Shown piece by piece: positions 1 to 64,000 of a DNA stretch of 64,000 nucleotides. Made by a program: the position numbers and the translations under genes. Source of the stretch: a virus. The stretch spans positions 1-64,000 of the IMG/VR virus record IMGVR_UViG_3300009080_000001. One strand, given 5' to 3'. Within the stretch, counting starts at the first letter, position 1, and the number at the start of each line of letters is the position of its first letter. The notes beneath the pieces are model-generated. The model saw only the letters and a list, made by a program, of their open reading frames with translations, was not told where the DNA came from and did not search any database.

Positions 1-1792
1 CAAGTAAATCTTCACCATTAGGTCTGATTGTAACAGGAGTTCCAGAAGGATCTTGAATGATTAATACTTTCATATCTCCATCTGAGTAATTAGCGTCTGA
101 AGCGTCATAGTCAAATGAGATCGTAAGTTTCTTAGCAAGGTCTGCAGAGTCTACAGTAAAGTCAACATAAACTTGTTCACCTGAAGCATCAGCAGCAGCT
201 TTAGCAATTTGTAAAGAACCTAGTCCTCTTAATTGTCCAGAAGTAATTCTAGAAATAACTAGGTTTGTATCTCCAGTATATCCAGAGGTATCAACTTCAA
301 AGTCGCTGTTTTCGATATAGTTAATTGCAGAGCTAGGAGCTTTCGCTGATTCCCAATCCCCAGAACCTGAGTTGTAAGTTAAAACCTCACCTTCGTTTGG
401 TGCGGCAACTGAAACATCCGATAAATCATCTAAAGCAACTGTAGCTGCTTCTAACGTATCTACTCTTCCTTCAACTTCGTCGATTGCTGCTTGAGAATCT
501 GTAGCAGTTAATCCTGAAGTAGAATTGTCGTATGTTATATCAGTAGCACTTGTTGCGATATCTTTAGCTTCCCATCTAGAGTTACCGTTATCGTAAATTA
601 ATGCTTGACCATCTGTAGGAGATGGTGCAGATACATCAGATAATTCATCTAATACTACGTCTTGTCCAACTACTGCAGGTCTATATACTTTAACTTGTAA
701 TGTATTTGCATCCTCTACATAAAATAGTGGATTTGAAAATGAACTTGGTTCAACATTTGTAGCTTGTCCTGCAACAGAATCTGATTGAAAGTAAAACTCT
801 CCAACTGTATATCCATGAGCTGGTACTTCAATTCTTCCAAAGTCAGCAGCAATAAAATTATCTACATCAATTACTTCAACAATTGCGAAGTAAGCTAGAG
901 TATCTGCATCATCAGATTGAGCTTTTACCCAAGTAGTTCCGTTATGGTAAACACCTTCACCGACTGCAAATCCGTGAGCAACTTGTTCTATTTCAAAAGA
1001 AGTAGCTCCGCCTCCACCAATAGCTTGAAGTTCGTTATCTACAATTTGATACATCTTTTGAGTATCAGTAGCAAATACTATTTGACCATCAGCAGCAGAT
1101 CCAGCATATGTTTCTAAGTTAGCTTCTGTATCTTGCTTTACGTCTGATCTAGTAGGAGTCTCAATTGATCCTGATATTGTATTTGTGCTATCTAATGTTT
1201 TATTTTGTAATGTTTCTGTTTTACTTGGTAATGCGTCTATTTCCGTTTGAAGCTCATCTAAAGCTCCTTGTACGTCTGTAGCGATTAAGTTACCAGTTGG
1301 TACGTTAGATATTGCAGAAGCATCGTGAGCGTCTACAGCGTCTGCTAAGTGATCAGAAAGGCCTGTCTCAGCAGTATCTACTCTTCCTTCTACTTCGTCT
1401 ATAGCAGCTTGTACGTCTGTAGCTGTAAGTCCACTAGTAGAGTTATCATAATCTATCTCAGAAGCTTCATTTTGACCGTCTAAAGCCGTTTTAACAGCTA
1501 ATGCTGATGGTAGTTCAGTATCTGAAGTAGCAGTGCTTATATCAGTGATTAGAACGCCAGCTTTAAGATTATCTGTTTCTATATTTGAAATTGTGTTGTT
1601 GTCTGCGTCAATATCTTTATTTGTTACTGTTTGTACTTGATCTTCTGTTACGATTGATCTTTCAGCACTATCTACATACGCTTTAAATTTAAGCGCAGAA
1701 GGGTCTAATCTAATCTCACCTTCTAAAGTAGCTGCATCTGTGGAACCTTTTAACCTGATTCCTTTGGTAAATTTTCTGCTTTTAATTGCCAT
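1..1792 (-). CDS. Tail fibre / large virion structural protein, runs off the window edge
   Basis: ATG at 1792 (MAIKSRKFTKG...); same frame reads as protein at position 2. Internal repeats YDNSTSGLTATDxQAAIDEVEGRVDT and LxxLSDVxxxxPxxGxxLxY..W typical of fibre proteins. Absent from ORF track because it has no stop. Confidence 0.75.
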   Translation of the reverse strand, partial: MAIKSRKFTKGIRLKGSTDAATLEGEIRLDPSALKFKAYVDSAERSIVTEDQVQTVTNKDIDADNNTISNIETDNLKAGVLITDISTATSDTELPSALAVKTALDGQNEASEIDYDNSTSGLTATDVQAAIDEVEGRVDTAETGLSDHLADAVDAHDASAISNVPTGNLIATDVQGALDELQTEIDALPSKTETLQNKTLDSTNTISGSIETPTRSDVKQDTEANLETYAGSAADGQIVFATDTQKMYQIVDNELQAIGGGGATSFEIEQVAHGFAVGEGVYHNGTTWVKAQSDDADTLAYFAIVEVIDVDNFIAADFGRIEVPAHGYTVGEFYFQSDSVAGQATNVEPSSFSNPLFYVEDANTLQVKVYRPAVVGQDVVLDELSDVSAPSPTDGQALIYDNGNSRWEAKDIATSATDITYDNSTSGLTATDSQAAIDEVEGRVDTLEAATVALDDLSDVSVAAPNEGEVLTYNSGSGDWESAKAPSSAINYIENSDFEVDTSGYTGDTNLVISRITSGQLRGLGSLQIAKAAADASGEQVYVDFTVDSADLAKKLTISFDYDASDANYSDGDMKVLIIQDPSGTPVTIRPNGEDLL

Positions 1793-1859
1793 TTTGTTTC
1801 CCCTTAAATCCCCTTGTTCGATTCTCTCACGAAGTCCGGTTTCTAACTTTCGTTAGTTG

Positions 1860-2357
1860 CTAAAGTGCATCTTCATCGATAAGTGCCTTACCTTGAAATT
1901 TGATTTTTAATTCTTGTGTATCTGCTACATTTACTGATGTGAACTTAAATTGTCCTCCAACTGTAAATAATGTTACTTCTGTATCATCTCCAGCCATTTC
2001 TTCTGTAATATTGAATTCTACACCGTTATAAGCCCCTTCTATGACGAAAGACTCAACTTCTCTAGACTTCCCTGAAGCCACTGTATACTCTCTTGTGATA
2101 ATTCCTGTAACTGATATTCTTTGTACGAATGATGTGTCAAACTGAAGTCCTGATACGAATCCTGTAGAAGTTCCGTCCAGATTGTCAGTTCCTGACAGTA
2201 TGGTTTCAGTAGTAGATATATCTCCCGGTCCCTTGATCTCTTTTACAGCTTCAGTTATGGCATCAGCCCAACCAGTAGCCTCTTCTCCATAATTGGAAGA
2301 TCCGGTGACAGGGTAGTCGAAAATATCGTTCCCTACTTGTAATTTTTTACTTGACAT
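1860..2357 (-). CDS. Virion structural protein (hypothetical)
   Basis: 165 aa, downstream of capsid gene, preceded by late motif. Confidence 0.6.
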   Translation of the reverse strand: MSSKKLQVGNDIFDYPVTGSSNYGEEATGWADAITEAVKEIKGPGDISTTETILSGTDNLDGTSTGFVSGLQFDTSFVQRISVTGIITREYTVASGKSREVESFVIEGAYNGVEFNITEEMAGDDTEVTLFTVGGQFKFTSVNVADTQELKIKFQGKALIDEDAL

Positions 2358-2390
2358 TTAATAACCCCTTGAGAGACAGAAGTCCCCTAT

Positions 2391-2405
2391 ATATAGTTGT
2401 TAAAT
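2391..2405 (-). promoter_or_regulatory. Late promoter-like motif ATTTAACAACTATAT, copy 1
   Basis: Exact 15-mer found 6 times; 5 copies precede minus-strand late genes. Confidence 0.75.
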
Positions 2406-2466
2406 TTTTGGACTATCATGGGAATTATTTTGGTTTTTCCAATGATAACAATATGTTATTGAATAT

Positions 2467-2495
2467 AAAAAAAAAGGGAGGCATTGCACCTCCCC
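2467..2495 (-). terminator. Rho-independent terminator after capsid gene
   Basis: GGGAGG/CCTCCC stem followed by T-run on minus strand. Confidence 0.8.
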
Positions 2496-2518
2496 TATTT
2501 AACTTTAATTGCTTAGAA

Positions 2519-3784
2519 TTAAGCTACTTTGATGTTGATAAGAACACAAAGAGATGCTGGTCTAGCAGTAAATAATGCTTGATCAGTGTAACATCTCATT
2601 TCGATACCATGAGCGTTCTCAAGAAGCTCTAAGTACTCTTCACCATCTGGTCTTTTGAATGTTACTTCTTCAGAACCAATTCTCTTAAGATCTTTCTCAC
2701 AAGCTAAGTAAGAGTAACCTTCTTTTACGAAAGTAGAAGCGATTACTTTGATAGATCCGTTTTGTCCGTGGAACATGATTTCTCTTGATCCATTTTCTTG
2801 TTTAGCTGGAGAATATGAGCTATCATATTGTCTCTTAGCGTCGATTTCAGTTAATAGTGAGTTCCATTGCTTAGGGTTAACATAACAAGAAACTTCTTCT
2901 TCCATTAGACCTTTCTCAACCATTGCGGCGATACCTTCTTCGATTTTACCAAAAGAAAGAACAGCAGCGTTAGTAGTTGCATCAGTTCCAACTTCTACGA
3001 TAGACCCTTGAAAAAGAGGCTCTGCAGAGTTGTTGATTCCAAATAGGCTTGATGTTTCAGTTGCGATTCCGTGAATTCCTAAAAATTCATTTCTTACACC
3101 AGCGTTAGCAGCAGCACCTTTGAAAAAGATAACGTCGTCAGCTTGAATTTCAGCAGCACCTAAGTTACCAGCAGCTTTCTTAAGAGTAACTGATCTGTCA
3201 GCTAAAGAGTAACCTTCAACTTCGTAAGAAGCTACTAAAGAACCTGCAGAGAATACTTCAACTTCTGCATTAGATGTACCATTCCAGATACCTGCAGACC
3301 ATTCAGCTTCTTGAATTGAAACTGCTTCAGATGGAGCACCACCAGTAATATCAGTCTTAACTACACCAATTCCAGATTGTCCGTAGAACATTTGTACTTC
3401 TAATCTGTGGTATACTGATTTAAGCATGTTACCTACCATAAGGTCCATTGCTTTTTCGATTGCTTGCTTGTCAGAACCTGAACGAGATAGAGCACCGATA
3501 GAGATAGCAGATCTTAATACTAATTCTCTAGCTTTGATTGAAGCTTTTCTCATTTTGAATTCTTTAACGTCGTTAAGTGTAAAAAGAGATCCATCCTCTC
3601 CACCATAAGTAAATCCTGATTCTAAAGATAGGATAACTGGTTCATTGTAGCTATCTCCTACTTTCTTAGATGTGTCAAATTTTACTGCGTTGTAAAGTTT
3701 AACATGATCAGGTACTAATTGTTGTACTTTGTCAGCGTATCTTTCCTTAAAAAGACCGTTTAGCGTTGATACTTCGTTTGCCAT
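2519..3784 (-). CDS. Major capsid protein
   Basis: 421 aa after scaffold and portal; strong RBS, own promoter motif and terminator; HK97-like C-terminus. Confidence 0.8.
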   Translation of the reverse strand: MANEVSTLNGLFKERYADKVQQLVPDHVKLYNAVKFDTSKKVGDSYNEPVILSLESGFTYGGEDGSLFTLNDVKEFKMRKASIKARELVLRSAISIGALSRSGSDKQAIEKAMDLMVGNMLKSVYHRLEVQMFYGQSGIGVVKTDITGGAPSEAVSIQEAEWSAGIWNGTSNAEVEVFSAGSLVASYEVEGYSLADRSVTLKKAAGNLGAAEIQADDVIFFKGAAANAGVRNEFLGIHGIATETSSLFGINNSAEPLFQGSIVEVGTDATTNAAVLSFGKIEEGIAAMVEKGLMEEEVSCYVNPKQWNSLLTEIDAKRQYDSSYSPAKQENGSREIMFHGQNGSIKVIASTFVKEGYSYLACEKDLKRIGSEEVTFKRPDGEEYLELLENAHGIEMRCYTDQALFTARPASLCVLINIKVA

Positions 3785-3990
3785 TTTATAACTCCTTAAA
3801 AAATAGTTAATTGTGAGAACCGTTGTTGGTTCATGTGTAAAATATTATGATTTTGTCACACTTTTCACTTGACAGGTTTGGTCTTAATTGGTATTCTCTA
3901 CTACAGAGCCTCAATCCGTTTCAGGGTATGAAGATGGTTCAAAAAGCCGACATAAGCCTACTATTGTAAGCTAGAGGGACTTCCTCGTTA

Positions 3991-4005
3991 ATATAGTTGT
4001 TAAAT
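3991..4005 (-). promoter_or_regulatory. Late promoter-like motif, copy 2
   Basis: Exact 15-mer about 205 nt upstream of capsid ATG. Confidence 0.75.
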
Positions 4006-4066
4006 TTTCCACACAACTAGTGGTTTTTTATACAATAAAATTCAATATTTCAATAATATCAATGTC

Positions 4067-5044
4067 TTACATACCCATAAAATCTTTCAAACTCATCTTT
4101 TTAGACGGTTTTTCTTCTTTAGATTCAGGTACAGACCCTTGTTTGATGTTATTTATAGTCTTAACTTGCTTCTGAGCTTGTTGTACTCTTTCTTCTCTTA
4201 AGTTATTAAGAATATCGTCACCTAATAGTGCTTTTAGAGCAGATGTAGACTTTAAAGATCCTGCAATAGTTCTGAACTTATTTTGAAGCTCTTGTTTAAC
4301 AGTCGGAAGTACATCCTTAGCTGTAACATCTTCCCATCCGTTCTGCATAGCCCATAGCATATTATCTGCTACCATAGCAATTACTTCTGGATTAGCTGGA
4401 AGTTCTTTATCACCTTCTAGAGCACCTAAAATATCAGTTTCGATCTCTTTCTCAACTTTAGCCATTTCAGCGTTTCTTGTTCTTTCTTCAGCATCTTTCT
4501 TAAGTCTTTCGTTCTCTTCTCTCATCTTTTGGATTTCAGAAGCTCTTTGCTCTTGTTCAATTTGCTCTGGAGATTTAGCATTTTGAGCTAAATGATTCTC
4601 AATTACTTGAGCTGCAAATGTAACAGGGTCAATATCTAACTCTTGTAATACTGCTGCTGTATCTGATTTAAGACGCTCAATATCGCCTTTATGAGCTTTC
4701 TGAGACTCTGCTAAGTGTTGCATAGCCTGACGACCAGCTAAAGCCATTTGAAGCTCTTTCTGAAGTCCTTCTTCATCATTAAGGTCAATCTGACGCTTAT
4801 ACTCTTTACCGTTTACTTTAAGTGTAAACTCTCTAAGCATTTCTTTAACTTCTTCTTCAGAAGCACCTTCTTCAATTGCTTGTTCTACTTCAGCTTTTAA
4901 CTCTTCTTCAGTTTCAGCTTGAACACCTTCTTCACTAGAAGCTTCTATACTTGATTCTTCTGATGCTTGAATTTCTTCTGATTGATTTTCTTCTGTAGAT
5001 ACTTCTTCTTCAACAGATTCCACTGCTGCGATTTCTTCACTCAT
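4067..5044 (-). CDS. Capsid scaffolding protein
   Basis: Acidic N-terminus, helical/coiled-coil, LKVNGKE motif, between portal and capsid. Confidence 0.7.
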   Translation of the reverse strand: MSEEIAAVESVEEEVSTEENQSEEIQASEESSIEASSEEGVQAETEEELKAEVEQAIEEGASEEEVKEMLREFTLKVNGKEYKRQIDLNDEEGLQKELQMALAGRQAMQHLAESQKAHKGDIERLKSDTAAVLQELDIDPVTFAAQVIENHLAQNAKSPEQIEQEQRASEIQKMREENERLKKDAEERTRNAEMAKVEKEIETDILGALEGDKELPANPEVIAMVADNMLWAMQNGWEDVTAKDVLPTVKQELQNKFRTIAGSLKSTSALKALLGDDILNNLREERVQQAQKQVKTINNIKQGSVPESKEEKPSKKMSLKDFMGM

Positions 5045-5104
5045 AAATGTCTCCTTTACTAGTTTTTATATGTAGTAAAATACTCCGCCTTTATTGGTAG
5101 GAGT

Positions 5105-5425
5105 TTAGTTTTTTTCGTGTTTCTCTTGAGTATAATCTTTAGAGCAGATACCAAAAGTCCTGTCTCTAGATTCTCTTTTTAAATTTACTCCGAAAGATTC
5201 TAACTTAGATCTTGCTGTTCTTTTTAAAACATTTAGATTTGTATATTGTTTACTTTTAAAAACAAATTCTTTTGTTCTTTCGTTTCTGATACCATAGATC
5301 ATCTCTTCAAGGTTAAGTACTATTTTATATTTAGCACCAGTACGTTCTGATACATACTGGTTCAATGAAATAATGCAATTATCTTTAGTCGGATGATCGA
5401 CGTATCTAATCCTGTTTCCAGCCAT
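5105..5425 (-). CDS. Hypothetical protein
   Basis: 106 aa, coupled to portal stop. Confidence 0.6.
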   Translation of the reverse strand: MAGNRIRYVDHPTKDNCIISLNQYVSERTGAKYKIVLNLEEMIYGIRNERTKEFVFKSKQYTNLNVLKRTARSKLESFGVNLKRESRDRTFGICSKDYTQEKHEKN

Positions 5426-7533
5426 TAGCTACCGCCACTGTTCTTAGCCATAAGTTCGGCTGGATTAGTTGGCTGAGGAGGTAGTGTACCATCGCTTACT
5501 CCAGCAGGTTGAGCTGGTTGTGGTAAGTTCTGTGGTCCTAAATTAGGGTCCATCATCTGAGCTGGTCCACCATCAGGCATATTAGTTCCTGCTGGTTGTT
5601 GTGGAGCAGGAGCGTTACCTTGAGGTCCACCCGGCTGTTGCGGAGGTGGAGCTAGTGGTTGCTCTCCTATGATAGATAAAATATTCGGATCAGTAGTCTG
5701 TAATAAATTAATATGTTCTTGAATATGATCTAGTACCGATTGAACTAGTTCCGGATCTCTTCTTAGCATATAGTCAGAAAGTACTGATCTATGTTCTTTA
5801 ATATGTAATGAGTGATGGTCAGAGAATATAGCGATAACTTCTTCATCTCTTACTAGAGCTTCGTTCTCACCTTTAATAGTCATCATCTCGTCCATCTTAC
5901 CTTCAGTTAAGTAGTCAAGATTACCAGTATTCATAACCATTAAATATTTCTCAGGACTATCAATAAGTCCCATCTGTAAAAGGTTCTCTGCTACTTGAGC
6001 ACGACCTGCAGTAGTTTGCATTAATGCGTTTCCAACATCAACAACAACTCTGTTAATAGATTTAATATCGTCTGACTTAAACTCTTTCATTTCGGTCGAG
6101 TTATTTAGTCCGGAAATTGCAGCAATTCTAGGAACATTTGCAAAGTCTTTTAATAAGTTAATTAGTCCAGTTCCAACGCTTTCTAATAATTGAATATAAG
6201 ATTGCTGAAGTCCAGATACAAACTGTAATGCTTGTGACTGTACTAATGCTAATGCGTTACCTGATCTTAATGATTGTTCTGGATTACCTCTTGCAACAGA
6301 GTTTACACCAGAAAGTGTTTCCATAGTTTTCTCAAGAAGTGACATCAGTTGATATACTTCTGGAGATGTCTTTACTAAATCTAGAGGTTCTGGTTTACCC
6401 ATTCCCGGATCGTATTCAATAAAGTTCATACCTTCTGAAACCTGTTCAACAGAAACTCCGTTTCCTCTTGGGTTTAGAATGTTTACAACACCAAATGCGT
6501 TAACATTTGTTGCAGCCGTAGAATAGAGACTATTCAGCATATCTTGAAGTGGTAACAAATCAAACATGTCTGTATAGCCATATGGTGTTCCCATAATTTC
6601 ACTTGGAGTAATTCGATGCACTGGCAAGTCTCTATACGGCATTACGGTATCTTCCATGATAGCATCAGCGTCAGCATAAAGAACATAACGTCCATTAGGC
6701 ATTGACTCTGTTCGCTTATGAAAAAATTCATAAACTGGGATATCTTCGGTTTGTTCAATCGGGTGCGAAAGAACTCTCCTACTTCTTTTTTCTTGTTTAT
6801 CTTTTGTGTCTTGGCTTAACAGTTCTTCTGCAAGTTCTGGGTACTTGGCAGCTAAATCGAACTTGTTAATAAATGATCTACAAAGAACCCAATCGTTCTT
6901 CATATAATCTTCTTTCGTAACATCAAATACTACGTCAAATGGTGAGAGTAATGTAAATTCTACATCTCCTTCATAAATAGGAAAAGGTTTGAGTGTTTCA
7001 CCCTTCTCTCCTAAAGGTTCTCCGTCTTCATCATAGTCGTGGATGTCTTCTTCATCAACGTCAACATAGTCATAAATCTTGCCTTTGGTACTATTCCACT
7101 CTAATTTAATGTATCCTGAACCCAGAACAATGGCGTACTCTACGGCCTTCTTTATGATTGTCTCAAGCTTCATTTCACGCATGTAATAGTCCAGAAGTCC
7201 ATTTCCGAGTTCAGCTTGTAGTAGTGATTTTCTATCTGTATTGATAGCTCTACACTGGAAGCTAGGTCGTGTGCTTGTTACCATAACGTGAATATGTCGT
7301 GCTAAATTTCTATAGTGATTTACGGCTAAGTTTACAAGTTCACCTTGTTCTCCGCCTGTAGATAAGAAATGACCCTTACCATAGTATTGACCGTAATAAG
7401 CTTTCCAAGACCTTTTGATCTTGTCAATATAATCCGTATCCATAACACCTTTAAACCAGTGTTGTGACTTTCCGATCAATGTTTCTACGCATTTATCCGC
7501 TTTCTCAGCAGCGAAGTATTTCTCTCTACTCAT
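5425..7533 (-). CDS. Portal protein (P22-like)
   Basis: 702 aa after terminase; GSGYIKLEW, SPFDVVFD, LSGVNSVARG motifs; Pro/Gln-rich tail. Confidence 0.85.
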   Translation of the reverse strand: MSREKYFAAEKADKCVETLIGKSQHWFKGVMDTDYIDKIKRSWKAYYGQYYGKGHFLSTGGEQGELVNLAVNHYRNLARHIHVMVTSTRPSFQCRAINTDRKSLLQAELGNGLLDYYMREMKLETIIKKAVEYAIVLGSGYIKLEWNSTKGKIYDYVDVDEEDIHDYDEDGEPLGEKGETLKPFPIYEGDVEFTLLSPFDVVFDVTKEDYMKNDWVLCRSFINKFDLAAKYPELAEELLSQDTKDKQEKRSRRVLSHPIEQTEDIPVYEFFHKRTESMPNGRYVLYADADAIMEDTVMPYRDLPVHRITPSEIMGTPYGYTDMFDLLPLQDMLNSLYSTAATNVNAFGVVNILNPRGNGVSVEQVSEGMNFIEYDPGMGKPEPLDLVKTSPEVYQLMSLLEKTMETLSGVNSVARGNPEQSLRSGNALALVQSQALQFVSGLQQSYIQLLESVGTGLINLLKDFANVPRIAAISGLNNSTEMKEFKSDDIKSINRVVVDVGNALMQTTAGRAQVAENLLQMGLIDSPEKYLMVMNTGNLDYLTEGKMDEMMTIKGENEALVRDEEVIAIFSDHHSLHIKEHRSVLSDYMLRRDPELVQSVLDHIQEHINLLQTTDPNILSIIGEQPLAPPPQQPGGPQGNAPAPQQPAGTNMPDGGPAQMMDPNLGPQNLPQPAQPAGVSDGTLPPQPTNPAELMAKNSGGS

Positions 7534-8056
7534 GTCTATTTCCTTTCTTAATATTTAAACTTGCTTCTAACACCTGTAGATTTTCCCAAACGTGGAGCCC
7601 ACAAACATCTTTACCTTGTAGTGGCACTATATGATCTACGTGGTATTTTAAACCAGTTAATTCTTCTAGTTTCCTAGCACCTATGTAAACCTTTTTTATC
7701 TTCTCACATTCAGACCAATCAGGAGTTGCTTTTAATTTTAAAGATCTCCTTTTAGCACAGTTGTTATTTATACTTCCTCTGTTTTGTTTCGACCATTCTT
7801 TGGTCAAATAAGCTTGTTTTTCTTTATTGTTATCTCTCCATTTCTTGCTAGATCTGTTAACAATATCTGGGTTAGTCTTTTGATACTCTAAATTCTTTTT
7901 TATTATAACTTCTTTATTTTTTTGATAATATGCTTTTTTGTCTGCTTTAGAACATTCTTTACATCTAGACTCTCTTCCATATTTACCACTTTTTAGTTTA
8001 TGAAACTCTAATATGCCTTTTTCTTCTTTACAAATACTACATACTTTAGCTTCCAT
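7526..8056 (-). CDS. HNH endonuclease
   Basis: N-terminal CxxC..CxxC; YHVDHIVPLQG..CGLHVWENLQVL..N. Confidence 0.9.
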   Translation of the reverse strand: MEAKVCSICKEEKGILEFHKLKSGKYGRESRCKECSKADKKAYYQKNKEVIIKKNLEYQKTNPDIVNRSSKKWRDNNKEKQAYLTKEWSKQNRGSINNNCAKRRSLKLKATPDWSECEKIKKVYIGARKLEELTGLKYHVDHIVPLQGKDVCGLHVWENLQVLEASLNIKKGNRHE

Positions 8057-8084
8057 AATAATAGTCCTTTTTTAGTACCTTCAT

Positions 8085-8099
8085 ATATAGTTGTTAAAT
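8085..8099 (-). promoter_or_regulatory. Late promoter-like motif, copy 3
   Basis: Exact 15-mer upstream of HNH/portal. Confidence 0.75.
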
Positions 8100-8114
8100 T
8101 TTATACACTTCTAG

Positions 8115-9587
8115 CTATTTTTTTTCAAGTTTTAGCAGTTTCTTAATGAAATCAGCCGCTTGTGAGGCGTTTTTAGTCTTAAATTTAGGACTCATGAAGG
8201 TATTTTTGTTAATATCTAGTCCATAGTTCTCTGGAAACGGGTTTGTACCTAATCTTACGTTCCTAACTAAGTATATAAGCGCATCTAAAGCATCTCCATG
8301 TGATCTTAATAGTCCAGCAGAGTCGTTTCCTTTCAAATGCTTGAATTTACCTGTAAATGTTCCTTGTTTAGTATAGTGCCATTGAGTATATTTAAGATGG
8401 TATATAAGATTCTTACATCTTGGGTGTATTATGATCCTTTCAGATTCTACCCATCTTCTTACAGTATCAACAGCTTGCTCTTTATTATGTTTTTCAGTAG
8501 GCATGAAGTTCATACCATAAAACCTAGATAAATCGTTTATAAGCTTAAGGTCATTATCCATTACTCTTAAATAAGGCTTCTGCTTATCTCCGAGGGCCGT
8601 AACAAACCTCATCTCTTCTTTAACCATTATTTCTTTATGTAATTTGTCCGTTGTTAGTTCTGGACCATTAATAACGTATTCATCTGTAATTACTAGCTTA
8701 TTGAGCTTCTTATCATAGTACGAGAATAAGAATACAGTTAGATCGTGAAATCCAACATCTCCAGAGGTATAGAACTCACAATAATCTGGAACTTCCATAT
8801 CCTTAACTACGGACTCTTCTACGGCCGCAAATTCTGGGACTACGTTGGCTTCAGATACATTTGGAATCTCACACAAATACTCGCATCTAAATTTGACATT
8901 CTTCTCTCCACCCGGATACCTAGCTACAATCCTAGCTCTCTGCTCTTCAGAAACCATAGGCGATGTAGTGTAGTCAAACTTTAAAAGCTTTCCAGCAGCT
9001 TCTAGAGGGTTCACAAAGAACTCATGAAAGTCATGGTTCGGATCTTTGTCGTTTGGTGTGGATGCTAAATATATTTTACCACCAGTTGTATCGGTAGTAG
9101 GGGCAAGTACTGAATATACTACAGTCTCTAGCTCATCCATAAATCCTGCCTCATCACATATACATAAATCAGCCGATCCCCCACGGAGGTTATCGTAGTT
9201 TCCATTATCTGTACCTGCGACTTGTATTTCAGATCCATTAGGAAATAGCCACACCTTCTCTTGAGTCTTCCACTCCGGTTTCATATCCTCCGGACAGTTA
9301 GCTATGATCTCACGTATTCTAGGCTTTATAACCCTCTCAACCATTTTCTGTTGAGGACATGCATATTTTACAATAGCTCCGGGTTTTAGTAAGCAGGTTT
9401 CAATTGCCATAACACATAGAGTATACGACTTACCATACTGTCTGGATATCAGACATGCAGATATATCATCACCAGTATTGTTGAAATGTTTATAGATTTC
9501 TTTTTGATTACCCTTAAGTTTCCAAGAAAGTATACCTTCCCTCCAAAGAGCGTCAATTGCTTCTTCTTCGGTCATTTTCTTAGCCAT
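8115..9587 (-). CDS. terL: Terminase large subunit
   Basis: Walker A SRQYGKS, LRG..DLCICDEA Walker B, ASTP coupling motif, nuclease acidic residues (GDVG, DALDALIY). Confidence 0.92.
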   Translation of the reverse strand: MAKKMTEEEAIDALWREGILSWKLKGNQKEIYKHFNNTGDDISACLISRQYGKSYTLCVMAIETCLLKPGAIVKYACPQQKMVERVIKPRIREIIANCPEDMKPEWKTQEKVWLFPNGSEIQVAGTDNGNYDNLRGGSADLCICDEAGFMDELETVVYSVLAPTTDTTGGKIYLASTPNDKDPNHDFHEFFVNPLEAAGKLLKFDYTTSPMVSEEQRARIVARYPGGEKNVKFRCEYLCEIPNVSEANVVPEFAAVEESVVKDMEVPDYCEFYTSGDVGFHDLTVFLFSYYDKKLNKLVITDEYVINGPELTTDKLHKEIMVKEEMRFVTALGDKQKPYLRVMDNDLKLINDLSRFYGMNFMPTEKHNKEQAVDTVRRWVESERIIIHPRCKNLIYHLKYTQWHYTKQGTFTGKFKHLKGNDSAGLLRSHGDALDALIYLVRNVRLGTNPFPENYGLDINKNTFMSPKFKTKNASQAADFIKKLLKLEKK

Positions 9588-9940
9588 TACTTCTTACCTT
9601 CAACTATCTTCAGTAGATCCTTAACGTCAGCTTTCTTAACTTTCTTTTTAGAATCGTTACTAAAGCCTTTGATCATTCTGAGGTTTCTATGTAGTATGTC
9701 GTAATTCTGTATATCAGTCTTATCAGCTATCTTATTCTTAACAGCATCTAATATCTGTTCAATGCCTAAGATACATATCTCCTCTTCTGGAGTAATACTT
9801 TTAGTCTGACCAATCTCTTCTTCAAGACCGTTCTCTTCGATAACAGCTCTAAGTTCTTTATTTTCTTTCTCCGCTTGAGACAGTTCTTTCCTCAAAGCTT
9901 TAAGTTCCATCTCAAGTTCCATTATAATTAATTCATCCAT
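9587..9940 (-). CDS. Possible terminase small subunit
   Basis: 117 aa helical protein coupled to terL; position only. Confidence 0.4.
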   Translation of the reverse strand: MDELIIMELEMELKALRKELSQAEKENKELRAVIEENGLEEEIGQTKSITPEEEICILGIEQILDAVKNKIADKTDIQNYDILHRNLRMIKGFSNDSKKKVKKADVKDLLKIVEGKK

Positions 9941-10103
9941 CTAAACATTCCTTGATTATTTCATCAGTCCTGTCGAATCCTAGAATTTCACTAGCTTCTA
10001 CGAAACTCTGTGGTATGTCGAATAGGTCGCACTTCTCGAAGTCCTCTCTATTTATAAAATCTCTTATTATCTTCTCACAATCTTCTATCTCCATAACAAC
10101 TCC

Positions 10104-10391
10104 CTAGAAGTGAAATTTACTCTCTTCTTTCTTTTTGTTAATATCGTGGATAGTTAACTTACCGTAGTTTTGGTTAAGTTTAACAATCTCCCTTTCAACA
10201 GCAATGATCTCATTTTTAAAGATCTTAGCATAATCAGGCTTCTCTTGATTAAGTAAGTAATACCTATATCCACATAAAGCAGATACTGCTACTATAATAA
10301 TCGACTGTGCAATGTTTGGGGAATTGTAATAGAAAAATGGTACTAGTGCTAATAACAGCACAAATGGTAGTGCTTCGATAAACTTATTCAT
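10104..10391 (-). CDS. Small membrane protein (2 TM)
   Basis: Two N-terminal hydrophobic segments; RBS present. Confidence 0.55.
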   Translation of the reverse strand: MNKFIEALPFVLLLALVPFFYYNSPNIAQSIIIVAVSALCGYRYYLLNQEKPDYAKIFKNEIIAVEREIVKLNQNYGKLTIHDINKKKEESKFHF

Positions 10392-10581
10392 GTCTCTCCT
10401 TTATAAAGAATATCTAGCAATCCAGTATGGGTATGCTATTATTTCTTGTTGTTCGGTTTTGCTCTTCTTTTTAATGCTTCTCTAATTCTAGAGAACCTCT
10501 CCTTTTTTTGGGTTTTTGTCTGCGATCCATCTTGGACCTTTTTTAATATTGGACTAATAGCTTTAACATCTATTGCTGACA

Positions 10582-11313
10582 TTACTTTCTCCTATTAGCG
10601 TCTCTCATTTGTTTTAATATTTTCATCTGCTCTCTAGGATCTATCTTCTGCATAGCTCTATCTGTAGCAGTATCTTCAGTAAGGTTAGCTTGATCTGCCT
10701 CGTTATCTTTAGCTATGATACTATTAACCTTATCTCTCATGGATTTAACATCGTCCATGTATCCCTTATCTTCTCTTATTCTTTTTCCAGTATCATGTCC
10801 AGCTTTCAATCTTTGTTTCTGCTCTGGAGTATACTCAGTACCTTCAATAATGCTATCTATACTTCCTTCAGCAGGACCAGACTCAGCAGCATCAGCCGCT
10901 TCAGATGCTAACATAAGAGGTCCACCAATAGCTAAACCAGCAGCTCTCTTTAACATACTACCACCAGCTTTAGATCCTAACTTCTTTAGTATATTCCTTT
11001 TTACTTCTTTAGTAGTATCTCCAGCATCTTCTATAGAAGGTAGCCATCTTGTAGTCTTACCTCTAGATAAAGCCTTATCCATTAACTCTTTACCTCTTAA
11101 TGCTTTATTCTTAGCTACATTATCTTGGAAATCAGCTTTAGATATTGTTTTACCAAACTTAGCCTCAGCAGCTTCTCTAGCTATATTATCATCAGCTTCT
11201 CTTCCTAATATATCACTAGAACCCATCATATCTGTTGCATCTGGATCAAGAGCTTCTGACATAGATATCTTTCTAAGTCGTTGCATCATGTCTTTCATAC
11301 TATCGTCTGCCAT
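10582..11313 (-). CDS. Late hypothetical protein (start revised to MADD)
   Basis: GGAGG RBS and late motif just upstream. Confidence 0.6.
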   Translation of the reverse strand: MADDSMKDMMQRLRKISMSEALDPDATDMMGSSDILGREADDNIAREAAEAKFGKTISKADFQDNVAKNKALRGKELMDKALSRGKTTRWLPSIEDAGDTTKEVKRNILKKLGSKAGGSMLKRAAGLAIGGPLMLASEAADAAESGPAEGSIDSIIEGTEYTPEQKQRLKAGHDTGKRIREDKGYMDDVKSMRDKVNSIIAKDNEADQANLTEDTATDRAMQKIDPREQMKILKQMRDANRRK

Positions 11314-11336
11314 CATCCCTCCACGGTAATGTACAT

Positions 11337-11351
11337 ATATAGTTGTTAAAT
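11337..11351 (-). promoter_or_regulatory. Late promoter-like motif, copy 4
   Basis: Exact 15-mer heading the packaging operon. Confidence 0.75.
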
Positions 11352-11451
11352 TTATATGATATTTGTACAGAAAAATGCTATATTTGAATAATATTAATAA
11401 GTTACATATTTGAATAGCTTTCAACTACCCTTATATAATAAGAAGTTAGTT

Positions 11452-11627
11452 AAAAACCATTAGACTTATCTTGAGTTCCTGTCTAAAGGCGATAGATTAT
11501 TAATCCCAATGTATCCTTGTAGTGTAGGCCTTCCGCTGGACTCTTCTGAGTGTCGAGTATCCAGTAAGCGACTTTCCTCACGCTTCCCTTCGGTCTTAAC
11601 CTATTTCACGGTCCTAGACTACAATTA
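11452..11627 (-). ncRNA. Candidate structured ncRNA or leader
   Basis: Follows TTGACA-17-TATATT; closing stem 11517-11528/11613-11624 encloses three hairpins. Confidence 0.5.
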
Positions 11628-11633
11628 CTATTA

Positions 11634-11706
11634 AATATACTGAATAATATTTTATTTGTCAAATACTATTTTAATCCTTGACAGTACTTGTACTAACTGT
11701 TATCTT
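11634..11706. promoter_or_regulatory. Divergent sigma70-type promoters
   Basis: Minus: TTGACA (11662-57)-17-TATATT. Plus: TTGACA (11678-83)-17-TATCTT with ATG at 11712 (likely leaderless). Confidence 0.7.
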
Positions 11707-11711
11707 AGAGT

Positions 11712-11915
11712 ATGGCTAGGAAAAAGAAGAAAAAAATAGTTGAGACTCTGGGTCACGTAGTTGTGGCTCAGATTCCCATGATAATAACATTTGACGAAGA
11801 TCATGTAGAATTTGTTGCAGATTATTTAGAATCGGCTATGAATAGATCCTACGAGATAATAGACATGTTTGGTGATCTAGGGGGAGATTTTGATCCATTT
11901 GACGACGAGGGGTGA
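11712..11915 (+). CDS. Hypothetical protein
   Basis: ORF directly after promoter. Confidence 0.55.
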   Translation: MARKKKKKIVETLGHVVVAQIPMIITFDEDHVEFVADYLESAMNRSYEIIDMFGDLGGDFDPFDDEG

Positions 11916-11983
11916 GAATTTAAGATGGTCCGATATTCAGACAGTACGACTTTAGAACTATATTTTATACCAAAGGAAAAGGT

Positions 11984-12433
11984 GTGACGGATAAACATAA
12001 CAGCTCTTCTTTAAATATAGATCACATTAAGCAAGTGACAGATAAACATAATGACTTCCTTATAGACATCAGAATGACTAGTTTCTACTATCCGGGCTAC
12101 GCTGCGTTCCCAGAAAGCTACGATTACGACTATCAAGAAGAGTTTTCAAAGGTTATTGAGGATTTTGCACTATTCTTTAGGGCAGATATGATGTATCTAA
12201 TGAATGGGAGGTATGAAAGATTTATAGCCGAAAAAGTGGACGAGGACTTCACAGACCTTATGTTAGATCCTAATTTATATCACGACCATTTCATAATTGT
12301 TAAGCCAAATAGACTAGCATATAAATTATTTAAAAAAGATATTCTTTACGTTTACGAAGAGGATGACCACTTTTTAGTGGCTAGTAGTCCGAACGCACAA
12401 CGTAAATTCAGGAAGTTAAGAGGTATAAAATGA
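11984..12433 (+). CDS. Protein with divergent TRLARK box
   Basis: VKPNRLAYKLFKKD near C-terminus. Confidence 0.55.
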   Translation: MTDKHNSSSLNIDHIKQVTDKHNDFLIDIRMTSFYYPGYAAFPESYDYDYQEEFSKVIEDFALFFRADMMYLMNGRYERFIAEKVDEDFTDLMLDPNLYHDHFIIVKPNRLAYKLFKKDILYVYEEDDHFLVASSPNAQRKFRKLRGIK

Positions 12434-12720
12434 AAGCAATAAAAGAATTATTCCTAATCTGCGACATAGAATCTGATGATAATTCAGTAGGTTGGAGACG
12501 TAGAAGAGATGCTATGGAGCAATGGGTAGAGAGGTATTTGTCTACGGTAGAGACTCAGCAAAGTGTATTAAATCCTAATGTTTTCGAATCAGAATTTATG
12601 GATTTTATTAAAGAGTCTATAGCAAAAAAGTTGGCTGAGGACTTGACAACCTCCACCAAATATGAGATAACTGATAAGAAGATAAAAGCTAAACTGGTGG
12701 TGTTAAATGGCAACAAGTAA
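12430..12720 (+). CDS. Hypothetical protein
   Basis: Overlapping start/stop coupling. Confidence 0.6.
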   Translation: MKAIKELFLICDIESDDNSVGWRRRRDAMEQWVERYLSTVETQQSVLNPNVFESEFMDFIKESIAKKLAEDLTTSTKYEITDKKIKAKLVVLNGNK

Positions 12721-12997
12721 TAGATATCCAATAGTTAGGCGTAATAATCTCAACGTAATGATAATTAGAACAGAAGGAAATGGTGACAATTTGGACTTTA
12801 TAAGCTTTGTAGAAACTGACGATGGTATTAAATATGAAGATACAAGTGGTCATAGAATGCCTTTAAAGGATATAATTATAGAATCTAATAGCGGAACTTT
12901 TGGCCTAGAGAGCGTTGTTAAAACTAGACTAGCAGAAAAAATGTGCAAGGTACTAGGGGAAACTGAGAACTATTATATTATTAAGGGAGAGCAGTAG
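12707..12997 (+). CDS. TRLARK-box protein
   Basis: VVKTRLAEKMCK at C-terminus. Confidence 0.7.
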   Translation: MATSNRYPIVRRNNLNVMIIRTEGNGDNLDFISFVETDDGIKYEDTSGHRMPLKDIIIESNSGTFGLESVVKTRLAEKMCKVLGETENYYIIKGEQ

Positions 12998-13203
12998 TGG
13001 GAATGGGAACTATAAGAGTACCTAGAGATGAAGAAATACCTATATACAAAACGGTAAATGATACTAGGCTCGCTCGTAAAATGTTCCCGGATTTTACTGA
13101 TAATAAAGATGGAACCTTAAGAATAATAACTGGTTACGGACCGGAGCCTGTTATAGTAGGTTCAGAAAAGGGATTTACATATATAGGAACGCCAAAAAAA
13201 TGA
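12997..13203 (+). CDS. TRLARK-box protein with capsid-like peptide
   Basis: VNDTRLARKMFPD followed by EPVIVGSEKGFTYIG. Confidence 0.75.
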   Translation: MGMGTIRVPRDEEIPIYKTVNDTRLARKMFPDFTDNKDGTLRIITGYGPEPVIVGSEKGFTYIGTPKK

Positions 13204-13469
13204 GAATACCACCAAGAGCTAAGAAATCACAAGAGATTATAGACCAAATGGTTAACTGGTTGAACTATTATATGGGAACTAGGCCCGAATTTAAGGACTT
13301 TATCAGAAATGATATCAAATACTTAGAAGAATACCTATCAGAAATTAGTGAAGAGCATAAAGTTCACAATATTAGATTTGCTACTAAGTTAAAGAGTCTT
13401 TGGAAGTGGGAATTAGAGGAAAAAGAAAGAGAAATCAAGCAATTAAAGGCGGAATTGGATGAAAAATAA
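13200..13469 (+). CDS. Hypothetical protein
   Basis: Coupled ORF. Confidence 0.6.
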   Translation: MRIPPRAKKSQEIIDQMVNWLNYYMGTRPEFKDFIRNDIKYLEEYLSEISEEHKVHNIRFATKLKSLWKWELEEKEREIKQLKAELDEK

Positions 13470-13950
13470 GAAAATAGGTCAGGGATTAGGGACACAGATC
13501 GATGAAAGGTCAGGAAACGCTAGAGCTTTGGCTATGTCGCAACAATTACAGCAAATGGGAAACCTTTCTGGTCAGACACAATTAGATGTTCTTTACCAAA
13601 AAAGAATGGCTGAGTATGAGAAACAAAAAATGGAATATGAAAATCAAAAAAGACAACATGAGATGGTAAAAGAAGAAGCACTTAGTAGATTAGACGAAGT
13701 ACTAGAAAATTCTGGAATACCACTAAAAGGATCTGATTATTTTAACATATATACCGATATATTCACAGAGGTAGACGCTATAAGATGTTTTGGTAAGAAT
13801 TATAATCCTAAAGAGGTTTTTAATGAAGTATTTACAAAGTATATGAATAATAACTACGATGAAATAACAGATACTAGGCTGGCAAGAAAGATGTATCCAG
13901 ACGCTAGGCCTAATAAAGACGGTAAGTTATACGTGAAAAAGGAAAAATAG
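13459..13950 (+). CDS. TRLARK-box protein with portal-like peptide
   Basis: RSGNARALAMSQQLQ near N-terminus; ITDTRLARKMYPD at C-terminus. Confidence 0.75.
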   Translation: MKNKKIGQGLGTQIDERSGNARALAMSQQLQQMGNLSGQTQLDVLYQKRMAEYEKQKMEYENQKRQHEMVKEEALSRLDEVLENSGIPLKGSDYFNIYTDIFTEVDAIRCFGKNYNPKEVFNEVFTKYMNNNYDEITDTRLARKMYPDARPNKDGKLYVKKEK

Positions 13951-14235
13951 TTGAAAAATAAGCGTAGAATAGAAATATACCCAACAAATAGAATGGCAGA
14001 ACACGTAATACGAGAATTCCACGATAAGAATGCGGAATTCGTATCATTCTTCGACCTTGGAATGAAAACACTATGTTACAAAGGCACATATATAGGATTC
14101 AGAGGTGAAACATACTCCAGAAGACTAGAAGGTTTACAGTTTGATGAGCTATATGTCCACCCAGATTGTAAATATAGGGGAGTTTATATCTCAAGAGCTA
14201 TTGACAACGGTGCAAAGATAGTGTATAAAATATAA
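13951..14235 (+). CDS. Truncated terminase-ATPase-like protein
   Basis: YPTNRMAEHVI ... LEGLQFDELYV ... GAKIVY parallels TerL motifs. Confidence 0.5.
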   Translation: MKNKRRIEIYPTNRMAEHVIREFHDKNAEFVSFFDLGMKTLCYKGTYIGFRGETYSRRLEGLQFDELYVHPDCKYRGVYISRAIDNGAKIVYKI

Positions 14236-14248
14236 AAGGAGTTAAATA

Positions 14249-15055
14249 ATGATAAAAAGAGATATAAATATGTTAGAGTATCTATGTAAAGTTAGCCCAA
14301 AAGAATTTACAAGAAAAACGAGAGAAAGCGGGCCTATAAGAACATATTTCTACAGAAAATGGATATATTCTCCGATGGGAGGTTTCGAAACATGGGACAC
14401 AATGGCAGAAGTTAATCTAGAAAAATATAAAGTTACATACTATAACGGATGGGGGAAGAGGTAAATATGAAAAAATTTAAAGTATTATGGGAAGAGAGAG
14501 TTGAGAAATCTGTGTGGATTGAAGCCTCCTCTGAAAAAGATGCTGTAGAAAAACACAATGAAGGCGAATATAGTAATGACTCAGTAAATGAAGAGTGGTT
14601 AGGATTCGACGACTCTTACGTTGTAGATAGCAAGGATATAGAATAATGTTCGACTATATGGTAAAAGTACTGCCGAACGGTAACTTATTAGTGCGTGACA
14701 GCCATTCTAAGACATCCGAGGCTATTAAGGCAAGTGAGATATCGGATTATTTCCAAAAGGCTTTAAAAGAGCAATTAGAGGCTGAGAAAGAGAATGACCA
14801 GAAACATAAGGATGTTCGAGAGGGAGCCTTTAAATTATGAAAAGAATAGAAAAAATGATGACATACAGGAATGATCCGTATTCTAATAATATAATAGAAG
14901 ACGATTATCAGTTAGTAGGTATAGATTATATAGTCTCTGCTTGGAATTGGGACCACTCTAAATCAAACGACGAATATTACTGTGTAAAATTAGCTCATTT
15001 TGGAAGTATTGTCCACATAAAGAAGGAAGACCTAGATAAAAAGGTAAAAAAATGA
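14249..15055 (+). CDS. Four small hypothetical ORFs (14249-14464, 14467-14646, 14646-14840, 14837-15055)
   Basis: Tightly coupled ORFs with RBSs. Confidence 0.55.
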
Positions 15056-15381
15056 ATAAAACATATACAAGAATGCAAAAACAAGTAGTTAACGACACTA
15101 GGTTAGCTAGGAAGATGTATCCAGACTTCACTGATAATGAGGATGGTACTATCACAATTGAGGTTGAAGTAATCTCAGACGGATTCGGGTCTGGTGGTAT
15201 ATTGACTGCTACAGACGTACAAGATGCAATAAATGATATGCTGACCAAAGGCTTTGCTGCGCCATCAGAAATCATAGTAAACCCTAAACAATACGCAGAG
15301 TTACAGAAGTTAATAGATCCAGATGACATGGATATTAAGGTTAGTAACTACTGTCCTGATGACAAGGTATATATAAAATAG
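15052..15381 (+). CDS. TRLARK-box protein with capsid-like fragment
   Basis: N-terminal VNDTRLARKMYPD; IVNPKQYAELQKLID. Confidence 0.75.
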   Translation: MNKTYTRMQKQVVNDTRLARKMYPDFTDNEDGTITIEVEVISDGFGSGGILTATDVQDAINDMLTKGFAAPSEIIVNPKQYAELQKLIDPDDMDIKVSNYCPDDKVYIK

Positions 15382-15884
15382 GAGAATAAGTAGTGGGAAT
15401 AGCTGTAGGTATATTGTTAATAGTTAATATGTTTTGGATAATGCCGACATTATATAGAATTGAGAAGTTATTGGAGAGAAAATGAAAGGACATTACGAAG
15501 ACGATACTGACGCAAAGAGATTATTATTAACTATATTCTGTGTAGCCGCTATTTCAGGGCTATTAAGCGCATTTATTTATTAGGTGTATTATGATTGAAA
15601 ATGTTATTAAAAATATTTGGATTACAACTAGGATATTAGCTGGAGCCTTGACAATACTGGCGGCTATTAATCTATCAAATCAAGATATAATAGGAACATT
15701 ACCATTTATAAGTATTATTATATGTGGATTCTTTACAATAGCTAAACAACATGATTAGGTGTATTAACATAAATATACCCATATCTGTTTTCTGACACTA
15801 CTTTGACCAATACAACTGACTTAGAACCACATACCCCCCTACCCCCTAAATATATTTTGTTTACATAGAATATACGCACCTATC

Positions 15885-15996
15885 TTGGCATGGATCTTGC
15901 AGTAGCAATCGGAGTGCCACTCTCCACTGTAAATAATATTTATTGTATCGGCTATAAGACTTGGCACGGTACTTGCAGATGCATACCATATGCCAA
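15885..15996. promoter_or_regulatory. Four sigma54 (-24/-12)-like motifs in two convergent pairs
   Basis: TGGCAY-N5-WTGCW at +15886, -15919, +15962, -15995. Confidence 0.65.
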
Positions 15997-16444
15997 CACA
16001 TAGTGCCAACTATATATGGCAGCTCAGAATGCTCTGTGTCTGCGTTTGTGGGTATAGTGCTTATGATTGTATAGGTTAATTTCGGAGGCTTTACAGAGGC
16101 TATTCTGTACGTGTGAGGAGTCAAGGTTATTTATTAGATAGTAACATTGTTTATTAGCGAATTATTATATTGGTAATATGCGGATAGTTAGCGTATACTA
16201 GTATTAGGAAATGACACAACGTATTACGGGAGTTATATATGTTAATAGAGTGGATAGTCGGAGTATTATATGCAGTACTGAGTATGTTTGGTAAGGTTGT
16301 TTATATGATTGAAACGTATGTAAGTAGTGATAATTTAAAGTAATTTATTAATTCATCTAGTTATAGGAGGTGATAAACAGTATCTATTTAATATTTAATA
16401 CATCAAATACAAGTCTTAATTCTAAGCGGTCTAATTTAACCTAG

Positions 16445-16770
16445 TTATAAAGCCCCGATCATGGGGCGATCTACTTCAATAAGTTAATACATTTAAAAGG
16501 TTTGAAACAAGGCATTACTAAACTTTACTAGTATATAAGGACACTAGCCGAAAAGTAATGCTAAATAGATTATGTTTATGCCGATACGATAGTATCACTT
16601 TCTCTATTTGGCTTTTGCTGTAAAGCAATTTAGTTTAGAGGTTGAAGCGTTCCGCTTGAGTCTTTTAACAATCGTTTCTCAAGTACTCGTTATCTTAATC
16701 TGATGTGTTCCGAGCCTAGTCGTCATTCTTTTCGCAAAGCCGTGACATTTTTTAACGGTCTTCATTCTCT
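16445..16770 (-). ncRNA. Candidate late structured ncRNA
   Basis: Late motif upstream, many helices, terminator-like hairpin at 3' end, no substantial ORF. Confidence 0.5.
16447..16467 (-). terminator. Terminator-like hairpin
   Basis: GCCCC-ATGATC-GGGGC followed by TTTAT. Confidence 0.5.
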
Positions 16771-16774
16771 TATT

Positions 16775-16789
16775 ATATAGTTGTTAAAT
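16775..16789 (-). promoter_or_regulatory. Late promoter-like motif, copy 5
   Basis: Exact 15-mer with no convincing CDS downstream. Confidence 0.7.
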
Positions 16790-17170
16790 ATATTGTACGT
16801 ATCTTTTCCGTAACAGGTATTTATTTTCATTATTTCAATGATTACGGTTACTTAGTCTTATTAAAATAGCTACAATAAAATTACATGATGCCTGACTATA
16901 CTCTCCAGTTAGATACAGATATAATCCTAAACCTACATTAAGTAAAAATATTATATATTCAAATTTTTTCATAAATAAAAATTCCTTTATTAAATAGTCC
17001 CCAGAAGTCATCACAAATCGGGGGACTAAATAAGTTTAGTTGATGCGGTAGGCTTTACGCATCTTTGTCCAGTTGCCTACTCTAATAATATATCAAAATT
17101 ATAGGATTCAATCAAGAGCTAAATTAGCAAGTGTAAATATTACAATCGGTAAAAATTACATACTTTCATG

Positions 17171-17349
17171 AGGAATATACGCAACTGCCATAGATAGTTG
17201 GCTGTTCAGATTAGCTCAGGATTCATTTAAAAGTTTTTTGAAGGTGGTTATACACAGAACATTTAAAGAGCTTAGAAGCATGATTCTGTTACGATTAAGC
17301 CTATGAATAGTATTTATTTAGGGATTTTTTACAAGGAATATACGCAACT
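17171..17349 (+). repeat. 16-bp direct repeat AGGAATATACGCAACT (17171-17186, 17334-17349)
   Basis: Exact match; partial third copy near 15868. Confidence 0.7.
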
Positions 17350-17510
17350 AAAGAAAAATTAAGTTGACTAAATAAAATTAGTTGTTGTCAAGCTTTTTCT
17401 TGGGATTGTAAATATTACCTATCTAATTTTTAGATCATAGCTATCTAATTATTATATTTGTGTTTATGACACGATATGTTATTCTAGTATTAGAAAAGGA
17501 GTTAACAAAA

Positions 17511-19440
17511 ATGAAAAAAACAAAACTTAATGGAGTATCACTAAATCTTATTAAAAATGCTATCAAAGATATTGAAAAGAATAACTATTATAACTATTCA
17601 TATTGGGGATATAGATTTAATAAGGTAAGTAATTTTATAACTCATAAACAACATATGGTTGAAATGATATTAAAAAACATTGAAAAAAGAAGGTTATTAA
17701 ATGGAAAATAAAAAAATGAAACAAATGATTAAAGACTTAAACGATATGATTATAAAGTATCATGGTATTAAAGAGCTTGAAAGCGAGCGTGACGATCTTT
17801 GTAATATCCGTTGGGTGTTAGAGAACAAAGTAAGAAAAGCAACGTATAATAGTGAAAAAAGGGAAATTGAATATTATGTGTAAAAATTACACACAGAGTA
17901 AAATAAATATTGAGATAAATTAAAAAGTGTAGTATAATAAATTAAGGAAATAATTAGTCAACGGAATGGCGCAACACAAAATGAGGTAAGAAATGAGCGC
18001 AAAAGGATTCACATTAAATACAACAAAAAAGCAAGGTGTTATAAGAGTATTAGATTTAGGCATGGGATTAAAAGCTGTAGATTATAGAGGTACTCAAGTC
18101 GTGCGAGAATTGAGCTATAAAGCGATTCAATTAAATACTAATGGTTGGTTAACAGTTACAAGTAAAAGGGCTATAAACCGATATTTCGACCTTAGAAGGC
18201 TACCTATGAGATTAGTACAAGAAAAATTCGTTTGGTATGTATATTTAAACGGTAAAAAATTACAGTATGATGATAATATGGTTATTGATTTAGGACTATG
18301 TGCCTAAATTTCCTATACAGTGTGTTAGACTCATGGAGGAGTCAATTTTAAACAAAAATTATTGAGGTGAAAAGATGAGTGATTTAGATATTGTTAAAAG
18401 AGAAAATGTTATTGAAAAATTAGCCCAAAAAAGGACTGATGATGTCGATACTCAAACATTAATGGAAATGTTTCAAGAAAATCAAATATGCTATTTAGAA
18501 AATATGTCAGATAATGAACTGTTAGAACATTTAGAAGATTATGAAGAGTTCGACCTTTTAAAGGAAATCAAGTAAAATTTACATATAGTATTGTTTTAAA
18601 GTAAAAATATGATAATATATAAATAGAAGTTGTTAACACAACGAAAGGAGTTAAGAAAATGATTTATTTAACGTATACAATTGGATTTTTAATGGTAGCA
18701 TTTACAGGGTATCTAATACTAAAATATAACGCTGAATTTAAGGCTGTAAAGGTTCGTACTAGAAAATATATAAGATATATGCGCAAAACAGATAGAAAGC
18801 GTTAGGATTGAAATATGGAGTTATTAGCGGTATTATTATGTATAGGGTTCATCATAGCATGGGTAAGATTAATTAATATAATGAGGTAAAAATGGATTAT
18901 AAAACTGTTTTTAGGTTAACTTTTGATGATTTTGAAAGTGTTTTAGGAAGAGATTTAACCGACGACGAAAAAGATACCGTACTAAACAAATTTAGTTTAG
19001 GAGATTGGTGGGAAGAGGTTGAGTGTTTTTTAGATATTCATAATATTAAAGGAGATAAATAAAATGGAACTGTGGAGTGACAAGAAACAAAAGAAAGGTG
19101 ATAGAATCTCACTAAACAAAAACGGTAAGACTTACATAGTAAAGTCATGTGAGCATACTGGAAAATATGACAATAGAGATCATTATAAACTTAAGGTAAG
19201 ACTTGAAAAAAAGGAAGTAATACAATGATTTTATGGTTTATAGGTGCAGTAGTAACGTCTGTAATAATTACACTAGGTCTAGCCTATGGCGGTTTTATAT
19301 GGTATAATAAAAAGTTAGAAGCTCAAGCTAAAGAAGCTACTGAGGAATTAACAAGAATATTACAAGAACAATTAAGTCAAGAAGAAAACGACTATGTGAA
19401 TAAATTACATAGCGGTAACAGTAAAGGATTTTTACAATAG
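17511..19440 (+). CDS. Cluster of small early hypothetical ORFs (incl. 17701-17883, 17993-18307, 18375-18575, 19225-19440)
   Basis: Short ORFs with strong RBSs. Confidence 0.55.
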
Positions 19441-19453
19441 GAGGAATTTAAGT

Positions 19454-20179
19454 ATGAGTAAATTTAGAAGTTTAGTAGGGGCATTTATTTTGTTTCCGCT
19501 TTTCGTGAGTTGTGGTAAACAAGATTTGTTGACTAATGCTAATAGGGAAGTAAAAAAAGGAATTGTCAACGGTGTGAATACTTTACACAAAGGTTTTAAT
19601 GATGCAGTAAGTACAGGATCAAAGGCAGTTTCAGATTCAAATGAAACTATTAAGAAAGGTTTAACAGATTCAAAACGAGAAACTGATGGTTTTTTAACTA
19701 CCTCAAAAAATACTATTGATAGAGAATCAAGTAATGGTATTTATAACGGTGGCAAATTTATCGAAAGTGTAGGTCAAGTGCCACGAAAAATTGCCAATGA
19801 TATTCTAGGTACAGACGAGGACAGTGATGAAAATTTACACGATTTGCAAAAACAAGTTGACGCTATGTATATCGAATTTTACGAAGCATTAGCAGATTTA
19901 GGTTCTGAAATGGACGAAATGAAAATCGAGTTACAGGGTGATAATCAAGCGTTACAAGACGTTGTAGATAATGTGCATACTTCCCTACTTAGACAGATTA
20001 GAAGAGGCGACAGGCGTAGTTTAAGTAAGATTAGAGCGTTAAAAAATCAGCTTAGAGATTTGAGATATAACGTAAGACAAATTAGACGACACATTAATGA
20101 TTTAGAAGTAGTTTGCGATTATTTTAGACTAGGTTGGCGATATTTTGCAACTTACTGCGAGTTAGAAAGTAACAGGTAA
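19454..20179 (+). CDS. Early lipoprotein, helical/coiled-coil
   Basis: Signal peptide with lipobox-like FVSC. Confidence 0.6.
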   Translation: MSKFRSLVGAFILFPLFVSCGKQDLLTNANREVKKGIVNGVNTLHKGFNDAVSTGSKAVSDSNETIKKGLTDSKRETDGFLTTSKNTIDRESSNGIYNGGKFIESVGQVPRKIANDILGTDEDSDENLHDLQKQVDAMYIEFYEALADLGSEMDEMKIELQGDNQALQDVVDNVHTSLLRQIRRGDRRSLSKIRALKNQLRDLRYNVRQIRRHINDLEVVCDYFRLGWRYFATYCELESNR

Positions 20180-20251
20180 AAATTACATGGTGGGTTGTTT
20201 AGTTTTCAAAGTATGATATTCTATATACAGGAAATAACGGAGGTGTTAAAA

Positions 20252-21086
20252 ATGAAATACGGAAATTACGACGATTGGAAATTAGACAATCCATATGAAA
20301 ATGAGGTTGAAAGTTATGAGAGTGAAAAGTTCGGCTATTGGTCAATGGATGATACTCTAGTAATGAAGTTCAATGATTTAATAGAGGAGTATAAAGGAAA
20401 CGATTTAGAAGAATATGCTGAGAATATTGCAGACGAATTAGGTTTAAGTATAAGTTACGAACGATCATTGGAGGTAGGTTTATAATGAAAAATATTAACG
20501 TATCATTTTTATTTTTTTATTTAGGAGTGGATGAATTTACATCAAATTTAGAAGTAAAAGAAGCTGTAAAATTATTAGCAAGTTTATTAAATAAAGAGCA
20601 AAATATAAATGAAATAGTAGAGAATATAAATGAATATCACATTCAAAGAAAAATAGAAGGGTATAATGAATAATCCATATGCACCAAGTACAAATGATAT
20701 GATTGAAGTATGTAAAAGTTACACAAATGAAGATGATATGTTGAAATATCTAGCTGAATGTGCTAGTCATGATTATAGTTGTCCAGATAAATGCGATCAG
20801 TGGGCAATGGAATTTTTAGAGGAAAATGAGGAGGAAATTAATGGAAATTAATATTATAGACGTTGAACAAACTTTTTACAGAGAATTATTAAGGTTATCT
20901 AAAGAAAAGCTAGAGGATAAAAGGGCAGATTTATTTAATGCAACAAAATATACATTAAGTTCTGATTTTATTGATTATGATAAACTTACTGATGATTTAA
21001 TTACAATAGATAAACAATTGAAAGCCGTTAATCAGGAGATTAAGATACATACTCCAGTTTTTTGTGAAGATGATATCCCATTTTAA
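20252..21086 (+). CDS. Four small early hypothetical ORFs
   Basis: Coupled ORFs. Confidence 0.5.
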
Positions 21087-21192
21087 ATTGTAAAATTTAC
21101 ACAGGCTATTGACGCAAGGTATCAAATAGACTATACTAGTAATAGGAAATAACTTAACAAAGTTGTTAGCACAACAAAAAAAGGAAATAACA

Positions 21193-21771
21193 ATGACTAA
21201 ACTATTCACAAGAAATTCAAAGTTAAAGAAAGCTGAGTATCATACTGTAAATTTTGGTATCCCTGCTTTAAAGACTTGTCCCGAAGCTGATAAGTGTAAG
21301 TCATTCTGTTATGCTAATAAAGGTGCATATACGTGGCCTGTAGTTAAAGCGGCCTATGAATTTAGATACCAAGCAACTAAGCAAACAGATTTTATTGAGG
21401 TTGCTGTTAGTACTTTATCTAAAATGAGAAAACTTGATGCTGTGCGTATACATGATTCTGGGGATTTTTACAACAAAGAGTACCTTTATAAATGGTTCGA
21501 AATAGCTCGAAATATGCCATCTAAGACGTTCTATGCCTACACTAAGAGGGTTAAGTTGCTTAAGGATAACGAGGCTTTAAAACCTAGTAACATGGTTATT
21601 ATATATTCATTAGGTGGTAGAGAAGATAGCTTGATTGACCAAAAAGTAGACAGGCATAGTAAAATTTTCAATAACCTTGAAGAATTAGAAAAATCAGGGT
21701 ATATTGATACTAGTAAGAACGATAGCAATGCTATTAAAGATAATCACAAAGTTGGATTAGTATTACATTAG
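21193..21771 (+). CDS. GP88-like protein (Cys motif, radical-SAM-like)
   Basis: TCPEADKCKSFCYA; VRIHDSGDF; YAYTK. Confidence 0.7.
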   Translation: MTKLFTRNSKLKKAEYHTVNFGIPALKTCPEADKCKSFCYANKGAYTWPVVKAAYEFRYQATKQTDFIEVAVSTLSKMRKLDAVRIHDSGDFYNKEYLYKWFEIARNMPSKTFYAYTKRVKLLKDNEALKPSNMVIIYSLGGREDSLIDQKVDRHSKIFNNLEELEKSGYIDTSKNDSNAIKDNHKVGLVLH

Positions 21772-22094
21772 GAGATAAGAAATGAAAAAAGTACATGATA
21801 CTAAAACAAAAAATATGTTTTAAATGGATATTTAAAAAGAAATAGTATATTTATTATTAAATTTGAAATGAATTATGTTAAAAACGGATATAGTAAAACA
21901 TTCAAACATAGTGTTATTTTATTAGGAGTAGAATATAAGATAGAATTTGCTATATATAACAAGTTTATAGAAGATGGGAAAAAGTATGTTTTAAGTAAAG
22001 GTAGGCAAGTAGAATGTAACTAAGTAAAAATTACACACTAGATTGACGCAACAAGAAAAACATGAGATACTAAATATAGAAAAGGAGTTAAGAA

Positions 22095-22346
22095 ATGAAC
22101 AAACAAGAAATTAGAAAAATGGTAGGCAATCAATTCTTTAGCGCAGTATTTGTAAAAAGAAATGGTGAGGTTAGAACAATGTTATGTAGATTAGGTGTTA
22201 AAAAGCATTTAAAAGGTGGCACAAAGAAATATGACTATGACCATCTAATGACAGTATATGACGTTAAAAAGAAAGGTTATAGGACAATTAACATGGATAC
22301 ACTATTGCAAGTTAAAGCTAATGGTAAAGTGATTAAGGTTAAATAG
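22095..22346 (+). CDS. WYL_2 / Sm-like SH3 beta-barrel protein
   Basis: FVKRNGEVRTM ... VYDVKKKGYRTIN. Confidence 0.65.
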   Translation: MNKQEIRKMVGNQFFSAVFVKRNGEVRTMLCRLGVKKHLKGGTKKYDYDHLMTVYDVKKKGYRTINMDTLLQVKANGKVIKVK

Positions 22347-22627
22347 TGGAAAAGTGCGGAACATATCACAGTGAGGAAAATGTTAGATATTGTAGAGAGG
22401 TATTATTAGAAAAACTTGAGAAAGCTAATAAAGAAATAAAGGAATTAAAAAATGAATAATCAACAAAAACAAATGCAAGAGTTAAGTTATCAGTTAGGAT
22501 TAAAGAAGCTCTCAGAGGCTCTAGAATCGGCTGAGAAAGCTCAGGATAGTAAAAGGGTATCTGAGGTATTGGCTAAAATGGAAAAGCTTATAGACTCAAA
22601 TGAGAAGCTACAAAATACAGAGAAAAT

Positions 22628-22945
22628 ATGGTTACACTAGAATATAAGTTAAAAGGCAATGAATTTAAACTACTCCAGTACTTAAAAACTTTAGATAATA
22701 TTAAATCTCAAGGTGATATGGCACAGGATTTGTATATGAGTATCAGGACTGTAAGAGGTACTTTAAAGACATTAAAAGAGTATAATGTTATCGAAGTAGG
22801 CAAGTCCGGTGTTAAGGTTAATGATATTAGTTTATGGGATTTAGAAGCTTATACTACAAAGAAGTTTAAAACAGAATTGCCTAAATTAATAGCTCAAGAG
22901 GAGTTGGAAAATGGAAATAAAGAAGAGTCGGAAGTTACTAATTAA
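22628..22945 (+). CDS. Winged HTH DNA-binding protein
   Basis: SQGDMAQDLYMSIRTVRGTLKTL..NVIEV. Confidence 0.7.
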   Translation: MVTLEYKLKGNEFKLLQYLKTLDNIKSQGDMAQDLYMSIRTVRGTLKTLKEYNVIEVGKSGVKVNDISLWDLEAYTTKKFKTELPKLIAQEELENGNKEESEVTN

Positions 22946-23347
22946 ATTTGCTAGGCAACAATTTAAAGAGGAACTTAAGTTTATGGACGATAAAATATAT
23001 CATTGTGGTGTAAGATTTTATAGTGATAAGATGGTAAATGATTTAATTGAAAGCGGTAAGTCGGTTGGTGGTGCATTAGCTGAGTTAGCTGAGAAGGATC
23101 ATAGGAGCTTATAATGGACATTGATAATTTAAAAAAAGACTTACATGATTTATTTTGTAAGTATAACATAGACGGTATATTTAGTGAATTTATAGACGAC
23201 GGGGTGATTATAAAAGATAATGATGGAATATTTTACATATTAGATACTAAAGGAAAAATTATTTCTATCGAAATTGATAGGTAAATTTTACACACTACTA
23301 TTGACGCTAGGCATAAAATAAAGTATATTATATATAGGAGGTAAGGG

Positions 23348-23623
23348 ATGTTTTGGTTATATGAATTAAGTGATGAAATGACACAACGTGGTATGTTTGA
23401 AGTTGATGGTAATTATGATGCTGTTGGTTTTTTTCTATCAAGAAAACTTGTCACAAACTCATATATTAAAAACAATAAAATTACTTTAGAGGAAAACGGG
23501 TGGATTAAAAGAGATCTATTAAGTAAAAAGTTTTATTTAGTAGCAAATTGGGACGATAACTTTGAAAACTTTACATATGTAAATGTTACACAGATGGTTG
23601 AAAAAAATAAATGGATAATGTAA
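23348..23623 (+). CDS. Hypothetical protein
   Basis: Own promoter and RBS. Confidence 0.55.
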   Translation: MFWLYELSDEMTQRGMFEVDGNYDAVGFFLSRKLVTNSYIKNNKITLEENGWIKRDLLSKKFYLVANWDDNFENFTYVNVTQMVEKNKWIM

Positions 23624-23656
23624 ACTATATATAGGAATTAACGCAAGGAGCTAAAA

Positions 23657-25558
23657 ATGAAATTGACTACTGATAACAAAACTGAAGACTTTGGACACAA
23701 GAAATTTAAGTTCAAGATCGACGAGAAACATGCCTTTAAAGCTATATGGGCATTGATTAATCTATATAAGTATAAGATCCAAACTCCAGTTCAAGAGGTT
23801 ATATCGAACGCTAGGGATGCCCACAGAGAAGTAGGCAAGCCAGATCATACTTTTGATATAAAGGTAACAGATACAGAGTTTATCGTTAGAGACTACGGTA
23901 GTGGTATTGATCCAGTAAAGGCTGAGAATATTTTTTGCTCTATTGGCGAGAGTACTAAGACAGGCGATAACGGTCAGACAGGCGGATTCGGTATTGGTGC
24001 AAAAAGTCCTCTAGCATACACTAAACAGTTTGAAATGATTAGTTATGTAGACGGTACTAAGTATCATTACTTCATTGCTAAAAATGGTGAAATGTTAGAT
24101 ATGAACTTAATCAGCACAGAGAGTACTAAAGCTAAAAACGGTACTAAGGTTATTATCCCTATTAAACAAAATACAGGATACTACAGAAACGAGTCTGATA
24201 AAAAGAGTTTTATTAAAGCAGTTGATAGGTGTTGTTATTTTTGGGAAAATAGACCTAATTTTAACCACGAAATAGAGCCTCTAAAGCTGTTTAAAATAAA
24301 AGGTAAGTCTAACTATGCGTTTCATAATGCAAACATCGTAGACGGCAATCTCGTAGTTGTGGACGGTATCCCTTATAATGCTAATACTAATCAATGGAAC
24401 TATAGCGGAAGTAGAGTAGCATTTTTCAATACTGGGGACTTAAGGATTCATGAGACTAGAGAAAGATTAGCAGATAATCCAGACGATAGTGCTTATAATA
24501 TGGATAAAGTTAATGAAGCAATGGATTATATTAAAAACCATATGGACGTTAAACTTAATGATTATATTGATAAAGATAGTATCTTTAAAAGTCTTAAAGT
24601 ATTAAGTGATTTTGCTATACCTTTTAATTATAGACATGGTAACTATCGGTTTAAAAACAGATTCATTGAGCTAGAGGGGTATGGTAAAAAATTCACTGTA
24701 TATACTTCTAAATCAGGTGGTAGGTATCCATATAATTATAGATATAGAAAAGAAGATCAAAGTAGACTGAACTATAATGTCGAGGTATTTTATGATAATA
24801 CCGGAGATAGTGTTCAAAAAGTTAGTCGTAGAGTAAAAGGTTACTTAACACAATTTGTTGAGAATAAAGAGAATAAAACTGTATATGTTACTACTAATAA
24901 ACAGATAGCTAATATTTTCGGAGCAAAAGACTTAAGTACTTTAGAAGTGCCGAAAGTTAATAGAACTGGAGTTAAAAAACAAAATGAGCAGATAACTATT
25001 ACAGAATTATATTGTTATGGTCAGAGTAGAATATATAAAAAACTTGATGATATTGTTAGTAAGTATATTTATTTAGGATTTAAAGAAGATATTAGTGAAA
25101 CAATGAGATCTTTTTTAGATAGAAAAGGATATAGAGTCTGTAAACTTTCAAAAGATAATATTGAAAAAGTTACAGGGCATGGAAAATTTACAGAGTATCA
25201 TAATTTTGTTGAAAATTACAAATTGACTCAAGATGAAATAGACGGTATTTATTATTCAAGTATCAGGAGATATAACTTTAATGTAAATTTTACAGAGTTA
25301 CTTGACAGTAAAATAAAAAGATACAAAGAAATTGCAGATCAATATAAAAGATGCGACAGTTATGGTGTGCCAGTTTCTCTTTATACAAAAGAAGTTGAGG
25401 CTACTATAGAAAAAATAAGTGCTGAGAACGCTGAGATTATCCATATAAAGGATTATATTAGCGGAGAGTACCCTATGTTAGGTCACGGCAAAGACGTTAA
25501 TACGGAGTATATCAACGCCATTTACAGCTATAGGAAAAATTTACATGGTGAAAAATAA
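23657..25558 (+). CDS. rIIA-like protein with HSP90/GHKL ATPase domain
   Basis: EVISNARDAH, DYGSGI, GGFGIGAKSP. Confidence 0.8.
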   Translation: MKLTTDNKTEDFGHKKFKFKIDEKHAFKAIWALINLYKYKIQTPVQEVISNARDAHREVGKPDHTFDIKVTDTEFIVRDYGSGIDPVKAENIFCSIGESTKTGDNGQTGGFGIGAKSPLAYTKQFEMISYVDGTKYHYFIAKNGEMLDMNLISTESTKAKNGTKVIIPIKQNTGYYRNESDKKSFIKAVDRCCYFWENRPNFNHEIEPLKLFKIKGKSNYAFHNANIVDGNLVVVDGIPYNANTNQWNYSGSRVAFFNTGDLRIHETRERLADNPDDSAYNMDKVNEAMDYIKNHMDVKLNDYIDKDSIFKSLKVLSDFAIPFNYRHGNYRFKNRFIELEGYGKKFTVYTSKSGGRYPYNYRYRKEDQSRLNYNVEVFYDNTGDSVQKVSRRVKGYLTQFVENKENKTVYVTTNKQIANIFGAKDLSTLEVPKVNRTGVKKQNEQITITELYCYGQSRIYKKLDDIVSKYIYLGFKEDISETMRSFLDRKGYRVCKLSKDNIEKVTGHGKFTEYHNFVENYKLTQDEIDGIYYSSIRRYNFNVNFTELLDSKIKRYKEIADQYKRCDSYGVPVSLYTKEVEATIEKISAENAEIIHIKDYISGEYPMLGHGKDVNTEYINAIYSYRKNLHGEK

Positions 25559-25636
25559 ATGTTGCGTAGAGTTAAAAAGTAGAGTATATTAATTATAGAA
25601 ACTAAGTTGTTCTTAACAAACAGGAGGATAGAACAT

Positions 25637-26818
25637 ATGAAACTAACACAAATACCACAAGCCGCAAAGGTTTGTTTCAAGAGTAAAGCAGCTACATTAT
25701 GCCTAGTAGGAGTATCTGGATCTGGTAAGACAAGTATCTGGGGACAAACTTATAAGGAACTAGGATTTGAAAATTATATTATCCTAAGACCTGCATTACT
25801 AGCTGATGCAGCAGATTTAATCGGTCTACCTGACTTTGAGATTATCGAGAAAGGTGGTAAGGCAGTTAAGACTACTGCATTTATGCGACCTAAATGGCTA
25901 CCTTTTGAAGGTGATAATTGTTTGATTGTTATTGATGAGATTAACAGAGCAACTAAGGACGTATCAAACGCATTGTTTGGACTGATTGAGTCGGAAGCCC
26001 CATTCATTGGTGAGTATAAACTTCCCGAAGGTTGTAAGGTAGTAGCAACGTGTAATCCGCCTACGGATAACTATGCAGGAGTACTAGACTTTGCAGATAG
26101 TGCATGGAGTTCAAGACTTAACTTTGTTAAGGTTGCACCAAGCTTAGAAACGTATACAAACTACGGTAGAGCTTCGGAAACTGTTAGTAACGTGATGTTA
26201 GACTTCCTAAATAAGAATGAAACTTTCTTTGGAACTAGCGGAGACTTTGATACTGATATGTTTTTTACAGACGATAGTGAAGTTAAAGAGACTAATACAA
26301 GATCATTCTCAAAGGCATCGGCTATTCACGATACTGCTAAAGAGTTAGGCGTTGATAGAAATGTTACTTTTGAGTTAATAAAAGGAGTCGTTGGTACGGA
26401 ATTTGCAACAGCATTTTTAAACTTTGCTGATACTTATAGTAATATCGTAACAGTTGATGATCTACTTACAGATCCAGAGGCGCATACTAGATTCGATTAT
26501 ACGGCTCTCAGTGGTATCGCTAAGGTACTTCAAGACCTTAAGCATAAGTTAGGTAAGGGCGAAGTTGAAGAGGCTCAGATCCCGAATATAGCCCCTTTCC
26601 TTAAGCAGATCCCATTAGATACTCTTAAGGGATTTGTAGTGTACTTAGTAAAGGAAAATAAGGACGAGAATGGTGCTTTAATGACGACATTCGCAGAAGC
26701 TTTAATTGACGATGATGAGATTAACGAGAAGTTAGACCTAGTTATGTCAGATGAAAGTACTGAGGAGCTTATTGATTCTGACGAATCTGGAGAGGAGTCT
26801 GAAAATGAAGATAACTAA
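25637..26818 (+). CDS. MoxR-like AAA+ ATPase
   Basis: GVSGSGKT, IVIDEINR, ATCNP, SRL arginine finger. Confidence 0.85.
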   Translation: MKLTQIPQAAKVCFKSKAATLCLVGVSGSGKTSIWGQTYKELGFENYIILRPALLADAADLIGLPDFEIIEKGGKAVKTTAFMRPKWLPFEGDNCLIVIDEINRATKDVSNALFGLIESEAPFIGEYKLPEGCKVVATCNPPTDNYAGVLDFADSAWSSRLNFVKVAPSLETYTNYGRASETVSNVMLDFLNKNETFFGTSGDFDTDMFFTDDSEVKETNTRSFSKASAIHDTAKELGVDRNVTFELIKGVVGTEFATAFLNFADTYSNIVTVDDLLTDPEAHTRFDYTALSGIAKVLQDLKHKLGKGEVEEAQIPNIAPFLKQIPLDTLKGFVVYLVKENKDENGALMTTFAEALIDDDEINEKLDLVMSDESTEELIDSDESGEESENEDN

Positions 26819-27053
26819 GACTGTAAATATTACACGGTATAACCATAATCGAAAGTTATATGCTAAAAAAGGTGAGATAAGTGATAATGGTCATTATGTA
26901 TCATTATCTGACTTAGAAGTTGAGATTAAGAAAGGTAATACAATAAACGTAACAGATGAGTTTGGAAATAATATGACTAACAAAGTACTACAAGGTATTG
27001 TTAGTAAAATGCAATTGAGTGACAGTGAGTTAGTGAAGTTAATTAAAGGTTAA
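26805..27053 (+). CDS. PhaR N-terminal-like DNA-binding protein
   Basis: ITRYNHNRKLY...YVSLSDL...GNNMTNKVLQGIV resembles the PhaR IKKYxNRRLY pattern. Confidence 0.6.
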   Translation: MKITKTVNITRYNHNRKLYAKKGEISDNGHYVSLSDLEVEIKKGNTINVTDEFGNNMTNKVLQGIVSKMQLSDSELVKLIKG

Positions 27054-27191
27054 TTCCTAGACCTAGCACAAGTCTTAAAACTGAATTTAGTCCAGTGACC
27101 AGACCGACGATAAACAGAGGAATTTCTTATGGGAGCTACGTTATTGGTCAATCCTGAGTATGATTTGAAACTGCTCTTTTTGGAGATAAAA

Positions 27192-27647
27192 ATGAAATAT
27201 AACAGCATGAAAAAACAAGCATTTAAAGATTGGAAACGAGGTACTAAAACTCCGCAATGGGCAAAGATAAATAAAAGGAAAAGAATATATGAACCAGAAT
27301 ATTACACAACCCTGAATAATTTACAGGGTACGTTGAATTTCCTTGACCATAAGTTTGATAAATGTAATTTAGAGAATCTTGGTAATTATATTTATGAGAT
27401 AAAAGATATTATAAAACCTAGACATATAGATAAAGAAGATTATTCAATGCAATATCAGATATATAATAGTGGTATATGGAATGTTTTTAGTAGTTACTAT
27501 AAGGACAAGACAGGTTACGGAGTACACTGGAAATTAGAGGAAGTTAACTATTCAAGATTAGCTGAGAAAATGTATAAGATAACAGAGAAAAATAAGTTAA
27601 AATGTTTAGGAGGAGTAAGGTGGTTAGTGTGGGTAAAAATTACATAG
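27192..27647 (+). CDS. TRLARK-box protein (divergent)
   Basis: VNYSRLAEKMYK; start revised by RBS. Confidence 0.6.
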   Translation: MKYNSMKKQAFKDWKRGTKTPQWAKINKRKRIYEPEYYTTLNNLQGTLNFLDHKFDKCNLENLGNYIYEIKDIIKPRHIDKEDYSMQYQIYNSGIWNVFSSYYKDKTGYGVHWKLEEVNYSRLAEKMYKITEKNKLKCLGGVRWLVWVKIT

Positions 27648-27728
27648 TGGTTGACAAATGATTTGCGTTATACTGTTACCTGTGTTATTATTAATTGTAC
27701 TTAAGTTATCGTATGGAGGATAAATAAA

Positions 27729-28976
27729 ATGAGTGAAGAAAAGAAACAACCAACAGCATTAGAAGTAGCACAAGGTAGAACTAGAATCGAGTTATTACTT
27801 ACGAAGTTATATAACCACCCGACAGATAGATTCTATGCACATTTATTCTTCCATGTAGATAGAAGAGTAGATAACGCAACGTGTCCAACAATGGGAGTTG
27901 GCATGAAAGGCGGAAGGATTCAGATGGTATATAATACTGAGTTCATTAAGCAATATAGTGACGAGGTTATTACTGAGATTCTTAAGCATGAATGTATGCA
28001 CCTTATTAACGATCATATTAGTAGAGGTAGAGGTGCTAAAGAGAAGAATATGACTAAGCACAAGATGGAAAATATTGCCCAAGATTGTGCTATTAATCAA
28101 TCGTTAAATGGTGCAATTATCAAGGAAATTGGTGGTGTAGATTTAGATAGCTTTAGGAAGCTCTTAACGCATCAACCAGAGGACTTTATACTTGAGGCAG
28201 GTATGACCTCAGATTATTATTATAAGCTCTTAGAACAGGAAAAGCAGGATCGTGAGGATGCAGGAGAAGGCGACCAAGAGCAAGGTGAAGGATCACTAGG
28301 TCAACAGCTAGGTGACTTAGAAATGGACGATCATGGTCAATTTGGAGAAATGGACGCATTAGATCAAGCTATGTTAGACGAAAAGATTAAGCAAGCTGCT
28401 GAGGACGCTAGAGCTAGTGGAGCAGGAAACCTACCAAGTGAAGTAGAGGAAATGTTAAAGCTTAGAAAGAAACCTAAAGAGAATTGGAAGAGGTTACTTA
28501 GACAATTTATTGGTGGTGGTGTTAGGTCTGATAAAAAGAAAACAAGAAGTAAACGTAATAGACGTTACGGGATTAAGTTTTCAGGAAACAAAAAGGACTA
28601 TGTTGCAAGGATATTAGTAGTACTAGATACATCAGGAAGTATGTACGGTGATAGAACTGACAAGGTACTGAATGAAATTTACGGTATCTGGAAAGCTAAC
28701 CCATCAACTAAGCTCGACATTGTTGAGTGTGATGCTCAGATCCAAGACGTATTTGAGTACGATGGTAAGGACAAATTTGCCATTACAGGGCGTGGAGGAA
28801 CTAACATGACTCCTGCATTAGAGTATGCTGATAAACACAAGTACGACGGTGTTATAATGCTTACAGACGGTGAATTTTGGGAGACTTTCAAGAATCATAA
28901 GACTCCTAGTTTATGGGTAATTGCAGGTAATCCAAGTTATACGTCGCCAATTGGTAAGACGGTACATTTAAAGTAG
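27729..28976 (+). CDS. Metallopeptidase-like + VWA domain protein (DUF2201 type)
   Basis: HECMH zinc motif; DTSGS MIDAS; GRGGT; LTDG. Confidence 0.85.
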   Translation: MSEEKKQPTALEVAQGRTRIELLLTKLYNHPTDRFYAHLFFHVDRRVDNATCPTMGVGMKGGRIQMVYNTEFIKQYSDEVITEILKHECMHLINDHISRGRGAKEKNMTKHKMENIAQDCAINQSLNGAIIKEIGGVDLDSFRKLLTHQPEDFILEAGMTSDYYYKLLEQEKQDREDAGEGDQEQGEGSLGQQLGDLEMDDHGQFGEMDALDQAMLDEKIKQAAEDARASGAGNLPSEVEEMLKLRKKPKENWKRLLRQFIGGGVRSDKKKTRSKRNRRYGIKFSGNKKDYVARILVVLDTSGSMYGDRTDKVLNEIYGIWKANPSTKLDIVECDAQIQDVFEYDGKDKFAITGRGGTNMTPALEYADKHKYDGVIMLTDGEFWETFKNHKTPSLWVIAGNPSYTSPIGKTVHLK

Positions 28977-28985
28977 GAGGTAATT

Positions 28986-29321
28986 ATGGACGATATTAAA
29001 GTAGGAGATTATTTTAAAGACAGTAGTGGGTGTTATTTTGAAATAGCAGGGTATTTCAAAGATAGCGAGGATAAAAATATATACGTAATAAAGTTAGATG
29101 ATTATATTGAAGGGGTTCCTTTAAAAAGACTTATTTCAGACTACGGATTTAAAAAACAAATTAATGCTCTTAATTTAGACGATAAATATAGCTATCATTA
29201 TATGCCAAAACAATCAGATTGGACATTAGCATATGACAAAGTTAAAGATACAAGACTAGCAAGGAAAATGTGTAAGAAAATATACAAAGAAGAGGACGGT
29301 TGGTTATATGTCAAAATTTAA
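28986..29321 (+). CDS. TRLARK-box protein
   Basis: IKVGD...VKDTRLARKMCK..EDGWLYV. Confidence 0.75.
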   Translation: MDDIKVGDYFKDSSGCYFEIAGYFKDSEDKNIYVIKLDDYIEGVPLKRLISDYGFKKQINALNLDDKYSYHYMPKQSDWTLAYDKVKDTRLARKMCKKIYKEEDGWLYVKI

Positions 29322-29607
29322 AGTTGGTGATGTAGTTACTTTACGAAAAGATAGTAAATATTACAAACATAACGATTTGTATGCTCATATATGTGATAAA
29401 GGATCTGGTACTATACTCGAAATCTATGACGATTATACCACACACATTTATGGGATAAAATGGAATAGTATGCCAGAAGGTGAACATGGGTATACTGACT
29501 GTTCGTTAAGAGAAGTTGATATAGAAATAAAATATAAATATACAAGACTAGCAGAGAAAGTCTACCCAAAAGGATATAAAGATGGTAAATGGTGGGTGTT
29601 ATGTTAA
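29308..29607 (+). CDS. TRLARK-box protein
   Basis: FKVGD...YKYTRLAEKVYPKG. Confidence 0.75.
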   Translation: MSKFKVGDVVTLRKDSKYYKHNDLYAHICDKGSGTILEIYDDYTTHIYGIKWNSMPEGEHGYTDCSLREVDIEIKYKYTRLAEKVYPKGYKDGKWWVLC

Positions 29608-29876
29608 AAGTTGAGGATTTAAGAGTTGGTGATATATTAGTAAACTCCTCTATTAAATATAGGATAGAAAGTATATCTGAAAAAGGATTTGTGCTATATT
29701 CGTATAGATATTCAGCTAGTCTTGAAAATGAGATATCTGTAAGTCATATGGGAAGGACTATGAGAAACGGACACACTATATTACTATTTACAATAGTAAA
29801 TAACACTAAACTAGCCCGTAAACTATACCCAAAAGCAGAGGTACTTGAAAACGGTAAATTAAGGATTAGAGGATGA
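29601..29876 (+). CDS. TRLARK-box protein
   Basis: LRVGD...VNNTKLARKLYP. Confidence 0.75.
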   Translation: MLKVEDLRVGDILVNSSIKYRIESISEKGFVLYSYRYSASLENEISVSHMGRTMRNGHTILLFTIVNNTKLARKLYPKAEVLENGKLRIRG

Positions 29877-30688
29877 GTTGGTTATTAATGTTAGTATTAC
29901 TAGCTTCGATATTTTCTTGGGTATTAACACATAGATATCAAGAAGAAATAGACGAGCTTAAAAAGAAACATAATTCAGAGATTGACGATTATCAGGATCA
30001 GATATATGATACTATGAATGAGATTGTTGAACTTGAGACTAAGATTAAAGATTTAAAAAGGAGGAAGTATTGAAAAAAGTATATTACTATTGTACTTGTA
30101 ATAAACAGGCTAAAGGAAACGGTGCAGAGGGCTTTAGAGAGGTTTTAGTAGACAATGAAGGCATATGCTTAGACTGTGGGTACTACGCTATGGTACTGCC
30201 TAGAACGGCTAGGAATAGGATGGAAATGTACTCTATATTAAGAATTGATAAACAAAGTGAGGAGAATCATTATCTAGGTGAGAGTTTGGTAGAGACTATT
30301 AGAGGTAAACAAGAGAATTTAGAGTATAAAGGAATAAAGCCCAACAGTAAAAACTTATAGGGGAGAATGTGTCACAAAAAGAAAAGATAAAGTTTGCTAT
30401 CTGGTTACACAACAAGTTAATTGATAGGTACCCAGAGATATTTAAAAACATGAAAAAACAATATGAAAAGGAGAAAAAATGAAGCAGATATTACTAGTAC
30501 TAATGATGATAGGATTTACAGCGTGTTCAGGATTACCTGTAAAGCGTGGTGGTAGTACCTCTATAGACCGCACAGAGCGTTGTGTGTTAAGGTTGGTAGA
30601 GAATAATGGGATTAGTGCGTCAGAGGCAGAGAAGGTATGTTCTAGGATATTTAGACGTAATTATGATACAATTGGGATTAAGAGGTAA
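29873..30688 (+). CDS. Small ORFs: TM + coiled coil (29873-30073), Zn-finger-like (30070-30360), lipoprotein (30479-30688)
   Basis: Hydrophobic N-terminus; CxC/CxxC; FTAC lipobox. Confidence 0.5.
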
Positions 30689-30930
30689 TGTTAAAAGTCG
30701 GAGATTATGTTTCTATTAAACAGGGTAAAAATCTAAAAGGCGATAAAGTTGGTGTATTTAGAAAAGTTACTGAATATATTGGTAAGTATGATTTATATAA
30801 AATAGAAGGTACTGAAGGTTATCCTTATTTTGAAGACGAGTTAGACGTTTATACTAGAGTTAAGAATACAAGACTTGCAAGGAAAATGTATCCAAAAGCA
30901 GTTGAAGAAAATGGTTGGTTGTATATATGA
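30688..30930 (+). CDS. TRLARK-box protein
   Basis: LKVGD...VKNTRLARKMYP. Confidence 0.75.
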   Translation: MLKVGDYVSIKQGKNLKGDKVGVFRKVTEYIGKYDLYKIEGTEGYPYFEDELDVYTRVKNTRLARKMYPKAVEENGWLYI

Positions 30931-31370
30931 AGTACTATAAACTACAAAACTATATGAAACAAGCTGAGGTAATAGCTAAGAACTCTCCAGATACACAGAA
31001 ACAAGTAGGAGCAGTACTAGTTAAGATAGATGGCGGAGAAGTTATAGCACAAGGTTATAACGGATACGTAAGGAATACTATGACAGCATTGCCTACGACT
31101 AGACCAAAGAAGTATGAGTACATGATACATGCGGAAGAGAACGTGATATTAAACTGTGCTAGAAATGGCATTAGTACTAAAGACTGTTATTTAGTTTGCA
31201 CTTTAAGTCCATGTAAATCATGTATGAGGAGAATGAAGCAAGCAGGAATTTCAACTATTTACTTTAAAGAGAAGTACAAAGACTTCGAAGATCAGCTAAC
31301 TATGAAAGATTTACAAATAGAGTTGACGCAGGTGAAGGATTACTATAGAATAAAGTTGGAGGTTAAATGA
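30927..31370 (+). CDS. dCMP deaminase family protein
   Basis: VGAVLV, GYNG, HAEEN, PCKSC. Confidence 0.88.
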   Translation: MKYYKLQNYMKQAEVIAKNSPDTQKQVGAVLVKIDGGEVIAQGYNGYVRNTMTALPTTRPKKYEYMIHAEENVILNCARNGISTKDCYLVCTLSPCKSCMRRMKQAGISTIYFKEKYKDFEDQLTMKDLQIELTQVKDYYRIKLEVK

Positions 31371-31663
31371 AATTTAAAGTTGGTGATAAGGTTAAGTTTA
31401 AAGACAAACCGTATTTATTTAAAATACTAATGGAAGATACTTATGGATTTTTACTAGAGGATCTTGATGTTTCACCAGATTGTTGGAAGTTATCGAATAG
31501 TTCTGTATGGACACATGAACATAGTATAAAAGCAGGAACTATGATATATAATGAGTACGGACAATCCAGTGATCTAGAACTAGCAAAATACAAATATACA
31601 AGATTAGCAGAGAAGTTATTCCCGAAAGGACATAAAGAAGGTGATTGGTGGATATTAGATTAA
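31367..31663 (+). CDS. TRLARK-box protein
   Basis: FKVGD...YKYTRLAEKLFPKG. Confidence 0.75.
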   Translation: MKFKVGDKVKFKDKPYLFKILMEDTYGFLLEDLDVSPDCWKLSNSSVWTHEHSIKAGTMIYNEYGQSSDLELAKYKYTRLAEKLFPKGHKEGDWWILD

Positions 31664-31754
31664 GCAAGAGTACAGAATATAACAAAGACTATGGTATTAT
31701 AGTACATAATCACTTTAGAGAGTTTGTGGTTAGAGTTAGCTTTGGTGTTTATAA

Positions 31755-32099
31755 TTGGAGAATAGTGTGGAAGAAGTAAGTAGATTTAAAGTTGGTGATA
31801 TTGTTATTGGTAACGAGGATAATCACTACGGTATTACGAATAGAGAGAATATATGTAAGGTTGTTGGGTTTATTTCAGAAAATGAATATCCTCCGATAAA
31901 TACACAAGGTACGGTTGAAGTCGGCGACGATATGTACGTTGAAGTTATTGAATCTAAAGATTTCGAATATGATGTTGGAAAAATATTTCCAGTAGATTCT
32001 AGTAGGTTCAAACATTGTAGAGTAGTTAACACAAGGTTAGCAAAGAAGTTATATCCAAAAGCTAATGAGTCAGAAGATGGGAAGTGGTTATATGTCTAA
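31755..32099 (+). CDS. TRLARK-box protein
   Basis: FKVGD...VNTRLAKKLYP. Confidence 0.75.
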   Translation: MENSVEEVSRFKVGDIVIGNEDNHYGITNRENICKVVGFISENEYPPINTQGTVEVGDDMYVEVIESKDFEYDVGKIFPVDSSRFKHCRVVNTRLAKKLYPKANESEDGKWLYV

Positions 32100-32457
32100 G
32101 TTTAAAGTTGGTGATATCGTTACTAGACATGGTTGGGTGTTAGAAATAGCATGTGTTTCAAATTGGGAAGATGCTAAATCTGATGCTAAAGATTGGTATG
32201 TAGCTAGAATTTTAAGTGGTAATGCTAGTTTAGGAAATGTTATTGCTGAAGAATTTGAAGGGTACTTTAGAGATAATATCAATATTGAAAGTATAATGGA
32301 ATCGTTGAATAAATATCCTGTTGGTGTTAAATTCAATTGGGGATTTGAACATTCTTTTGAATCAGTAGAGCCAATTAAAAAAACAAGATTAGCATTGAAA
32401 GTGATACCAAAAGAAGATATATTAAAAGAAACTGAGGAATGGTTATGGGTAAAATAA
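32092..32457 (+). CDS. TRLARK-box protein
   Basis: FKVGD...KKTRLALKVIP. Confidence 0.7.
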   Translation: MSKFKVGDIVTRHGWVLEIACVSNWEDAKSDAKDWYVARILSGNASLGNVIAEEFEGYFRDNINIESIMESLNKYPVGVKFNWGFEHSFESVEPIKKTRLALKVIPKEDILKETEEWLWVK

Positions 32458-33458
32458 AACTAAGTAATACTAAACGTGGAAAGTACCATGAATGTCCAGC
32501 TAGGTATAACTTCCATTATAATTATAAGTACAGAACTAAAGTATATGGTAGCCCGCTTTTCTTTGGAGTAGCAGTAGATGAGGCTTTAAACAGAATGTTA
32601 CTGGATAAGAAAAAGAATCATAATAAGCTTGAGAAAGAGTTGATGGAATTAACTTCAGTTGAAACATTCATTAAGTACATGACTGATGTTGAATATAACA
32701 AGCAGAATGTCTATATACCGACGTTTAAAGACTGTGCATACAGTAAGGCAGACTATGATGCTACGATGCTCTCAGAGGAAGATTTGGAGGTCATAGGGCA
32801 TGATTTAGATTACTGTTCAGCTCATGTTGAATGGTATCACGCTGAGAAGAAGAAAAAGACTCCAGAAATATCAGAAGCAGATACACTTAGCTTTAACCTG
32901 ATGAACTGGTACAGCCTTAGAAAAAAAGGACTGATGATTCTTGAGTTATATGAGAAGGATATTATGCCTCAAATTCATGAGGTATTTAGTATACAAGAGA
33001 GAGTTAACTTACCTAATGGATCAGGTGACTCTATAGATGGTGTTATTGACTTCGTAGCAAGCTTTGTAGATGATCCTAGTGCTAAGTATGTAGTTGACAA
33101 TAAGACTGCAAGTAAAGCTTATAAGGCTAAGGATTTGGACGAATCAGATCAATTACATTTATATGCTTATTATAAGGAAATTGAGAATATTGCGTATATT
33201 GTTTGTGAGAAGAATATTAGGAAAAGAGATCCGAGAGTTAGGATTAATATATTGAAAGGTAGTACATGTGAAGACTTTACAGAGAATCTACTTGACGATT
33301 ATGAGGAAGTACTGTATAACATTAGAGAGGAGAAGTTCAATCCAGATTTAAAAGGTGGTTGTATTTTCTGGGGCAAAAAATGCGAGTACTATAGTTTATG
33401 TCATTATGATAAGTTTGATGATAATATATTGGTTGATTTAAAGAAGGTTAAGAAATGA
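32445..33458 (+). CDS. PD-(D/E)XK (RecB/Cas4-like) exonuclease
   Basis: ECP near N-terminus, GVIDF, VVDNKT, QLHLY, C-terminal cysteines. Confidence 0.85.
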   Translation: MGKIKLSNTKRGKYHECPARYNFHYNYKYRTKVYGSPLFFGVAVDEALNRMLLDKKKNHNKLEKELMELTSVETFIKYMTDVEYNKQNVYIPTFKDCAYSKADYDATMLSEEDLEVIGHDLDYCSAHVEWYHAEKKKKTPEISEADTLSFNLMNWYSLRKKGLMILELYEKDIMPQIHEVFSIQERVNLPNGSGDSIDGVIDFVASFVDDPSAKYVVDNKTASKAYKAKDLDESDQLHLYAYYKEIENIAYIVCEKNIRKRDPRVRINILKGSTCEDFTENLLDDYEEVLYNIREEKFNPDLKGGCIFWGKKCEYYSLCHYDKFDDNILVDLKKVKK

Positions 33459-33757
33459 GTAGAGTTTCAGACATTAGTGCGATAACTGAAGGATGTAAAA
33501 TTAAATGGAAAGGTAAACCCTTTACTGATTTGATCTACACAATAGAGAAGGTTAATCATAAAACTGGAATTGTTTTTATAAGTTGGATAAGTGAAAGAGG
33601 TTATGACTTTGTTGATAAATACAATCTAAAGGACGCAATAGAAAGCGGTCCTATATATTTAGTAACAATAGACGTAAAAGATACAAGATTAGCAAGAAAG
33701 TTATACCCAAATGCAGAAGTATTAGATAACGGAATGTTACGGATAAAGGAGAAATAA
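33455..33757 (+). CDS. TRLARK-box protein
   Basis: VKDTRLARKLYPNA. Confidence 0.75.
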   Translation: MSRVSDISAITEGCKIKWKGKPFTDLIYTIEKVNHKTGIVFISWISERGYDFVDKYNLKDAIESGPIYLVTIDVKDTRLARKLYPNAEVLDNGMLRIKEK

Positions 33758-34459
33758 TGGAAAGTTTAGAAGAAGTACTGAGTATCGATACAGATTCTCA
33801 AAAAGCAGGAGAGAATAAAGCTTTGTTAAAAGAAATCAAACAATTCTTAAAGAAACAAACTAAGAAGGAAGTTAACTTAGAGAAGAAAGCGGAGGATATG
33901 CCTTATGAGGCTGTATCAGTTGTTGGGAATAGGTTCGTATCCATTAAGTTTAGTTTAGAAACAAGGGAAGCAGTTGTTGTTGACATTGAAGTAGATTCAA
34001 GAGATAATGGTAAACAGAATTATATGGCTTTTGGTAGAGCTGATAATAAATTAAGAACAATGACTAGAGACTCAAAAGGAGATAATGGCGATGAGTAAAA
34101 TTAACAAAACAGCTTTAGAAGCTAAAGAACAAGACGTACAGTTAAAGATTAGAGAAGCACAATGGTTAGAAGACTTACGTGGTAAAGGTAGAAGTCCAGA
34201 GGATGTAGAGAGTGTTGCAAGAGACATTCTAGGTATTGACGAGAATGGAAGTGTAATTGCTACAGCATCAGAAGTACTACCTAAGTTTAATAGTGCAAAA
34301 ATGGCACTAATTCAAATTAACGGGTTGACAGAGAAGTTAGTAGATGGTAACTTAATATCTCAGGAAGAAGAGATTCTACTGAATAGTATTGAAAGAAGGT
34401 TAGCAGATAAAGTATCTAAATTTTACGGTATTGACAGTATTTACGAAGGAGAACAATAG
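33757..34459 (+). CDS. Two hypothetical proteins (33757-34098, 34085-34459)
   Basis: Coupled ORFs. Confidence 0.55.
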
Positions 34460-34613
34460 TGAATGACTACTTTTTAGAGACATTAGGGTTTGTATTTCTA
34501 GTATTAACAAGTGTGGGGATACTTTTATTTTTATCATATGTAATAGCTATTATTTTTGAAATAAGAGATGAAGTGTATACTATAAAAAATAAACTAAGGA
34601 AAGGGAAGAAAAA

Positions 34614-35114
34614 ATGAGTAAAGAATTAACAAAGAAACTAGCAAAGATTCAGAGTACATTACATGCACCAAAGAATCAACGCAATAGTTTTGGAAACTAC
34701 AACTACCGAAGCTGTGAGGATATCTTAGAGGCTGTTAAACCGCTTCTGGGAGACTTAACACTAGTAATTGATGATGAGATACTACCTGCTTTAGATAGGG
34801 TTTATATCAAGGCTACAGCGACGATTTCAGATGGTGAGCATAATATATCAGTATCATCATATGCTAGAGAGTCAGACTCTAAGAAAGGTATGGATTCAGC
34901 ACAGTTAACAGGAGCTACAAGTTCATATGCTAGGAAGTACGCACTTAACGGATTGTTCTTGATTGACGATAATAAAGATGCAGATACTGATGAAGCTAAA
35001 GGTGGCAAGAAAGCTGCACCAAAGAAACCAGTAGCAGCAAGTTCAAGTAAAGATAGTTTTAGAAGACCAAAAAAGAAACAAGAGCCAACACAGGAGGCAT
35101 TTGATGACATCTAG
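34614..35114 (+). CDS. ERF-family ssDNA annealing protein
   Basis: APKNQRNSFGNYNYRSCEDI; GATSSYARKYALNGLF. Confidence 0.9.
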   Translation: MSKELTKKLAKIQSTLHAPKNQRNSFGNYNYRSCEDILEAVKPLLGDLTLVIDDEILPALDRVYIKATATISDGEHNISVSSYARESDSKKGMDSAQLTGATSSYARKYALNGLFLIDDNKDADTDEAKGGKKAAPKKPVAASSSKDSFRRPKKKQEPTQEAFDDI

Positions 35115-35945
35115 TTATCAAAAGAACAAGAAGGCTATATTAAAGTACCAGAAGAATAATCCGTACTATAGGGAATATAAGAGGATTTATGAAGCTAAGT
35201 ACAGAGAAGAGAATAAGATTCTATGGAACTTAAAGTCTTGGAAAGCAACACAAAGAAAAAAAGGTAAACGTATAACGCCTGAGAAAGAAATGTTATATTT
35301 AATGTATAGATTAGCAGGGGAGAATGTCCATGTCTAAAGAAAAAGAAGCGTATAGCATTGAACAAGCGTACGAAGATTTGCAAAGAGGAATTGAACTTGG
35401 AATTAATGACTTGACAAGTAAGTTACATTCAAGTATAAAAGAACTAAGCAAATCTGAACTGGAAAGATCGATTAAAGCAATTATCGATTATCCAAATGCA
35501 GTAAATGTTTACAGTAAAAAAGAAGAATTGTTTGTTAAAGATTTAGTTGCCTTAAGGGGATTACATCTACAAGCAGAATTACAATCAATAGCCGAACTAC
35601 AAAAACAAGGAGACGAAAATGGCGAAGAAGCAAAAGACAGTACAATTGGGTAGCATTAGAAAGGGACAATACGGACCATTCTTAAGTTTTGATTCAAGTA
35701 TTAAAGAAATTCAAGTAACAAGAGAGTATGTATCTAATGGTGATACTGTAACTGAAGTACTTAAAGTTCCAGTGAATGAGAAAGGTTATTTAGGTGCTGC
35801 AAATATTCAAAAGATTGAGGATTCATTTGCGTTTAAAATTGAGCAAGGATGGGTTACAGAAGAAAAAGCAGAAGAAACTATTGGTAAGTTAAAAGCCGGA
35901 ACAACTCCGACTAGTAGCTTCGTTTCTGTTAAAATGGAAAGCTAA
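35101..35945 (+). CDS. Three hypothetical proteins (35101-35337, 35324-35653, 35619-35945)
   Basis: Coupled ORFs followed by hairpins. Confidence 0.5.
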
Positions 35946-35989
35946 TACCTACCTTTCAACTAAATTGTTGAGAGCTAGAGTCAAACAAT

Positions 35990-36020
35990 GCAGGGGGTTC
36001 CTCCACTCCCTGCTTCTTAT
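35990..36020 (+). terminator. Terminator-like hairpin
   Basis: GCAGGG/CCCTGC followed by TTCTT. Confidence 0.5.
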
Positions 36021-36704
36021 CTAATGGAGGAACTTGGAGGAGTTATGAATATTAAAGTAACATGTAGCGGTTGGGAAGATCATTATTGGGAATTGGAGAC
36101 TATTCCTAGAGTAGGTGATATTATAATATATAGAAACCGTATTGATACCGTTTATCCTCCCTTTAAAGTAGATCAAGTTATCCATATGCCCTCAGTTGAT
36201 TTAGACGGAAAATGGAGTTATTCATATGAGATTAATTGTGAAGAATTGGAGGAGTTATGAAAGATATTTTAATAAATGCAATAATGTTTCCTTTAATAGT
36301 AGTAGGAGGTATGCTATTACTAGTAGGGTTTATAATATTATCAGTTTTACCTCTATTTATACTGATTATGGTATATCCACATACTCCGCCAGATTGGTTA
36401 GCAATGTCTACCGTTGTATTTAATTTAATATGGTTAGGGTTACTTTCACAATCCGGTGAAATATTTGAGGTGTTATCATCAAAAAGAAACTAAGCCAAAG
36501 CGTAGGTTTATACAAACGCAGGGAAAAAGATATATTAAGACACTTCTCAAAAGTTGGATACAGCCAAGAAGCTGTTACAGATTACGGTGCATCTTGTATG
36601 ATTCCATTAATAGTTGTATATTACTACTTATGGAAGAACGGAGAAGAGGAAGCAAAAGAGCATATCGATAGGTTAGGTGCTTATTATGAAATTGAGGTAG
36701 ATGT

Positions 36705-36959
36705 ATGAAAAAGTATATGTATGTTGGATATGAATACGAAGGTGACTGGGCAACAAAAGAGTCGGCGTTTGGAGGTGTCTATTACGGAGAGCCTTGGCAC
36801 GATAAGTTAAATCTATTTTATTATCCTAGCGGAGAGTACTTTGTAACAGTTGAATTAAACGAGGTTGTTGAAGAAACTAAACCAACGAGATTAGCAAGAA
36901 AGATGTTTCCAAATGCTATTAATCATTTTGGTAGTATGTTTATATTGGAGGGTAGGTGA
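36705..36959 (+). CDS. TRLARK-box protein
   Basis: KPTRLARKMFP. Confidence 0.75.
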   Translation: MKKYMYVGYEYEGDWATKESAFGGVYYGEPWHDKLNLFYYPSGEYFVTVELNEVVEETKPTRLARKMFPNAINHFGSMFILEGR

Positions 36960-37450
36960 TAAAACTTTACACACAATTTGGAGAATTAATAGTTTGTAAT
37001 AAAGCTGAGTTTTTAGGAATGGTTCCACATGAGACTGTTGGTCCGAAAGTTGACTTACCATATATTACAGGACTTAATGAAGAAATTGGAAGTTTCAATA
37101 TGATTAATAAAAAATTAGATATTAATAGTAATTTACAGTTCTTTTCTAATAAACATTTTCCGAAAAAGAGAATGATGGACGTTGTTATGGAACTTGGAAC
37201 TAATTATATGTTCCCAGAAACATTACATTGTGTTATTGTAGGTAAGAATTTCTATTTATATAGTGATCCAGTAGTATATGAGTTTGCAGGAAAATATCAG
37301 GTTATTTCTAAAAAATACCAAGACGTTTATAGTTGCAGTATTGAACATTCTGGGATTATGGATAAGATACAGAGATTTAAAGCTACTAGATTAGCAAAAA
37401 AGATGTTTCCAGATGTTTTAGAAGTTGACGGGTGGTTGTATTCATGTTAG
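36956..37450 (+). CDS. TRLARK-box protein
   Basis: KATRLAKKMFPD..DGWL. Confidence 0.75.
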   Translation: MIKLYTQFGELIVCNKAEFLGMVPHETVGPKVDLPYITGLNEEIGSFNMINKKLDINSNLQFFSNKHFPKKRMMDVVMELGTNYMFPETLHCVIVGKNFYLYSDPVVYEFAGKYQVISKKYQDVYSCSIEHSGIMDKIQRFKATRLAKKMFPDVLEVDGWLYSC

Positions 37451-37468
37451 ATTGGTTTTGGAGGTAGT

Positions 37469-37723
37469 ATGGAATTTAAAGTTGGAGATTTAGTTAGATG
37501 TGTAGATGTTTCAGGATCAATACCTTTGCCACTGAAATTACATAATATTTATACAATAGAGGGCGAAGAATTCGGTAAATATATACGAGTAGTTGGAGTA
37601 AATAGATGGTTTACAAACGGAAGGTTTAAAAAACTGGAGAAAGTAAATAACACACGACTAGCTAGAAAAATGTATCCAAAAGCAGAGGTTGACGAAGACG
37701 GTATGTTGGTTATAGAATGTTAG
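37469..37723 (+). CDS. TRLARK-box protein
   Basis: FKVGD...VNNTRLARKMYP. Confidence 0.75.
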   Translation: MEFKVGDLVRCVDVSGSIPLPLKLHNIYTIEGEEFGKYIRVVGVNRWFTNGRFKKLEKVNNTRLARKMYPKAEVDEDGMLVIEC

Positions 37724-38250
37724 ATACTATATTGTACGTATTTTTAACAATTACGAACTCACCAACTTATGTACCACCATATGATGTATGTAAGAAAGAT
37801 ATAAGTCATTTAAGTACAAGCAACCAAATTACATTTACAATTGGTTGTAGTGAAAATAAAGGAATAAGAGTATATCCAGATAGAATATTAGAAGATATAT
37901 ATAACGGAAAAGAATATGGCTACTAGGAGGAAAAGTGACCGATAATGAAGTGAATAAGATTATAGCCGAGTATATAGGCGATCCTATCGAAGTAGAGATC
38001 GATGGTACGACTAAAATAATGGACGATATGGGGTATATGGAAAAAGACTTATACACAAAATCTCTAGACGCACTTGTGCCTGTTTGGGAGAAGTTAAAAA
38101 AAGACTTCACTATGGATAGAGATGAGTGGGGAATACACATGGCTTTTTATAAAGGAACAGATGTTATAGTTAAAGAACAGAATGTTGGATCAATTCAACA
38201 AACAATGGCACACGCAACAGCAAAAGCAATAATAAATATGGAGGAAGAAA

Positions 38251-40173
38251 ATGATGGCTAAATACCACAGAGTATGTACGAGTTTAAAAGACAAAGGAAC
38301 ATTAATCCCAGAAGGGGCTGATTTAGACAAATATAAAGCAGGAGAAGCTTATATTTCAGCATATCAGTACAATGAAGATCACAAGAAGTTATTTGATAAA
38401 AACAAGTCAGTAGCGGGAATTACAGACGTTACTACAGATATAATCTACTTCGATTTAGATAATGAAGATATTGAAGTTGCAAGAAAAGATACTATTGAGG
38501 TTGTGAACCGATTGGCAAACTATGAGATTACCTCCAATCAAATCAAAACGTGCCTTTCAGGAAATAAGGGTTTTCACTTAGCCCTACACACAACTGAAAC
38601 ATTCACTCCAGAAGAAGCTAGGTCGTTAGCTATTAAATTAGCTGGCGATCTGGACTCTTTTGACTCAAGTATTTACAATGCTAACAGAATTATCAGGATT
38701 GAAGGAAGTGTCCATCCAAAGACCCAATTACGTAAAACAGAGCTTACATTTAAGGAGCTTCAGACGCTCAGTATTGGCGATATAAAGGACTTAGCTAAAG
38801 ACGAGTACGATTACCTTAAACCGTCTAAAATAGAGCCTATAGAGTCGTTTATGAAGCTTACAGAGAGTGTTATAAAGAAGGATAAAGCCGAGAATATTGA
38901 GACTACGGAAACGCTTGATTATTTGTCTAATCCGTACAAGTTACAGCCTTGGAAATTAGCATTATCTCAAGGATTCTTTCCAAATGGAAATAGAAGTAAT
39001 TCATTGATGATTTTAGGAGCTACTTTAAAGAATAAAGGGTTACTGAAAGAACAGTGTTATTATGCCCTGAAAGCAGCCGCTGATTTACAGTCAGATAGAT
39101 ATGGTAAAGATAAATTTAAGAAAGAGGAGATTTGGGAAAAGGTTATTGAGCAAATTTACAAAGCTACTTGGAATAATGGTAGTTACTCAGAAGATCACTT
39201 TCCAACTCAGTTACAAGCTTATTTTGAAGAGTTAGGGATACCTAGAAAGGAATATGCTGAGATAGCTAGTGATGTAGTTAGTATCGATGATAAGTTCGAT
39301 GATTTCGTTAATTATGCAACTAATATTGATGAACATACTATGACGTTTGGTATTCCAAGTTTAGATAATGCTTTAAAAGTTAGAAAGGGTCATTTAATCG
39401 GACTACTAGCCGGACCGGGAATTGGTAAGACTAGTTTCGCTATTACATTCTTAAATAACTGTTCTAAGCAAGGTTCTAAGTGCTTTTTCGGTTCATACGA
39501 TATGTATTCACTAAATGTTTACCAGAAACTAATACAAAGACATACAGGTTATACTGAAGATGAAATGTTCCAATTTTTCAAAGATAAAGATAAAAAGAAG
39601 ATTGAGGAATTTAGAGGAATCTTAAATACCGAGTATGAGAATGTATCATTCTGTTTTAAATCTGGACAATCAATTAGTGACCTTAAGAAGTCAATTGAGA
39701 TGAAAGAAGAAGAGATGGGTGAGAAGATGGGACTAGTTGTAATTGATTATTTAGAGCTAGTACAAGTTGATGTTGCAGATGCTACAGCTAAAAGTTTAGA
39801 AGCTGTTAACGGACTTAGAGAGATTGCTAATGAAGGAAGGGTAGTTGTAGTACTATTACAACCTAATAAGATTAGCTCTAAGCCAGATCAGCCGCTATTA
39901 AGCTATAATGCAGCAAAAGGTTCATCAATGGTAGCACAAGCAGTTACAGCTATGTTAACGTGTCATAGACCGGGCTATAGCTCAGAGAATCCAGAGAATG
40001 ATCTGTATTTCAGCGTTAATTGTGTTAAGAATCGTAATGGTGCTTTATTTCAAAGAGACTTCGGCTGGATAGGTAAGACCCAGACTATTTTCGAGATGGG
40101 AGATGATGAGAGATTTGCCTTGAATTTATTAAGAGATACTAAAAGGGACGCTGATGATGACGATGGTTATTAG
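38251..40173 (+). CDS. Primase (AEP/PrimPol-type)-DnaB-like helicase fusion
   Basis: YFDLD and SGNKGFH (AEP); AGPGIGKTS, VIDYL, VKNRNG (SF4 helicase). Confidence 0.85.
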   Translation: MMAKYHRVCTSLKDKGTLIPEGADLDKYKAGEAYISAYQYNEDHKKLFDKNKSVAGITDVTTDIIYFDLDNEDIEVARKDTIEVVNRLANYEITSNQIKTCLSGNKGFHLALHTTETFTPEEARSLAIKLAGDLDSFDSSIYNANRIIRIEGSVHPKTQLRKTELTFKELQTLSIGDIKDLAKDEYDYLKPSKIEPIESFMKLTESVIKKDKAENIETTETLDYLSNPYKLQPWKLALSQGFFPNGNRSNSLMILGATLKNKGLLKEQCYYALKAAADLQSDRYGKDKFKKEEIWEKVIEQIYKATWNNGSYSEDHFPTQLQAYFEELGIPRKEYAEIASDVVSIDDKFDDFVNYATNIDEHTMTFGIPSLDNALKVRKGHLIGLLAGPGIGKTSFAITFLNNCSKQGSKCFFGSYDMYSLNVYQKLIQRHTGYTEDEMFQFFKDKDKKKIEEFRGILNTEYENVSFCFKSGQSISDLKKSIEMKEEEMGEKMGLVVIDYLELVQVDVADATAKSLEAVNGLREIANEGRVVVVLLQPNKISSKPDQPLLSYNAAKGSSMVAQAVTAMLTCHRPGYSSENPENDLYFSVNCVKNRNGALFQRDFGWIGKTQTIFEMGDDERFALNLLRDTKRDADDDDGY

Positions 40174-40654
40174 ATATATTAGAGCAGGACTAATAGGTAT
40201 TGTTTGCGGAATACTCTATTCAGGCTGTTCACATGGGGTTATCAAAAGCAAACCTATACACACTAAACTTACTCCAGAATTGGAGAAGTATCGTGGGTAT
40301 GTTCAAAAGATATCAAAAGGGAAGCTTGGTAATAAAGAGATAACCATTGGATATAGAAAGTTTAATGATAAAGATCCGAATTTATTAGGAGTATGTACAT
40401 TTACTTTAGAAAACTTAGGAAAAGAGATTGACATAGTAGAAGAAGCATGGCAGTATCTAAATCATGGTGAGAAGCTTTTATTAGTAGCTCATGAATTTAG
40501 ACATTGTGAATGTAATGAACTTGGTCACGAAGAAAGGTATTTTAAAGATAAGTGTTCAAAAACTATTATGCATAAATACTTACCAGATAGAGGTTGTATT
40601 AAAAAACATATGAATGATTATTTGGAAGAGATTAGGAGAGGTTGTGGAGATTAA
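40154..40654 (+). CDS. Putative lipoprotein zinc metallopeptidase
   Basis: YSGC lipobox-like; AHEFRHC. Confidence 0.55.
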   Translation: MMTMVIRYIRAGLIGIVCGILYSGCSHGVIKSKPIHTKLTPELEKYRGYVQKISKGKLGNKEITIGYRKFNDKDPNLLGVCTFTLENLGKEIDIVEEAWQYLNHGEKLLLVAHEFRHCECNELGHEERYFKDKCSKTIMHKYLPDRGCIKKHMNDYLEEIRRGCGD

Positions 40655-40898
40655 AGTTGGGTGGAAATATGCTATTGAAGTAATTAGTGATAATTATACG
40701 TTTACCGTCACTAATTATGACGAAGTAGAAGGAAGAGTCTTCGGGATAGATGGATGCGGTATTGAAGACATTTGGAGCGTATCTACATTTCAAAAATACG
40801 CTACTCCTCTATATATAGAAGTTAAAGCAACAAGATTAGCACGTAAAATGTTCCCGAATGCTGAAGAAGAAAACGGAATGTTGATACTGGAGGAATAA
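40644..40898 (+). CDS. TRLARK-box protein
   Basis: VKATRLARKMFP. Confidence 0.75.
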   Translation: MEIKVGWKYAIEVISDNYTFTVTNYDEVEGRVFGIDGCGIEDIWSVSTFQKYATPLYIEVKATRLARKMFPNAEEENGMLILEE

Positions 40899-41307
40899 TG
40901 GATCTATTTAATGAAATGATGTTAACGTACACAGATATTAATTTAGATATCAGTAGGTTGAAAAAAGATGTTGAGAAATTAGATGATGATAGTCTAGTTG
41001 ATGAAGTTGGTTCATTAAGATATGCTATTGACGGTAAAGAGGCAGAAAAGATCGAGCATATTCTTTTCAAGAATTACTCAGAAGAAGTGTTAGATGAAGA
41101 GGATCTTAATTTCCTTAGAGATGTATATGTACTATATTATGCTGAATTTGCAATATTAATTGATACAGATGAAGATGACGAGTAGACATAAGGTTTATTT
41201 CGTTGTAGTAATACTGTCAGCAATTTACAGATTATATGAAAATGATATTGACGGATTTATACTTAGTATGTTAGTATTGAGTATATTTTGCTTAATACCA
41301 AGGAGGA

Positions 41308-41580
41308 ATGGTGAGTGAAAGTTGGGTTGGCAGGAAAGTAAGGTTTAAGAATTGGCCAGAGTGTATGTATTGGTATATAGAAAAGGAAGATTCTGGTAAT
41401 TATATCGGAACTGTATTTGCTCATAATAAAGTACAGGAAACTGAATTCAATATTACCAAGAGGTTTACACATAAACGATATTTTTTAATTGACACAAAAG
41501 TAAAGGACACCAGACTTGCACGTAAAATGTATCCAGATTTTAAGGAAACTGAAGATGGTTATTTATTAATAATGAGGTAA
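41308..41580 (+). CDS. TRLARK-box protein
   Basis: VKDTRLARKMYPDF. Confidence 0.75.
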   Translation: MVSESWVGRKVRFKNWPECMYWYIEKEDSGNYIGTVFAHNKVQETEFNITKRFTHKRYFLIDTKVKDTRLARKMYPDFKETEDGYLLIMR

Positions 41581-41582
41581 TA

Positions 41583-43955
41583 GTGAAAGAACGTAAACTA
41601 GTAATAGTTGATAATATAAAGAAATTAGCAGAAGCTATAACACATATAAATACTTACGATATATTAGCATACGATATAGAAACTACTGGACTTATTCCTA
41701 CTAAGGAAAAGGTTATAGGGTTCTCAGTATGCGGTAAAGTAGGTGAAGCATATTATATTCCACATTTAACTTGGGATACTACCAAAAATAAACTAGTCGA
41801 AGTATTCAGCTTCAGTAAAATATCCTCCATTTTAAATTCGTTAAAAGGTAAAGAGTTACTGATGTGGAACGGTAGTTTCGACGTTAGATTCACCAGAGAT
41901 TATTTCGATATAGACCTTACAGAAGAATTATTCGCAGATATTATGTTAATGAAACATACAGTAGAAGAAGAGGGTCAATTTAGCTTAAAAGGCTGTGCAA
42001 TCCAGTACCAAGAAGAGATTGGACTAGATGTAGCAGAAGACGCTAACAAAGAGCAGATAGCCTTAAAAGAGAACGTAGCTAAGAATGGCGGTACAACTAC
42101 TAGAGCTAAGTACGAGATGTATAAGGCTGATCTAGACGTTATGGGTGTGTATGCCGCAGCCGATGCAGACCTTACATTAAGACTTGCAAACCTATTCAGA
42201 GAAAAGCTTGAAAAAGAGGAATTAGAGGACTTCTTTTATGATGAAGAAGTTATGCCTTTATATAAGTATGTAACAATGACAATGGAATCTAATCCAGTAC
42301 AATTAGATATTGATAAACTTAAATACTACAAACATAAGATAGAGCAAGATATAGTTAAATTACATGATGCTATTGTTGCAGACTTATTAACAAGCGTTAA
42401 AGTACAAGCATGGTTAGAAGAAGTAGCTAAGACTAAATATCCGCCAAAACCTACTGGAAACTACGCTCAAAGAGTGGTAGAGAAATTCGGACTAGATTTA
42501 CCAAAATCAGCATCAGGGAAGTACAGTATTTCCAGAAAGAATGTTGAGAAATTACCAGATAGTGACGCTAAAAGCTTCTTATTAAAAGAGAGTAATATAG
42601 AGCCGGAATTTAAGGTAAAAGATACAAGGTTAGCACGTAAGATGTATCCGGGCTGTGTAGAGAAAGATGGTTGGTTAGTACCTGCTCAAGATATGTCAAG
42701 TATTTCAGTTGAATTATGGGAAGAACATAATGGTGGTAAAATCAATATCTCATCTAAAAAGCAAATGGGTGAAATAGTATTTAATTACATGAAAGTTAAG
42801 CCTTTAACTAAGACCTTAAAAGGTGCGCCACAATTTAACGATGCTTTAATTCAATATTTAGCTGATAATCAGTTTTCTTGGGCTAATGACCTTAGTGACT
42901 ACAATAAGCTAATTAAGATCAAGTCAGCATATATCGATAGATTCTTGGATAATAACCAAGATGGTAATTATTACTTTTATTACAAACAACATGGAACATT
43001 ATCAGGACGATATAGTTCTGACGCACAGCAGCTACCAAGACCTAAAGAAGATGGAGAACTATCACCATTAGTACTTGAATATAACAATGCTATTAGGTCG
43101 TTCTTTGTCGCTGGTGAAGGTCGTAAGTTTATTGATGCCGATTATGAGTCGTTAGAGCCACATGTATTTGCACATGTATCAGGTGATGATGGGTTGAGAA
43201 ATATCTTCCGTAAAGGTCATGATTTTTATAGTACTATTGCTATTCAAACAGAGAAGCTTGGGGAATTTAGTGCGGATAAGAAGTCCGAAAGTTACCTTGG
43301 GAAATTAAACAAACCATTACGCCAGAAGGCTAAGGCTTATAGTCTAGGCGTTCCATATGGCATGACACCTTATGCCCTAGCTAAGACATTAGAAGTGGAT
43401 GAGAAGGAAGCTAAGAAGCTATATGATGGGTATTTAGACGGGTTTCCAGAGCTTAAGAAGTGGATGCAGAAGAGTAAGAGAGATGCACAGTACAAAGGAT
43501 TCGTTAAGACGCAAACTGGACGTATTAGGCACTTAGATAGGGTTAAAGAGCTACATGCTGAACATGGTGAGAAATTACTTAATTTTAAATACCGTAAAAA
43601 GCTTGAAAAACAAGTAGCTAAGAAACTTGGTGGATTTGAAGCATCTAAAGAAGTTAAAGGTATGTACCTTGATTATAAGAATGGTATAAATAATAGCCGC
43701 AACTTTCAGATTCAAGGATTATCGGCTAGTATTGTAAATAAATCCATGATACTGATTATGCAGGATTTTAGGGACGAGAATATAGACGGTTACGTATGTG
43801 CAACAGTACATGATCAGATTATTGTTAACGTATCTGATTTAGATCTTGACAGAGCTATAGAAATAGTGCAATATAGAATGACAACGGTTGTTGAGCTATC
43901 AGTTGATCTGAAAGCTCCGCCAGAAATTAGCGATAATTTTAGAGATGGACATTAA
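41583..43955 (+). CDS. polA: DNA polymerase family A with 3'-5' exonuclease and internal TRLARK box
   Basis: DIETTG exo I; SGRYSS; DADYESLE motif A; KAKAYSLGVPYG motif B; HDQ motif C. Confidence 0.95.
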   Translation: MKERKLVIVDNIKKLAEAITHINTYDILAYDIETTGLIPTKEKVIGFSVCGKVGEAYYIPHLTWDTTKNKLVEVFSFSKISSILNSLKGKELLMWNGSFDVRFTRDYFDIDLTEELFADIMLMKHTVEEEGQFSLKGCAIQYQEEIGLDVAEDANKEQIALKENVAKNGGTTTRAKYEMYKADLDVMGVYAAADADLTLRLANLFREKLEKEELEDFFYDEEVMPLYKYVTMTMESNPVQLDIDKLKYYKHKIEQDIVKLHDAIVADLLTSVKVQAWLEEVAKTKYPPKPTGNYAQRVVEKFGLDLPKSASGKYSISRKNVEKLPDSDAKSFLLKESNIEPEFKVKDTRLARKMYPGCVEKDGWLVPAQDMSSISVELWEEHNGGKINISSKKQMGEIVFNYMKVKPLTKTLKGAPQFNDALIQYLADNQFSWANDLSDYNKLIKIKSAYIDRFLDNNQDGNYYFYYKQHGTLSGRYSSDAQQLPRPKEDGELSPLVLEYNNAIRSFFVAGEGRKFIDADYESLEPHVFAHVSGDDGLRNIFRKGHDFYSTIAIQTEKLGEFSADKKSESYLGKLNKPLRQKAKAYSLGVPYGMTPYALAKTLEVDEKEAKKLYDGYLDGFPELKKWMQKSKRDAQYKGFVKTQTGRIRHLDRVKELHAEHGEKLLNFKYRKKLEKQVAKKLGGFEASKEVKGMYLDYKNGINNSRNFQIQGLSASIVNKSMILIMQDFRDENIDGYVCATVHDQIIVNVSDLDLDRAIEIVQYRMTTVVELSVDLKAPPEISDNFRDGH

Positions 43956-43956
43956 T

Positions 43957-44511
43957 ATGGGTAAATTTTCAAGAAAAGAACAATGGAGTCTTATAGAGAA
44001 AGGTAAAAAAGGTTGTTCTGTTTGTGGTGATATTTTAGAATTAGATTGTTTTAGAAAAACTGGAAAAGTAAATAAACAAGGAATTGTAGGTTACAGAAGC
44101 AATTGCAGGTACTGTAAACACGTAGATCAGATGAGTAGAAAAGGACACAATCCTAGGAATAAAGATGATTTTTGGCATAGACATGGACTAAGAGATGAAG
44201 GGTTCATAGATAAAGCAGGAAAAGCAAGGAACTACGAAAGAGATAGAGTTAATTTTATAAGGAGAGTTTATAATGTTGACTTTAAAGAAGCTTTAGATTT
44301 ACATAAAAGATCACTACATGATACTTGTGAGATATGTGGAAAAGGGTTTGAAGACAACGGTAAAGCTCTAGCTGTAGATCACTGTCACAGTAACGGGCAT
44401 GTTAGAGGTATATTATGTGAAGTATGTAATAAAGGATTAGGACACTTTAAAGATAACGTAGATGTTATGAAAAATGCTATCAAATATTTAGAAGAAAAAA
44501 GGGAGAAATAA
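43957..44511 (+). CDS. Endonuclease VII-like HNH nuclease
   Basis: CEICG..LAVDHCH..VRGILCEVCNKGLG. Confidence 0.85.
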   Translation: MGKFSRKEQWSLIEKGKKGCSVCGDILELDCFRKTGKVNKQGIVGYRSNCRYCKHVDQMSRKGHNPRNKDDFWHRHGLRDEGFIDKAGKARNYERDRVNFIRRVYNVDFKEALDLHKRSLHDTCEICGKGFEDNGKALAVDHCHSNGHVRGILCEVCNKGLGHFKDNVDVMKNAIKYLEEKREK

Positions 44512-45178
44512 TGAAATATGAGTCTGAATTTAGAATAAAAGAAAAAGAGTTTTACCCAAGAGAAAAGCACAGTCATAAGAAAGTGATTGATGAGTTAGCA
44601 AATATCGTTAAAAGAGCTGATTTAGAGATTGATGAACTTGAAATATCTAGAGAAGTGGCGTTTGAACTACATCAAACTAGATTTAAAGAGCTATTAGAAG
44701 CTCATTCCGAAATAAGAACTTATCAAGCAATTTCGACTATTTTAGCATTAGGAGTAATATTGTTAGGATTAATAGTACTAGTATAACAGAATAGGACATT
44801 GGTATGAGCTACATTAGAAGAATACTTAACTGGTTATTATCATTTTTTCAAACATCAGAAACACCTGAATTAGACGAGAAAATAAACCAGAAAAAGAAAG
44901 AGATTAAAGAAATTGACAAAGAACTCGAAAAAGAGTACGATAATGTTAAAGATTCTATGGAGGAATGGAAGTGATTATTTTTGTTATAGCTTGGATTATA
45001 TGCGGATTATTTGGGTCTTATTTGTATTTTAGACAATTTAGTGATAAGAACGGATATATGGAAGTTAAGGTAGATGATATAATTATAATGTTTTTATTAG
45101 CTGCGCTTGGTTTTGGAGGCTTAATAGTAGGGTTACTTAATAATAACGATAAGGTGTTATTTACAATAGGAAGGAAGG

Positions 45179-45550
45179 ATGATTAAACTAATAAAGACAT
45201 TACTGCTTCTAGCAGCTCTTGTATACGCTTCTAACGGCATTGGATGCGATTACCCTACACAAGTATCAGCTAATGATACAGTGGCTTGTGAGGGCGTTAT
45301 ATTGACGAATAAGCAGTTTGTAGATACAAGTAATAACAAGAAAGAGTTACGTTTAAAAGACCTTAAAATAGCTAAATTAGAAGGTACTGTAGAATTAATG
45401 GATATTAGACATTCAGTATATAGAAAAGAGTTAGATAAAACTAGGGATGCTTTGTCAGATTTAGAGATCAAGAGTACTATTGGTTACGTTATAAGCTTCA
45501 GTTTTGGAGCTGTATTAACTGGTTATATTGCTAAGGAAGTTTTGAAGTGA
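45179..45550 (+). CDS. Envelope protein (signal peptide, coiled coil, C-terminal TM); spanin-like candidate
   Basis: Topology only. Confidence 0.4.
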   Translation: MIKLIKTLLLLAALVYASNGIGCDYPTQVSANDTVACEGVILTNKQFVDTSNNKKELRLKDLKIAKLEGTVELMDIRHSVYRKELDKTRDALSDLEIKSTIGYVISFSFGAVLTGYIAKEVLK

Positions 45551-45849
45551 AGAAAGCGATGTGGATAAGTTATTCGTCCGATGAACATGAACCTAATTTT
45601 CCTTTTAATATTAATGATGTAATTAATGTTGAAGAGGATTTTGAAGCAGGATGGGCTAATGGTCTATGGGAGATTCTTGACGATGAAGGATTTAGTATTA
45701 GCTACGAGTATTCCGGAGAACTTCTAAACCAGTGTTACTTATATAAAGAACAATTACTTTTCGGAGTAAAATCAACACGACTAGCAAAGAAACTATATCC
45801 AAATGCTCCAGAAAAAGAGGGTATGTTATGGATCAAAGACGATGAGTAA
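45547..45849 (+). CDS. TRLARK-box protein
   Basis: VKSTRLAKKLYP. Confidence 0.75.
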   Translation: MKKAMWISYSSDEHEPNFPFNINDVINVEEDFEAGWANGLWEILDDEGFSISYEYSGELLNQCYLYKEQLLFGVKSTRLAKKLYPNAPEKEGMLWIKDDE

Positions 45850-46153
45850 ACCAGTATATTTCAAACTAGGTTCAACTGGTAAGATTTACCAAGCAGATAT
45901 CTGTAGAGATTACACAGTTGGCGTAGATTGGTCAGCTATGATCCAAGTAGTAGAATTTGACGACATATCTCAAGTACATCAAGACATATTTTCACATACA
46001 TATTTCAACAGAAATTACGCTAATGTTCGAGCAAGTTTATATCTTATATTAAAAGGTGACTTACTGTACGAATCTATCAAAGATACTAGATTAGCACGTA
46101 AGATGTATCCAGATGCTATCGAACATGAAGGTTGGTTGTTAATTGAAAGTTAG
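45842..46153 (+). CDS. TRLARK-box protein
   Basis: IKDTRLARKMYPD. Confidence 0.75.
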   Translation: MSKPVYFKLGSTGKIYQADICRDYTVGVDWSAMIQVVEFDDISQVHQDIFSHTYFNRNYANVRASLYLILKGDLLYESIKDTRLARKMYPDAIEHEGWLLIES

Positions 46154-46364
46154 TAAAAATACCCAAGAAATTGAATTTGAAGCTAAAGTATTATATCCAA
46201 CTTTTGGGATAAATACAGAGGTACAGACATTTGATGGTGTTGAAAAAACAACATTTTTAAGTGTGCCATGCATATTTAGCTTGACAGTACAAAAAAATCT
46301 ATTTATAATCAAAATTAGTTTAGTAATCGGATTAAGCATAAAGCTTAAACTATTGGAGAATTAG

Positions 46365-47345
46365 ATGAGTAAGAAACTGAAACAGATTAAACAAAGATTC
46401 GTAGATACTATGAATCAAGTAGGAGAGGTACTAGATGTATGCCCTACTGAACTTAGGAGAGACGACTATGTTAGAATCTCAGTTGATACTGATATAGAAG
46501 ATAGACTTAATAAGGAAGAATTAAACCTTATTGGTGGATTTAAAAGTGCTAAGAAGTCGTTTATTAAAGGCAAGAAAGCAGGTCCAAAGATTCTATTATT
46601 TGACTTAGAGACTACGCCTATTGAAGCATATGTTTGGGGTCTATGGGATCAAAATATTGGCTTAAGTATGGTTAAAGAAGAATCATCACTATTATCTTGG
46701 TCAGCTAAATGGCTTGGAGATGATAAAGTCATGTATGACGATGTTTCCGGTCAAAAGAACTTAAGAGACGATAAAAGGATAGTACAATCATTACTTAAAT
46801 TAGTAGATGAAGCTGATATTATCGTTGGTCATAATTCTGACTCATTTGACGTTAAAGTTATGAACGCTAGAGTTATTAAGAACGGCTTAAAGCCACCAAG
46901 TTCATATAAACGTATGGATACTAAAAAGATGGCTAAGAAACACTTCAGATTCCTTTCTAACAAGCTTCAGTACTTAACTGATTCATTATGTACGGAATTT
47001 AAGAAGTCGTCACATGGTAAGTTTCCGGGCTTCTCAATGTGGAAAGAATGTCTTAAAGGAAACAAAGAAGCATTCCAAGAGATGAAAGAATATAACATTC
47101 TAGATGTAACTTCATTAGAGGAATTATTTGTACAAATGTTGCCTTGGGAATCAGCTAGAATATTCAATACCTACAAAGATAACGATTCATGTACTTGTGG
47201 ACATAATAAGTTCAAAAAGAGTGGGTTTGCTTATACTCCTAGCGCAAAGTATCAAAAATACAAATGTAAGAAATGTGGAGCAGAATCTAGAGGTACTGAG
47301 AATCTTAATCTTAGAAAATCAACTAAGAAAAATACGGTTAGGTAA
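46365..47345 (+). CDS. DnaQ/RNase H-like exonuclease with C-terminal Zn ribbon
   Basis: FDLET, GHNSDSFD, YNILDV, CTCG..CKKC. Confidence 0.8.
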   Translation: MSKKLKQIKQRFVDTMNQVGEVLDVCPTELRRDDYVRISVDTDIEDRLNKEELNLIGGFKSAKKSFIKGKKAGPKILLFDLETTPIEAYVWGLWDQNIGLSMVKEESSLLSWSAKWLGDDKVMYDDVSGQKNLRDDKRIVQSLLKLVDEADIIVGHNSDSFDVKVMNARVIKNGLKPPSSYKRMDTKKMAKKHFRFLSNKLQYLTDSLCTEFKKSSHGKFPGFSMWKECLKGNKEAFQEMKEYNILDVTSLEELFVQMLPWESARIFNTYKDNDSCTCGHNKFKKSGFAYTPSAKYQKYKCKKCGAESRGTENLNLRKSTKKNTVR

Positions 47346-47629
47346 TGTCAGGTATAGATCACCTATACGCTAGAATTAAGAATAGGCTCGTTGAATTTGA
47401 CTTCGAGCCTACTTCAAAAAGAGCAGATGGTATATTCTATACTATAATGTGGGAATTTTCATATTCAATGAATAATATTTCTAACGATGTTATTGACAGC
47501 TATATAAAAGATGTATATAATTTTGACAGGTATAGAAATACCAGACTAGCACAAAAGATGTTTAAAAACGATATTATTAAGAAAACAGATAAATGGATAT
47601 ATGTGAGAGATTATGGTAACAAAAAATAG
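47345..47629 (+). CDS. TRLARK-box protein
   Basis: YRNTRLAQKMFK. Confidence 0.7.
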   Translation: MSGIDHLYARIKNRLVEFDFEPTSKRADGIFYTIMWEFSYSMNNISNDVIDSYIKDVYNFDRYRNTRLAQKMFKNDIIKKTDKWIYVRDYGNKK

Positions 47630-47836
47630 GAAGATGTTTAATGCTTTGAAGGATGCTGGATATTCTGACAAAGATATTGGTAGTTTTTGTGAGGCTTATT
47701 TAGAACTAGTAGCAGAGGCTATGATTGACGGTTTAGTTAGAGAAACTAAAGGTATTAATGAAACTGAGTTAGCAGAGAAGATACTTAAAGATAAGTTGAT
47801 ATATAAACGTAACGGTAAGTTATATGTGGAGAAATA

Positions 47837-48112
47837 GTGCAAGAAATATTTGAATTTAACGGTTGGATTGGAAGTATATTGCTCGCAATTTGTGCAGTAC
47901 CTTTAGCATGGAGATCGTTAAGAGATAAACATAGTAATGGAGTTGATGGATTATTTCTGATAATCTGGGGATTAGGCGAGATACTTACGTTAACATATGT
48001 ACTATATAAATGGGATTTACCGTTAATATTAAACTATGGGTTGAATCTAGTGTTTATTGGCATTGTTGTTTATTATAAGCTAAAGCCGGAGGTTGTTAAT
48101 GAAAAGAAGTGA
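47837..48112 (+). CDS. PQ-loop / SemiSWEET-like 3-TM protein
   Basis: GWIGSILLAICAVPLAWRS..K...G pattern; three TM helices. Confidence 0.6.
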   Translation: MQEIFEFNGWIGSILLAICAVPLAWRSLRDKHSNGVDGLFLIIWGLGEILTLTYVLYKWDLPLILNYGLNLVFIGIVVYYKLKPEVVNEKK

Positions 48113-48303
48113 TATGTTATTGTCTATACGGGACGATATCTATACTTACAGTAATTGTCCCGAAGAAGAAATAGATAAATTAGCCAACATTATACTTAAA
48201 AATATCGAGGATTATGGGATGAAACCTCCCGGAAGATGGTCCTCAGTACTAAGAGGGAATACTGCTAAAAGAGAGATAGCGAGATGTTCGTGGGAGGATG
48301 AAG

Positions 48304-48870
48304 ATGAGTAAAGATACTTTTAAAGAAAACTTGGAAATGTTCCACTCTAGTAATATACATATACCTTCAAGAAGTATATTATTATCTGGAGAAATTACAG
48401 TAGAAAAAAGAGATGAGTTTCTAAAGAATATATTAACACTTGATGAAAAGGGTCACGATATTATAGTATACCTATCTAGTGAAGGTGGTTACACAGATCA
48501 AGGTAAGTCGATATATGACTTGATTAAAACTAGAGATTCTAATATAAAAGGTATAGTACTAGATGAAGCTAGTTCAAGTGCAAGTTTTATACTCCAAGCT
48601 TGTGACGAAAGGATTATGTTTCCAAATAGTTACTTAATGGTACATATTGGAGAAGAGGCTACAGGTGGACATCCTAACACTAAGAAAGCTTGGGATAAGA
48701 AGTATGAAGAAGATACAAAGATAATGGAAGATATGTATTTAAAGAGGATTAAAGAAAAAAAACCAAGATATACAAGAAAACAGTTGCAAAACATGTTAAC
48801 TTTTGATACTATCTTGAATCCTAAGAAAGCAATTGAGCTTGGATTAGCAGATAAGGTATATGGTGATTAA
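48304..48870 (+). CDS. ClpP-like protease
   Basis: LSSEGG, ASSSAS (Ser), LMVH (His), AIELGLAD. Confidence 0.85.
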   Translation: MSKDTFKENLEMFHSSNIHIPSRSILLSGEITVEKRDEFLKNILTLDEKGHDIIVYLSSEGGYTDQGKSIYDLIKTRDSNIKGIVLDEASSSASFILQACDERIMFPNSYLMVHIGEEATGGHPNTKKAWDKKYEEDTKIMEDMYLKRIKEKKPRYTRKQLQNMLTFDTILNPKKAIELGLADKVYGD

Positions 48871-49111
48871 TATTAATATAGGAGACAATTTTTATGGTAA
48901 ATACGGTAGAATACTCATAACGAATATAGTACATAGAGGTTGTGAAACGATTATAACATACAAGTACGATGATGGTGATGATGTACAAGGAAGATGTTTT
49001 CTACCTAGATTCCAAAATATGTTTAAAAGACAAGTAAAAAATACAAGATTAGCAAAGAAGATGTTCCCAAATGCTGAGGAATCTGAAGATGGAGAATGGT
49101 TATATGTATAA
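48860..49111 (+). CDS. TRLARK-box protein
   Basis: INIGD...VKNTRLAKKMFP. Confidence 0.75.
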   Translation: MVININIGDNFYGKYGRILITNIVHRGCETIITYKYDDGDDVQGRCFLPRFQNMFKRQVKNTRLAKKMFPNAEESEDGEWLYV

Positions 49112-49485
49112 AGAAAATGAGAAACTAAGATTACTTGGAAATATCGGAAAAGAAGGCGATAAAGGATTCGTTCCAAAAGGAACAGAAGTTACTTTCGTAA
49201 AGGCTATTGACCAAGGATTAGCATCATTTGTAGTAGTACAACTAGATGATAGGATATTCACAATCAAAGAGATAGCAGTAGAGCCTCTTGAGACGAACAC
49301 ATTAGCTGTTTTAAAGGACTTTAACCGTGAACTTATAGCTGAGAACCCTGAATTAGCTAAGTACCACCACAACGTATTTATGAGACTATTTCACCGTATT
49401 AAGGATTTCTTTAAAAACTTATTGACAAGGAAACCTAAAGAGATTAAGATAGAGGAAGATCTTAGTGGTCTTAAAGATTTAATCA

Positions 49486-49824
49486 ATGATGGAGGAGAAA
49501 TTGAGTAAGTTAATATTAGGAGGAAGGTATGTCTTTAATGTAAAAAAGCGTTGCACTTTAGTTGGTTTTGATGATGATGGTGATATTTTAGTACTTTTCG
49601 ATGACGTTAACTATAATACTCCTTTTGGTACTACAACATATAGCGAGTCTGTAGGTAGCTGGGATAATCTTATTGAATTTAAAGGAGATGCGGTTGGGTA
49701 TTCAGAATGTCCATTAATGTTAGAACCGTTAGAAATTAAAGTAAATGACACAAGATTAGCACGTAAATTATATCCAAATGCTAGATTACAAGCAGACGGT
49801 ATGTTATTAATAGAGGTGAAATAA
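49486..49824 (+). CDS. TRLARK-box protein
   Basis: VNDTRLARKLYP. Confidence 0.75.
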   Translation: MMEEKLSKLILGGRYVFNVKKRCTLVGFDDDGDILVLFDDVNYNTPFGTTTYSESVGSWDNLIEFKGDAVGYSECPLMLEPLEIKVNDTRLARKLYPNARLQADGMLLIEVK

Positions 49825-50037
49825 TGGATATTTTATTGTATTTATTTTTAGGAGTAGTATTATTTGCTGTTGGTAGTGTAATTATTATGTTTAGGTCAAT
49901 AAACAAAGTTGTTTATTTCTTTAAATGTAATCCAAATGGTTTACCAAGTAAATTACCAGAAGAAGTGCAAGAGTTTAAAGATCATGTCGGAGAAGAACAG
50001 TTCCAAGAATTATACGATAAATTTCAAAAGGAAAACA

Positions 50038-50718
50038 ATGAGTAAATATAAATGTAAATACGGACTATATCACGATAAACCAGTAGTACAGAATCAGCCT
50101 AGTAGTAATAATGGTTGGATTTATACTGCATATTCTAAGTATTTAGCTCCCGGAAATATAGACTCAACTAGAGTTAGATTAACATTTCAAAGCTGTAGAA
50201 AGAGTTATACTCCTTTAATTATAAATAGACTACCTAATAAGCCAAAACCTCCGCTTTCTAAAGATGAGGTTATTGGACAAGTATCTCTAGGTTTACTACA
50301 TAATGAGGAACTTGAAAGAAGTCACTATAATTTCTGTAATATTGATAAGAGTTTTGACAGGAAGTTATCATTTAAAAGTCTGATAAAAGCTATCAAAGTA
50401 CTATATAAAGCTAAAGATGAACATAGAAATTACATCTGGGAAAATGAGGTTGTGGAAGCTTATCCATTAGCATTCAGATTACCACCTGAAGACATTTATT
50501 ACGTTAAAGAGTATAGTGGTGTGAGAGCCTCTATTTTCGAGTCTGTAGCGTTCTATTTAAACGCAGCCATGACTATACATAATGGAGATAAAAGCTCCAG
50601 AATGCTGTTATTCCTTAAATTAGAGGATATGAATCATTGGTTGAAGAGGTTTGTTGATAAAGATAAATGGGTTAGAGATTATTTCGAAGAGAATCACGAT
50701 TTTGTGAAGAATCTGTGA
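50038..50718 (+). CDS. Hypothetical protein
   Basis: Start revised by RBS. Confidence 0.6.
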   Translation: MSKYKCKYGLYHDKPVVQNQPSSNNGWIYTAYSKYLAPGNIDSTRVRLTFQSCRKSYTPLIINRLPNKPKPPLSKDEVIGQVSLGLLHNEELERSHYNFCNIDKSFDRKLSFKSLIKAIKVLYKAKDEHRNYIWENEVVEAYPLAFRLPPEDIYYVKEYSGVRASIFESVAFYLNAAMTIHNGDKSSRMLLFLKLEDMNHWLKRFVDKDKWVRDYFEENHDFVKNL

Positions 50719-51053
50719 AAGGTTATATAAAGATAAAAGTACCAATGTATCGACAGAAAGGACTAGTTCCTGATATGTGGACATGTACTTATTATGAGAA
50801 ATTCCCGTACATTTATATGTCAGAAGACTTAACTCACTATTTAAGTAAATGGTTAGAAATTAAAGGTGTTAGATGTTCAGTAGGTGGTATGGTACATAGA
50901 GGATTTAGAACTCACTATATTATAGATAGAGATAAGATGATAACTAGAGTACGTGATACTAGATTAGCTAGGAAGGTATTAAAAGAGGACGAGATACTTA
51001 AAATTAAAGATGGTTGGATATATATGTTTAATGAGGAGGTTAGACTTGGCTAA
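50715..51053 (+). CDS. TRLARK-box protein
   Basis: VRDTRLARKVLK..DGWIY. Confidence 0.75.
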   Translation: MKGYIKIKVPMYRQKGLVPDMWTCTYYEKFPYIYMSEDLTHYLSKWLEIKGVRCSVGGMVHRGFRTHYIIDRDKMITRVRDTRLARKVLKEDEILKIKDGWIYMFNEEVRLG

Positions 51054-51438
51054 GAAACTAGATAAAGGTAAACCTAGAATGGATTTAATTAATCCAAGGT
51101 TTTTAGAGGAATTAGGAGAAGGATTAGGTTTCGGAGCTAGTAAGTACTCTGATTATAATTACAGAGAAGGTGAAGGTCTGGATAGATCGAGACTGTATGC
51201 ATCGGCAATGAGACATCTCTTAAAATATGCTAAAGGTGAAAAAATAGATGAAGAAAGTGACATTTCGCACTTGACCGCAGTAGCAATTAATTGTATGATG
51301 ATTTATACCCTTGAAGAAGAAAACAAGGGGACTGAGTATGACGCTTGGGTTATGGAGGAAACTGATGACACAAAAGAAAATCCCTCAAAAGAAGGATCTC
51401 AAAGACGAAAGGTTAAACAAGTTACAAAGAAGAGTTAA
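51046..51438 (+). CDS. dATP/dGTP diphosphohydrolase-like (DUF5664)
   Basis: KLDKGKPRMDL, GASKYSDYNY, AMRHL, DEESDISHL. Confidence 0.8.
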   Translation: MAKKLDKGKPRMDLINPRFLEELGEGLGFGASKYSDYNYREGEGLDRSRLYASAMRHLLKYAKGEKIDEESDISHLTAVAINCMMIYTLEEENKGTEYDAWVMEETDDTKENPSKEGSQRRKVKQVTKKS

Positions 51439-51966
51439 AAGATTAGAGAAAGAAAATTCATTATTAAGAAGTGAAATTAAGACATTAGAAGCGTATAGAT
51501 TAAAAACAAATACTTATATTGACGAAGAACTAGATGGTGTACCAGTAGAAGATGTTATTAAAAGTGTTGAGAAAAAGCTTACGTTGAAGAAAGTTAAGGA
51601 AAAAGATAAACATAAATGTAATGCTTGCGGAAATATGAGCTTAAAGATTATGCCTATATTAAACGGAGAGTTAAACTTATGTGGAGATTGTGGATTTAGA
51701 AAGGTGATTAAAGATGAACAATAAATTAATGAGTTACGAAGAAGCTAAGGAACAGTTGAAGGAAGTCGAGACAAAACAAAGGTATATGAAAGGTGAAAGA
51801 AAAGACGATGAAAAAGGCGATTTTACTATTAGAATGGCTCAAATACATGTGAGCATGTATAAGAAGGAGATTAATAAATTACTAACTATCATACATATAC
51901 ATAAACAGAGTCGAAAGTTATGGTCTGAGAAAGAATATTGGAAAGCTAAATACATAGGAGTACCTT

Positions 51967-52401
51967 GTGAGTAAAAAAATATACAATAAATTAGTTAGAA
52001 GTGAAATACCGACTATTATCAGAGAAAGCGGTAAAGAGTGTATGTACGGTAAATTAAATTTAGAAAATAATAAAGATGAGATTATAAAATTACTAAAAGA
52101 GAAGTTAGTTGAAGAAGCTAGAGAAGTAATAGAAACATTACATAAAGGCGATTTACTAGAGGAATTAGGTGATTTAGAAAATGTAATATATAGTCTAAAA
52201 AAAGTGTTACGTGTAGAAAATGATGAGGTAAGAACCTTATCTAATGCTAAAACTATAAAAAAAGGTAATCTTGGTTCAATAATGTTAGATTCAAAAGGTC
52301 AATATATTCCTTTAAAAAATGCTAAAAGTAGACATGATGTTAATTACGAATTTATTAAACTAATATCGGTAGAGGACAATGGACAAGAAACTAAGGACTA
52401 G
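51967..52401 (+). CDS. MazG-like / PRA-PH nucleotide pyrophosphohydrolase
   Basis: YNKLVR..IP.II; KLVEEA.E; EELGDL. Confidence 0.8.
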   Translation: MSKKIYNKLVRSEIPTIIRESGKECMYGKLNLENNKDEIIKLLKEKLVEEAREVIETLHKGDLLEELGDLENVIYSLKKVLRVENDEVRTLSNAKTIKKGNLGSIMLDSKGQYIPLKNAKSRHDVNYEFIKLISVEDNGQETKD

Positions 52402-52792
52402 AGTTACTAATTTAATGCGTAGAGACTTGAAAAAGACTACCATGTATAGTAATGCTAAAAAGAGACATTTCAAAGGTAAGACTGTGTATTACTGTCCTAT
52501 CTGTACTAAACACTTCTACACAGGAGCTTCTGAGAAGAACTTTGAAGCACTTAAAGAAACATACGAGGATTTAGTTAGGTGTAAGGAGAAAGAGTTCCAC
52601 ATGGATCATGTAGAGCCTCTGACACCATATGACAAAGAGTTCCATGATATGAATTTAGATGAAATAGCTGATAGAAATTACTGTAAAGAAGATAATCTAC
52701 AGTACATATGTCATGTTTGTCATAAAGAGAAAACATCTAAAGAGAGTACTATTAGAAGTAAATATAAGAAGTTAAAGAAAATGGAGGAATAA
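52379..52792 (+). CDS. HNH endonuclease-like protein
   Basis: CPIC; MDHVEP; NLQYICHVCHKEKT. Confidence 0.75.
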   Translation: MDKKLRTRVTNLMRRDLKKTTMYSNAKKRHFKGKTVYYCPICTKHFYTGASEKNFEALKETYEDLVRCKEKEFHMDHVEPLTPYDKEFHDMNLDEIADRNYCKEDNLQYICHVCHKEKTSKESTIRSKYKKLKKMEE

Positions 52793-53018
52793 TGGATACT
52801 ACGTTATTAATATATTGTGTTATATCATTCATAGGTACAGTGTTGCACGGTTTTTATACTGAATATTTTAAATATGATAAAGCAACTTTAACTATTTTAG
52901 AAATTATACAGATATTTGTTTGTGGTTTTATGGGGCCTGTAATTTTTCCGATTATGTTATTTTTTTGGATAATAAATAGGGACTTTTGGAATAAAGAAGT
53001 ATTCAAAAAAGGTGAAGA

Positions 53019-53243
53019 ATGATCGGTTGGAAAAACGTAAAAGATACAAGATTAGCTAGAAAGATGTTCCCTGACTTTAAAGAGTCCGAAAAAGACGGGT
53101 ATATTATGATCCCAGAACCTATAGATTTAACTAATACTACGTTTGCTGAAAGAGCACATATAGCTGAACAATTGTTACAATACGGACTTATTACTACAAA
53201 AGAAGAATATTTAAAAATAATTGATAATATCCAACAAAAGTAG
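53019..53243 (+). CDS. TRLARK-box protein with portal-like fragment
   Basis: N-terminal VKDTRLARKMFPDF; AERAHIAEQLLQYGLI. Confidence 0.75.
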   Translation: MIGWKNVKDTRLARKMFPDFKESEKDGYIMIPEPIDLTNTTFAERAHIAEQLLQYGLITTKEEYLKIIDNIQQK

Positions 53244-53299
53244 TTGACAGGGTTTTCTAAATAGATTATATTTAAGACTAATCTATTAAAGGAGAATTA

Positions 53300-54064
53300 A
53301 TGAAGAAACTACTTTTAGCAATTATGCTACTACCAACACTGGCATTCGCCAATCTAAACACAATCAAACTTACTGATAAAAACACTATCAGTTTCAACGA
53401 ACAATTCAATGCAATGACTGTTGCAGCAAAACAAGCACAATTATTCGAATTAGCATCTAGTTCACAAGAAAAGGACTTATATATAGTTATGTATACTCCC
53501 GGTGGCTCAGTATCTGCTGGAGCTTTATTTATCGATACAGCAAGAGCATTAGGTAAGAACATTCACACAATCACTATTTTCAGCGCATCTATGGGCTACC
53601 ACACCGTTCAAGGACTTGGCAAGAGGTATATTCTACCATCTGGGGTTCTAATGTCTCACAGAGCTTATGTAAGCGGATTACAGGGTCAATTTCCGGGTGA
53701 ACTAAATCAAAGAGTTGAGATGCTTATGAAGTCTACTGAAGACCTTGATAAGATTGCTGCTGCTAGAGTTGGTTTAAGTCTTAAGGAATACAAATCTACT
53801 ATTCACGATGAACTATGGTTAACTGGTGCTGATGCTGTTAAAAGAGGTCATGCTGATGAAGTTGTACAAGCTATCTGTGGAGAAAGTCTAAGTGGATTAT
53901 ACGAGAAAGTATTTAACACATTCTTTGGACCAGTTATTGTTGAATTTGCTAATTGTCCATTAATTGTAGGACCAGTTAATATCAAAGGATCAAACGAAGC
54001 AATTATGGAAGTTAAAAAGAACATCCTAGACGATGTAACTAAAAAGGTTAAAACACTACTATAA
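53300..54064 (+). CDS. ClpP-like protease with signal peptide
   Basis: MKKLLLAIMLLPTLAFA; TPGGSV, SASMG, LMSH; TTGACA at 53245. Confidence 0.8.
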   Translation: MKKLLLAIMLLPTLAFANLNTIKLTDKNTISFNEQFNAMTVAAKQAQLFELASSSQEKDLYIVMYTPGGSVSAGALFIDTARALGKNIHTITIFSASMGYHTVQGLGKRYILPSGVLMSHRAYVSGLQGQFPGELNQRVEMLMKSTEDLDKIAAARVGLSLKEYKSTIHDELWLTGADAVKRGHADEVVQAICGESLSGLYEKVFNTFFGPVIVEFANCPLIVGPVNIKGSNEAIMEVKKNILDDVTKKVKTLL

Positions 54065-55048
54065 TGGCTGATTTAGACGAATTACTAGAATTATTAGAAA
54101 AGAAAGTACAGGAGAAGGAGGCTGAAAAGTCTCCTAAACCTGAACAAAAAGAGTCCACTAGAAGGTTCATAGAGAAATCTAATATCCGAAAAGGACTAGA
54201 CAGAGTACCAAATTATGTTATATTCTTTACATACATGAAGAAGTACCGAGCAAGAGTTGGAGAAGAGAAATGGTCAAAAGTACATTTCTTTAGGTTATTT
54301 AACAGACAATTCGATCAAGCTAGAGTTGGTAAACAAAGATACTACGTACTAGATGGAAGCTCATTTGATCTAACAAGGGAAGGAAGAATTGAAGCGAAAG
54401 CATACGACAAAGAATACAGGCGACAAGTCGGCATCAAAACAGGCAAAATCAAGCTTAGAAAGCGACGTAAAGCCGTTAAAAACGAAGAGGGATAGTCACC
54501 AATACCCTAACCTTAAGAAGTCGTTAAACACGAAACTAAGGCGTGATTACTTGGATAACCTGTACTATGTAGATGGTGTTAAAAACAAGAAAGATGGTGA
54601 AGATGTAATACGCCCTTTAAATGACTCTGAAAAAGAGTGGCTTAATAAGTTTAATGGTGAATACTACGGAGCAAGTTTTGATAAGAACGATGATAATAAT
54701 CTACACAGTAATCGTGCCGATGATGTTACTATATATAATGTTAGGCAAGACATAAGTAGAATTAGAAAGGAAGCTGCGGCAGCATCTAAAGAAGATGACT
54801 CGGAATTAGCTAAAGAGCTGTATTTAGAATTAGAAGAGCAACTAGAGTACTTAAGAGACATCTACCCGAAAAAGAAGTGTCAGGATGATAATAACTCTAG
54901 GAATAGATGTTTATTGAATACTGGTAAAGCTACTAATGAGGTTAAATTTATACCTTGGGAAACAATGGATCAAAATATCTTAGGTGATATGGATATAGAA
55001 TTACTATATATTTTAAATGATATGATTGCGGAGGAAGAAGGTGAGTAA
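54064..55048 (+). CDS. Two hypothetical proteins (54064-54495; about 54389-55048)
   Basis: Long ORFs; start of the second is uncertain. Confidence 0.55.
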
Positions 55049-55325
55049 ATTTAAGGTTGGAGACAAGGTTTTGGTTGTTGGGTCTGATAGTTTAACTAGA
55101 TATTACTTAAATTTTGGTTTGTTTGATAGAACAGGGTTAGTTGGAGTAGTAAAATTCGTTCGCAATCGAGAACGTAATATGTACTTAATACAGTTTAACG
55201 ATGAAATAGATGGTATGAAGTTTGCAGAAAGTGAACTGGAGTTTGCAAGATATAAATATACTAGACTTGCTGAGAAGATGTTCCCAAAAGGTCACAGAGA
55301 AGGTGATTGGTGGGTATTAGAGTAA
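55041..55325 (+). CDS. TRLARK-box protein
   Basis: FKVGD...YKYTRLAEKMFPKG. Confidence 0.75.
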   Translation: MSKFKVGDKVLVVGSDSLTRYYLNFGLFDRTGLVGVVKFVRNRERNMYLIQFNDEIDGMKFAESELEFARYKYTRLAEKMFPKGHREGDWWVLE

Positions 55326-55604
55326 AGATAATACTTTAACTACACTGTACACTGCTCCTGCAATCGCACCTAAACCTGTAGCAACAGATATAGATAACTT
55401 TAAAAGATAAGATATAGACAACCTATCTTCTATAATTTTAACATGTTTTTCAAGTAAATCAGTTCTACGAATATGATGGTCCAAAGAGTCGGTGTTTCTA
55501 GCAACATTCAAATTGATCTTATTAACGTGATCTTGCACGTTATCTACCGCTTCTTTAACATCTTCAATTCTATCAATTACTAAATCTAACTTATCCTTAG
55601 CCAT
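55317..55604 (-). CDS. Coiled coil + C-terminal TM protein (holin-like candidate)
   Basis: Topology; last gene of late operon. Confidence 0.45.
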   Translation of the reverse strand: MAKDKLDLVIDRIEDVKEAVDNVQDHVNKINLNVARNTDSLDHHIRRTDLLEKHVKIIEDRLSISYLLKLSISVATGLGAIAGAVYSVVKVLSLL

Positions 55605-55608
55605 AACA

Positions 55609-58600
55609 TTACCCCACTATTCCTTTGTATTGGTCTATTAATTCTTGTAATTTACTCATATCGCCACCAAAAGCAGCTTCTTCCATTTCAGCTTTATCAG
55701 CTTCATCAACATCTAATCCTTGTAGTTTACCCATAAGGTCATCAAGAGATGATCTCTCAGTTCCCGGAAGTGCTCCTGAACCAAGTTGCTTAGATTCTCT
55801 ATCTTTAGCTTTTTGAAGTTCTTCTAGTTTTTGTTCTAAATATTTACCTTCTTCTTGTCTTCTAGTGTTTGTAGAGCTTTTTAGTACATCTACAACGTCC
55901 GAGTAATCCTCATCATTAGAAGCAGCGTTTATAAGGTTATTACCTAGTTTACCAGTTTGAAATTGCTTACTATATAATACAGTCTTTACCGGATCTGGTA
56001 GATCTTCGAACTCTTTATCATGTTTATTGTTTTTGTTAAAGTTACTTTGAACTTTATCATAATAAGCACCTGCTGTAGCATTTTCAACTTCTTCAGCATC
56101 TACTATTCCATTCTCATTAATATCTCCACTTAGATCTAATGGATTTTCAGCAAGAAATTCATCAGCTTCTTGTTTCTTTTTACCAAGATACGGAGTCAAC
56201 TTTTCCTTAATAGCTGGATCTAAGTCTAAATCATTAAGATTATCTCTTTGTCCTAAGTCTAATGCATTAGCAATAGTAACTCCAGATTTTCCTAGAACTT
56301 TCCCACTTCTTGATTTTGGTATATAACCTTGTTCTTTGAATCCTTCAAGTCTGTGCATTAAGTCTTTATCTATATTATCAGAATAATCTCCACTTTCTTC
56401 AACGCTATCAGGCTGTCTTTCAGGTACAATAGTTCCTTTGTAGCTGTCTAATAAATCATTTAATTCATTTTCTGGAAGACCTATATCAGATGACATTTGA
56501 TCATCCATTTCTTTAATAAACTTACCAAGTGACTTTCTAAATGCTGGTGCTTGTGAAAGTGAGAACATTATTTTATCTCTACTTTCAGGATCAGAATTAA
56601 CAAGCCTCTCAAGCTCATCAGCGTACATCTGAAGCCCTTTATTCTCGCTCTTCACCATACTACTTCTAAATTGATTAATCTTCTCAGGAGACATCTTAGA
56701 CAGTAACTTAGACGACATGTCAGATACAGCAGATACAGGCTTAGTTAACATTTTAGATAATCTCTCACCTTTACCGTATAAACTTCCCATCCCTTCCGAT
56801 AATATACCAGTAGCTTTTTGCATAACACCAGCTCTTGTAAATTCCCCAGTATGGCTTATAGATCCTTCTAGGATATTATCTACATCAGCAGTTAATTCAA
56901 GTCTATCTAAACCTTTAGATATATCATCACCTTCTTTAACTATATGTCTCTGTAAGTAATCTTTCTCTGTTCCTAATTTACTAGGTATACCTTTAATTAA
57001 CTTAACCATATCTGGATGAGACAGGTTTTTACTTAATACGCTTTTATCAATGTTCATTATATCCATTAACTGATATAATTTAGCTTGACCAGCTTTCTTT
57101 TCTGATAGTAACGGAAGTAGTTCAGTAATCTTATCTCTTCCTAATTTCCATAATTCAATGTACATATCTTTTTCAGGGTCATTCCTATCGAAAGCTTTAC
57201 CACCAACAGTTTTTACCCATTTTTGAAGAGTATCTATGTCCATTTTCTCGAAGTTTAATCCTTTAGGAGGCAAAGCTCCATACTTATTAAATACTTCTCC
57301 AGTAGCTTCGTTCATATATTGTGCTACTATCTTATCTCCGTCTTTTCCTACTTTAATACTAGAAGGACTAAACGGTGTTGTATCGTCTATAAATTGTTTC
57401 TGATAACTTTGTTTAATTGGTTCACCAGCTTCATCTAATACTTCTTCAGTAAATTTAGCTCTGCTTCTACTTAGATTACCGCCTTTAGTATCCCAAGGTA
57501 TTTCAGCAAGGTCATCAAATTGGAATTGACCTTCTTGTATATTTTCTAACTCGTCCCCAGATTTAAGGATATGTTTAGCTATTTTAGATTCAGCTTTAAT
57601 TGGAGCCATTGTTTCTTTTCTAGTACTAGCGTCCATTTTTTTCTGTATCTCATCTTTAGTTTTTTCAACTAATTTTTGAGCAGCTTTAGTTTGATTCCCA
57701 ACAGCCATAGTTTCTACTTGGTCAGCCATTTTCATAATCTTATTACTAGCAGATCCTGTAAGCATCCCAGCTTCTTCTTTTAAGCCGTTTGCGATAGCCT
57801 GTAAGTCACCAGTAAGGTTTAGAGTTTCCTCGGCTCTAGCAGCCTTCTGAGCAGCTAATTTATCGTCCATACCAATGTCTTTAAATGCTTTCTTTATATC
57901 ATCAACAAGAGATTTAACCTCTTTTTCCATTATCTTACTACGTTCTTTATTACTAGTCATCCCATGTTCTTTAGCGAACTTAAATGGCTTAGATATTGTT
58001 GGAAATTTCTCCGCTAAATCAGATAAACCTTCTCCTACTTTCTTAACTCCTTTAACTCCAGCTTTTAGTCCTAATGACATTGCTGGTGCAGCTAATGCTC
58101 CAGTTGTAGCACCTACCGCAGTATCTTGAGCTAGTTCTGGAAGTGTTTCACCTTCACTTTCTCCGAATCCATATGCTCCACCAAACTTAGCACCTTCTTT
58201 AGCTAGTCCACTTAAGCTTTTAACCATAGGAGCTTTTCCAGCTAATGCAGCACCTGTCTTTGCAGCGGCAGCTCCGCCACCAGTAAATGCAGCAGGTATT
58301 ATTCCACCTAAAGCTTCTGCTGTTATTGCTGTTCCGGGATTTTCTTTTTTAGCTGCTTTAATATGTTCTCTAGCTACATCTCTTTCTTTTACGTAGCTTT
58401 CCATCATTTCTTTTTCTTTAGCGGCAGAACCTTCTGGATCTTGTATCATTTGTCTAGGACTAGCTCCGCCTTTAGCAGCGAACATCCCGTACAATTCATC
58501 TAACATTCCCATAGTTAAACCTTGACCACCAGCTAAAGCTGCTGTTTCAGTCATAGATATTTCATCATCTACTGGAGCAAAATCAAGATCGTCAAAGTTA

Positions 58601-58659
58601 TCTTGTTCTTCTACAGCAGAGAAATCTAAATCATCAAAGTTATCTTCTTTTTTAGCCAT
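55609..58659 (-). CDS. Internal virion/ejection protein with pesticin-like muramidase domain
   Basis: LEGF..QGYIP...KSGVTIANALDLGQ; Ala/Gly-rich helical N-terminus. Confidence 0.7.
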   Translation of the reverse strand: MAKKEDNFDDLDFSAVEEQDNFDDLDFAPVDDEISMTETAALAGGQGLTMGMLDELYGMFAAKGGASPRQMIQDPEGSAAKEKEMMESYVKERDVAREHIKAAKKENPGTAITAEALGGIIPAAFTGGGAAAAKTGAALAGKAPMVKSLSGLAKEGAKFGGAYGFGESEGETLPELAQDTAVGATTGALAAPAMSLGLKAGVKGVKKVGEGLSDLAEKFPTISKPFKFAKEHGMTSNKERSKIMEKEVKSLVDDIKKAFKDIGMDDKLAAQKAARAEETLNLTGDLQAIANGLKEEAGMLTGSASNKIMKMADQVETMAVGNQTKAAQKLVEKTKDEIQKKMDASTRKETMAPIKAESKIAKHILKSGDELENIQEGQFQFDDLAEIPWDTKGGNLSRSRAKFTEEVLDEAGEPIKQSYQKQFIDDTTPFSPSSIKVGKDGDKIVAQYMNEATGEVFNKYGALPPKGLNFEKMDIDTLQKWVKTVGGKAFDRNDPEKDMYIELWKLGRDKITELLPLLSEKKAGQAKLYQLMDIMNIDKSVLSKNLSHPDMVKLIKGIPSKLGTEKDYLQRHIVKEGDDISKGLDRLELTADVDNILEGSISHTGEFTRAGVMQKATGILSEGMGSLYGKGERLSKMLTKPVSAVSDMSSKLLSKMSPEKINQFRSSMVKSENKGLQMYADELERLVNSDPESRDKIMFSLSQAPAFRKSLGKFIKEMDDQMSSDIGLPENELNDLLDSYKGTIVPERQPDSVEESGDYSDNIDKDLMHRLEGFKEQGYIPKSRSGKVLGKSGVTIANALDLGQRDNLNDLDLDPAIKEKLTPYLGKKKQEADEFLAENPLDLSGDINENGIVDAEEVENATAGAYYDKVQSNFNKNNKHDKEFEDLPDPVKTVLYSKQFQTGKLGNNLINAASNDEDYSDVVDVLKSSTNTRRQEEGKYLEQKLEELQKAKDRESKQLGSGALPGTERSSLDDLMGKLQGLDVDEADKAEMEEAAFGGDMSKLQELIDQYKGIVG

Positions 58660-59981
58660 TACATAAGTCCTTTAGCTCTTAATCCTTTTATAATCCTTTC
58701 TCTTGAAGCGTTAGGATTCTTTTCTTGCATCTTTTGAATTAACATTTCTGGATCAGCTTTGGTAGATTCTTTCTTACCTTTTAACAGATCTGATGCGTAC
58801 TTATCTAAGTCTCTAAACCCAGCTTTCTTCAAGTTTGGTATTTGTGTTTTATCTACAATTTGTAATTCACCTTTAGGGTCAACTATAGTAGTTTGTTCAC
58901 CTCTTAATATAGGATGATCAAATCTATCTAAGTTTCCGTATTTATCAACATAATCAGCTTTAGCTTGTGATACTATCCTATCTTTTAATAGTGAACTTTT
59001 AGATCCTAATAGTATTTGTACGTTAGTTTCGTCATCATTTGAAACAGAAGCCTGAGTTGATTTCCATGCTCTACGTTCAGCATCTGAATCTACAGCCTTA
59101 CTCATACCAGCAAATGTACTAACCATGTTCTTTAGGTCAATATCTTTAAACTTAGCATCTAATGACTCGGTATCTTGACTTACATATTTAGTTAGTCCAC
59201 CTAATGTAGCAATAGGACCAGTTCCTAAAGTTTCATCTTTACTATATTGTAATTGAGCGTTCATAGCTTCGTCAACTTTTGACATATTGTTTGCATTTGT
59301 TTGTAATGCTTTCTGAGACTCAGCGAAATCAGCAGCTTGTTTCTTATGTACTGCTTTGCCGAATTCAGTTTCTTTTGGTTTCTTACCTTCTGATTTAAGT
59401 TTCTTTTCAGCTAACTCTACTTGCTTCTTTTGGTAAGGAGTCATCTCATCTTTCTTACCCATAGCCATATAATTCTGATACATCTTTTGAAGGTTTTGCA
59501 TACCAGATAACTCTTCTTTTTTCTTAGAAGATCTTTCTTTTTTTAAGTTTTGAGCATGATTTGATTTTATATCTTTAAATTGACTTCCTTGAGCATAGTT
59601 TAGTAAATTATGTGCAGATGCTAGTACGTCTGGTAAATGATCCTTCCAACCTAACTCTTTTTCAGGTTCAGCTAGTTTAGCTTTATACTGATCGATTAGC
59701 TTAGAGTATTCCTCTTTAGCTTTAGGTTCCATATAAGGAGATCTAGCATCTTCATTAGTCTGTTCTATATCTCTTTTAGTTTGATCTGGGTTTTGTTCAG
59801 AAGAGGCAATTCCCCTAGCAACTCCAGCAACATCTTGAACAGTTTCTCTTTGAGTTTCAGCAGTAGCCGTAGCTTCCTGAGCCATATCCTCTTCTAACGG
59901 AGTAGTTACATACTCTTCTCTTTCTGGAGATCCTCCCATCATAGCAGCTTGTAACTTTTTTAAGTAATCCATATCTTCCAT
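58659..59981 (-). CDS. Internal virion/ejection protein
   Basis: Helical protein in podovirus-type ejection cluster. Confidence 0.55.
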   Translation of the reverse strand: MEDMDYLKKLQAAMMGGSPEREEYVTTPLEEDMAQEATATAETQRETVQDVAGVARGIASSEQNPDQTKRDIEQTNEDARSPYMEPKAKEEYSKLIDQYKAKLAEPEKELGWKDHLPDVLASAHNLLNYAQGSQFKDIKSNHAQNLKKERSSKKKEELSGMQNLQKMYQNYMAMGKKDEMTPYQKKQVELAEKKLKSEGKKPKETEFGKAVHKKQAADFAESQKALQTNANNMSKVDEAMNAQLQYSKDETLGTGPIATLGGLTKYVSQDTESLDAKFKDIDLKNMVSTFAGMSKAVDSDAERRAWKSTQASVSNDDETNVQILLGSKSSLLKDRIVSQAKADYVDKYGNLDRFDHPILRGEQTTIVDPKGELQIVDKTQIPNLKKAGFRDLDKYASDLLKGKKESTKADPEMLIQKMQEKNPNASRERIIKGLRAKGLM

Positions 59982-59983
59982 TA

Positions 59984-61879
59984 TTATTCCCCTAGTGCTG
60001 AAAGTAGTTTTTTAAGTCCACTTACTTTCATGTCTTCACCATTGTCAATTTCTTCTGTTAATTCCTCTTGATATCCTGAAGGCACACCTTCCACTATATC
60101 ATCTTCTCCTAAGCTGTCAACACTTTCTTCACCTCTTAATATATCCATTAAGCGTTGTTGTTGAGCAACATTTAGTACTGCTTCTCCAGAGTTTAGTCTT
60201 GCATCAACTCTATCTCTTTCAAAAGAATCTCCACCAACTACAGCACCTTCGCCTTCAGAATCGAACATTAAGTCTCCGTCTTCAGCTTGTTTAGTTCCTG
60301 AATGTATTCCTCCACATTCGTATGTAGGTTGTCTCATTCTAGCCATTTCTGATATTGGACTAACTCCACCGTCTTCAAATTGAGCACCTTGAAATGCGTT
60401 ACCAAACTGTTGAGATTGTACGGGTGTCATTACGTTTTCAGCTTTTTCTAGTTTAAATGTATCTTCAAAAGCTTCACCTTGTTTTGGCTCTAAAGCTCCC
60501 ATTAATTGGTTAGCAGCTTTAAGTCCCTTAGCAATATTTGCTCCAGACATTCCAGAATCATCGCCTTTAATTAATTCTTGAGCTTGTTCATTTGTTTGTA
60601 TATCAGCAGATGTTTTATCATTACCTTGTCCTAGCAATGCTATGTCTTTTACTTCTTCTCCAGCTATTGCTTTTTTCATATCTTGTTGCATCTTACCTTG
60701 ATCAAAAAATGGGTTTTTTTCTGCAGCTCCAAACCCTTCTCTTAACTCAACTGGCATTTCTGAAACTGGTTCTTTAGCTAAATCAGTTGTATATTGTTTA
60801 CCTTGCCAATCAAAAGATCCGCCATCGCCTTGTTGTGATCTTGCTTGTTTAAATGCGTCTCCAAAAGCAACTCCACCATTTTCTAGTCCAGTTACTTCTT
60901 CTCTAGCTTCTTTTTGAGGAACAAGTTCTCCACGAACTCTCTTCATATAGTCACTTTTAAATTTCTCATGTTGTTTAGATTCTTGAGCTTGCGCTTTGGC
61001 AATACCACCGTCTTCCATTTGAGTTGCTAATGCTCCTGCACCAGCTCCAATAGCAGCTCCCCAAGGACCGAAAGATGCTCCAGCAGATCCACCAGCTAAT
61101 GCACCTTGCATTGCACTTGGTTTCTGAGGTCCAGCAGGTCCAGCACTTATAGAGTTCTGAGATCCGGCTTTTGCCATCTGATTATTAAACTGTTGTTGAT
61201 TAAGCTGGTTTCTAACCTGAGATTGTTGGTTAGCAATATTTGCTCTTGAGTTTTCATTTTGTTGTCTAGCAGATAGATTCATTGCGTTAACATTTTGTCT
61301 ATTCATTGCATTAGCTTTAGCAATTGCATCTTTAGCACTAGCTTGTTGAGATTGTCTTTGGAAATCAGCTCCTTCCATTTGTCCAGCCATTTGTCCCATA
61401 CCTTGAAGGGCAGCCATTCTTTGTTGTTGACCTTGAGCAGCCATTTGCATAGCCTTCTGACGAGCAGAATTAGCTCCTCCCTGACTTCCTTGCAACTTAG
61501 CCATAAGTGATGCACCAGAATCTCCCATACCCTTACGAGCCATTTCTGATTCAATAGCAGCACGTTGAGACTTTTCTTGAGCACCTACTTGTCCCATCAT
61601 CTCTTCCATAGCGAACTTATCTTGAGCTGTTAACCCTTGGTCAGCACGTTCTTGCATTCCAGATAATGCTTGCATCTGTTGCTCTTTCAATCTAGGGTCA
61701 GTACTAATGTCTCCCATAGCAGATTGACCTAATTGTTCGGCATCTAATAATCCAACTAATTCAGGATTCTGAAGTACATATTCTTCAAGTTCTGGAGTAT
61801 CTATAAGCTCCATTCTTTTCATTTTATCCCTTTGAGCCTCTCTCGCTGCTTTATTTGGATCTGCTGCTTTACCACCCAT
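59984..61879 (-). CDS. Internal virion / DNA pilot-like protein
   Basis: Gln/Ala-rich; GPWGAAIGAG; EDGG repeats; DARLNSGEAVLN. Confidence 0.6.
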   Translation of the reverse strand: MGGKAADPNKAAREAQRDKMKRMELIDTPELEEYVLQNPELVGLLDAEQLGQSAMGDISTDPRLKEQQMQALSGMQERADQGLTAQDKFAMEEMMGQVGAQEKSQRAAIESEMARKGMGDSGASLMAKLQGSQGGANSARQKAMQMAAQGQQQRMAALQGMGQMAGQMEGADFQRQSQQASAKDAIAKANAMNRQNVNAMNLSARQQNENSRANIANQQSQVRNQLNQQQFNNQMAKAGSQNSISAGPAGPQKPSAMQGALAGGSAGASFGPWGAAIGAGAGALATQMEDGGIAKAQAQESKQHEKFKSDYMKRVRGELVPQKEAREEVTGLENGGVAFGDAFKQARSQQGDGGSFDWQGKQYTTDLAKEPVSEMPVELREGFGAAEKNPFFDQGKMQQDMKKAIAGEEVKDIALLGQGNDKTSADIQTNEQAQELIKGDDSGMSGANIAKGLKAANQLMGALEPKQGEAFEDTFKLEKAENVMTPVQSQQFGNAFQGAQFEDGGVSPISEMARMRQPTYECGGIHSGTKQAEDGDLMFDSEGEGAVVGGDSFERDRVDARLNSGEAVLNVAQQQRLMDILRGEESVDSLGEDDIVEGVPSGYQEELTEEIDNGEDMKVSGLKKLLSALGE

Positions 61880-61888
61880 CGTTATCTC

Positions 61889-62230
61889 CTATAGGTCTTT
61901 GTAGTAATTATTTCTATGTTTATCATCTGGATCTTTTCCACAATACTCAAATCCAAACTTTAGCATCAATCTATGACTTCTTTTCCATCCGTTTGTTCTT
62001 TCGTCTGTAAAGCCGTAAACTGTTTCTATATCTTTTTTCTTAAACTCTTCTATTAATTCTTCAATAAATTTCTTCATTACTTGTTGACCACGTACTTCCG
62101 GTCTTGAGTATATATCTATTATTGACGCTGAGTTATCCTCTTCATATATTTTGTACGTTATAAAACAATCGTCGTTATGTATTAATTCTACCTCGTCTCT
62201 TTCCTTAAGGTATTGCTTGTATAATTCCAT
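61889..62230 (-). CDS. GNAT acetyltransferase-like protein
   Basis: IYSRPEVRGQQV; LKFGF. Confidence 0.6.
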   Translation of the reverse strand: MELYKQYLKERDEVELIHNDDCFITYKIYEEDNSASIIDIYSRPEVRGQQVMKKFIEELIEEFKKKDIETVYGFTDERTNGWKRSHRLMLKFGFEYCGKDPDDKHRNNYYKDL

Positions 62231-63760
62231 CTACTTTAACCCTCTTCCTCCGCCTGAACCACCTTCTCTTGTTGGAACCTGTTCTGGAGCTAGTTCTAAG
62301 TCTCCAATAGAGTCTAAACTTCTAACATCTTCTTGTCCTAATAGACCTTTTAGTTTTTGGAATCTAGAAAGGTTTTCTTGTGTTTGAGGTAACATTCCTG
62401 ATATCTCATTTGACAGTAAACCTTTAGTGCTATTATATGCTTCTTGTTGTTCTTGTTGACTTTGCATTTGGTCCCAAGCTTTCTTTGCTAGTATTTGTTG
62501 ATGATTTCTATCACTACTAAAATGTGTTTTACTACCAAATGGGTCCATATATTTTTTTTCTAATTCTAATAAAGCTTCTGGGTTTTGGAGATTAGCAATA
62601 TCAGCGTTGAATTTATCTCCTAAAGTTTTCCATCCTGATTTATGTATAGGAACTGAATACTTCCCTGCTCCTGCTCTAGAATCTGCGGCTTTCATTTCAG
62701 CTTTAATTCTACCTAGTAAAGCAGATTTAGCGTTATCGAAACTTCCTTGACTTCCACTTATAAGACTCTCGTAATCTTTATCCATAGTTTGGTTCTGAGC
62801 ATAGTCAGCTTCTAAACCTTTTAACTTACTATAATTATCTTCTAAATTAGCAAATTGATCTGATCCCATTTGATCAGTAGCAAGTCCTGTTACATAATCA
62901 CCAAATTGATCTCTTTCTCTTTGAAATTGTCCAACATTTGATGTAAATTGTTGACTCATATCAGATATATTTTTATCTAAAGCATTAGCTTCGTCTTGAA
63001 CACCTTGCGTTATTTGTTGTCTAGCTTGATCGTCACCTGAAGTAATTAATTGATCTAGACCACCCATACCTTGAGTATATGCACCTTGTTTACTAAATGT
63101 ATCTTGAAGAAGGTTTCTACGACCTTGTTCAGTTCCAGCTTGTCCAGCCATTTGCTGTAAAGCTCTTGCTTTTTGAGATTGTTCAGCTAAACTAACATTA
63201 CCAACATCTATCATTCCTTTTGGTCCTGCAGATAATTCTTGGAACCTAGAGGCTTGATCTTCTTGAGTAGGTTGAGGTGTTACTGGTGCTTCAGTAGCCG
63301 CTGGTTGTTGAGGTTGATTTGTCCCCATTACGTTTCCAACAATGTTCTCAGCTTCTTGTTTCTGACTAGCAAGTGATGCTTGGTTTGAGTCCAAAGCAGC
63401 CTTCATATCAGCTTGTTTCTTTTCTGCTTGTGCAGCAATATCAGATGCTTGTGATCCAACATTCTCTGTAACTGCTCCTGCCATCTTCTGTGCTTGAGGT
63501 TTGTTCTTTTGAACATACTTCTGGATATTTGTAAACATTCCAGAAGAGGCTGGTTTACTTGACTGTTGCGGCTGTTGAGCTGCTCCAGCTTGAGTTGATG
63601 ACATTCCGGCTTGTACTGTTGATGGTTGAGATGGTGCGGCTTGGGAAGCCTGAGAGTCCTGACCTTGAGGTTGTGCAGCAGGTTGCTGACCACCCGTAAG
63701 GGGAGTAGAAGAAACTACTTGATTTTGATCTGGTTTGTTGTTTGACGCATCGTATGCCAT
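62231..63760 (-). CDS. Virion-associated Gln-rich protein
   Basis: Preceded by late motif; heads the ejection cluster. Confidence 0.55.
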   Translation of the reverse strand: MAYDASNNKPDQNQVVSSTPLTGGQQPAAQPQGQDSQASQAAPSQPSTVQAGMSSTQAGAAQQPQQSSKPASSGMFTNIQKYVQKNKPQAQKMAGAVTENVGSQASDIAAQAEKKQADMKAALDSNQASLASQKQEAENIVGNVMGTNQPQQPAATEAPVTPQPTQEDQASRFQELSAGPKGMIDVGNVSLAEQSQKARALQQMAGQAGTEQGRRNLLQDTFSKQGAYTQGMGGLDQLITSGDDQARQQITQGVQDEANALDKNISDMSQQFTSNVGQFQRERDQFGDYVTGLATDQMGSDQFANLEDNYSKLKGLEADYAQNQTMDKDYESLISGSQGSFDNAKSALLGRIKAEMKAADSRAGAGKYSVPIHKSGWKTLGDKFNADIANLQNPEALLELEKKYMDPFGSKTHFSSDRNHQQILAKKAWDQMQSQQEQQEAYNSTKGLLSNEISGMLPQTQENLSRFQKLKGLLGQEDVRSLDSIGDLELAPEQVPTREGGSGGGRGLK

Positions 63761-63788
63761 AAATGTCCTGTTTTATTTATATCTCTAT

Positions 63789-63803
63789 ATATAGTTGTTA
63801 AAT
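63789..63803 (-). promoter_or_regulatory. Late promoter-like motif, copy 6
   Basis: Exact 15-mer 28 nt upstream of ATG. Confidence 0.75.
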
Positions 63804-64000
63804 TTATACGAAATTCGTACAATAAAATTAAAAAAATGAACAATTCTAGTATATTACAAGTGTTATTTGGAACTTATTATTAGCTGGAAGACCTGTAATA
63901 CTGTGTATTTTTATTAGATCTCCTCCAATTGGGCTAAAATTGACAAAGGGTTGTGAAGTTGGATAAATACTTGAATTCGTTAGATTATAAGCTCTTATTA

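Follow-up and report, generated by a model that had tools for sequence, protein, structure and literature searches.

A portable TRLARK-box module on diverse proteins of an uncultured marine phage: a putative docking handle

Why should a quarter of the proteins encoded on one strand of a phage genome, its DNA polymerase among them, carry the same short peptide? The question is raised by a window of 64,000 nucleotides from an uncultured marine phage whose complete genome measures 84,758 bp (~85 kb), in which an earlier note, made without database searches, described a 'TRLARK box' in 28 open reading frames (ORFs) and proposed that it ties many variable proteins to one partner.

Occurrence, placement and distribution of the box

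When the six-frame translation was searched with regular expressions and HMMs, 19 exact TRLA[RK]K sites emerged, and a profile built from these recovers precisely the 28 ORFs listed in the earlier note (Table 1), 21 of the copies with independent E-values of 2.4e-6 or below and the other seven more weakly. Several ORF starts given there differ by 15-63 nt from the first in-frame start codon (e.g. 27192 versus 27129 and 40644 versus 40614), with no consequence for finding the box. All copies lie on the plus strand, between 12,278 and 55,322; the profile finds none on the minus strand, as had been reported for the virion genes there, and none between 64 and 84.7 kb of the complete genome. In 100 second-order Markov shuffles there were no strict matches and a mean of 0.66 loose ones, compared with 19 and 29 observed. 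The box, strongly conserved over ~28 residues, is real and non-random, with 28 copies against approximately none expected, and is present in 28 of ~101 plus-strand genes.

Its placement is much as first described, being C-terminal in 22-23 proteins, N-terminal in three and internal in DNA polymerase A (PolA); the two weakest copies lie 17-30 residues before the protein end. In relatives, it also interrupts a capsid-like N-terminal fragment midway along (P0122) and is fused to Pyr_excise, a pyrimidine-dimer glycosylase (P0015), and it is present almost alone in a protein of 50 aa (P0018), all of which bears out the portability suggested for it.

Table 1. The 28 copies of the box and the ORFs that carry them
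Copy	Position	Strand	Carrier and remarks
weakest copy (NRLAYK)	12278..12376	+	ORF 11984-12433, 30 residues from C-terminus; HMM i-E 0.19, E 0.009 with profile A1
TRLAEKMCK, C-terminal	12893..12991	+	ORF 12707-12997; E 5e-11
N-terminal half	13033..13131	+	68-aa ORF 12997-13203
C-terminal	13843..13941	+	ORF 13459-13950
N-terminal	15067..15165	+	ORF 15052-15381
weak copy (SRLAEKMYK)	27522..27620	+	ORF 27129-27647; E 6e-5
C-terminal	29220..29318	+	SH3/KOW-like, 28986-29321
YKYTRLAEK subtype	29512..29604	+	SH3/KOW-like, 29308-29607
TKLARK	29775..29873	+	SH3/KOW-like, 29589-29876
top-scoring copy	30838..30927	+	SH3/KOW-like, 30688-30930; E 4e-19
YKYTRLAEK subtype	31568..31660	+	SH3/KOW-like, 31367-31663
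	32001..32096	+	SH3/KOW-like, 31755-32099
TRLALK	32353..32454	+	SH3/KOW-like, 32065-32457
C-terminal	33653..33751	+	ORF 33455-33757
C-terminal	36855..36950	+	ORF 36705-36959
C-terminal	37355..37447	+	164-aa ORF 36956-37450, partner part non-SH3
	37622..37720	+	SH3/KOW-like, 37469-37723 (modelled)
	40800..40895	+	SH3/KOW-like, 40614-40898
	41479..41577	+	41308-41580; stop 3 nt before PolA start
internal, residues ~343-368	42594..42689	+	PolA, 41583-43955
	45745..45840	+	45547-45849
	46055..46150	+	116 aa, 45803-46153, partner part non-SH3
TRLAQK	47510..47611	+	47345-47629
	49013..49108	+	SH3/KOW-like, 48860-49111
	49720..49818	+	49486-49824
longer loop	50928..51032	+	50715-51053
N-terminal	53016..53117	+	74-aa ORF 53019-53243
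YKYTRLAEK subtype	55230..55322	+	SH3/KOW-like, 55026-55325, last plus-strand gene

In agreement with the remark that the box belongs to no named family, the searches run gave no Pfam or PHROG match, and no entry bearing it was found among cultured phages or in the PDB. A further ~180 metagenomic protein clusters (50% identity) do bear it, nearly all of them small with the box at the C-terminus, and syntenic metagenomic contigs have 1-5 boxes apiece. The PolA box and the carriers co-occur, whilst the sister phages G001 and G003, immuto and other relatives are without both. The box is restricted to one phage lineage.

Selection and predicted fold

The free variation of codons that had been noted holds (Lys AAA/AAG 14:14; five Leu codons; Arg AGA, AGG, CGA and CGT), and synonymous codon identity among the copies, at 0.50, is close to the 0.42 that codon usage predicts. 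In a comparison pooling 29 ortholog pairs, dN/dS drops from 0.34 in the remainder of the carriers to 0.13 in the box; dS is ~1.0 in both, dN being 2.5-fold lower in the box. Near-saturated synonymous codons together with low dN/dS place selection on the peptide and not on a DNA repeat. It is thus highly improbable that the box is a recombination site, or a translation signal for the next gene, with the peptide incidental. The single orientation of the copies would suit such an element, as would the position of the next ORF: for 18 of the 23 C-terminal carriers, its first possible start falls in the interval from 46 nt ahead of the stop to 3 nt beyond it. The N-terminal and internal copies, however, have no gene start downstream, and there is no match in Rfam.

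Between orthologs the box is 79% identical and the rest of the carriers 57%; the variable parts have a median identity of 50%, compared with 79% for adjoining non-carrier genes (p = 3e-7). This combination of a fast-evolving part with a conserved box is that of adaptor families, as the earlier note had envisaged. The Arg and Lys of the box are invariant in 27-28 of the 28 copies, whilst the position adjoining them varies (R/K/E/Q/L/Y).

Structural models suggest a self-contained, insertable module composed of a short β-strand, an amphipathic helix, an acidic loop and a return strand. The helix has two turns (T-R-L-A-R/K-K-M/L-Y/F) with a Pro at its end, the loop finishes in D/E/N-G, and the return strand, [WMY]-L-x-I/V, pairs with the first strand so that the two ends of the box lie together. 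Helical periodicity would direct the Leu, Ala, Met and Tyr/Phe towards the strands and the Arg and Lys (i, i+4) outward. In an AF2 model of the carrier encoded at 37469-37723, the strands span residues 52-60 and 79-83 and the helix 63-68 (box pLDDT 90-97); in a model of PolA, the helix (349-354) follows a strand at 345-346 and precedes strands at 359-361 and 364-366 (pLDDT 71-83). The predicted order is therefore the same in the small carrier as in the polymerase thumb. Given its high model confidence, basic helix and acidic loop, the box could be an internally stabilised mini-fold needing no partner.

Carrier proteins and their neighbourhood

To call the carriers otherwise unrelated, as had been done, goes too far: no fewer than 12 are paralogous SH3/KOW-like barrels (an HMM made from such carriers with the box left out matches 12). 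The others include PolA and fragments of the capsid-like and portal proteins of the phage itself. Many carriers begin with (M)xFKVGD. In about half, the N-terminal part is predicted to resemble KOW, Tudor and SH3 barrels (uL24, NusG KOW, UvrD/PcrA Tudor; T4 Y07B-like), with rmsd ~2 Å over 47-58 residues and VIA Z-scores of 5-6.3, a range that VIA terms common arrangement. This likeness concerns the partner domain and not the box, the Atlas structural neighbours covering residues 1-58. Since a single family of small barrels accounts for about half of the carriers, the number of copies is due in part to gene-family expansion, and independent acquisitions number fewer than 28.

The box might accordingly be only a stabilising cap or mini-domain of this family, with no common partner, which recombination between many same-orientation copies carried occasionally into other proteins. 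Every SH3-like protein in the genome bears it, its first strand extends the last strand of the barrel in the model at the high confidence given above, internal salt bridges could form between the oppositely charged helix and loop, and a phage-encoded Erf-like annealing protein could drive the recombination. We nevertheless consider this unlikely, as the box occurs without a barrel in the three N-terminal copies, the PolA loop, the capsid-like fragment, the glycosylase and the near-standalone protein, SH3-like homologs in sister phages manage without it, and its Arg and Lys, predicted to face outward, are invariant beside a variable position.

As lineage-specific insertions, the carriers separate core genes that the box-less sister phage G001 also has. 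Four hold capsid-like or portal segments, which are hard to accommodate in a reading centred on the replisome: the box is followed by an N-terminal segment like the capsid-like protein (ORF 2519-3784) in ORF 12997-13203, by a segment resembling residues 263-315 of that protein in ORF 15052-15381 and by a stretch derived from residues 507-535 of the portal in ORF 53019-53243, whilst ORF 13459-13950 has a coiled coil and a 20-aa portal-like segment. These segments are consistent with a signal that targets proteins to the virion, whether into the procapsid or onto the portal or capsid, so that they are delivered together with the DNA. In T4, small, polymorphic internal proteins are directed to one destination by a common peptide, the capsid targeting sequence, which is ~10 residues long, N-terminal, unfolded and removed by the prohead protease. 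The carriers likewise include many small, fast-evolving, lineage-specific proteins with one constant peptide, and ClpP-family proteins, also encoded here, are the usual prohead proteases. However, the box is folded, 28 residues long, mostly C-terminal and present on ~28 proteins including replication enzymes; every copy is on the replication/early strand with none in the virion modules, a comparison found no similarity to the N-arm of the capsid-like protein, and we know of no precedent for virions that take up a DNA polymerase together with a repair glycosylase. Such targeting seems improbable.

On the same strand, each of two genes of the ClpP family (at 48298 and 53300) adjoins a carrier, that at 48860-49111 directly following the ClpP-like gene 48298-48870, and ORF 27129-27647, with its weak box, sits between genes for a MoxR-like AAA+ protein and a DUF2201 VWA/metallopeptidase, both missing from G001 and G003. 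Either pair could act on the box as a degradation or processing tag by which a phage protease would recognise carriers or the targets bound to them; a mostly C-terminal position would fit, and dominant-negative capsid-like and portal fragments would need removal ahead of assembly. This reading is improbable, since an essential polymerase has kept the box over long divergence; moreover, the box-less G001 conserves both ClpP-like genes, the terminal residues that follow the box are variable, some copies are N-terminal or internal, and among the phage proteins none was found to be an unfoldase known to work with ClpP.

The polymerase box and a putative docking role

In the PolA model, the box lies in an insertion (residues 269-371) between thumb helices H and H1; alignment with Klenow places an insertion of ~115 aa directly ahead of FNLSSTKQ. 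The insertion, of ~100 aa, also occurs in box-less relatives, the box being its last ~25 residues only, and relative to the PolA of immuto the box amounts to an in-frame insertion of ~15 residues with ~10 more replaced. PolA orthologs keep the box down to ~56-60% identity and are without it below ~55%. Deeper orthologs (P0155, P0159-P0162) retain only its hydrophobic residues, Lys, YP and DG-aromatic-L; the Arg and Thr that are invariant in the small carriers are not conserved there, so the polymerase box may be structural in the thumb, a point in favour of the stabilising cap.

The thumb-tip insertion of T7 polymerase docks the acidic tail of SSB. It is also a docking platform for thioredoxin and, via a basic patch, for the acidic tail of the helicase (PMC5997990). 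The box occupies the same place in a family A polymerase, ahead of the FN(L/P)SS motif, and the phage's own primase-helicase has an acidic C-terminal tail whose last residue is aromatic (...DADDDDGY), although the helicase of the box-less G003 has such a tail too, which is therefore not specific to the box. There is no sequence similarity between the box and the thioredoxin-binding domain, which is not known from any other protein of T7.

Since the box is located at the polymerase thumb tip and on a DNA glycosylase, its Arg/Lys face might instead touch DNA or RNA directly, raising polymerase processivity and holding proteins on DNA. The KOW/Tudor/SH3-like partner domains and the mean net charge of the box, about +2, would agree with this, but no more than two of the basic residues are invariant, the loop next to them is highly acidic and the remaining parts of the carriers are acidic on average (mean -2, down to -14); direct contact of this kind is thus improbable as well.

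Among cellular systems, dockerins, ~70-residue duplicated calcium-binding motifs of secreted cellulosomal enzymes, are likewise portable terminal modules on dozens of proteins of one organism, binding one type of receptor; the box has no Pfam dockerin match, and the phage yielded no repeated receptor of the cohesin kind. To our knowledge, bacteria have no SCF ligase. Poxvirus ankyrin proteins have in common a constant PRANC/F-box-like module through which each of them is docked onto the same machine (PMC3185573, PMC4353913). As with PRANC, F-box and SOCS-box proteins, a short, usually C-terminal constant module is joined here to the variable, fast-evolving parts of many paralogs. The box differs in having no sequence or profile similarity to these modules, in being a 28-residue strand-helix-hairpin and not a helical F-box, and in occurring inside a polymerase.

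The reading we tentatively favour is that the box is a portable docking knob for a shared putative partner, probably linked to the replisome; both the binding and the identity of the partner are what we infer. It would couple a quarter of the plus-strand (early/replication) proteins to one common partner, or to one another, bringing together SH3/KOW-like small binders, unrelated small proteins, capsid-like and portal pieces, PolA and, in relatives, the glycosylase. The thumb-tip position, where T7 polymerase docks its partners, and the fusion to a DNA glycosylase make the replication machinery or replicating DNA the likeliest site, and the hub may be an acidic-tailed protein such as the primase-helicase or the host SSB. 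A docking handle of this kind looks to be new for phages.

A conserved peptide module in the plus-strand gene block

The virus record is complete (84,758 bp, direct terminal repeats, ~33% G+C). At both genome ends, the minus strand carries the genes for virion proteins and packaging, and the interval 11.5-55.4 kb is filled by ~101 plus-strand genes. Among these are the replication enzymes (a family A DNA polymerase, here PolA, a primase-helicase, a PD-(D/E)XK nuclease and an RNase H-like exonuclease), an Erf-like annealing protein, endonuclease VII-like proteins, a dCMP deaminase, an amidase, two ClpP-family proteins, a MoxR-like AAA+ ATPase, a VWA/metallopeptidase and an HSP90-like ATPase. 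Among cultured phages, the closest relative is Flavobacterium phage immuto (PolA identity 45%), which suggests a bacterial host. DNA of the phage is present in several marine metagenomes, and the sequencing runs listed for it include no RNA run. The phage contains no tRNA and no Rfam family, and an SSB was matched by Pfam nowhere in it; the protein that opens the plus-strand block ends in a tail resembling the acidic SSB type (see table).

Coordinates of the features discussed
Coordinates	Strand	Feature	Observation
2519-3784		Putative capsid-like protein, 421 aa	Suggested from position and size only
5425-7533	-	Portal	
7526-8056	-	Endonuclease VII/HNH-like gene	Between terminase and portal; probably a mobile or packaging-associated nuclease
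8115-9587	-	Terminase	
11712-11915	+	67-aa protein	Ends ...GGDFDPFDDEG, resembling an SSB-type acidic tail
12997-13203	+	Carrier	N-terminal fragment (~10-62) of the capsid-like protein, box mid-fragment; likewise in P0122, a protein of a related metagenomic phage
13459-13950	+	Carrier	20-residue portal segment (residues 423-442), 60% identical in three portals
15052-15381	+	Carrier	Resembles capsid-like protein residues 263-315 (E 0.03)
15860-17350		AT-rich 1.3-kb stretch, ~29% G+C	No ORF >=60 aa; three GGAATATACGCA[AC]CT copies and several inverted repeats; may be an origin or regulatory region
23657-25558	+	633-aa protein	HSP90/GyrB/MORC-type ATPase domain; homolog in sister phage G001 32% identical
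25607-28976	+	Region with MoxR-like AAA+ ATPase and DUF2201 VWA/putative metallopeptidase	ATPase with strongly acidic C-terminal tail, near the metallopeptidase gene
27129-27647	+	Weak box ORF	Between MoxR-like and DUF2201 VWA genes
37469-37723	+	Carrier, 84 aa	Modelled with AlphaFold2
38251-40173	+	Primase-helicase	
41583-43955	+	PolA	Internal box
43945-44511	+	Endonuclease VII/HNH-like gene	Directly 3' of PolA; probably a mobile or packaging-associated nuclease
48298-48870	+	ClpP-family gene	On replication strand
53019-53243	+	Carrier	Portal residues 507-535 (E 5e-6 against G001 portal); matches portals of two sister phages
53300-54064	+	ClpP-family gene	On replication strand
54064-54495		ORF	Downstream of second ClpP-like gene
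54389-55048		ORF	Downstream of second ClpP-like gene

Exact TRLA[RK]K sites number 19, all in the three plus-strand frames and none in the minus frames, and strict matches were absent from second-order Markov shuffles. A profile derived from these sites recovers 28 copies of the surrounding module (the box), and the whole genome contains no further match. The 28 proteins so identified, the carriers, are exactly the plus-strand ORFs listed in the earlier note, whose statement that the minus-strand virion genes lack the box also holds. Its account of position stands too: three copies are N-terminal (in the ORFs starting at 12997, 15052 and 53019), one is internal in PolA, the box closes the protein in 22 or 23 cases, and the two weakest copies lie 17-30 residues before the C-terminus. 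Within the set of box carriers, 18 of the 23 C-terminal cases have the earliest potential start of the following ORF between 46 nt before and 3 nt after their own stop, so several downstream genes may begin within the last codons of the box.

The codons of the box had been described as varying freely, with selection acting on the peptide, and both codon counts and substitution rates agree. The invariant Lys is encoded by AAA and AAG equally often (14:14), five codons are used for Leu and four for Thr, and where two copies agree in amino acid they agree in codon 50% of the time, codon usage alone predicting 42%; third positions hold little information. Pooled Nei-Gojobori estimates over 29 ortholog pairs, taken from syntenic metagenomic contigs, give a dN/dS of 0.13 for the box and 0.34 for the rest of the carriers, with dS ~1.0 in both, and identity to orthologs is 79% in the box versus 57% in the remainder. 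A DNA repeat or mobile DNA element was rejected because codons are not conserved at all positions and the box does not differ in dS from the rest of the carriers; the data also speak against a role at the DNA level.

Predicted fold of the box and the proteins that carry it

The AlphaFold2 model of the 84-aa carrier (alignment of 74 sequences, mean pLDDT 82) comprises a probable small barrel over residues 1-60, with strands at 8-13, 24-33, 36-42, 46-48 and 52-60. In the box that follows, a strand (52-60), a helix (63-68) and a second strand (79-83) are modelled with pLDDT 90-97. The same order of elements is found in the model of full-length PolA (112 sequences, pLDDT 93), where the box occupies strand 345-346, helix 349-354 and strands 359-361 and 364-366 (pLDDT 71-83). 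The box contains one helix and shows no internal duplication, and its loop is acidic with D/E/N-G at its end. Helical periodicity would place L, A, M and Y/F on one face and the invariant Arg and Lys, with a variable position (R/K/E/Q/L/Y) between them, on the opposite one, where this basic pair is presumably exposed. The two ends of the box are predicted to be adjacent. A purely structural role for this small fold is a less likely alternative to docking, as is direct binding of nucleic acid by the box itself.

The carriers were earlier described as otherwise unrelated, which is only half right: 12 share a putative barrel family and the rest differ from the barrels and from one another. Many carriers start (M)xFKVGD, and an HMM of their non-box parts matches 12 carriers and no box-less protein in this genome. 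The barrel fold appears to resemble KOW/Tudor/SH3-like barrels: a VIA wide search with the carrier model returned KOW/Tudor/uL24-type structures only (uL24, NusG KOW, UvrD Tudor; Z <= 6.3), scores in the range rated as a common arrangement, and nothing specific to the box. Foldseek found no PDB match to the same model at E <= 1e-3, and its ESM Atlas neighbours are unnamed small phage proteins only, aligned over residues 1-58. In the sister phages such a barrel occurs once per genome, with other C-terminal extensions. Outside the box, few plus-strand genes evolve faster than the carriers (median identity 50% versus 79% for non-carrier neighbours, p = 3e-7) and, relative to the sister phage G001, the carriers are insertions among conserved core genes.

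Parts of virion proteins encoded by the same phage recur in four carriers (12997, 13459, 15052 and 53019), for which decoys, assembly regulators and adaptors are candidate purposes. An origin of the box from the capsid N-arm was dropped on an hhalign probability of 0.3%, the box showing no similarity to the N-terminus of the capsid-like protein. A virion-targeting signal is another of the less likely alternatives for the box. The capsid targeting sequence of T4 is N-terminal, comprises ~10 residues and is removed by the prohead protease, its carriers residing inside the head, whereas the box is mostly C-terminal and predicted to be folded. Among 10 longer box proteins of relatives, the only Pfam family identified was class I/II aminotransferase, of which an N-terminal fragment precedes the box in one of them (P0117).

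The polymerase copy and the protease genes

Compared with immuto PolA, the box in this polymerase amounts to an in-frame gain of ~15 residues with ~10 replaced. In an alignment with Klenow fragment, PolA is ~115 residues longer in the interval from helix H to the FNLSSTKQ motif, and in the AlphaFold2 model helix H (243-268) is followed by an insertion (269-371) that terminates in the box, and then by H1. A thumb insertion between helices H and H1, the hallmark of a T7-type thioredoxin-binding domain, is therefore present in PolA; in T7 gp5 that domain occupies the same thumb site. The T7 domain provides a basic patch for the acidic tail of the helicase (PMC5997990). Like T7 gp4, the primase-helicase of this phage has an acidic C-terminus closed by an aromatic residue (...DADDDDGY). 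The helicase of the box-less sister phage G003 ends ...EDDSSF, so such a tail is not specific to the box. Both this G003 helicase and the G003 PolA are ~320-380 residues longer, probably owing to inteins. Of the 120 PolA homologs closest to this one, those above ~56-60% identity have the box and those below ~55% lack it; the deepest box-bearing homologs retain only L, K, YP and DG-aromatic-L. One further DNA-acting protein, from a related contig, is a complete pyrimidine-dimer DNA glycosylase that terminates in the box (P0015, L019:649-1311). The presence of the box on a polymerase and a glycosylase points to the replication machinery as the place where the box acts.

Box-less G001 retains both ClpP-like genes, as well as the two ORFs that follow the second one, and the ClpP-like genes were for this reason dropped as box-specific partners. 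In the virion module, no recognisable protease follows the portal. The MoxR/VWA-peptidase pair, which is absent from G001 and G003, is a candidate box-linked protease system. An ssrA-like degron, which is recognised by its extreme C-terminal residues, was rejected: what follows the box differs between copies in length (0-7 residues and more) and in sequence, and some copies lie elsewhere in the protein, three at the N-terminus and one within PolA. That the box serves purely to mark proteins for degradation is unlikely, because it also occurs within PolA and the ClpP-like genes persist in a phage that lacks it.

Distribution, comparable systems and a proposed docking role

A profile search of 1.84 billion representatives returned 210 clusters at E <= 1e-3, ~180 of them from outside this genome, and nearly all are proteins of 80-120 residues with a C-terminal box. 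Among cultured phages (INPHARED), megablast of 8 kb gave no match and tblastn of one carrier no box. In IMG/VR, a DNA pattern for TRLARKMYP had no matches and the box was found on no other contig, a profile-derived pattern yielded 11 unconfirmed stretches, and PolA relatives at 46-51% identity lack the box. It is likewise missing from G001 (78.8 kb) and G003 (79 kb), which are complete or near-complete and have PolA ~50% identical; neither contains an analogous repeated motif, any reduced-alphabet 6-mer occurring in at most five ORFs, against 20 here. Box and carriers are present together or absent together. The earlier note did not recognise the box as a named family, and neither a describing paper nor a database family was found: Pfam (E <= 1) and PHROGs scans of 10 carriers gave no family, the box profile matched nothing among PDB sequences at E <= 10, and a full-text literature search for 'TRLARK' returned no paper.

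In our view the box is a modular tag shared by the members of a viral multigene family. It may work like a PRANC/F-box module, a dockerin or the T4 capsid targeting sequence, but by sequence or position it belongs to none of these. The Pfam scan of 10 carriers (E <= 1) revealed no F-box, PRANC or SOCS-box family, and to our knowledge bacteria have no SCF system (Skp1/Elongin BC, cullin ubiquitin ligase). Dockerin was not matched by Pfam either, and the box lacks its duplicated Ca-binding loops.

The reading that fits best is that the box is a docking handle, either for a shared partner or for handle-to-handle pairing. This is because it is a conserved, insertion-tolerant module with ends predicted to be adjacent and a basic pair that is probably exposed, because it sits on fast-evolving variable parts as well as in a permissive, functionally loaded PolA loop, and because it comes and goes with its carriers. 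A more specific proposal, which we regard as possible and put forward tentatively, is a phage-encoded modular adaptor system in which interchangeable baits are joined by a constant 28-residue handle to one machine that holds PolA. Its baits would be rapidly evolving small barrels, parts of oligomeric proteins such as the portal and capsid-like protein of the phage itself and, in one relative, an aminotransferase fragment; the handle would plug them and the DNA polymerase into a single machine, via a hub protein or by handle-to-handle pairing. Such a system, if real, would give bacterial viruses an equivalent of the F-box/PRANC adaptors, and phages a new route to host-takeover or anti-defence repertoires.

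Most small early phage genes are orphans that offer no handle for study. Here, 28 small early genes, about one quarter of one strand, have a conserved module in common with the DNA polymerase, so that one pull-down could place them all in one pathway. The same experiment would bear on the box-tagged capsid-like and portal fragments, which are a separate puzzle, and the box in the PolA thumb makes it possible to test directly what holds together a family A replisome other than that of T7. If the box is a docking handle, it would provide a small (28-residue), insertion-tolerant engineering tag, and phages would build adaptor families as eukaryotic viruses and cells do.

Follow-up and report, generated by a model that had tools for sequence, protein, structure and literature searches.

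Why would the small early genes of a phage carry pieces of the capsid and portal proteins that the same genome encodes on its opposite strand? The question is raised by the window analysed here, a stretch of 64,000 nucleotides (positions 1 to 64,000 of IMG/VR record IMGVR_UViG_3300009080_000001), in which an initial annotation had described capsid-, portal- or terminase-like segments in five ORFs, mostly fused to a TRLARK box. Judged from its sequence, this marine phage appears to join a lineage-specific tag of 28 residues to the most conserved stretches of capsid and portal in small early proteins, with a similarity well above chance. The genes concerned are real, conserved and accessory early genes, and they form a modular family in which a constant box is joined to a variable part, a short copy of a highly conserved stretch from a virion or packaging protein. 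Copied in this way are the E-loop strand and the A-domain helix-strand-helix of the major capsid protein (MCP), and the tunnel-loop/long-helix junction and the crown helix of the portal.

Early genes with capsid and portal segments

The features concerned are the following:

2519-3784, minus strand: major capsid protein (MCP), HK97 fold by AlphaFold2 model and Foldseek
5425-7533, minus strand: portal protein, P22/SU10-like, above the gathering score of Pfam P22_portal
8115-9587, minus strand: large terminase (TerL), residues 378-400 weakly resembling the g13951 family
11712, plus strand: start of the early arm, divergent from the packaging genes
12707-12997, plus strand: g12707, 96 aa, degenerate C-terminal box
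12997-13203, plus strand: g12997, 68 aa, box at nt 13042-13128
13459-13950, plus strand: g13459, 163 aa, C-terminal box at nt 13852-13938
13951-14235, plus strand: g13951, 94 aa, without box
15052-15381, plus strand: g15052, 109 aa, box at nt 15076-15162
42603-42689, plus strand: box copy in the thumb insertion of DNA polymerase A, bearing on the role of the box
53019-53243, plus strand: g53019, 74 aa, box at nt 53025-53111

The operon had been described as divergent from the packaging genes; this layout is borne out by the orientation of the ORFs, by a switch in GC skew near 11.5 kb and by two sigma70-like promoters placed back to back (11634-11706). The mimic genes lie in the leading part of the early arm, downstream of a sigma70-like promoter, and g12707 and g12997 are inserted as a pair between g12430 and g13200. 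No Pfam or PHROG family above curated cut-off was found for the ORFs of the operon and ten box proteins, and the Atlas search returned sub-threshold leads only; no near relative was found among the GenBank phages searched, and no relative among the species-representative genomes searched. Among the sequencing runs searched, no RNA run was listed that contains the phage.

The cognate proteins were assigned by structure and profile. The MCP model (pLDDT 66, with low confidence for residues 1-104) matches VP1, SU10 and HK97 capsids as well as encapsulins (Foldseek E 2.6e-7 to 1e-4), in agreement with an HK97 fold of spine helix, P-domain and A-domain; no Pfam or PHROG family matched the MCP. The portal reaches 50.1 bits against P22_portal (cut-off 26.1), 23 bits against SU10_portal and E 2.5e-26 against phrog_156.

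We compared 107 early ORFs with MCP, portal and TerL in 321 Smith-Waterman tests, with Gumbel p values derived from shuffles. The best three of these tests fell on g53019 against the portal (p 1.7e-6), g15052 against the MCP (p 9.4e-5) and g12997 against the MCP (p 8.9e-4), which are exactly the ORFs that begin with the box; g13459 against the portal ranked seventh (p 0.013), which is weak alone. The remaining high-scoring pairs of early and virion proteins were coiled-coil or low-complexity matches. With the box removed, the best match of each of the four tails among 144 other proteins of the genome was its cognate (9.6e-7, 1.3e-4, 6.5e-5 and 4.2e-4), that is the MCP or the portal and never a replication protein, and tails and cognate segments share 50-60% identity. 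In the early flank of the boxless relative L017, 75 tests gave nothing below p 0.013 and no head-protein mimics. The claim of head-protein-like segments stood for g12997, g13459, g15052 and g53019, and was not confirmed for g13951 against its own TerL.

The two capsid-derived tails map to distinct parts of the MCP. The tail of g12997, EPVIVGSEKGFTYIG (nt 13144-13188), copies MCP residues 48-62, within a segment (residues 47-62, nt 3599-3646) predicted to form the ascending strand of the E-loop, and its family matches the MCP with an hhalign E of 2.4e-6. Residues 52-102 of g15052 (nt 15205-15357), its tail, align colinearly with MCP residues 276-325 (nt 2810-2959), the A-domain helix-strand-helix, and the family match is moderately significant (hhalign E 1.5e-3, probability 16%). 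Independent weak capsid signals come from Pfam Linocin_M18 (E 0.004), phrog_2263 and an Atlas GP7 cluster. Linocin_M18 scores 16.8 bits (cut-off 24.3), and no more than ~50 residues of the tail are colinear with the MCP; membership of an HK97-fold capsid family was rejected, the score being below the curated threshold and the whole fold absent. The tail resembles a copied fragment rather than a capsid protein in its own right. A resemblance of g15052 to a tail-fibre repeat was also discarded (p ~0.01-0.02 among 38-144 tests, not conserved in orthologs).

The portal is copied at residues 420-442 (nt 6208-6276) and 505-534 (nt 5932-6021). In g13459, an N-terminal portal-like segment is followed by a coiled coil and the C-terminal box; the segment RSGNARALAMSQQLQQMGNL (nt 13507-13566) resembles portal residues 423-442, and the family match reaches an hhalign E of 1.5e-5 once a distant ortholog is added. 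The ortholog P0202 carries KSGSALALVKSQALH, identical to the portal at 11 of 15 positions. The tail of g53019 (residues 40-69, nt 53136-53225) copies portal residues 505-534, with a family hhalign E of 1.7e-6; a ClpP-like gene lies directly downstream. Its tail also matches Pfam SHOCT_2 at 14 bits (cut-off 24, E 0.059), and a SHOCT reading was set aside, since this is below the gathering score and the portal match is far stronger. Tails of this family (GLI[TK]T.EEYL.II) fit the portal type found in other clades, GLITTPEKYLEIL, more closely than the portal of this phage, GLIDSPEKYLMVM.

An origin of the box and g53019 as an intein or split-intein C-fragment was also considered and dropped; for it, Hint blocks F and G should end in HN, followed by C, S or T at +1, with the extein beginning at the insertion site. 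The conserved HN is absent in orthologs, the portal similarity runs upstream of the insertion site in P0172, and no Hint family match was found among the box proteins searched. The portal of L017 does contain an intein, inserted between GNALMN and STAGRAQ, inside the copied segment.

A terminase-ATPase segment had been proposed for g13951, but comparison with the TerL of the same genome gave no significant match (p 0.11-0.12; hhalign E 0.18). At the family level, the motif (Y)(V/I)HP(D/E)CK weakly resembles TerL 384-391 (IIHPRCKN), and a profile of two sequences gives a weak match to TerL 378-400 (E 0.002, probability 13%), a region that belongs to the nuclease domain and not to the ATPase. 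The homolog in L025 is closer (p 9e-5), and its motif fits the window-type TerL better than the TerL of L025 itself.

Among 27-31 relatives, MCP 48-62 ranks first among conserved MCP windows, portal 427-446 first and portal 501-520 third among those of the portal, and the weakly matched TerL segment third in TerL; the tails pinpoint the most constrained segments of MCP and portal. The orthologs of g12997 are P0005, P0006, P0157 (the same as L011), P0205 and P0219, and those of g15052 are P0002-P0004 and P0244. The mimic segments are conserved among orthologs: similarity to the cognate is kept in orthologs down to ~40% identity, the tails retain the invariant residues of MCP and portal across diverged orthologs, and the more distant orthologs (P0172, P0202, P0157) are more cognate-like, not less. 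Between g12997 and its L011 ortholog dN is 0.156 with dS saturated, and g12997 is under purifying selection; the cognate segments are invariant between these paired genomes. The close relatives L013, L017, L023 and L025 are without g12997; because of this, and because no head-protein mimics occur in the early flank of the boxless relative, the mimics look accessory. The genomes are mosaic, with TerL modules swapped in L023 and L025. Identical residues of tail and cognate share a codon only about half the time, and therefore no recent DNA conversion has occurred. A decayed duplicate of the head module was discarded as well, the fragments not being colinear with TerL-portal-MCP.

The box as a putative docking module

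The box is a module of ~28 residues (consensus V-K-D-TRLARKMYP, x6-8, DG-x-L-x-I), predicted by AlphaFold2 to fold as a strand, a short helix and a beta-hairpin. There are ~26 copies in this genome and 203 clusters worldwide; the box is a peptide module restricted to one lineage, and its pattern was not found in IMG/VR outside this record. As initially described, it is present on g12997, g13459, g15052 and g53019 and missing from g13951, to which we add the degenerate copy on g12707. The copies differ in synonymous codons, evidence that the box is conserved as a peptide, and this variation rules out a DNA-level repeat or promoter.

Routing to degradation had been one of the fates proposed for box-bound complexes. 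The box is C-terminal in g13459, N-terminal in g12997, g15052 and g53019, and internal in the DNA polymerase thumb; the N-terminal and internal copies rule out a C-terminal degron of the ssrA type, which requires a free C-terminus, and count against that fate. Taken together, these positions argue for a docking module, as yet undescribed, rather than a degron. Besides the polymerase, the box is attached to putative Tudor/SH3-like proteins and to helical and coiled-coil ones, with ~22 further small box proteins. The N-terminal domains of ordinary box proteins were examined for the five strands of a Tudor/SH3-like barrel: the model of g55026 (pLDDT 74) gives a VIA Z of 6-6.7 to Tudor, chromo and KOW domains, a common barrel arrangement with generic small-barrel matches only (best Foldseek E 0.055). 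The box subtype 'PDF..DN.DGT.TI' bears three different virion-derived tails and, in other phages, a domain resembling a tail-fibre tip. Three virion-derived tails on one subtype point to selection for the combination of box and virion epitope.

Proposed sensor decoys and the competing readings

The best reading of the putative function is that the tails would act as competitive mimics. We propose a model in which each tail would occupy a site on the protein that normally reads the invariant segment, while the box would tether the mimic to a common, putative box-binding partner, the same one that the polymerase-thumb box would dock. Baits made early, ahead of the late proteins, could then pre-occupy host pattern-recognition sensors that respond to conserved MCP, portal or TerL features, yet leave these sensors inactive. 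Should the tails prove to be functional mimics, we know of no earlier phage that encodes copies of its own structural epitopes, here conserved ones, as early proteins in their own right. Counter-defence by such sensor decoys is the most likely use, and it remains a candidate, with a rough probability of 0.3. A fuller version, in which MCP, portal and terminase baits, and in relatives fibre-tip baits, on a shared docking module blind Avs-, CapRel- or Lit-like sensors, is tentative. With a host sensor as target, the tails would mark the linear pieces of capsid, portal and terminase that immunity reads, and reveal a new evasion route.

Decoys are favoured because the similarity is real and cognate-specific, conserved in orthologs and, in g12997, under purifying selection; because the copied segments are among the best-conserved windows; because the genes head the early arm behind a sigma70-like promoter; and because codon usage shows no recent DNA conversion. 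The patchy distribution, typical of accessory arms-race genes, was counted on the same side, and invariant segments are the type of feature one would expect pattern-recognition sensors to target. Avs1-4 sense TerL and portal, and CapRel and Lit sense MCP; the activator of Lit, Gol of T4 gp23, is a linear MCP peptide of 29 residues, and short linear MCP epitopes are hence readable by defence systems. On the other side, Avs sensors contact entire folds across large interfaces, so that a peptide of 15-30 residues may not bind; even if it bound, such a fragment could trigger the sensor instead of blocking it. The moderate significance of the match between g15052 and MCP also counts against decoys. 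Moreover, the E-loop, the A-domain core and the portal crown are subunit contacts by analogy with other HK97-fold capsids and portals, so that interference with assembly would fit equally well.

Such dominant-negative interference, the alternative already raised in the initial annotation, fits the data about equally well overall, and is itself possible rather than probable. A tail would take the place of the native segment at the subunit interface. It would cap or mis-assemble the MCP or portal made by co-infecting relatives or satellites, or else delay the phage's own assembly, in inter-phage competition or timing control. By analogy and modelling, the copied segments are predicted to map to subunit-contact elements, namely E-loop strand, A-domain core, portal crown and tunnel-loop helix, and a patchy accessory distribution would suit competition genes. 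The better fit of g53019-family tails to the portal of other clades is the expected look of self-resistance, and the L025 motif is likewise nearer the window-type TerL than its own, but this pattern rests on one paired genome, and the cognate segments are near-invariant across the group, which makes specificity for a competitor hard. Capsid-derived dominant-negative factors, Fv1 and enJS56A1, are established in animal virology. However, an assembly poison made early could harm the phage itself, a lone E-loop strand would have difficulty displacing the intramolecular partner strand, and the TerL nuclease motif is no obvious assembly interface. If a virion protein is the target, the tails would represent a natural dominant-negative strategy in phage-phage competition.

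That the tails are captured fragments, picked up from virion genes by a box family that shuffles by recombination and of which the box alone is functional, is improbable. The box is promiscuous, from putative Tudor/SH3-like, helical and coiled-coil proteins to the polymerase, and the genomes are mosaic, as the TerL swaps of L023 and L025 show; yet all four tails match MCP or portal and never replication proteins, they keep invariant residues in diverged orthologs under purifying selection, and capture from the opposite-strand arm would have been needed at least four times. More doubtful still are adaptors, with tails anchored on nascent heads or portals and the box recruiting box-tagged proteins or a hub for cargo loading or localisation. 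The ~22 further small box proteins could be the cargo, both portal crown and tunnel loop point into the capsid, and encapsulins load cargo into HK97-fold shells through C-terminal tags, but the cargo genes are in the early arm, the E-loop lies on the capsid outside and the polymerase also bears the box. Chance similarity of short motifs, such as a SHOCT-like helix in g53019 or a generic beta-strand in g12997, was already unlikely and is very improbable: although the matches are short (15-50 residues), g53019 has its weak SHOCT_2 match and genome-wide Bonferroni correction leaves g53019 alone clearly significant, the three best of 321 tests are the three box-first ORFs, each tail finds its cognate among 144 proteins, the distant orthologs P0172, P0202 and P0157 are more cognate-like and the boxless control L017 is negative.

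Comparison with known systems

As in Gol/Lit, CapRel-MCP and Avs1-4, conserved parts of MCP, portal and, more weakly, TerL are involved here, the same three classes, and for Lit a linear MCP peptide of ~29 residues suffices. In those systems the epitope lies within a late protein and triggers defence, whereas here short copies are separate early genes on a common module, with putative inhibition. The proposed decoys would resemble DSAD1 (against DSR2) and Ocr, in which a phage protein fills the ligand site of the sensor without activation. To our knowledge, none of these competitive inhibitors replicates the sequence of the trigger that its own phage carries, whereas the tails share 50-60% identity with their cognate segments. 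Full-text literature searches, including for phage-encoded decoys, found no phage-encoded decoys of structural proteins.

Fv1, enJS56A1 and the satellite proteins Sid, CpmB and Ccm are capsid-like or capsid-binding proteins that disturb the assembly of a related virus; they are whole domains encoded by host or satellite, whereas here the phage encodes short fragments with a shared tag. A variable recognition part with one short constant docking motif is also found in poxvirus ankyrin/PRANC proteins and encapsulin cargo-loading peptides, to whose motifs the box has no detectable similarity. Finally, the polymerase insertion (~115 residues, between helix H and the FNLSSTKQ-type motif) occupies the same thumb position as the thioredoxin-binding domain of T7 gp5; it has no sequence similarity to that domain and holds a full box.

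Genome arms and the common module

The IMG/VR record is complete at 84.76 kb, of which the window covers the first 64 kb, and a 123-bp terminal overlap indicates that the assembly is circular. Virion and packaging genes occupy the minus strand from 55.6 to 84.7 kb and on through 1-11.4 kb, including the three head genes considered here:

8115-9587, minus strand: large terminase (TerL)
5425-7533, minus strand: portal protein, P22/SU10-like
2519-3784, minus strand: major capsid protein (MCP), HK97-fold by AlphaFold2 model

No family match was found for the MCP, and its AlphaFold2 model resembles the VP1, SU10 and HK97 capsids. The plus strand carries ~107 mostly small ORFs plus replication genes at 11.7-55.3 kb. 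The arms part at 11.4-11.7 kb; here the GC skew changes sign and two near-consensus sigma70-type promoters stand back to back. Phages of this group are frequent in marine metagenomes (655 MCP homologs, contigs of 77-87 kb), and no close relative was found among GenBank phages.

A gene for an HNH/EndoVII-like endonuclease separates TerL from portal (window 7526-8056); it is not at that site in the related loci L009 and L011, and is located elsewhere in other relatives. Given this varying position, the gene probably encodes a homing endonuclease of the free-standing kind. The divergent early operon of L009 opens with a gene for an ankyrin-repeat protein (720-1409, minus strand). Loci L023 and L025 share 87-91% MCP identity with the window and are identical over the portal segment examined (residues 495-539), with TerL only 42% identical; judged from these comparisons, their genomes are mosaic and a packaging gene has been swapped. 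In the window itself, ~1.6 kb at 15800-17400 has low GC (0.29), no plus-strand ORF of at least 40 residues and no tRNA.

The early arm holds all ~26 copies of the box (consensus V-K-D-TRLARKMYP, then x6-8, then DG-x-L-x-I) and the virion arm none. Arg, Leu and Ala codons differ synonymously between copies, so it is the peptide that is conserved and not an underlying DNA element. It usually forms the C-terminus of 80-115-residue proteins with diverse N-terminal domains, many beginning FKVGD; the AlphaFold2 model of one ORF, g55026 (pLDDT 74, best over the box), suggests a Tudor/SH3-like barrel followed by a strand, a short helix and a beta-hairpin. DNA polymerase A contains a full box inside a ~115-residue insertion (window 42390-42718) flanked by the equivalent of Klenow helix H and by the FNLSSTKQ-type motif, the same thumb position as the thioredoxin-binding domain of T7 gp5. 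Since the box is found N-terminally, C-terminally and internally, it may be a position-independent docking module rather than a terminal degron, which speaks against the proposal of the initial annotation that it routes complexes to degradation. A ClpP-family protease gene (window 53300-54064) directly follows g53019, and the early arm also encodes a MoxR-like AAA ATPase (25607-26818), a VWA/DUF2201 metallopeptidase-like protein (27729-28976) and a GHKL ATPase (23657-25558); these four proteins are possible box partners.

When 1.84 billion representative proteins were searched exhaustively with a profile, just 203 clusters carried the box. A pattern scan of IMG/VR gave no match outside this record, and 33 related loci held only divergent variants such as [ST]DLAKFMYP. 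In L023, homologs of g13459 and g12707 (2-475 and 725-1063, minus strand) carry the divergent form [ST]DLAKFMYP...DGFIYVK; the profile misses this form, and thus the family is wider than 203 clusters.

Head-protein-like tails

All early ORFs were aligned to MCP, portal and TerL with the Smith-Waterman method, with p values from Gumbel fits to shuffled sequences (321 tests). The three top pairs were 53019 with portal (p 1.7e-6), 15052 with MCP (p 9.4e-5) and 12997 with MCP (p 8.9e-4), and these three ORFs are also the only ones that begin with the box. Each tail, stripped of its box, was searched against the other 144 proteins of the genome.

Top match of each tail among 144 proteins
53019 tail: portal, p 9.6e-7
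15052 tail: MCP, p 1.3e-4
12997 tail: MCP, p 6.5e-5
13459, first 50 residues: portal, p 4.2e-4

The capsid-like and portal-like segments that the initial annotation assigned to these four ORFs are thus borne out. Family profiles aligned with hhalign gave E values of 1.7e-6 (53019-portal), 2.4e-6 (12997-MCP), 1.5e-5 (13459-portal) and 1.5e-3 (15052-MCP). The last, weakest match is backed by three independent sub-threshold capsid signals, and the 15052 tail is colinear with helix 277-289, strand 296-301 and helix 303-319 in a confident region of the MCP model. All four mimics have orthologs in which cognate-like residues are kept or even stronger: P0157 has EPVILGLESGFTY against MCP EPVILSLESGFTY, P0202 has KSGSALALVKSQALH against portal RSGNALALVQSQALQ, and P0172 has VEVNVNLNNYKSAEKLEMANMLLNFGVIKTPEDYLNVV, colinear with portal VVDVGNALMQTTAGRAQVAENLLQMGLIDSPEKYLMVM. 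In the boxless relative L017, 25 early ORFs yielded no such matches.

ORF 13951, previously read as terminase-ATPase-like, did not match its own TerL. Its L025 homolog and a two-sequence profile show weak similarity to RIIIHPRCKNLIYH, a conserved TerL motif (378-400) that sits in the nuclease domain and not in the ATPase. This family resemblance to TerL may serve as a lead only.

Identical residues of mimic and cognate share the same codon only about half the time, so gene conversion has not occurred recently. Comparison of g12997 in the window with its L011 counterpart gives a dN of 0.156 with saturated synonymous sites, a sequence pattern that indicates purifying selection. Since g12707 and g12997 form an insertion between g12430 and g13200, and g12997 is missing from L013, L017, L023 and L025, the mimic genes appear to be accessory. 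The box subtype YPDF.DN.DGT.TI is common to 12997, 15052 and the box-first proteins P0226 and P0250 of other phages, and 53019 has a sister subtype. The ~70-residue tails of P0226 and P0250 bear a C1q-like signature (G.Y..P.sG.Y.I ... KGD.V.I) and resemble the C1q-like tips of fibre-like proteins encoded in this genome outside the window (81077-83179 and 83206-84708; p ~5e-4). This subtype therefore carries at least three different virion-derived tails.

Copied segments and possible roles

Among 27-31 relatives, MCP 48-62 is the most conserved MCP 15-mer, portal 427-446 and 501-520 rank first and third among portal 20-mers, the TerL motif 378-400 ranks third among TerL 20-mers, and the copied part of the MCP A-domain is near the 86th percentile. 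Guided by the secondary structure of the model and by what is generally known of the HK97 fold, MCP 276-325 would be the helix-strand-helix core of the A-domain and MCP 47-62 the ascending strand of the E-loop, in a low-confidence part of the model (residues 1-104). Portal 420-442 is presumably the tunnel-loop end together with the first part of the long wing helix, and 505-534 the crown start, both placed from general fold knowledge.

Altogether, in these conserved, selected, accessory early genes a common module is fused to copied segments of virion or packaging proteins that are themselves highly conserved. We propose that each tail would compete with its native counterpart for the factor that recognises the segment, and that the box would link the mimic to a common partner. 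The reader could be a host sensor (probability about 0.3): early expression is predicted, distribution is patchy, the tails copy invariant epitopes, and the known targets of defence sensors are precisely MCP, portal and TerL; the example of Lit shows that a defence system can recognise an MCP peptide in linear form. Dominant-negative interference with assembly is a tentative possibility of almost equal weight. All well-supported tails would fall on subunit-contact elements; 53019-family tails are nearer to portals of the "ITT" type, found in other clades, than to the "IDS" type that this phage has, and the L025 TerL-like motif is nearer the window-type TerL than L025's own, two patterns that self-resistance predicts (one paired genome each). 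That the tails are captured fragments with no mimicry role seems unlikely next to the selection on g12997, an adaptor or cargo-loading role is more doubtful still, and chance similarity is very improbable.

Independent evidence of constraint comes from L017 (same contig as L040). Its TerL (843 aa) and portal (1040 aa), at 7968-10499 and 10562-13684, both contain inteins, inserted at ..FRCEYL|C and at GNALMN|STAGRAQ, respectively. Inteins target invariant sites, and the latter lies inside the portal segment copied by g53019, which argues that this segment is highly constrained.

Follow-up and report, generated by a model that had tools for sequence, protein, structure and literature searches.

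A small accessory protein of a marine phage carries a conserved piece of the phage's own capsid protein on a shared sequence box

Among the proteins that trigger bacterial immunity, capsid, portal, and terminase are the classic ones (PMC9712102; 10.64898/2026.01.04.697583). The capsid sensors described in this literature recognize the folded core of the capsid protein over extended interfaces (10.64898/2026.01.04.697583), and Gol, a short piece of the T4 capsid protein gp23, is enough to activate the Lit protease (PMC9712102). Like the capsid-derived piece of the protein analyzed here (ORF68), Gol is a short N-terminal segment of an HK97-fold capsid protein, one that a host factor recognizes alone (PMC9712102); Gol is, however, part of the capsid protein itself, activates defense and bears no shared tag, whereas ORF68 is the tagged product of a separate gene, and the analogy is one of position only. 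DSAD1, encoded by a phage, opposes DSR2, which senses a virion protein (the tail tube); as far as the available portion of the source goes, it is a small protein neutralizing a virion-protein sensor, which is the mode proposed below for ORF68 (PMC11087589). In that same portion DSAD1 is not described as a copy of its trigger, whereas ORF68 is homologous to part of a presumed trigger, its binding to a sensor being an inference.

Assembly-interfering proteins are known from satellites and prophages, among them Sid of P4 and CpmB of SaPI. Gpi of PLE and Tai are likewise small accessory proteins whose targets are capsid, tail, or packaging proteins (10.1101/2024.04.22.590561; PMC11364771). All four are encoded on the side of the parasite or the host and have not been reported as fragments of their targets, whereas ORF68 belongs to the phage itself. 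In vertebrates, Fv1 and similar restriction factors are derived from Gag and represent capsid-gene derivatives acting as interfering mimics; like ORF68 they are capsid-derived, unlike ORF68 they are host-owned, far larger, and eukaryotic, and here too only an analogy is meant. No case of a phage protein assembled from parts of that phage's virion proteins turned up in domain and structure libraries or in the literature searched, a phrase search of the literature for mimics or decoys of capsid, portal, terminase, or trigger returned nothing on phages, and the passages retrieved from a compendium of 268 anti-defense proteins showed no such class (10.1101/2025.06.06.658234). The architecture is therefore considered new in kind, with its function unproven, and self-mimics of this sort look, as far as such comparisons reach, like something that has not been described for phages.

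The DNA analyzed (hereafter the window) is the first 64 kb (64,000 nucleotides) of an 84,758-bp IMG/VR virus record, IMGVR_UViG_3300009080_000001, which has direct terminal repeats and stems from marine metagenomes. The stretch is present in 12 marine DNA sequencing runs; the four that were examined hold it as fragmentary contigs identical in sequence to the window, so that no variants are available for an estimate of pN/pS, and no RNA sequencing run holding the stretch is listed. The accessory gene ORF68 (12997-13203, + strand) encodes 68 amino acids from a GTG start, with an in-frame ATG at 13003, and is preceded by AAGGGAG at 12983-12989, 7 nt ahead of the GTG. It shares 1 nt with the stop of the upstream ORF, its end overlaps the ATG of the downstream ORF as ATGA, and there is no competing ORF on the opposite strand. 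It lies within a run of small genes that diverges from the packaging and capsid block, where the gene order is terminase, portal, acidic scaffold-like protein (4067-5044), and a 421-aa ORF; consensus sigma-70-like sites facing both directions occur at 11634-11706, as pattern matches only. Elsewhere in the window, two otherwise different proteins encoded at 29308-29607 (+) and 32065-32457 (+) have the N-terminal sequence MSKFKVGD(V/I)VT in common at 10 of 11 positions, and a protein with an endonuclease VII domain (43945-44511, +; Pfam E 4e-20) is encoded directly after the DNA polymerase gene.

The product of ORF68 is made up of a leader (residues 1-14), a TRLARK box (residues ~15-47; 13039-13137, +) with the family-specific end IITGY, a capsid-like stretch (residues 50-64; 13144-13188, +), and the basic tail TPKK (residues 65-68; 13189-13200, +), the last being common to both the strand-type and the helix-type relatives described below. 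The box motif, V.DTRLARKMYP....DG.L.I, is matched by residues 20-44 of ORF68 and is found in 27 proteins of the window, that is, in some 27 proteins of this phage; 15 further box matches to ORF68 itself were obtained within its own genome. ORF68 and its relatives have no match in Pfam or PHROGs, known defense and anti-defense families included, a profile search of the PDB gave nothing for ORF68, and the ESM Atlas supplied neither a model nor a feature match. Derivation of the box from the capsid N-arm was considered, as blastp alignments ran through the box, and was rejected when the box was compared with the capsid profile (E 0.56, probability 0.1%). In L009, a viral contig whose capsid protein is 91% identical to that of the window, the box of two ORFs (L009:2-466 and L009:725-1009, both -) takes the form DLAKFMYPD.....DGFIYV instead of TRLARKMYPD, and judged from such variants the tag is lineage-specific in flavor. 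Two ClpP-family protease genes (48298-48870, +, and 53300-54064, +; Pfam CLP_protease E 4e-22 and 5e-19, respectively) sit in the early/replication block, outside the head module, the second of them directly 3' of a gene at 53019 that encodes a box with a portal-crown copy; a link of the mostly C-terminal box to proteolysis is an untested idea.

The capsid-like stretch at 13144-13188 (+) reads EPVIVGSEKGFTYIG, and its counterpart at 3599-3643 (-) reads EPVILSLESGFTYGG, which corresponds to residues 48-62 of the 421-aa ORF (2519-3784, -). The preliminary description of ORF68 as a box plus a capsid peptide with little else is correct, and the ungapped match at 10 of 15 residues on which it was built was reproduced, with a BLOSUM62 score of 50. 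Differing codons at identical residues, also part of that description, were found at four of the ten (E, P, I, and T), and the two segments are identical at 31 of 45 nucleotides (69%); the different codons mean that the copy is not a recent DNA duplication, and codons alone do not show maintenance at the protein level. Neither EPVI nor GFTY is found at any other place in the six-frame translation of the window. The score of 50 between the post-box tail of ORF68 and the capsid protein is followed by a next best of 29 among the 121 other window proteins, and shuffling the tail 300 times never produced a score as high as 50 against the window proteome (mean 32.8, sd 3.0, maximum 45). In an all-vs-all blastp of the window proteome, the ORF68-capsid pair (23.9 bits, E 0.10) is one among 88 non-box pairs of at least 22 bits; the match alone is therefore suggestive and not decisive.

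Identification of the 421-aa ORF as the major capsid protein, of HK97 fold, relies on an AlphaFold2 model with Foldseek and on gene order. Its sequence has no match in Pfam, PHROG, or PDB sequences and a single distant tblastn match among deposited phages, so that, in the absence of any curated-family match, the assignment rests on fold and gene order. The model predicted from the single sequence was unusable (pLDDT 34); that predicted from a 74-sequence alignment reached a pLDDT of 79.4 and a pTM of 0.81 with the HK97 elements in canonical order, and Foldseek against the PDB returned the capsids of SU10, VP1, A-1(L), Mic1, and HK97 together with encapsulins, at probability 1.00 and E down to 5.6e-10. 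The model comprises helices at residues 8-22 and 29-33 (the N-arm, at low confidence), a strand at 46-51, a loop at 52-77, strands at 78-83 and 86-95 (within 78-95), and a long spine helix at 106-137. From canonical HK97 topology, residues 46-95 are inferred to form the E-loop hairpin, within which residues 48-62 are predicted to make up the ascending strand, at the E-loop base, and the beginning of the tip; the E-loop location anticipated for the peptide thus holds in a model that matches HK97-fold capsids, and it is this strand that ORF68 copies. Across the 74 capsid proteins, down to 39% identity, P49, L52, E55, and G57 never vary, and E48, V50, and Y60 are present in no fewer than 95%; by this alignment, residues 48-62 are among the most invariant segments of the capsid family.

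Homologues were sought by word-indexed and full HMMER searches of 1.84 billion representatives, which recovered a small family whose members all come from metagenomes and are all unannotated. Nine clusters (the window's protein, P0002, P0003, P0004, P0007, P0008, P0009, P0015, and P0017) align over their full length and share a layout of leader, box ending in IIxGY, and then (E/D)PVIL(G)xExGFTY; they are referred to as the strand type. Several are nearer to capsids than ORF68 itself, among them P0002, which reads EPVILGLESGFTY and agrees with the window capsid at 12 of 13 residues, and P0007, which reads EPVILSLSEGFTY and agrees at 11 of 13, and in P0009 the resemblance extends to about capsid residue 69. 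When the profile of the nine members was aligned with that of the 74 capsids, hhalign returned E 6.4e-8 at a probability of 94.7%, placing ORF68 residues 49-68 on capsid residues 47-69. P0015, at 90 aa, has a portal-crown-like piece, then the box, then the capsid strand, the first of these being 56% identical over 23 residues to the product of ORF 53019 of the window. A colinear arrangement of P0008 with the capsid (helix, box, strand) was considered and rejected, its N-terminal LFKESY not rising above shuffles (p 0.22).

The three clusters of the helix type (P0005, P0011, and P0016 with P0152) share their leader, box, and basic tail with the strand type, and in place of the strand they hold a copy of the N-arm helix of the capsid, residues 3-30 (3695-3778, -); their piece aligns to capsid residues 3-35 (hhalign E 4e-8 against the 74 capsids) and keeps N9, F12 (L or F in capsids), K13, Y16, and P25. 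Taken over both types, 10 of 11 family tails beat all 200 of their shuffles against the 74 capsids, with Gumbel p values from 3e-4 to 2e-8; the tail of P0008 was marginal (7 of 200 shuffles). In P0010 and P0012, an ORF68-like leader and box are fused to an unrelated beta-rich C-terminal domain of ~65 residues, which is not capsid-like in the shuffle test and has no match in Pfam or PHROG, so the handle accepts other cargo. In its sequences the family thus looks like a constant leader and TRLARK handle with an exchangeable C-terminal cargo that is repeatedly a piece of a virion protein. P0152, of 85 aa, lies on an 80,242-bp JGI contig; P0065, a capsid call of 343 aa that is 90% identical and starts at the equivalent of M78, is listed, as is P0152, with a longest contig of 80,242 bp. 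If the two share a contig, the capsid gene there may be split or miscalled in the very N-terminal part that the small proteins copy. Read in frame, the ribosome-binding region of the window's capsid gene (3785-3802, -) gives FLRSYK directly before M1, members of the ORF68 family have IIxGYK directly before the capsid-like piece, and tblastn carried the P0005 alignment through the FLRSYK region; this likeness may be what is left of a fusion that took in the capsid 5' leader, and with two to three identities in six it may equally be nothing.

In IMG/VR no further loci came up, whether the family alignment, P0152, or a back-translated GFTYxGTPKK pattern served as the query, a scan of JGI metagenomes gave a box-only match and nothing more, and contigs of GTDB genomes held no family locus. 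INPHARED phages yielded no DNA match and no protein match below E 3, and five related viral records had no match to ORF68. In the viral contigs L009 and L024, whose capsids are 91% identical to that of the window, the homologues of ORFs 12707 and 13200 directly adjoin each other, and in L011 (capsid 87% identical) different genes occupy the slot; being absent between the same neighbors in phages with such similar capsids, ORF68 is accessory.

Loss of the EPVI/GFTY residues from homologues would have refuted the proposed correspondence, and no such loss is seen: V52, G59, and Y62 are invariant in all nine strand-type clusters, I53, L54, and F60 are kept in eight, and G55, E57, and T61 in seven. 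Mean pairwise identity among strand-type members is 0.63 for the peptide, 0.58 for the box, 0.47 for the tail, and 0.29 for the leader, and 13 of 15 consensus residues are the same in the family and in the capsids. The earlier proposal that the peptide is maintained at the protein level is hence supported by its being the most conserved segment among homologues, and not by the codon argument on which it had been based. Per-column conservation in the family correlates only weakly and non-significantly with that in capsids (Spearman 0.32, p 0.24, for the strand; 0.33, p 0.09, for the helix). Seven of the nine clusters have G at a position that is S in all 60 capsids at least 63% identical to the window's and G in the 14 more remote ones, and the window peptide agrees with G-type capsids of another clade at 12 of 16 positions as against 10 of 15 for its own capsid; being nearer to the former, it does not closely track its cognate capsid. 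Together with the nucleotide identity of 69%, the G state indicates an old copy kept by selection and not a recent duplication or gene conversion, a conclusion to which the comparisons point without a dN/dS estimate. The flanks shared by both types (IIxGY before and IGTPKK after the piece) fit a single capture of approximately the first 64 capsid codons followed by different internal deletions, and repeated capture of capsid pieces into the same slot is not excluded. By these sequence comparisons, the resemblance of the ORF68 peptide to the capsid, and its homology, are confirmed as real, and it is the homologues that decide the matter.

Two other box proteins of the same genome have, like ORF68, a TRLARK box joined to a piece of a virion protein. 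That encoded at 15052-15381, a box with ~70 further residues, contains a capsid A-domain-like segment (15193-15357, +) resembling capsid residues 273-326; aligned jointly with its homologue P0006, it gave hhalign E 4.7e-5 at a probability of 68% against this part of the capsid, and blastp also recovered the match. The product of 53019-53243 carries the portal-crown copy and is 52% identical to the portal protein over 29 residues (blastp E 1.9e-4). The source segments of these siblings differ from that of ORF68, whose piece is the shortest and whose family has two alternative capsid pieces.

The reading preferred here, at a probability of about 0.4 and without binding, expression, or phenotype data, is that ORF68 is a capsid-derived bait on a shared docking handle, directed at a partner of unassembled capsid protein that is most likely a host capsid sensor. 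The capsid-like piece would present a feature left accessible on capsid protein that has just been made and is not yet assembled, and the bait would occupy a partner that would otherwise meet that protein; the box would dock the complex to a partner common to the other box proteins, or may merely be a folded carrier. Foremost among the candidates for this baited partner is a host immune sensor that detects capsid protein, none having been identified; ORF68, produced ahead of the late proteins, would then serve as a decoy or antagonist that pre-empts sensing. Counter-defense typically involves accessory genes of patchy distribution that lie in early regions. The bait reading is drawn from the capsid homology, the selection on the piece, its age, the modular architecture, the accessory status of the gene, the sibling box proteins, and the papers on sensing cited above. 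Against it, a strand of 13-15 residues out of context may fail to reproduce an extended sensor interface, a faithful epitope could trigger the sensor instead of blocking it, the column conservation of family and capsids correlates only weakly, and the window's peptide does not closely track its cognate capsid.

These same data have to be set against other explanations. A chance resemblance of a short tail to the capsid could appeal to the E of 0.10 for the single pair, and would then have to account for the outcome of the shuffle tests, for profile E-values of 6.4e-8 (strand) and 4e-8 (helix), for homologues such as P0002 (12/13) and P0007 (11/13) that lie nearer to capsids than ORF68 does, and for a second branch with a different capsid segment in the same slot; as an origin of the match chance is, on these comparisons, effectively excluded. 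The homology could instead be genuine and without present meaning, if an ancestral box gene captured approximately the first 64 capsid codons and its descendants kept different leftovers for their own fold or stability, the function residing in the box and having nothing to do with the capsid. Helix and strand pieces in one slot between identical flanks (IIxGY and IGTPKK) suit such a history, which needs only one capture of about capsid residues 2-64 and different internal deletions, and the pairing of the handle with an unrelated C-terminal domain in P0010 and P0012 and the poor tracking of the cognate capsid are in keeping with it. If only generic fold constraint acted on a leftover, however, one would not expect it to remain the best-conserved segment while the leader has drifted to 29% identity, or still to match the capsid consensus at 13 of 15 residues, and the theme recurs in other box proteins with capsid A-domain and portal pieces; we consider an inert relic unlikely, and not to be dismissed.

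A functional alternative places the partner within the virion assembly pathway. The piece would bind a capsid subunit (through a partner strand or the P domain) or, by way of the N-arm, the scaffold, and so cap, delay, redirect, or join procapsid assembly, in the phage's own infection or in that of co-infecting relatives; in a variant of the same idea it would be a targeting signal that loads the small protein into procapsids. Both copied pieces come, in the capsid model, from the N-arm/E-loop region, which in P22, 80alpha, and HK97 makes scaffold and inter-subunit contacts. The copied residues are invariant in capsids down to 39% identity, as an interface would be expected to be, and P0015 joins portal-like and capsid-like pieces in one chain. 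Precedents exist in Gpi (10.1101/2024.04.22.590561) and Tai (PMC11364771), small mobile-element proteins that attach to virion or packaging proteins and prevent assembly. A needed assembly factor should not, however, be absent from phages with 91%-identical capsids, and an inhibitor directed at so invariant a motif would poison the phage's own capsid as well; with no interaction data, a role in assembly is likewise judged improbable while remaining a serious competitor. Returning to the capsid-derived bait, its broadest form would be a toolkit of the phage lineage, in which early accessory proteins each present a small, invariant piece of an own virion protein (E-loop strand, N-arm helix, A-domain, or portal crown) on the common tag, as self-derived decoys that pre-empt or disarm host sensors of capsid, portal, and terminase, with ORF68 as the minimal example and the helix and strand versions answering different sensors. 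This generalization is a possible one that we regard as doubtful.

When homologues are taken into account, even very short matches of early genes to structural genes can prove real. Bacterial sensors commonly detect capsid, portal, and terminase, proteins that are hard for phages to change, and the answers of phages to such sensing, beyond point mutations, are largely an open matter. If the bait reading is true, these very small genes, in which the phage's capsid segments least free to change are copied onto a common handle, would constitute a new counter-strategy; if the partner is instead the assembly machinery, they would represent a new way to regulate or sabotage capsid assembly. Either way, the family would offer a testable handle, a 13-residue motif with a clear mutational control.

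Follow-up and report, generated by a model that had tools for sequence, protein, structure and literature searches.

A portal-like segment in the head of a TRLARK-box early protein: a borderline match in an uncultured phage

Portal sensing and short-motif look-alikes

Host immunity targets free portal protein, which is sensed by the STAND NTPases Avs4 and Avs11 (bioRxiv 10.64898/2026.01.04.697583). Avs sensors are reported to envelop whole folds over broad interfaces, unlike Lit and CapRel, which respond to short motifs (bioRxiv 10.64898/2026.01.04.697583). In the two short-motif cases—the Gol peptide of T4 with the Lit protease, and the capsid protein with CapRel—what is recognized is a short and conserved part of a virion protein, and the target is the capsid protein, not the portal. 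We know of no sensor of a short portal motif, and the papers that we found describe no phage-encoded look-alike peptide for either Gol/Lit or CapRel. Small proteins with one interaction element that compete with a larger protein are familiar from eukaryotic microProteins and from engineered dominant-negative fragments.

The protein considered here, box163, is a 163-aa early accessory protein of an uncultured phage, and a 20-residue segment near its N terminus resembles a stretch of the portal of the same phage. Whereas Avs4 and Avs11 recognize the whole portal fold, box163 resembles one helix of it at most, and short-motif sensing is the only known kind of sensing that a 20-residue look-alike could plausibly address. 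Unlike the microProteins and dominant-negative fragments, which belong to another domain of life and have no shared docking tag, box163 carries a tag found in 28 ORFs of its phage, and competition on its part would be an analogy with those proteins. At the level of sequence, P22-like portals (PF16510) have at the junction of a loop and the long wing helix the same (S/A)G(N/Y)A(L/I) core as box163; box163 itself has no portal fold and no Pfam match, and the mapping of this core to a "tunnel loop" draws on a low-confidence model and general knowledge.

A conserved body with a lineage-specific head

The virus record is 84,758 bp long with direct terminal repeats, and the window—the whole stretch of DNA analyzed—comprises its bases 1–64,000. 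Late genes occupy the minus strand, over the first 11.4 kb and again from 55.6 kb on, and the plus strand between 11.7 and 55.3 kb carries about 105 early/middle ORFs, among them box163 (13459–13950, +). A near-consensus sigma-70-type promoter, identified by consensus match only (11678–11706, +; TTGACA-17-TATCTT with TG), heads this block, and early expression of box163 is consistent with its position there. Two back-to-back promoters of this type, at 11634–11662 (−) and 11678–11706 (+), with 11/12 and 10/12 consensus matches, lie where the plus-strand accessory block diverges from the packaging genes.

The ATG of box163 overlaps the stop of the upstream ORF (13200–13469) by 11 nt and is preceded at −13 to −6 by an AAGG/GGA Shine-Dalgarno-like stretch, and the overlapping arrangement recurs in orthologues, so that translation of the head is plausible, as is the status of box163 as a genuine gene. 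In an AF2 model (10-row alignment, pLDDT 71), residues 1–15 are predicted to be disordered. They are followed by the portal-like head segment (residues 17–36; 13507–13566, +), for which a helix is predicted with low confidence at residues 16–32 (pLDDT 44–60), and then by a long, E/K/Q-rich, coiled-coil-like stalk helix (residues 38–85; 13570–13713, +) and a helical hairpin (residues 91–132; 13729–13854, +; helices 91–111 and 117–132), both kept in orthologues. The C terminus is formed by what we call the TRLARK box (residues 133–160; 13855–13938, +), modeled as a strand (133–136), a helix (139–145), and a second strand (157–160). The sequence-only reading had described a coiled coil followed by a C-terminal box, and the model agrees with it on both elements. 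No family matched box163 in Pfam (E ≤ 1) or PHROG (E ≤ 0.1), a Foldseek comparison of the model with the PDB gave no match with E ≤ 0.001, and a search of the ESM Atlas returned unnamed viral clusters only, all below 0.8. We also considered box163 as a member of the portal family itself (PF16510, phrog_156) and rejected this assignment: neither profile matches, AF2 models a helical bundle with the box attached, and the portal-like residues number only 20.

The same box, recognized with an HMM, is found in 27–28 ORFs of the genome. It is a motif of about 25–30 residues, (V)K(D/N)TRLA(R/K)KM(Y/F)P..DG.L.I, to which residues 133–160 of box163 conform (...EITDTRLARKMYPDARPNKDGKLYVKK). It usually stands at the C terminus, with N-terminal placement in ORFs 12997, 15052, and 53019 and internal placement in the family-A DNA polymerase (ORF 41583–43955). 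Over 27 copies, mean conservation at the first, second, and third codon positions is 0.78, 0.86, and 0.62; third positions are freer than first and second positions, and the box is therefore a protein motif and not a DNA element. It is strongly expanded in this phage, with 28 box ORFs as against 4 in a relative with 71% portal identity and none in one with 58% (the relatives compared being G001, 76.7 kb, and G002, 80.1 kb). A search of PDB sequences and profiles with the box profile found nothing. The internal copy in the polymerase is a consensus TRLARK box at 42600–42692 (+), corresponding to approximately residues 340–370, where the Pfam DNA_pol_A match (369–787) begins and after the 3′–5′ exonuclease domain (7–210).

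Relatives of box163 separate the body of the protein from its head. The identical protein occurs on 10 contigs, accompanied by a 99% identical variant, and in searches of 5.8 billion clustered and 1.84 billion representative proteins the head was met only in box163 itself and this 99% copy; a word-index search with residues 1–136, phmmer, and a scan of viral contigs likewise returned the protein itself or coiled-coil noise. A profile search recovered eight database orthologues of 155–156 aa (P0007–P0014) that share the stalk, the hairpin, and the box, and tblastn located syntenic orthologues in two related contigs (L010, 1515–1982; L004, 3426–3896), in each case after an ORF of 88–89 aa and with 26–29% identity over residues 53–161. 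In these orthologues, as in the L010-type sister phages, the box co-varies (DLAKFMYPD...DGFIYVKK). The orthologue heads (MSDKPENG...SIGELEANF...) are conserved among themselves and unrelated to residues 1–45 of box163, and RSGNA occurs in none. The portals of L010 and L004 are nevertheless 91% identical to the portal of this phage, with residues 423–442 unchanged. Compared with virion proteins, the orthologue heads gave noise only (at most 9–10 identities in 20; Smith-Waterman E ≥ 1e-3).

Judged from these sequences, the head of box163 is a lineage-specific swap on a conserved body, and the protein as a whole is a modular early accessory protein in which stalk, hairpin, and box are conserved and the N-terminal head is peculiar to the lineage. 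The swap neither proves nor excludes a mimic, and it removes the conservation argument that backs the sibling fragment proteins of this phage described below. A 100-aa protein from an ENA contig (P0015) is a chimera whose C-terminal half, with hairpin and box, follows the L010-type orthologues and whose N-terminal half is wholly different, which gives further evidence for head swapping on a box163-type body.

This architecture bears on the proposal, made in the sequence-only reading, that the head relates to sensors of the Avs4 type. Such a protein would act as a decoy for STAND-type portal sensors, its head occupying the portal-binding site of the sensor early in infection. Portal-sensing Avs4 and Avs11 do exist (bioRxiv 10.64898/2026.01.04.697583), and the sigma-70-like promoter at the head of the block is consistent with the early expression that a decoy would call for. 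On the other hand, box163 offers at most 20–30 portal-like residues and no portal fold (Pfam and PHROG blank, a helical bundle in AF2), and does not present the extended surface that the sensor envelops. A helix of 20 residues is poor bait for sensors that read whole folds; for that reason we consider an Avs4-type decoy very unlikely, and the link to Avs4 is without support.

The portal match measured against chance

The portal gene (5425–7533, −) encodes a P22-like protein of 702 aa (Pfam P22_portal, 2e-13; phrog_156, 2.5e-26), whose nearest cultured relative, in a phage of Silvanigrella aquatica, is 28% identical. Among 17 IMG/VR contigs with portals 57–92% identical to it, residues 423–442 (6208–6267, −) form the most conserved 20-residue window of the protein (rank 0 of 683; mean identity 0.96 versus 0.70 overall). 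An AF2 model from an 8-row alignment (pLDDT 37, used for secondary structure only) places a helix at residues 391–413, a loop at 414–424, and a helix at 425–465, an order that we read as the stem helix, the tunnel loop, and the long wing helix typical of portal folds. On this model, residues 423–442 would span the junction at which the tunnel loop ends and the long wing helix begins. Sequence and profile searches of the PDB with the portal found nothing.

Residues 17–36 of box163 (13507–13566, +) read RSGNARALAMSQQLQQMGNL, and residues 423–442 of the portal (6208–6267, −) read RSGNALALVQSQALQFVSGL. Both sequences, their positions, and the ungapped identity of 12/20 are as the sequence-only reading had given them, and the BLOSUM62 score of the pair is 50. 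The (S/A)G(N/Y)A(L/I) core is common to box163, this portal clade, and remote P22-like portals, and the SQ..LQ part, also present in box163, is specific to the phage's own portal clade. Within this stretch, related portals show substitutions such as N426T, V431I, and F438Y. In an alignment of eight portals, box163 matches 11 of 15 invariant positions; the four that it does not match (L428R, Q432M, S440G, and G441N) count toward coincidence. The predicted helix starts at the same point in box163 and in the portal, the portal model being of low confidence.

For the single pair the match is clearly non-random. Default BLASTP did not report it, an omission that we put down to two-hit seeding because one-hit seeding recovers it (23–25 bits, E = 0.002–0.007). 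The sequence-only reading had allowed that the match might be lost on correction for Q/A/L-rich composition, and for the single pair it survives, with E = 0.002 under compositional matrix adjustment. When the head (residues 1–46) was shuffled, a Smith-Waterman score of at least 51 was reached in 8 of 5000 trials and at least 12/20 identities in none of 5000; shuffles of the whole protein reached the score in 10–23 of 1000 (p = 0.01–0.02) and the 12/20 identity in 0 of 2000. Shuffled early ORFs compared with the portal never gave 12 identities (0/15750). Among 3990 natural pairs of early and late proteins, two stand at 12/20, both on the portal (box163 and ORF 53019), and six pairs follow at 10. 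The best 20-residue window against this portal has at most 10 identities for ORFs of three related phages and at most 11 for reversed natural ORFs.

Other statistics are less favorable. By Smith-Waterman, box163 comes third when 106 small ORFs are compared with the portal, and Karlin-Altschul statistics give the pair approximately 6e-3, placing it within 98 early–late pairs with E < 0.01 where 40 are expected, many of the 98 being coiled-coil matches. Box163 also matches two late proteins (58659–59981 and 63846–64265) with shuffle p values equal to or better than that of the portal. Residues 26–111 align with the second of these, a 139-aa protein on the minus strand, with a gapped Smith-Waterman score of 52 that 1 of 1000 shuffles reached; the identity is low, and this match is probably noise. 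An HMM built from 18 portals gives box163 a score of 4.7 bits (E = 0.05 among 142 ORFs), second after ORF 53019 at 20 bits, and 15 of 5000 whole-protein shuffles reached the same score. Most other late-protein profiles have presumably chance matches at E = 0.03–0.09. Among the small ORFs of relatives G001, G002, and G005 we found no portal-like fragments, the sole match to the same portal region (E = 0.049) being a beta-rich late protein of G005.

These results leave room for a reading in which the likeness is a coincidence: the N terminus would be a fast-evolving, Q/A/L/G/S-rich helical segment unrelated to the portal, on a TRLARK-box adaptor with some other target, and a likeness of this kind would be expected when some 100 small ORFs are compared by eye with some 40 late proteins. 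We judge its probability to fall slightly below an even chance. It draws on the position of the pair in the bulk of Smith-Waterman and Karlin-Altschul noise, on the HMM matches of similar strength obtained with most late-protein profiles and in G005, on the comparable p values against the two late proteins, and on the absence of the portal-like segment from the orthologues. Composition also steers chance matches toward the relevant part of the portal: 35% of high-identity head shuffles land in portal residues 401–450, versus 7% expected by length, and the coincidence of the match with the most conserved window is thus largely compositional. Against this reading, no composition-matched shuffle reached 12/20, and no natural ORF did so besides ORF 53019, itself a portal fragment; tail extrapolation yields an estimate of only about 0.05–0.1 chance pairs at this level per genome; and the portal is also what ORF 53019 copies.

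The mismatches sit on the hydrophobic face of the portal helix (122 versus 118 degrees) and are polar in box163, a turn that fits what is expected of a helix removed from the core of its protein, and the clustering of identities on one face of the helical wheel is not significant (p = 0.10). At the DNA level, identity is an uninformative 35/60, with identical codons at 6 of the 12 shared residues and no trace of recent copying. Corrected genome-wide, the match holds when identities are counted (top 2 of 3990 pairs; 0/15750 shuffles) and does not hold by Smith-Waterman/Karlin-Altschul or by profile, and on these sequence comparisons we regard it as borderline after correction for multiple tests. 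The portal derivation of the head is not established because its significance depends on the metric. Of the earlier description of the segment as a mimic of a portal loop or helix, the placement stands, the portal stretch lying at a loop-to-helix junction in the low-confidence AF2 model. If the likeness is coincidental, box163 is merely another accessory protein of the box family, and the case carries a methodological lesson: 12/20 in Q/A/L-rich helices looks striking, with an apparent significance that shifts approximately fifty-fold with the statistic chosen.

Tagged fragments of virion proteins and the possible role of the head

Box163 is not the only box protein of this phage with a resemblance to a virion protein. 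ORF 53019 (53019–53243, +), of 74 aa, joins an N-terminal box to a robust copy of portal residues 498–535, detected by both BLASTP (1.4e-7; Gumbel p = 7.5e-6) and HMM (20 bits). The portals of five relatives match this portal-like segment as well, and six homologues of ORF 53019 (69–93% identical) all keep it; relatives G001, G002, and G005 yielded no orthologue. For the major capsid protein (ORF 2519–3784), an HMM built from 15 relatives has as its best non-self matches ORF 15052 (6e-4) and ORF 12997 (0.03), two box ORFs (15052–15381, +, and 12997–13203, +) in the same operon as box163. By these sequence matches, this phage does encode pieces of its virion proteins in tagged form.

Within this class box163 is the weakest candidate. 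It resembles ORF 53019 in its TRLARK box, in its resemblance to the portal, in a best window of 12/20, and in matching a helical region that is highly conserved in the portal. Unlike box163, which is borderline, ORF 53019 is significant by every test and its segment is kept in homologues. Conservation of the segment, which characterizes the tagged self-fragment proteins, is absent from box163, for whose head the protein searches found no homologue bar the 99% copy. The layout differs as well: in the three stronger cases (ORFs 53019, 15052, and 12997) the box is N-terminal and the fragment stands right behind it in a mini-protein of 68–109 aa, whereas box163 has the reverse order, with an N-terminal head, a 95-residue helical body, and a C-terminal box.

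Taking the sequence evidence together, we hold it to be an even question whether the head is genuinely portal-related, by copy or by convergence. Descent from the portal or convergence on it, any binding, and any function of the head are things that we infer. If the relation is real, the head would copy one face of the most conserved element of the portal, running from the tail of the tunnel loop into the initial turns of the long wing helix. The box would dock box163 to a partner common to all box proteins; the stalk would space the head from it and perhaps multimerize the protein; and the head would offer a portal-like helix face to whatever normally binds the corresponding portion of a free portal subunit, in competition with the portal. 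The partner that we would favor is a host protein sensing a short portal motif, in the style of Lit/Gol or CapRel, followed by a partner in portal assembly or packaging. In its full form—a selected look-alike of an exposed loop–helix face, tethered by a stalk to a docking box and acting as an early antagonist of a host sensor of a short portal motif—this proposal is, in our estimate, unlikely.

The head might instead act on the portal itself. Tunnel loops and adjoining helices of neighboring portal subunits line the channel side by side. A dominant-negative element could exploit such packing, if it holds here, with the head slotting between portal subunits in place of a neighbor's loop and helix and so delaying or blocking ring assembly, whether in competing related phages or as a means of timing the phage's own assembly. 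Throughout the portal clade the copied stretch does not vary, so that relatives would be affected too; by the same token the phage's own portal would be poisoned as well, and the sister phages are without this head. We rate this possibility as distinctly improbable.

Should the reading as an early antagonist of short-motif sensing be correct, it would supply a portal counterpart of sensing of the Gol/Lit type, and box163 would join a tag-addressed panel of self-mimics (capsid, capsid, portal, portal). Any real mimicry of the portal by the head would mean that two portal pieces and two capsid pieces are carried on small early proteins with one docking tag, a natural panel of protein-fragment competitors that would point to host or phage factors reading short invariant portal motifs. 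In the titles and abstracts of the papers that we found, there was no description of phage-encoded look-alikes of a phage's own portal, nor of such a fragment panel.

The same profile comparisons yielded two observations on other late proteins. With the profile of the large terminase (ORF 8115–9587), the best match was ORF 44511–44786 (E = 0.048), and the neighbor of box163 (ORF 13951–14235, +) was absent from the best 4 matches. The profile of a 165-aa late protein (1860–2357, −) matches two regions of a 593-aa late protein (genome positions 78139–79920, −) with E = 1e-10, and on this sequence evidence the two proteins have a repeated domain in common.

Follow-up and report, generated by a model that had tools for sequence, protein, structure and literature searches.

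A TRLARK-tagged early protein of an uncultured marine phage that appears to use the HK97 capsid A-domain core as a free module

Capsid proteins are targets of satellites. One of the closest described systems is that of Ccm, the homologue of the helper capsid protein that is encoded by SaPIbov5 and that redirects the size and shape of the capsid (PMC8569155, PMC5052747; PDB 7rwz). Host defences also address the capsid: CapRelSJ46, for example, senses the phage major capsid protein, and the capsid thus serves as an immune trigger (as summarised in PMC13728456). The gene described here, whose 109-residue product is designated P0001, resembles that of Ccm in being a non-capsid gene apparently homologous to an HK97-type capsid protein, and its product could likewise make capsid-like contacts. 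However, Ccm has the full-length HK97 fold, is satellite-encoded and is built into the shell, whereas P0001 is a sub-domain fragment encoded in an 84.8-kb phage record and is not Ccm-like in this sense. With the HK97 A-domain and the encapsulins P0001 has in common a helix, a strand-(V/I)(N/S)PKQ(W/Y/F)..L helix and a two-strand core, its sequence and predicted secondary structure matching residues 275-363 of the phage's own capsid protein, 250-327 of HK97 gp5 and 227-296 of PfV; it differs from the HK97 A-domain in being a module of ~60 residues with a 26-residue deletion, fused to a tag and encoded in an early operon. Sensors of the CapRelSJ46 type are the kind of partner that a decoy made from a capsid fragment would have, an analogy of function only.

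The source is an uncultured, marine phage of ~85 kb. Its virus record of 84,758 bp has direct terminal repeats and is estimated to be 100% complete, and several marine metagenome runs hold near-identical DNA; the window, that is, the whole stretch analysed, is the first 64 kb of the record. The gene and its upstream surroundings are laid out as follows.

15052-15381, + strand: the P0001 gene, an ORF of 109 aa with homologues in 13 protein clusters
15088-15168, + strand: the TRLARK box of P0001, residues 13-39, a strand, a short helix and a strand
11678-11706, + strand: candidate sigma-70-like promoter of the rightward operon, from a consensus scan alone (10-11/12 matches), which is not evidence of function
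11662-11634, - strand: divergent candidate promoter facing the rightward one, from a consensus scan alone (10-11/12 matches)

P0001 lies ~3.4 kb into a tightly packed rightward array, the first rightward operon, with its ATG overlapping the TGA of the ORF directly upstream (14837-15055). The array begins at a divergent promoter-like region at ~11.6-11.7 kb, opposite the packaging and head genes, among them the large terminase, a P22-like portal and a 421-aa protein at 2519-3784. ORF 15052-15381 is a real, conserved gene under purifying selection (dN/dS ~0.1-0.2 in the flanks of P0001, compared with the close relative L011). Contigs from three marine DNA runs span it without one difference, and population variants were not seen; no RNA data were found among the sequencing runs that carry near-identical DNA. 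A phage GenBank collection contained neither a DNA nor a protein match to P0001, and tRNA and Rfam scans of 15.3-17.6 kb returned no match. An antisense ORF at 14958-15329 was rejected as a true gene, homologues, synteny and the dN/dS pattern all fitting the + frame.

Compared with L011, the early operon at 12900-15800 is a block mosaic of conserved and replaced stretches: the blocks at 13470-13938, 14280-14642, 14840-15036 and 15361-15752 have unrelated DNA in L011, and the intervening blocks are 76-93% identical. Downstream of P0001, at 15393-15758 (+ strand), stand three tiny hydrophobic ORFs (30, 33 and 55 aa), with another ORF set at this place in L010 and L011. The ORF-poor stretches 16395-17093 and 17128-17527, of ~29% GC, are a conserved non-coding region, their DNA being 72-78% identical to that of L010 and of the distant relative L013.

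P0001 can be assigned to the phage's set of TRLARK-box proteins. The box is ~25 residues long, with the consensus V-x-D/N-T-R-L-A-R/K-K-M/L-Y/F-P ... D-G, to which residues 13-36 of P0001 conform, and is found in at least 18 ORFs of the genome (a regular expression retrieves 18 copies from the 13-53 kb region, every one on the + strand; tblastn retrieves 12). Third codon positions and other synonymous sites differ among the copies, so it is the peptide that is conserved. Most copies lie 11-16 residues ahead of a stop codon, and the 790-aa ORF 41583-43955 has one in its interior; the box is C-terminal in most other carriers, which include many otherwise unrelated small proteins, and N-terminal in P0001, with the domain after it. 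It is the best-predicted segment of the P0001 model (pLDDT 77-83), and the sole PHROGs match to P0001, a 43-position family at E 0.034, falls on it. A giant protein of 6343 aa, P0014, has seven separate stretches that match residues 12-64 of P0001 (E 9.6e-5) and may include box-like repeats.

The rest of P0001 is where the capsid enters. The initial annotation had read 15199-15378 as a compressed fragment of the capsid protein that also matches a tail-fibre repeat. Its coordinates and residue strings on the capsid side are as it gave them: 15199-15378 is residues 50-109 of ORF 15052-15381, and 2840-2962 is residues 275-315 of the 421-aa ORF 2519-3784 on the - strand, with 8/14 identities in the core.

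2519-3784, - strand: the 421-aa major capsid protein, whose HK97 fold has a beta-barrel inserted at residues 138-224
2696-2962, - strand: the capsid A-domain segment, residues 275-363, homologous to P0001 50-109 by hhalign, BLASTP and the secondary structure of the capsid model
15199-15378, + strand: the putative miniaturised HK97 A-domain core, P0001 residues 50-109

The 421-aa protein is the major capsid protein and has the HK97 fold; the elements of the A-domain in its model are helix 278-290, strand 298-302, helix 304-317 and strands 335-340, 343-349 and 357-361, and residues 276-311 hardly change among 21 homologues whose overall identity is 54-91%. The elements of the P0001 module are helix 53-67, strand 74-76, helix 78-87 and strands 95-97 and 107-108, and P0001 has the sequence signature of an A-domain core (helix, strand xNPxxW/Y..L helix, two strands).

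Pairwise BLASTP aligns P0001 38-89 with capsid 263-315 (17/53 identities, E 3e-5), and against all 329 ORFs of the genome P0001 finds the capsid protein at E 1e-3 and the next ORF at 1.4. In an unbiased comparison of 108 early ORFs with 35 late proteins, reversed or shuffled databases gave best E values of 0.004-0.013, and the single BLAST match between P0001 and the capsid, taken alone in such a 108-query screen, would be only marginal. What settles the question of homology beyond that marginal match is the behaviour of profiles from which members of the family were left out. The profile of the post-box part of the family matches the capsid among the genome's ORFs at E 1.7e-4; without P0001 the capsid is still the best of 330 ORFs (E 4.3e-4), without P0001 and P0005 it scores E 3.7e-4, and a profile built from the four most distant members alone gives E 2.6e-5. 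All of the leave-out profiles match at capsid residues 276-322 or beyond, the next ORF coming in at ~0.3. The capsid half of the double resemblance that had been proposed is therefore beyond chance (leave-out E 4e-4 to 3e-5).

The match is not peculiar to one capsid sequence. The family profile matches 120/120 capsid homologues at a median score of 10.9 bits (reversed sequences score at most 0.8 bits), and in 115 the match falls at residues 260-300. A six-frame search with the A3 profile finds the capsid gene of the related virus G002 (E 5.7e-4, profile positions 40-96). When 13 family members are aligned with 21 capsids by hhalign, 65 columns align at E 1.4e-4 with a probability of 52% (33-52% across runs). 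The alignment pairs P0001 50-109 with capsid 275-363, has one gap of 26 residues, capsid residues 317-342 being without a counterpart in P0001, and includes the C-terminal IKV...Y strands; it is the alignment originally proposed as 'compressed'. Identity of the module to the capsid is 23-32%.

More distant HK97-type proteins are also found. Individual members of the family match Pfam models weakly, Linocin_M18 (6 of the 13) as well as Major_capside, Phage_cap_E, SU10_MCP and Gp10A-like, all five HK97-type matches falling below the gathering score. For Linocin_M18 the score is 16.8 bits against a cut-off of 24.3, in a match limited to profile positions 150-187 of 253, so that by its sequence P0001 is not to be classed as an encapsulin. 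Among PDB sequences the family profile matches the Pyrococcus virus-like particle 2e0z and four EncA encapsulins, and the nearest named clusters in the ESM Atlas include a SrpI-like encapsulin and SU10_MCP at 0.83, a lead at most, since the value is too low to count. Not every search recovers the relationship: BLASTP of P0006, P0011, P0012 and P0013 against the capsid gave nothing significant, the capsid profile had no match among PDB sequences, and in another profile search of the phage's own genome the 20 candidates listed were all boxes, the capsid being absent, although hmmsearch did find it. Homology between the P0001 module and the A-domain core of the capsid is judged very probable, and the module is read as the descendant of a major capsid protein in the lineage of this phage.

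Structural comparison starts from a weak predicted model of P0001 (pLDDT 66, pTM 0.37), for which Foldseek against the PDB gave no match at E <= 0.001. In an exhaustive VIA search with the same low-confidence model, HK97 capsids and encapsulins account for 25 of the 50 best rows, all at low Z, and these rows align model residues 46-109 by way of their A-domains (for example, residues 250-327 of HK97 gp5). With 2e0z (PfV) the structural alignment pairs model residues 51-109 with 227-296 at 26% identity and the sequence profile pairs 46-82 with 229-267; the two agree. The N-arm, E-loop, spine helix and P-domain are all missing from P0001, which has 109 residues in total. Lacking N-arm, E-loop and P-domain, it cannot tile a shell; it is not a shell-forming capsid protein, and the complete HK97 fold is absent. 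To all appearance, the HK97 A-domain serves in P0001 as a module of its own that carries a tag. We found no published phage in which a tagged sub-domain of the capsid protein is kept and expressed apart from the capsid itself.

The family to which P0001 belongs is small (11 matches among 1.84 billion representatives; ~13 clusters in 5.8 billion proteins), and its distribution is patchy. None of 16 related virus records, with capsids 39-91% identical, has a member, and 7 of the 16 are at least 90% complete; a scan of IMG/VR with the family profile found no relative. Both L011 and the distant L013 preserve the gene's synteny with an 'MFDYM' ORF and with the sibling box protein. L013 has two paralogues of the family (2502-2822 and 2961-3281) ~140 bp apart, one of which, P0010, is without the two C-terminal strands. 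All members of the family have the box and then the domain, and within this constant plan one segment has been exchanged.

15172-15264, + strand: swapped cassette, codons 41-71, a linker and the helix bearing LTATDVQDAI; two types recur in the family

Between P0001 and its counterpart in L011, codons 1-40 and 72-102 are ~95% identical as DNA (dS 0.14-0.29, dN 0.03); codons 41-71 are saturated (pS 0.58, pN 0.53), the signature, as we read it, of a replaced cassette within a gene under purifying selection. P0011 and P0139-141 show a break at the junction of the two halves: the box half is near-identical among them and the domain half only ~40% identical.

Pieces of head proteins are also found on other boxes of this genome.

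12997-13203, + strand: sibling ORF in the same operon, a box and a peptide matching capsid residues 48-62 (E 0.006)

A relative of this sibling, P0019, has 15/25 identities with the capsid (E 2e-6). At least three box proteins thus carry head-protein pieces, from the capsid twice and the portal once, and P0001 is not an isolated oddity. The portal piece is the tail of the box protein at 53019-53243 (+ strand), which resembles portal residues 498-535 (E 2.6e-6) more strongly than any other early protein of the genome resembles a late one; this ORF lies directly upstream of a ClpP-family gene (53300-54064).

A conditional model of what P0001 may do is as follows. P0001 is an accessory and probably early protein of two modules. 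The first (residues 13-39) is the box, which is carried by about two dozen early proteins and also lies inside the phage DNA polymerase, and which presumably serves as the handle by which all its carriers dock on a single partner. The second (residues 50-109) is very probably a stand-alone, shortened HK97 A-domain core made of helix, strand, helix and two strands. This piece would act as a surrogate of the capsid, engaging a factor that recognises that region of the capsid, and the box would bring the resulting complex to its docking partner. A variable factor from outside, such as a host immune sensor of the capsid or a capsid-binding protein of a competitor or satellite, would be what is targeted. 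We know of no phage-encoded capsid-fragment decoy on record. That P0001 is a tagged surrogate of the capsid, and most likely a decoy, is our preferred reading, put forward tentatively and at a little less than even confidence, its binding, its partner and its role as decoy all being inferred. That a mimic of the capsid surface should have a freely exchanged helix is not what one would readily predict, and this helix may simply be unconstrained.

Next in standing, and on the unlikely side, is an exaptation, in which the module is a descendant of the capsid A-domain that now serves as a small, stable alpha/beta cargo with a function unrelated to the capsid. The joining of the box to many otherwise unrelated small proteins, the low capsid identity and the free exchange of the helix speak for it; but a random choice of cargo does not lead one to expect head-protein pieces on three or more box proteins. 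An extension of the decoy reading is of the 'bait-and-tag' kind: early pieces of head proteins (the capsid A-domain core, a capsid E-loop strand and a portal segment), each fused to TRLARK, would bind those factors of a host or satellite by which head proteins are recognised, and the partner of the tag would then sequester or destroy what they had caught. P0001 would then be the A-domain bait and its helix cassette an arms-race element of specificity. In this full form we consider the proposal improbable.

Less likely than the exaptation is a role in regulating or tethering the assembly of the phage's heads, in which the module would dock on the capsid A-domain and either delay assembly or recruit capsid protein to the box partner. 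The A-domain forms the centre of the capsomer, where the A-domains of neighbouring subunits dock, capsid-like and portal-like pieces also occur in the operon, and Ccm is a precedent of a satellite capsid homologue that co-assembles with the helper capsid (PMC8569155; 7rwz is among the VIA rows). Against this, the absence of the family from the 16 related records, 7 of them at least 90% complete, shows that P0001 is not a core assembly factor; its gene is in the first rightward operon and not in the late module; and its helix varies, whereas the helix of the capsid is conserved. Early position, patchy distribution and the exchange of the helix while that of the capsid stays fixed make a decoy likelier than a component of the assembly line.

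The decoy, the exaptation and the regulator all take the relationship to the capsid as given. It is very unlikely that there is none and that a helix-strand-helix motif of an unrelated small domain has arisen by chance or convergence. The BLAST E value of 1e-3 is, to be sure, just slightly better than the best control of the 108-query screen (0.004), and the hhalign probability does not exceed 52%; but the leave-out profiles, the six-frame match to G002, the five HK97 Pfam families, the encapsulins of the PDB and the 25/50 structural rows converge.

There remains the tail fibre. The initial annotation had proposed that P0001 may be a chimeric double mimic, copying both the capsid and a repeat of the fibre, and a short patch of gene conversion from the fibre gene might be imagined as its source.

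1394-1429, - strand: repeat unit LTATDVQAAIDE of a fibre-like kind; ORF 2-1792 has three copies, and the match of this one to P0001 is judged coincidental

ORF 2-1792, on the - strand, is fibre-like, and its PHROGs tail-fibre match is weak. The repeat unit is residues 122-133 of that ORF, as originally located, and the count of 9/12 residues that it has in common with the motif LTATDVQDAIND of P0001 is correct, as is the existence of the match; but it is near chance. The pairwise E is 0.004-0.02, and the family profile matches the fibre at E 0.06, which becomes 0.44 once P0001 is omitted. The DNA of the motif and of the repeat has 16 identical bases in common, and codon shuffles of the P0001 ORF give a match of at least 16 bases somewhere in the genome in 72 of 2000 cases (3.6%, p ~0.036). 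P0001 holds a single copy of 12-13 residues and is not a fibre repeat protein.

The place of the motif in the family and in the fold also bears on the question. It sits on the helix that aligns with capsid helix 278-290, the very residues of the capsid match, and inside the cassette, which has clearly been exchanged by recombination. P0006, P0139 and P0140 have it, P0010 and P0141 have part of it, and in P0005, P0007 and P0011 an unrelated sequence stands in its place. The occurrence of LTAT(D)(V/I)Q.AI in P0006 and also in P0139 and P0140, which are only 42% identical, marks it as an allele that the family has had for long, as opposed to one lately copied out of this phage's fibre gene. As one of two alternative cassettes of one helix, it cannot be a second, separate module of mimicry. 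The resemblance to the fibre is read as a coincidence of a common helix-start motif, and double mimicry, the least probable of the readings considered, is not supported.

The consequences depend on the reading. Should the module act as a surrogate or decoy of the capsid, it would represent a new strategy of counter-defence or competition, and would open a way to learn what the network of TRLARK tags does. On the minimal reading, the core of the HK97 A-domain can persist as an independent domain of ~60 residues, which bears on how the HK97 fold is built and dismantled.
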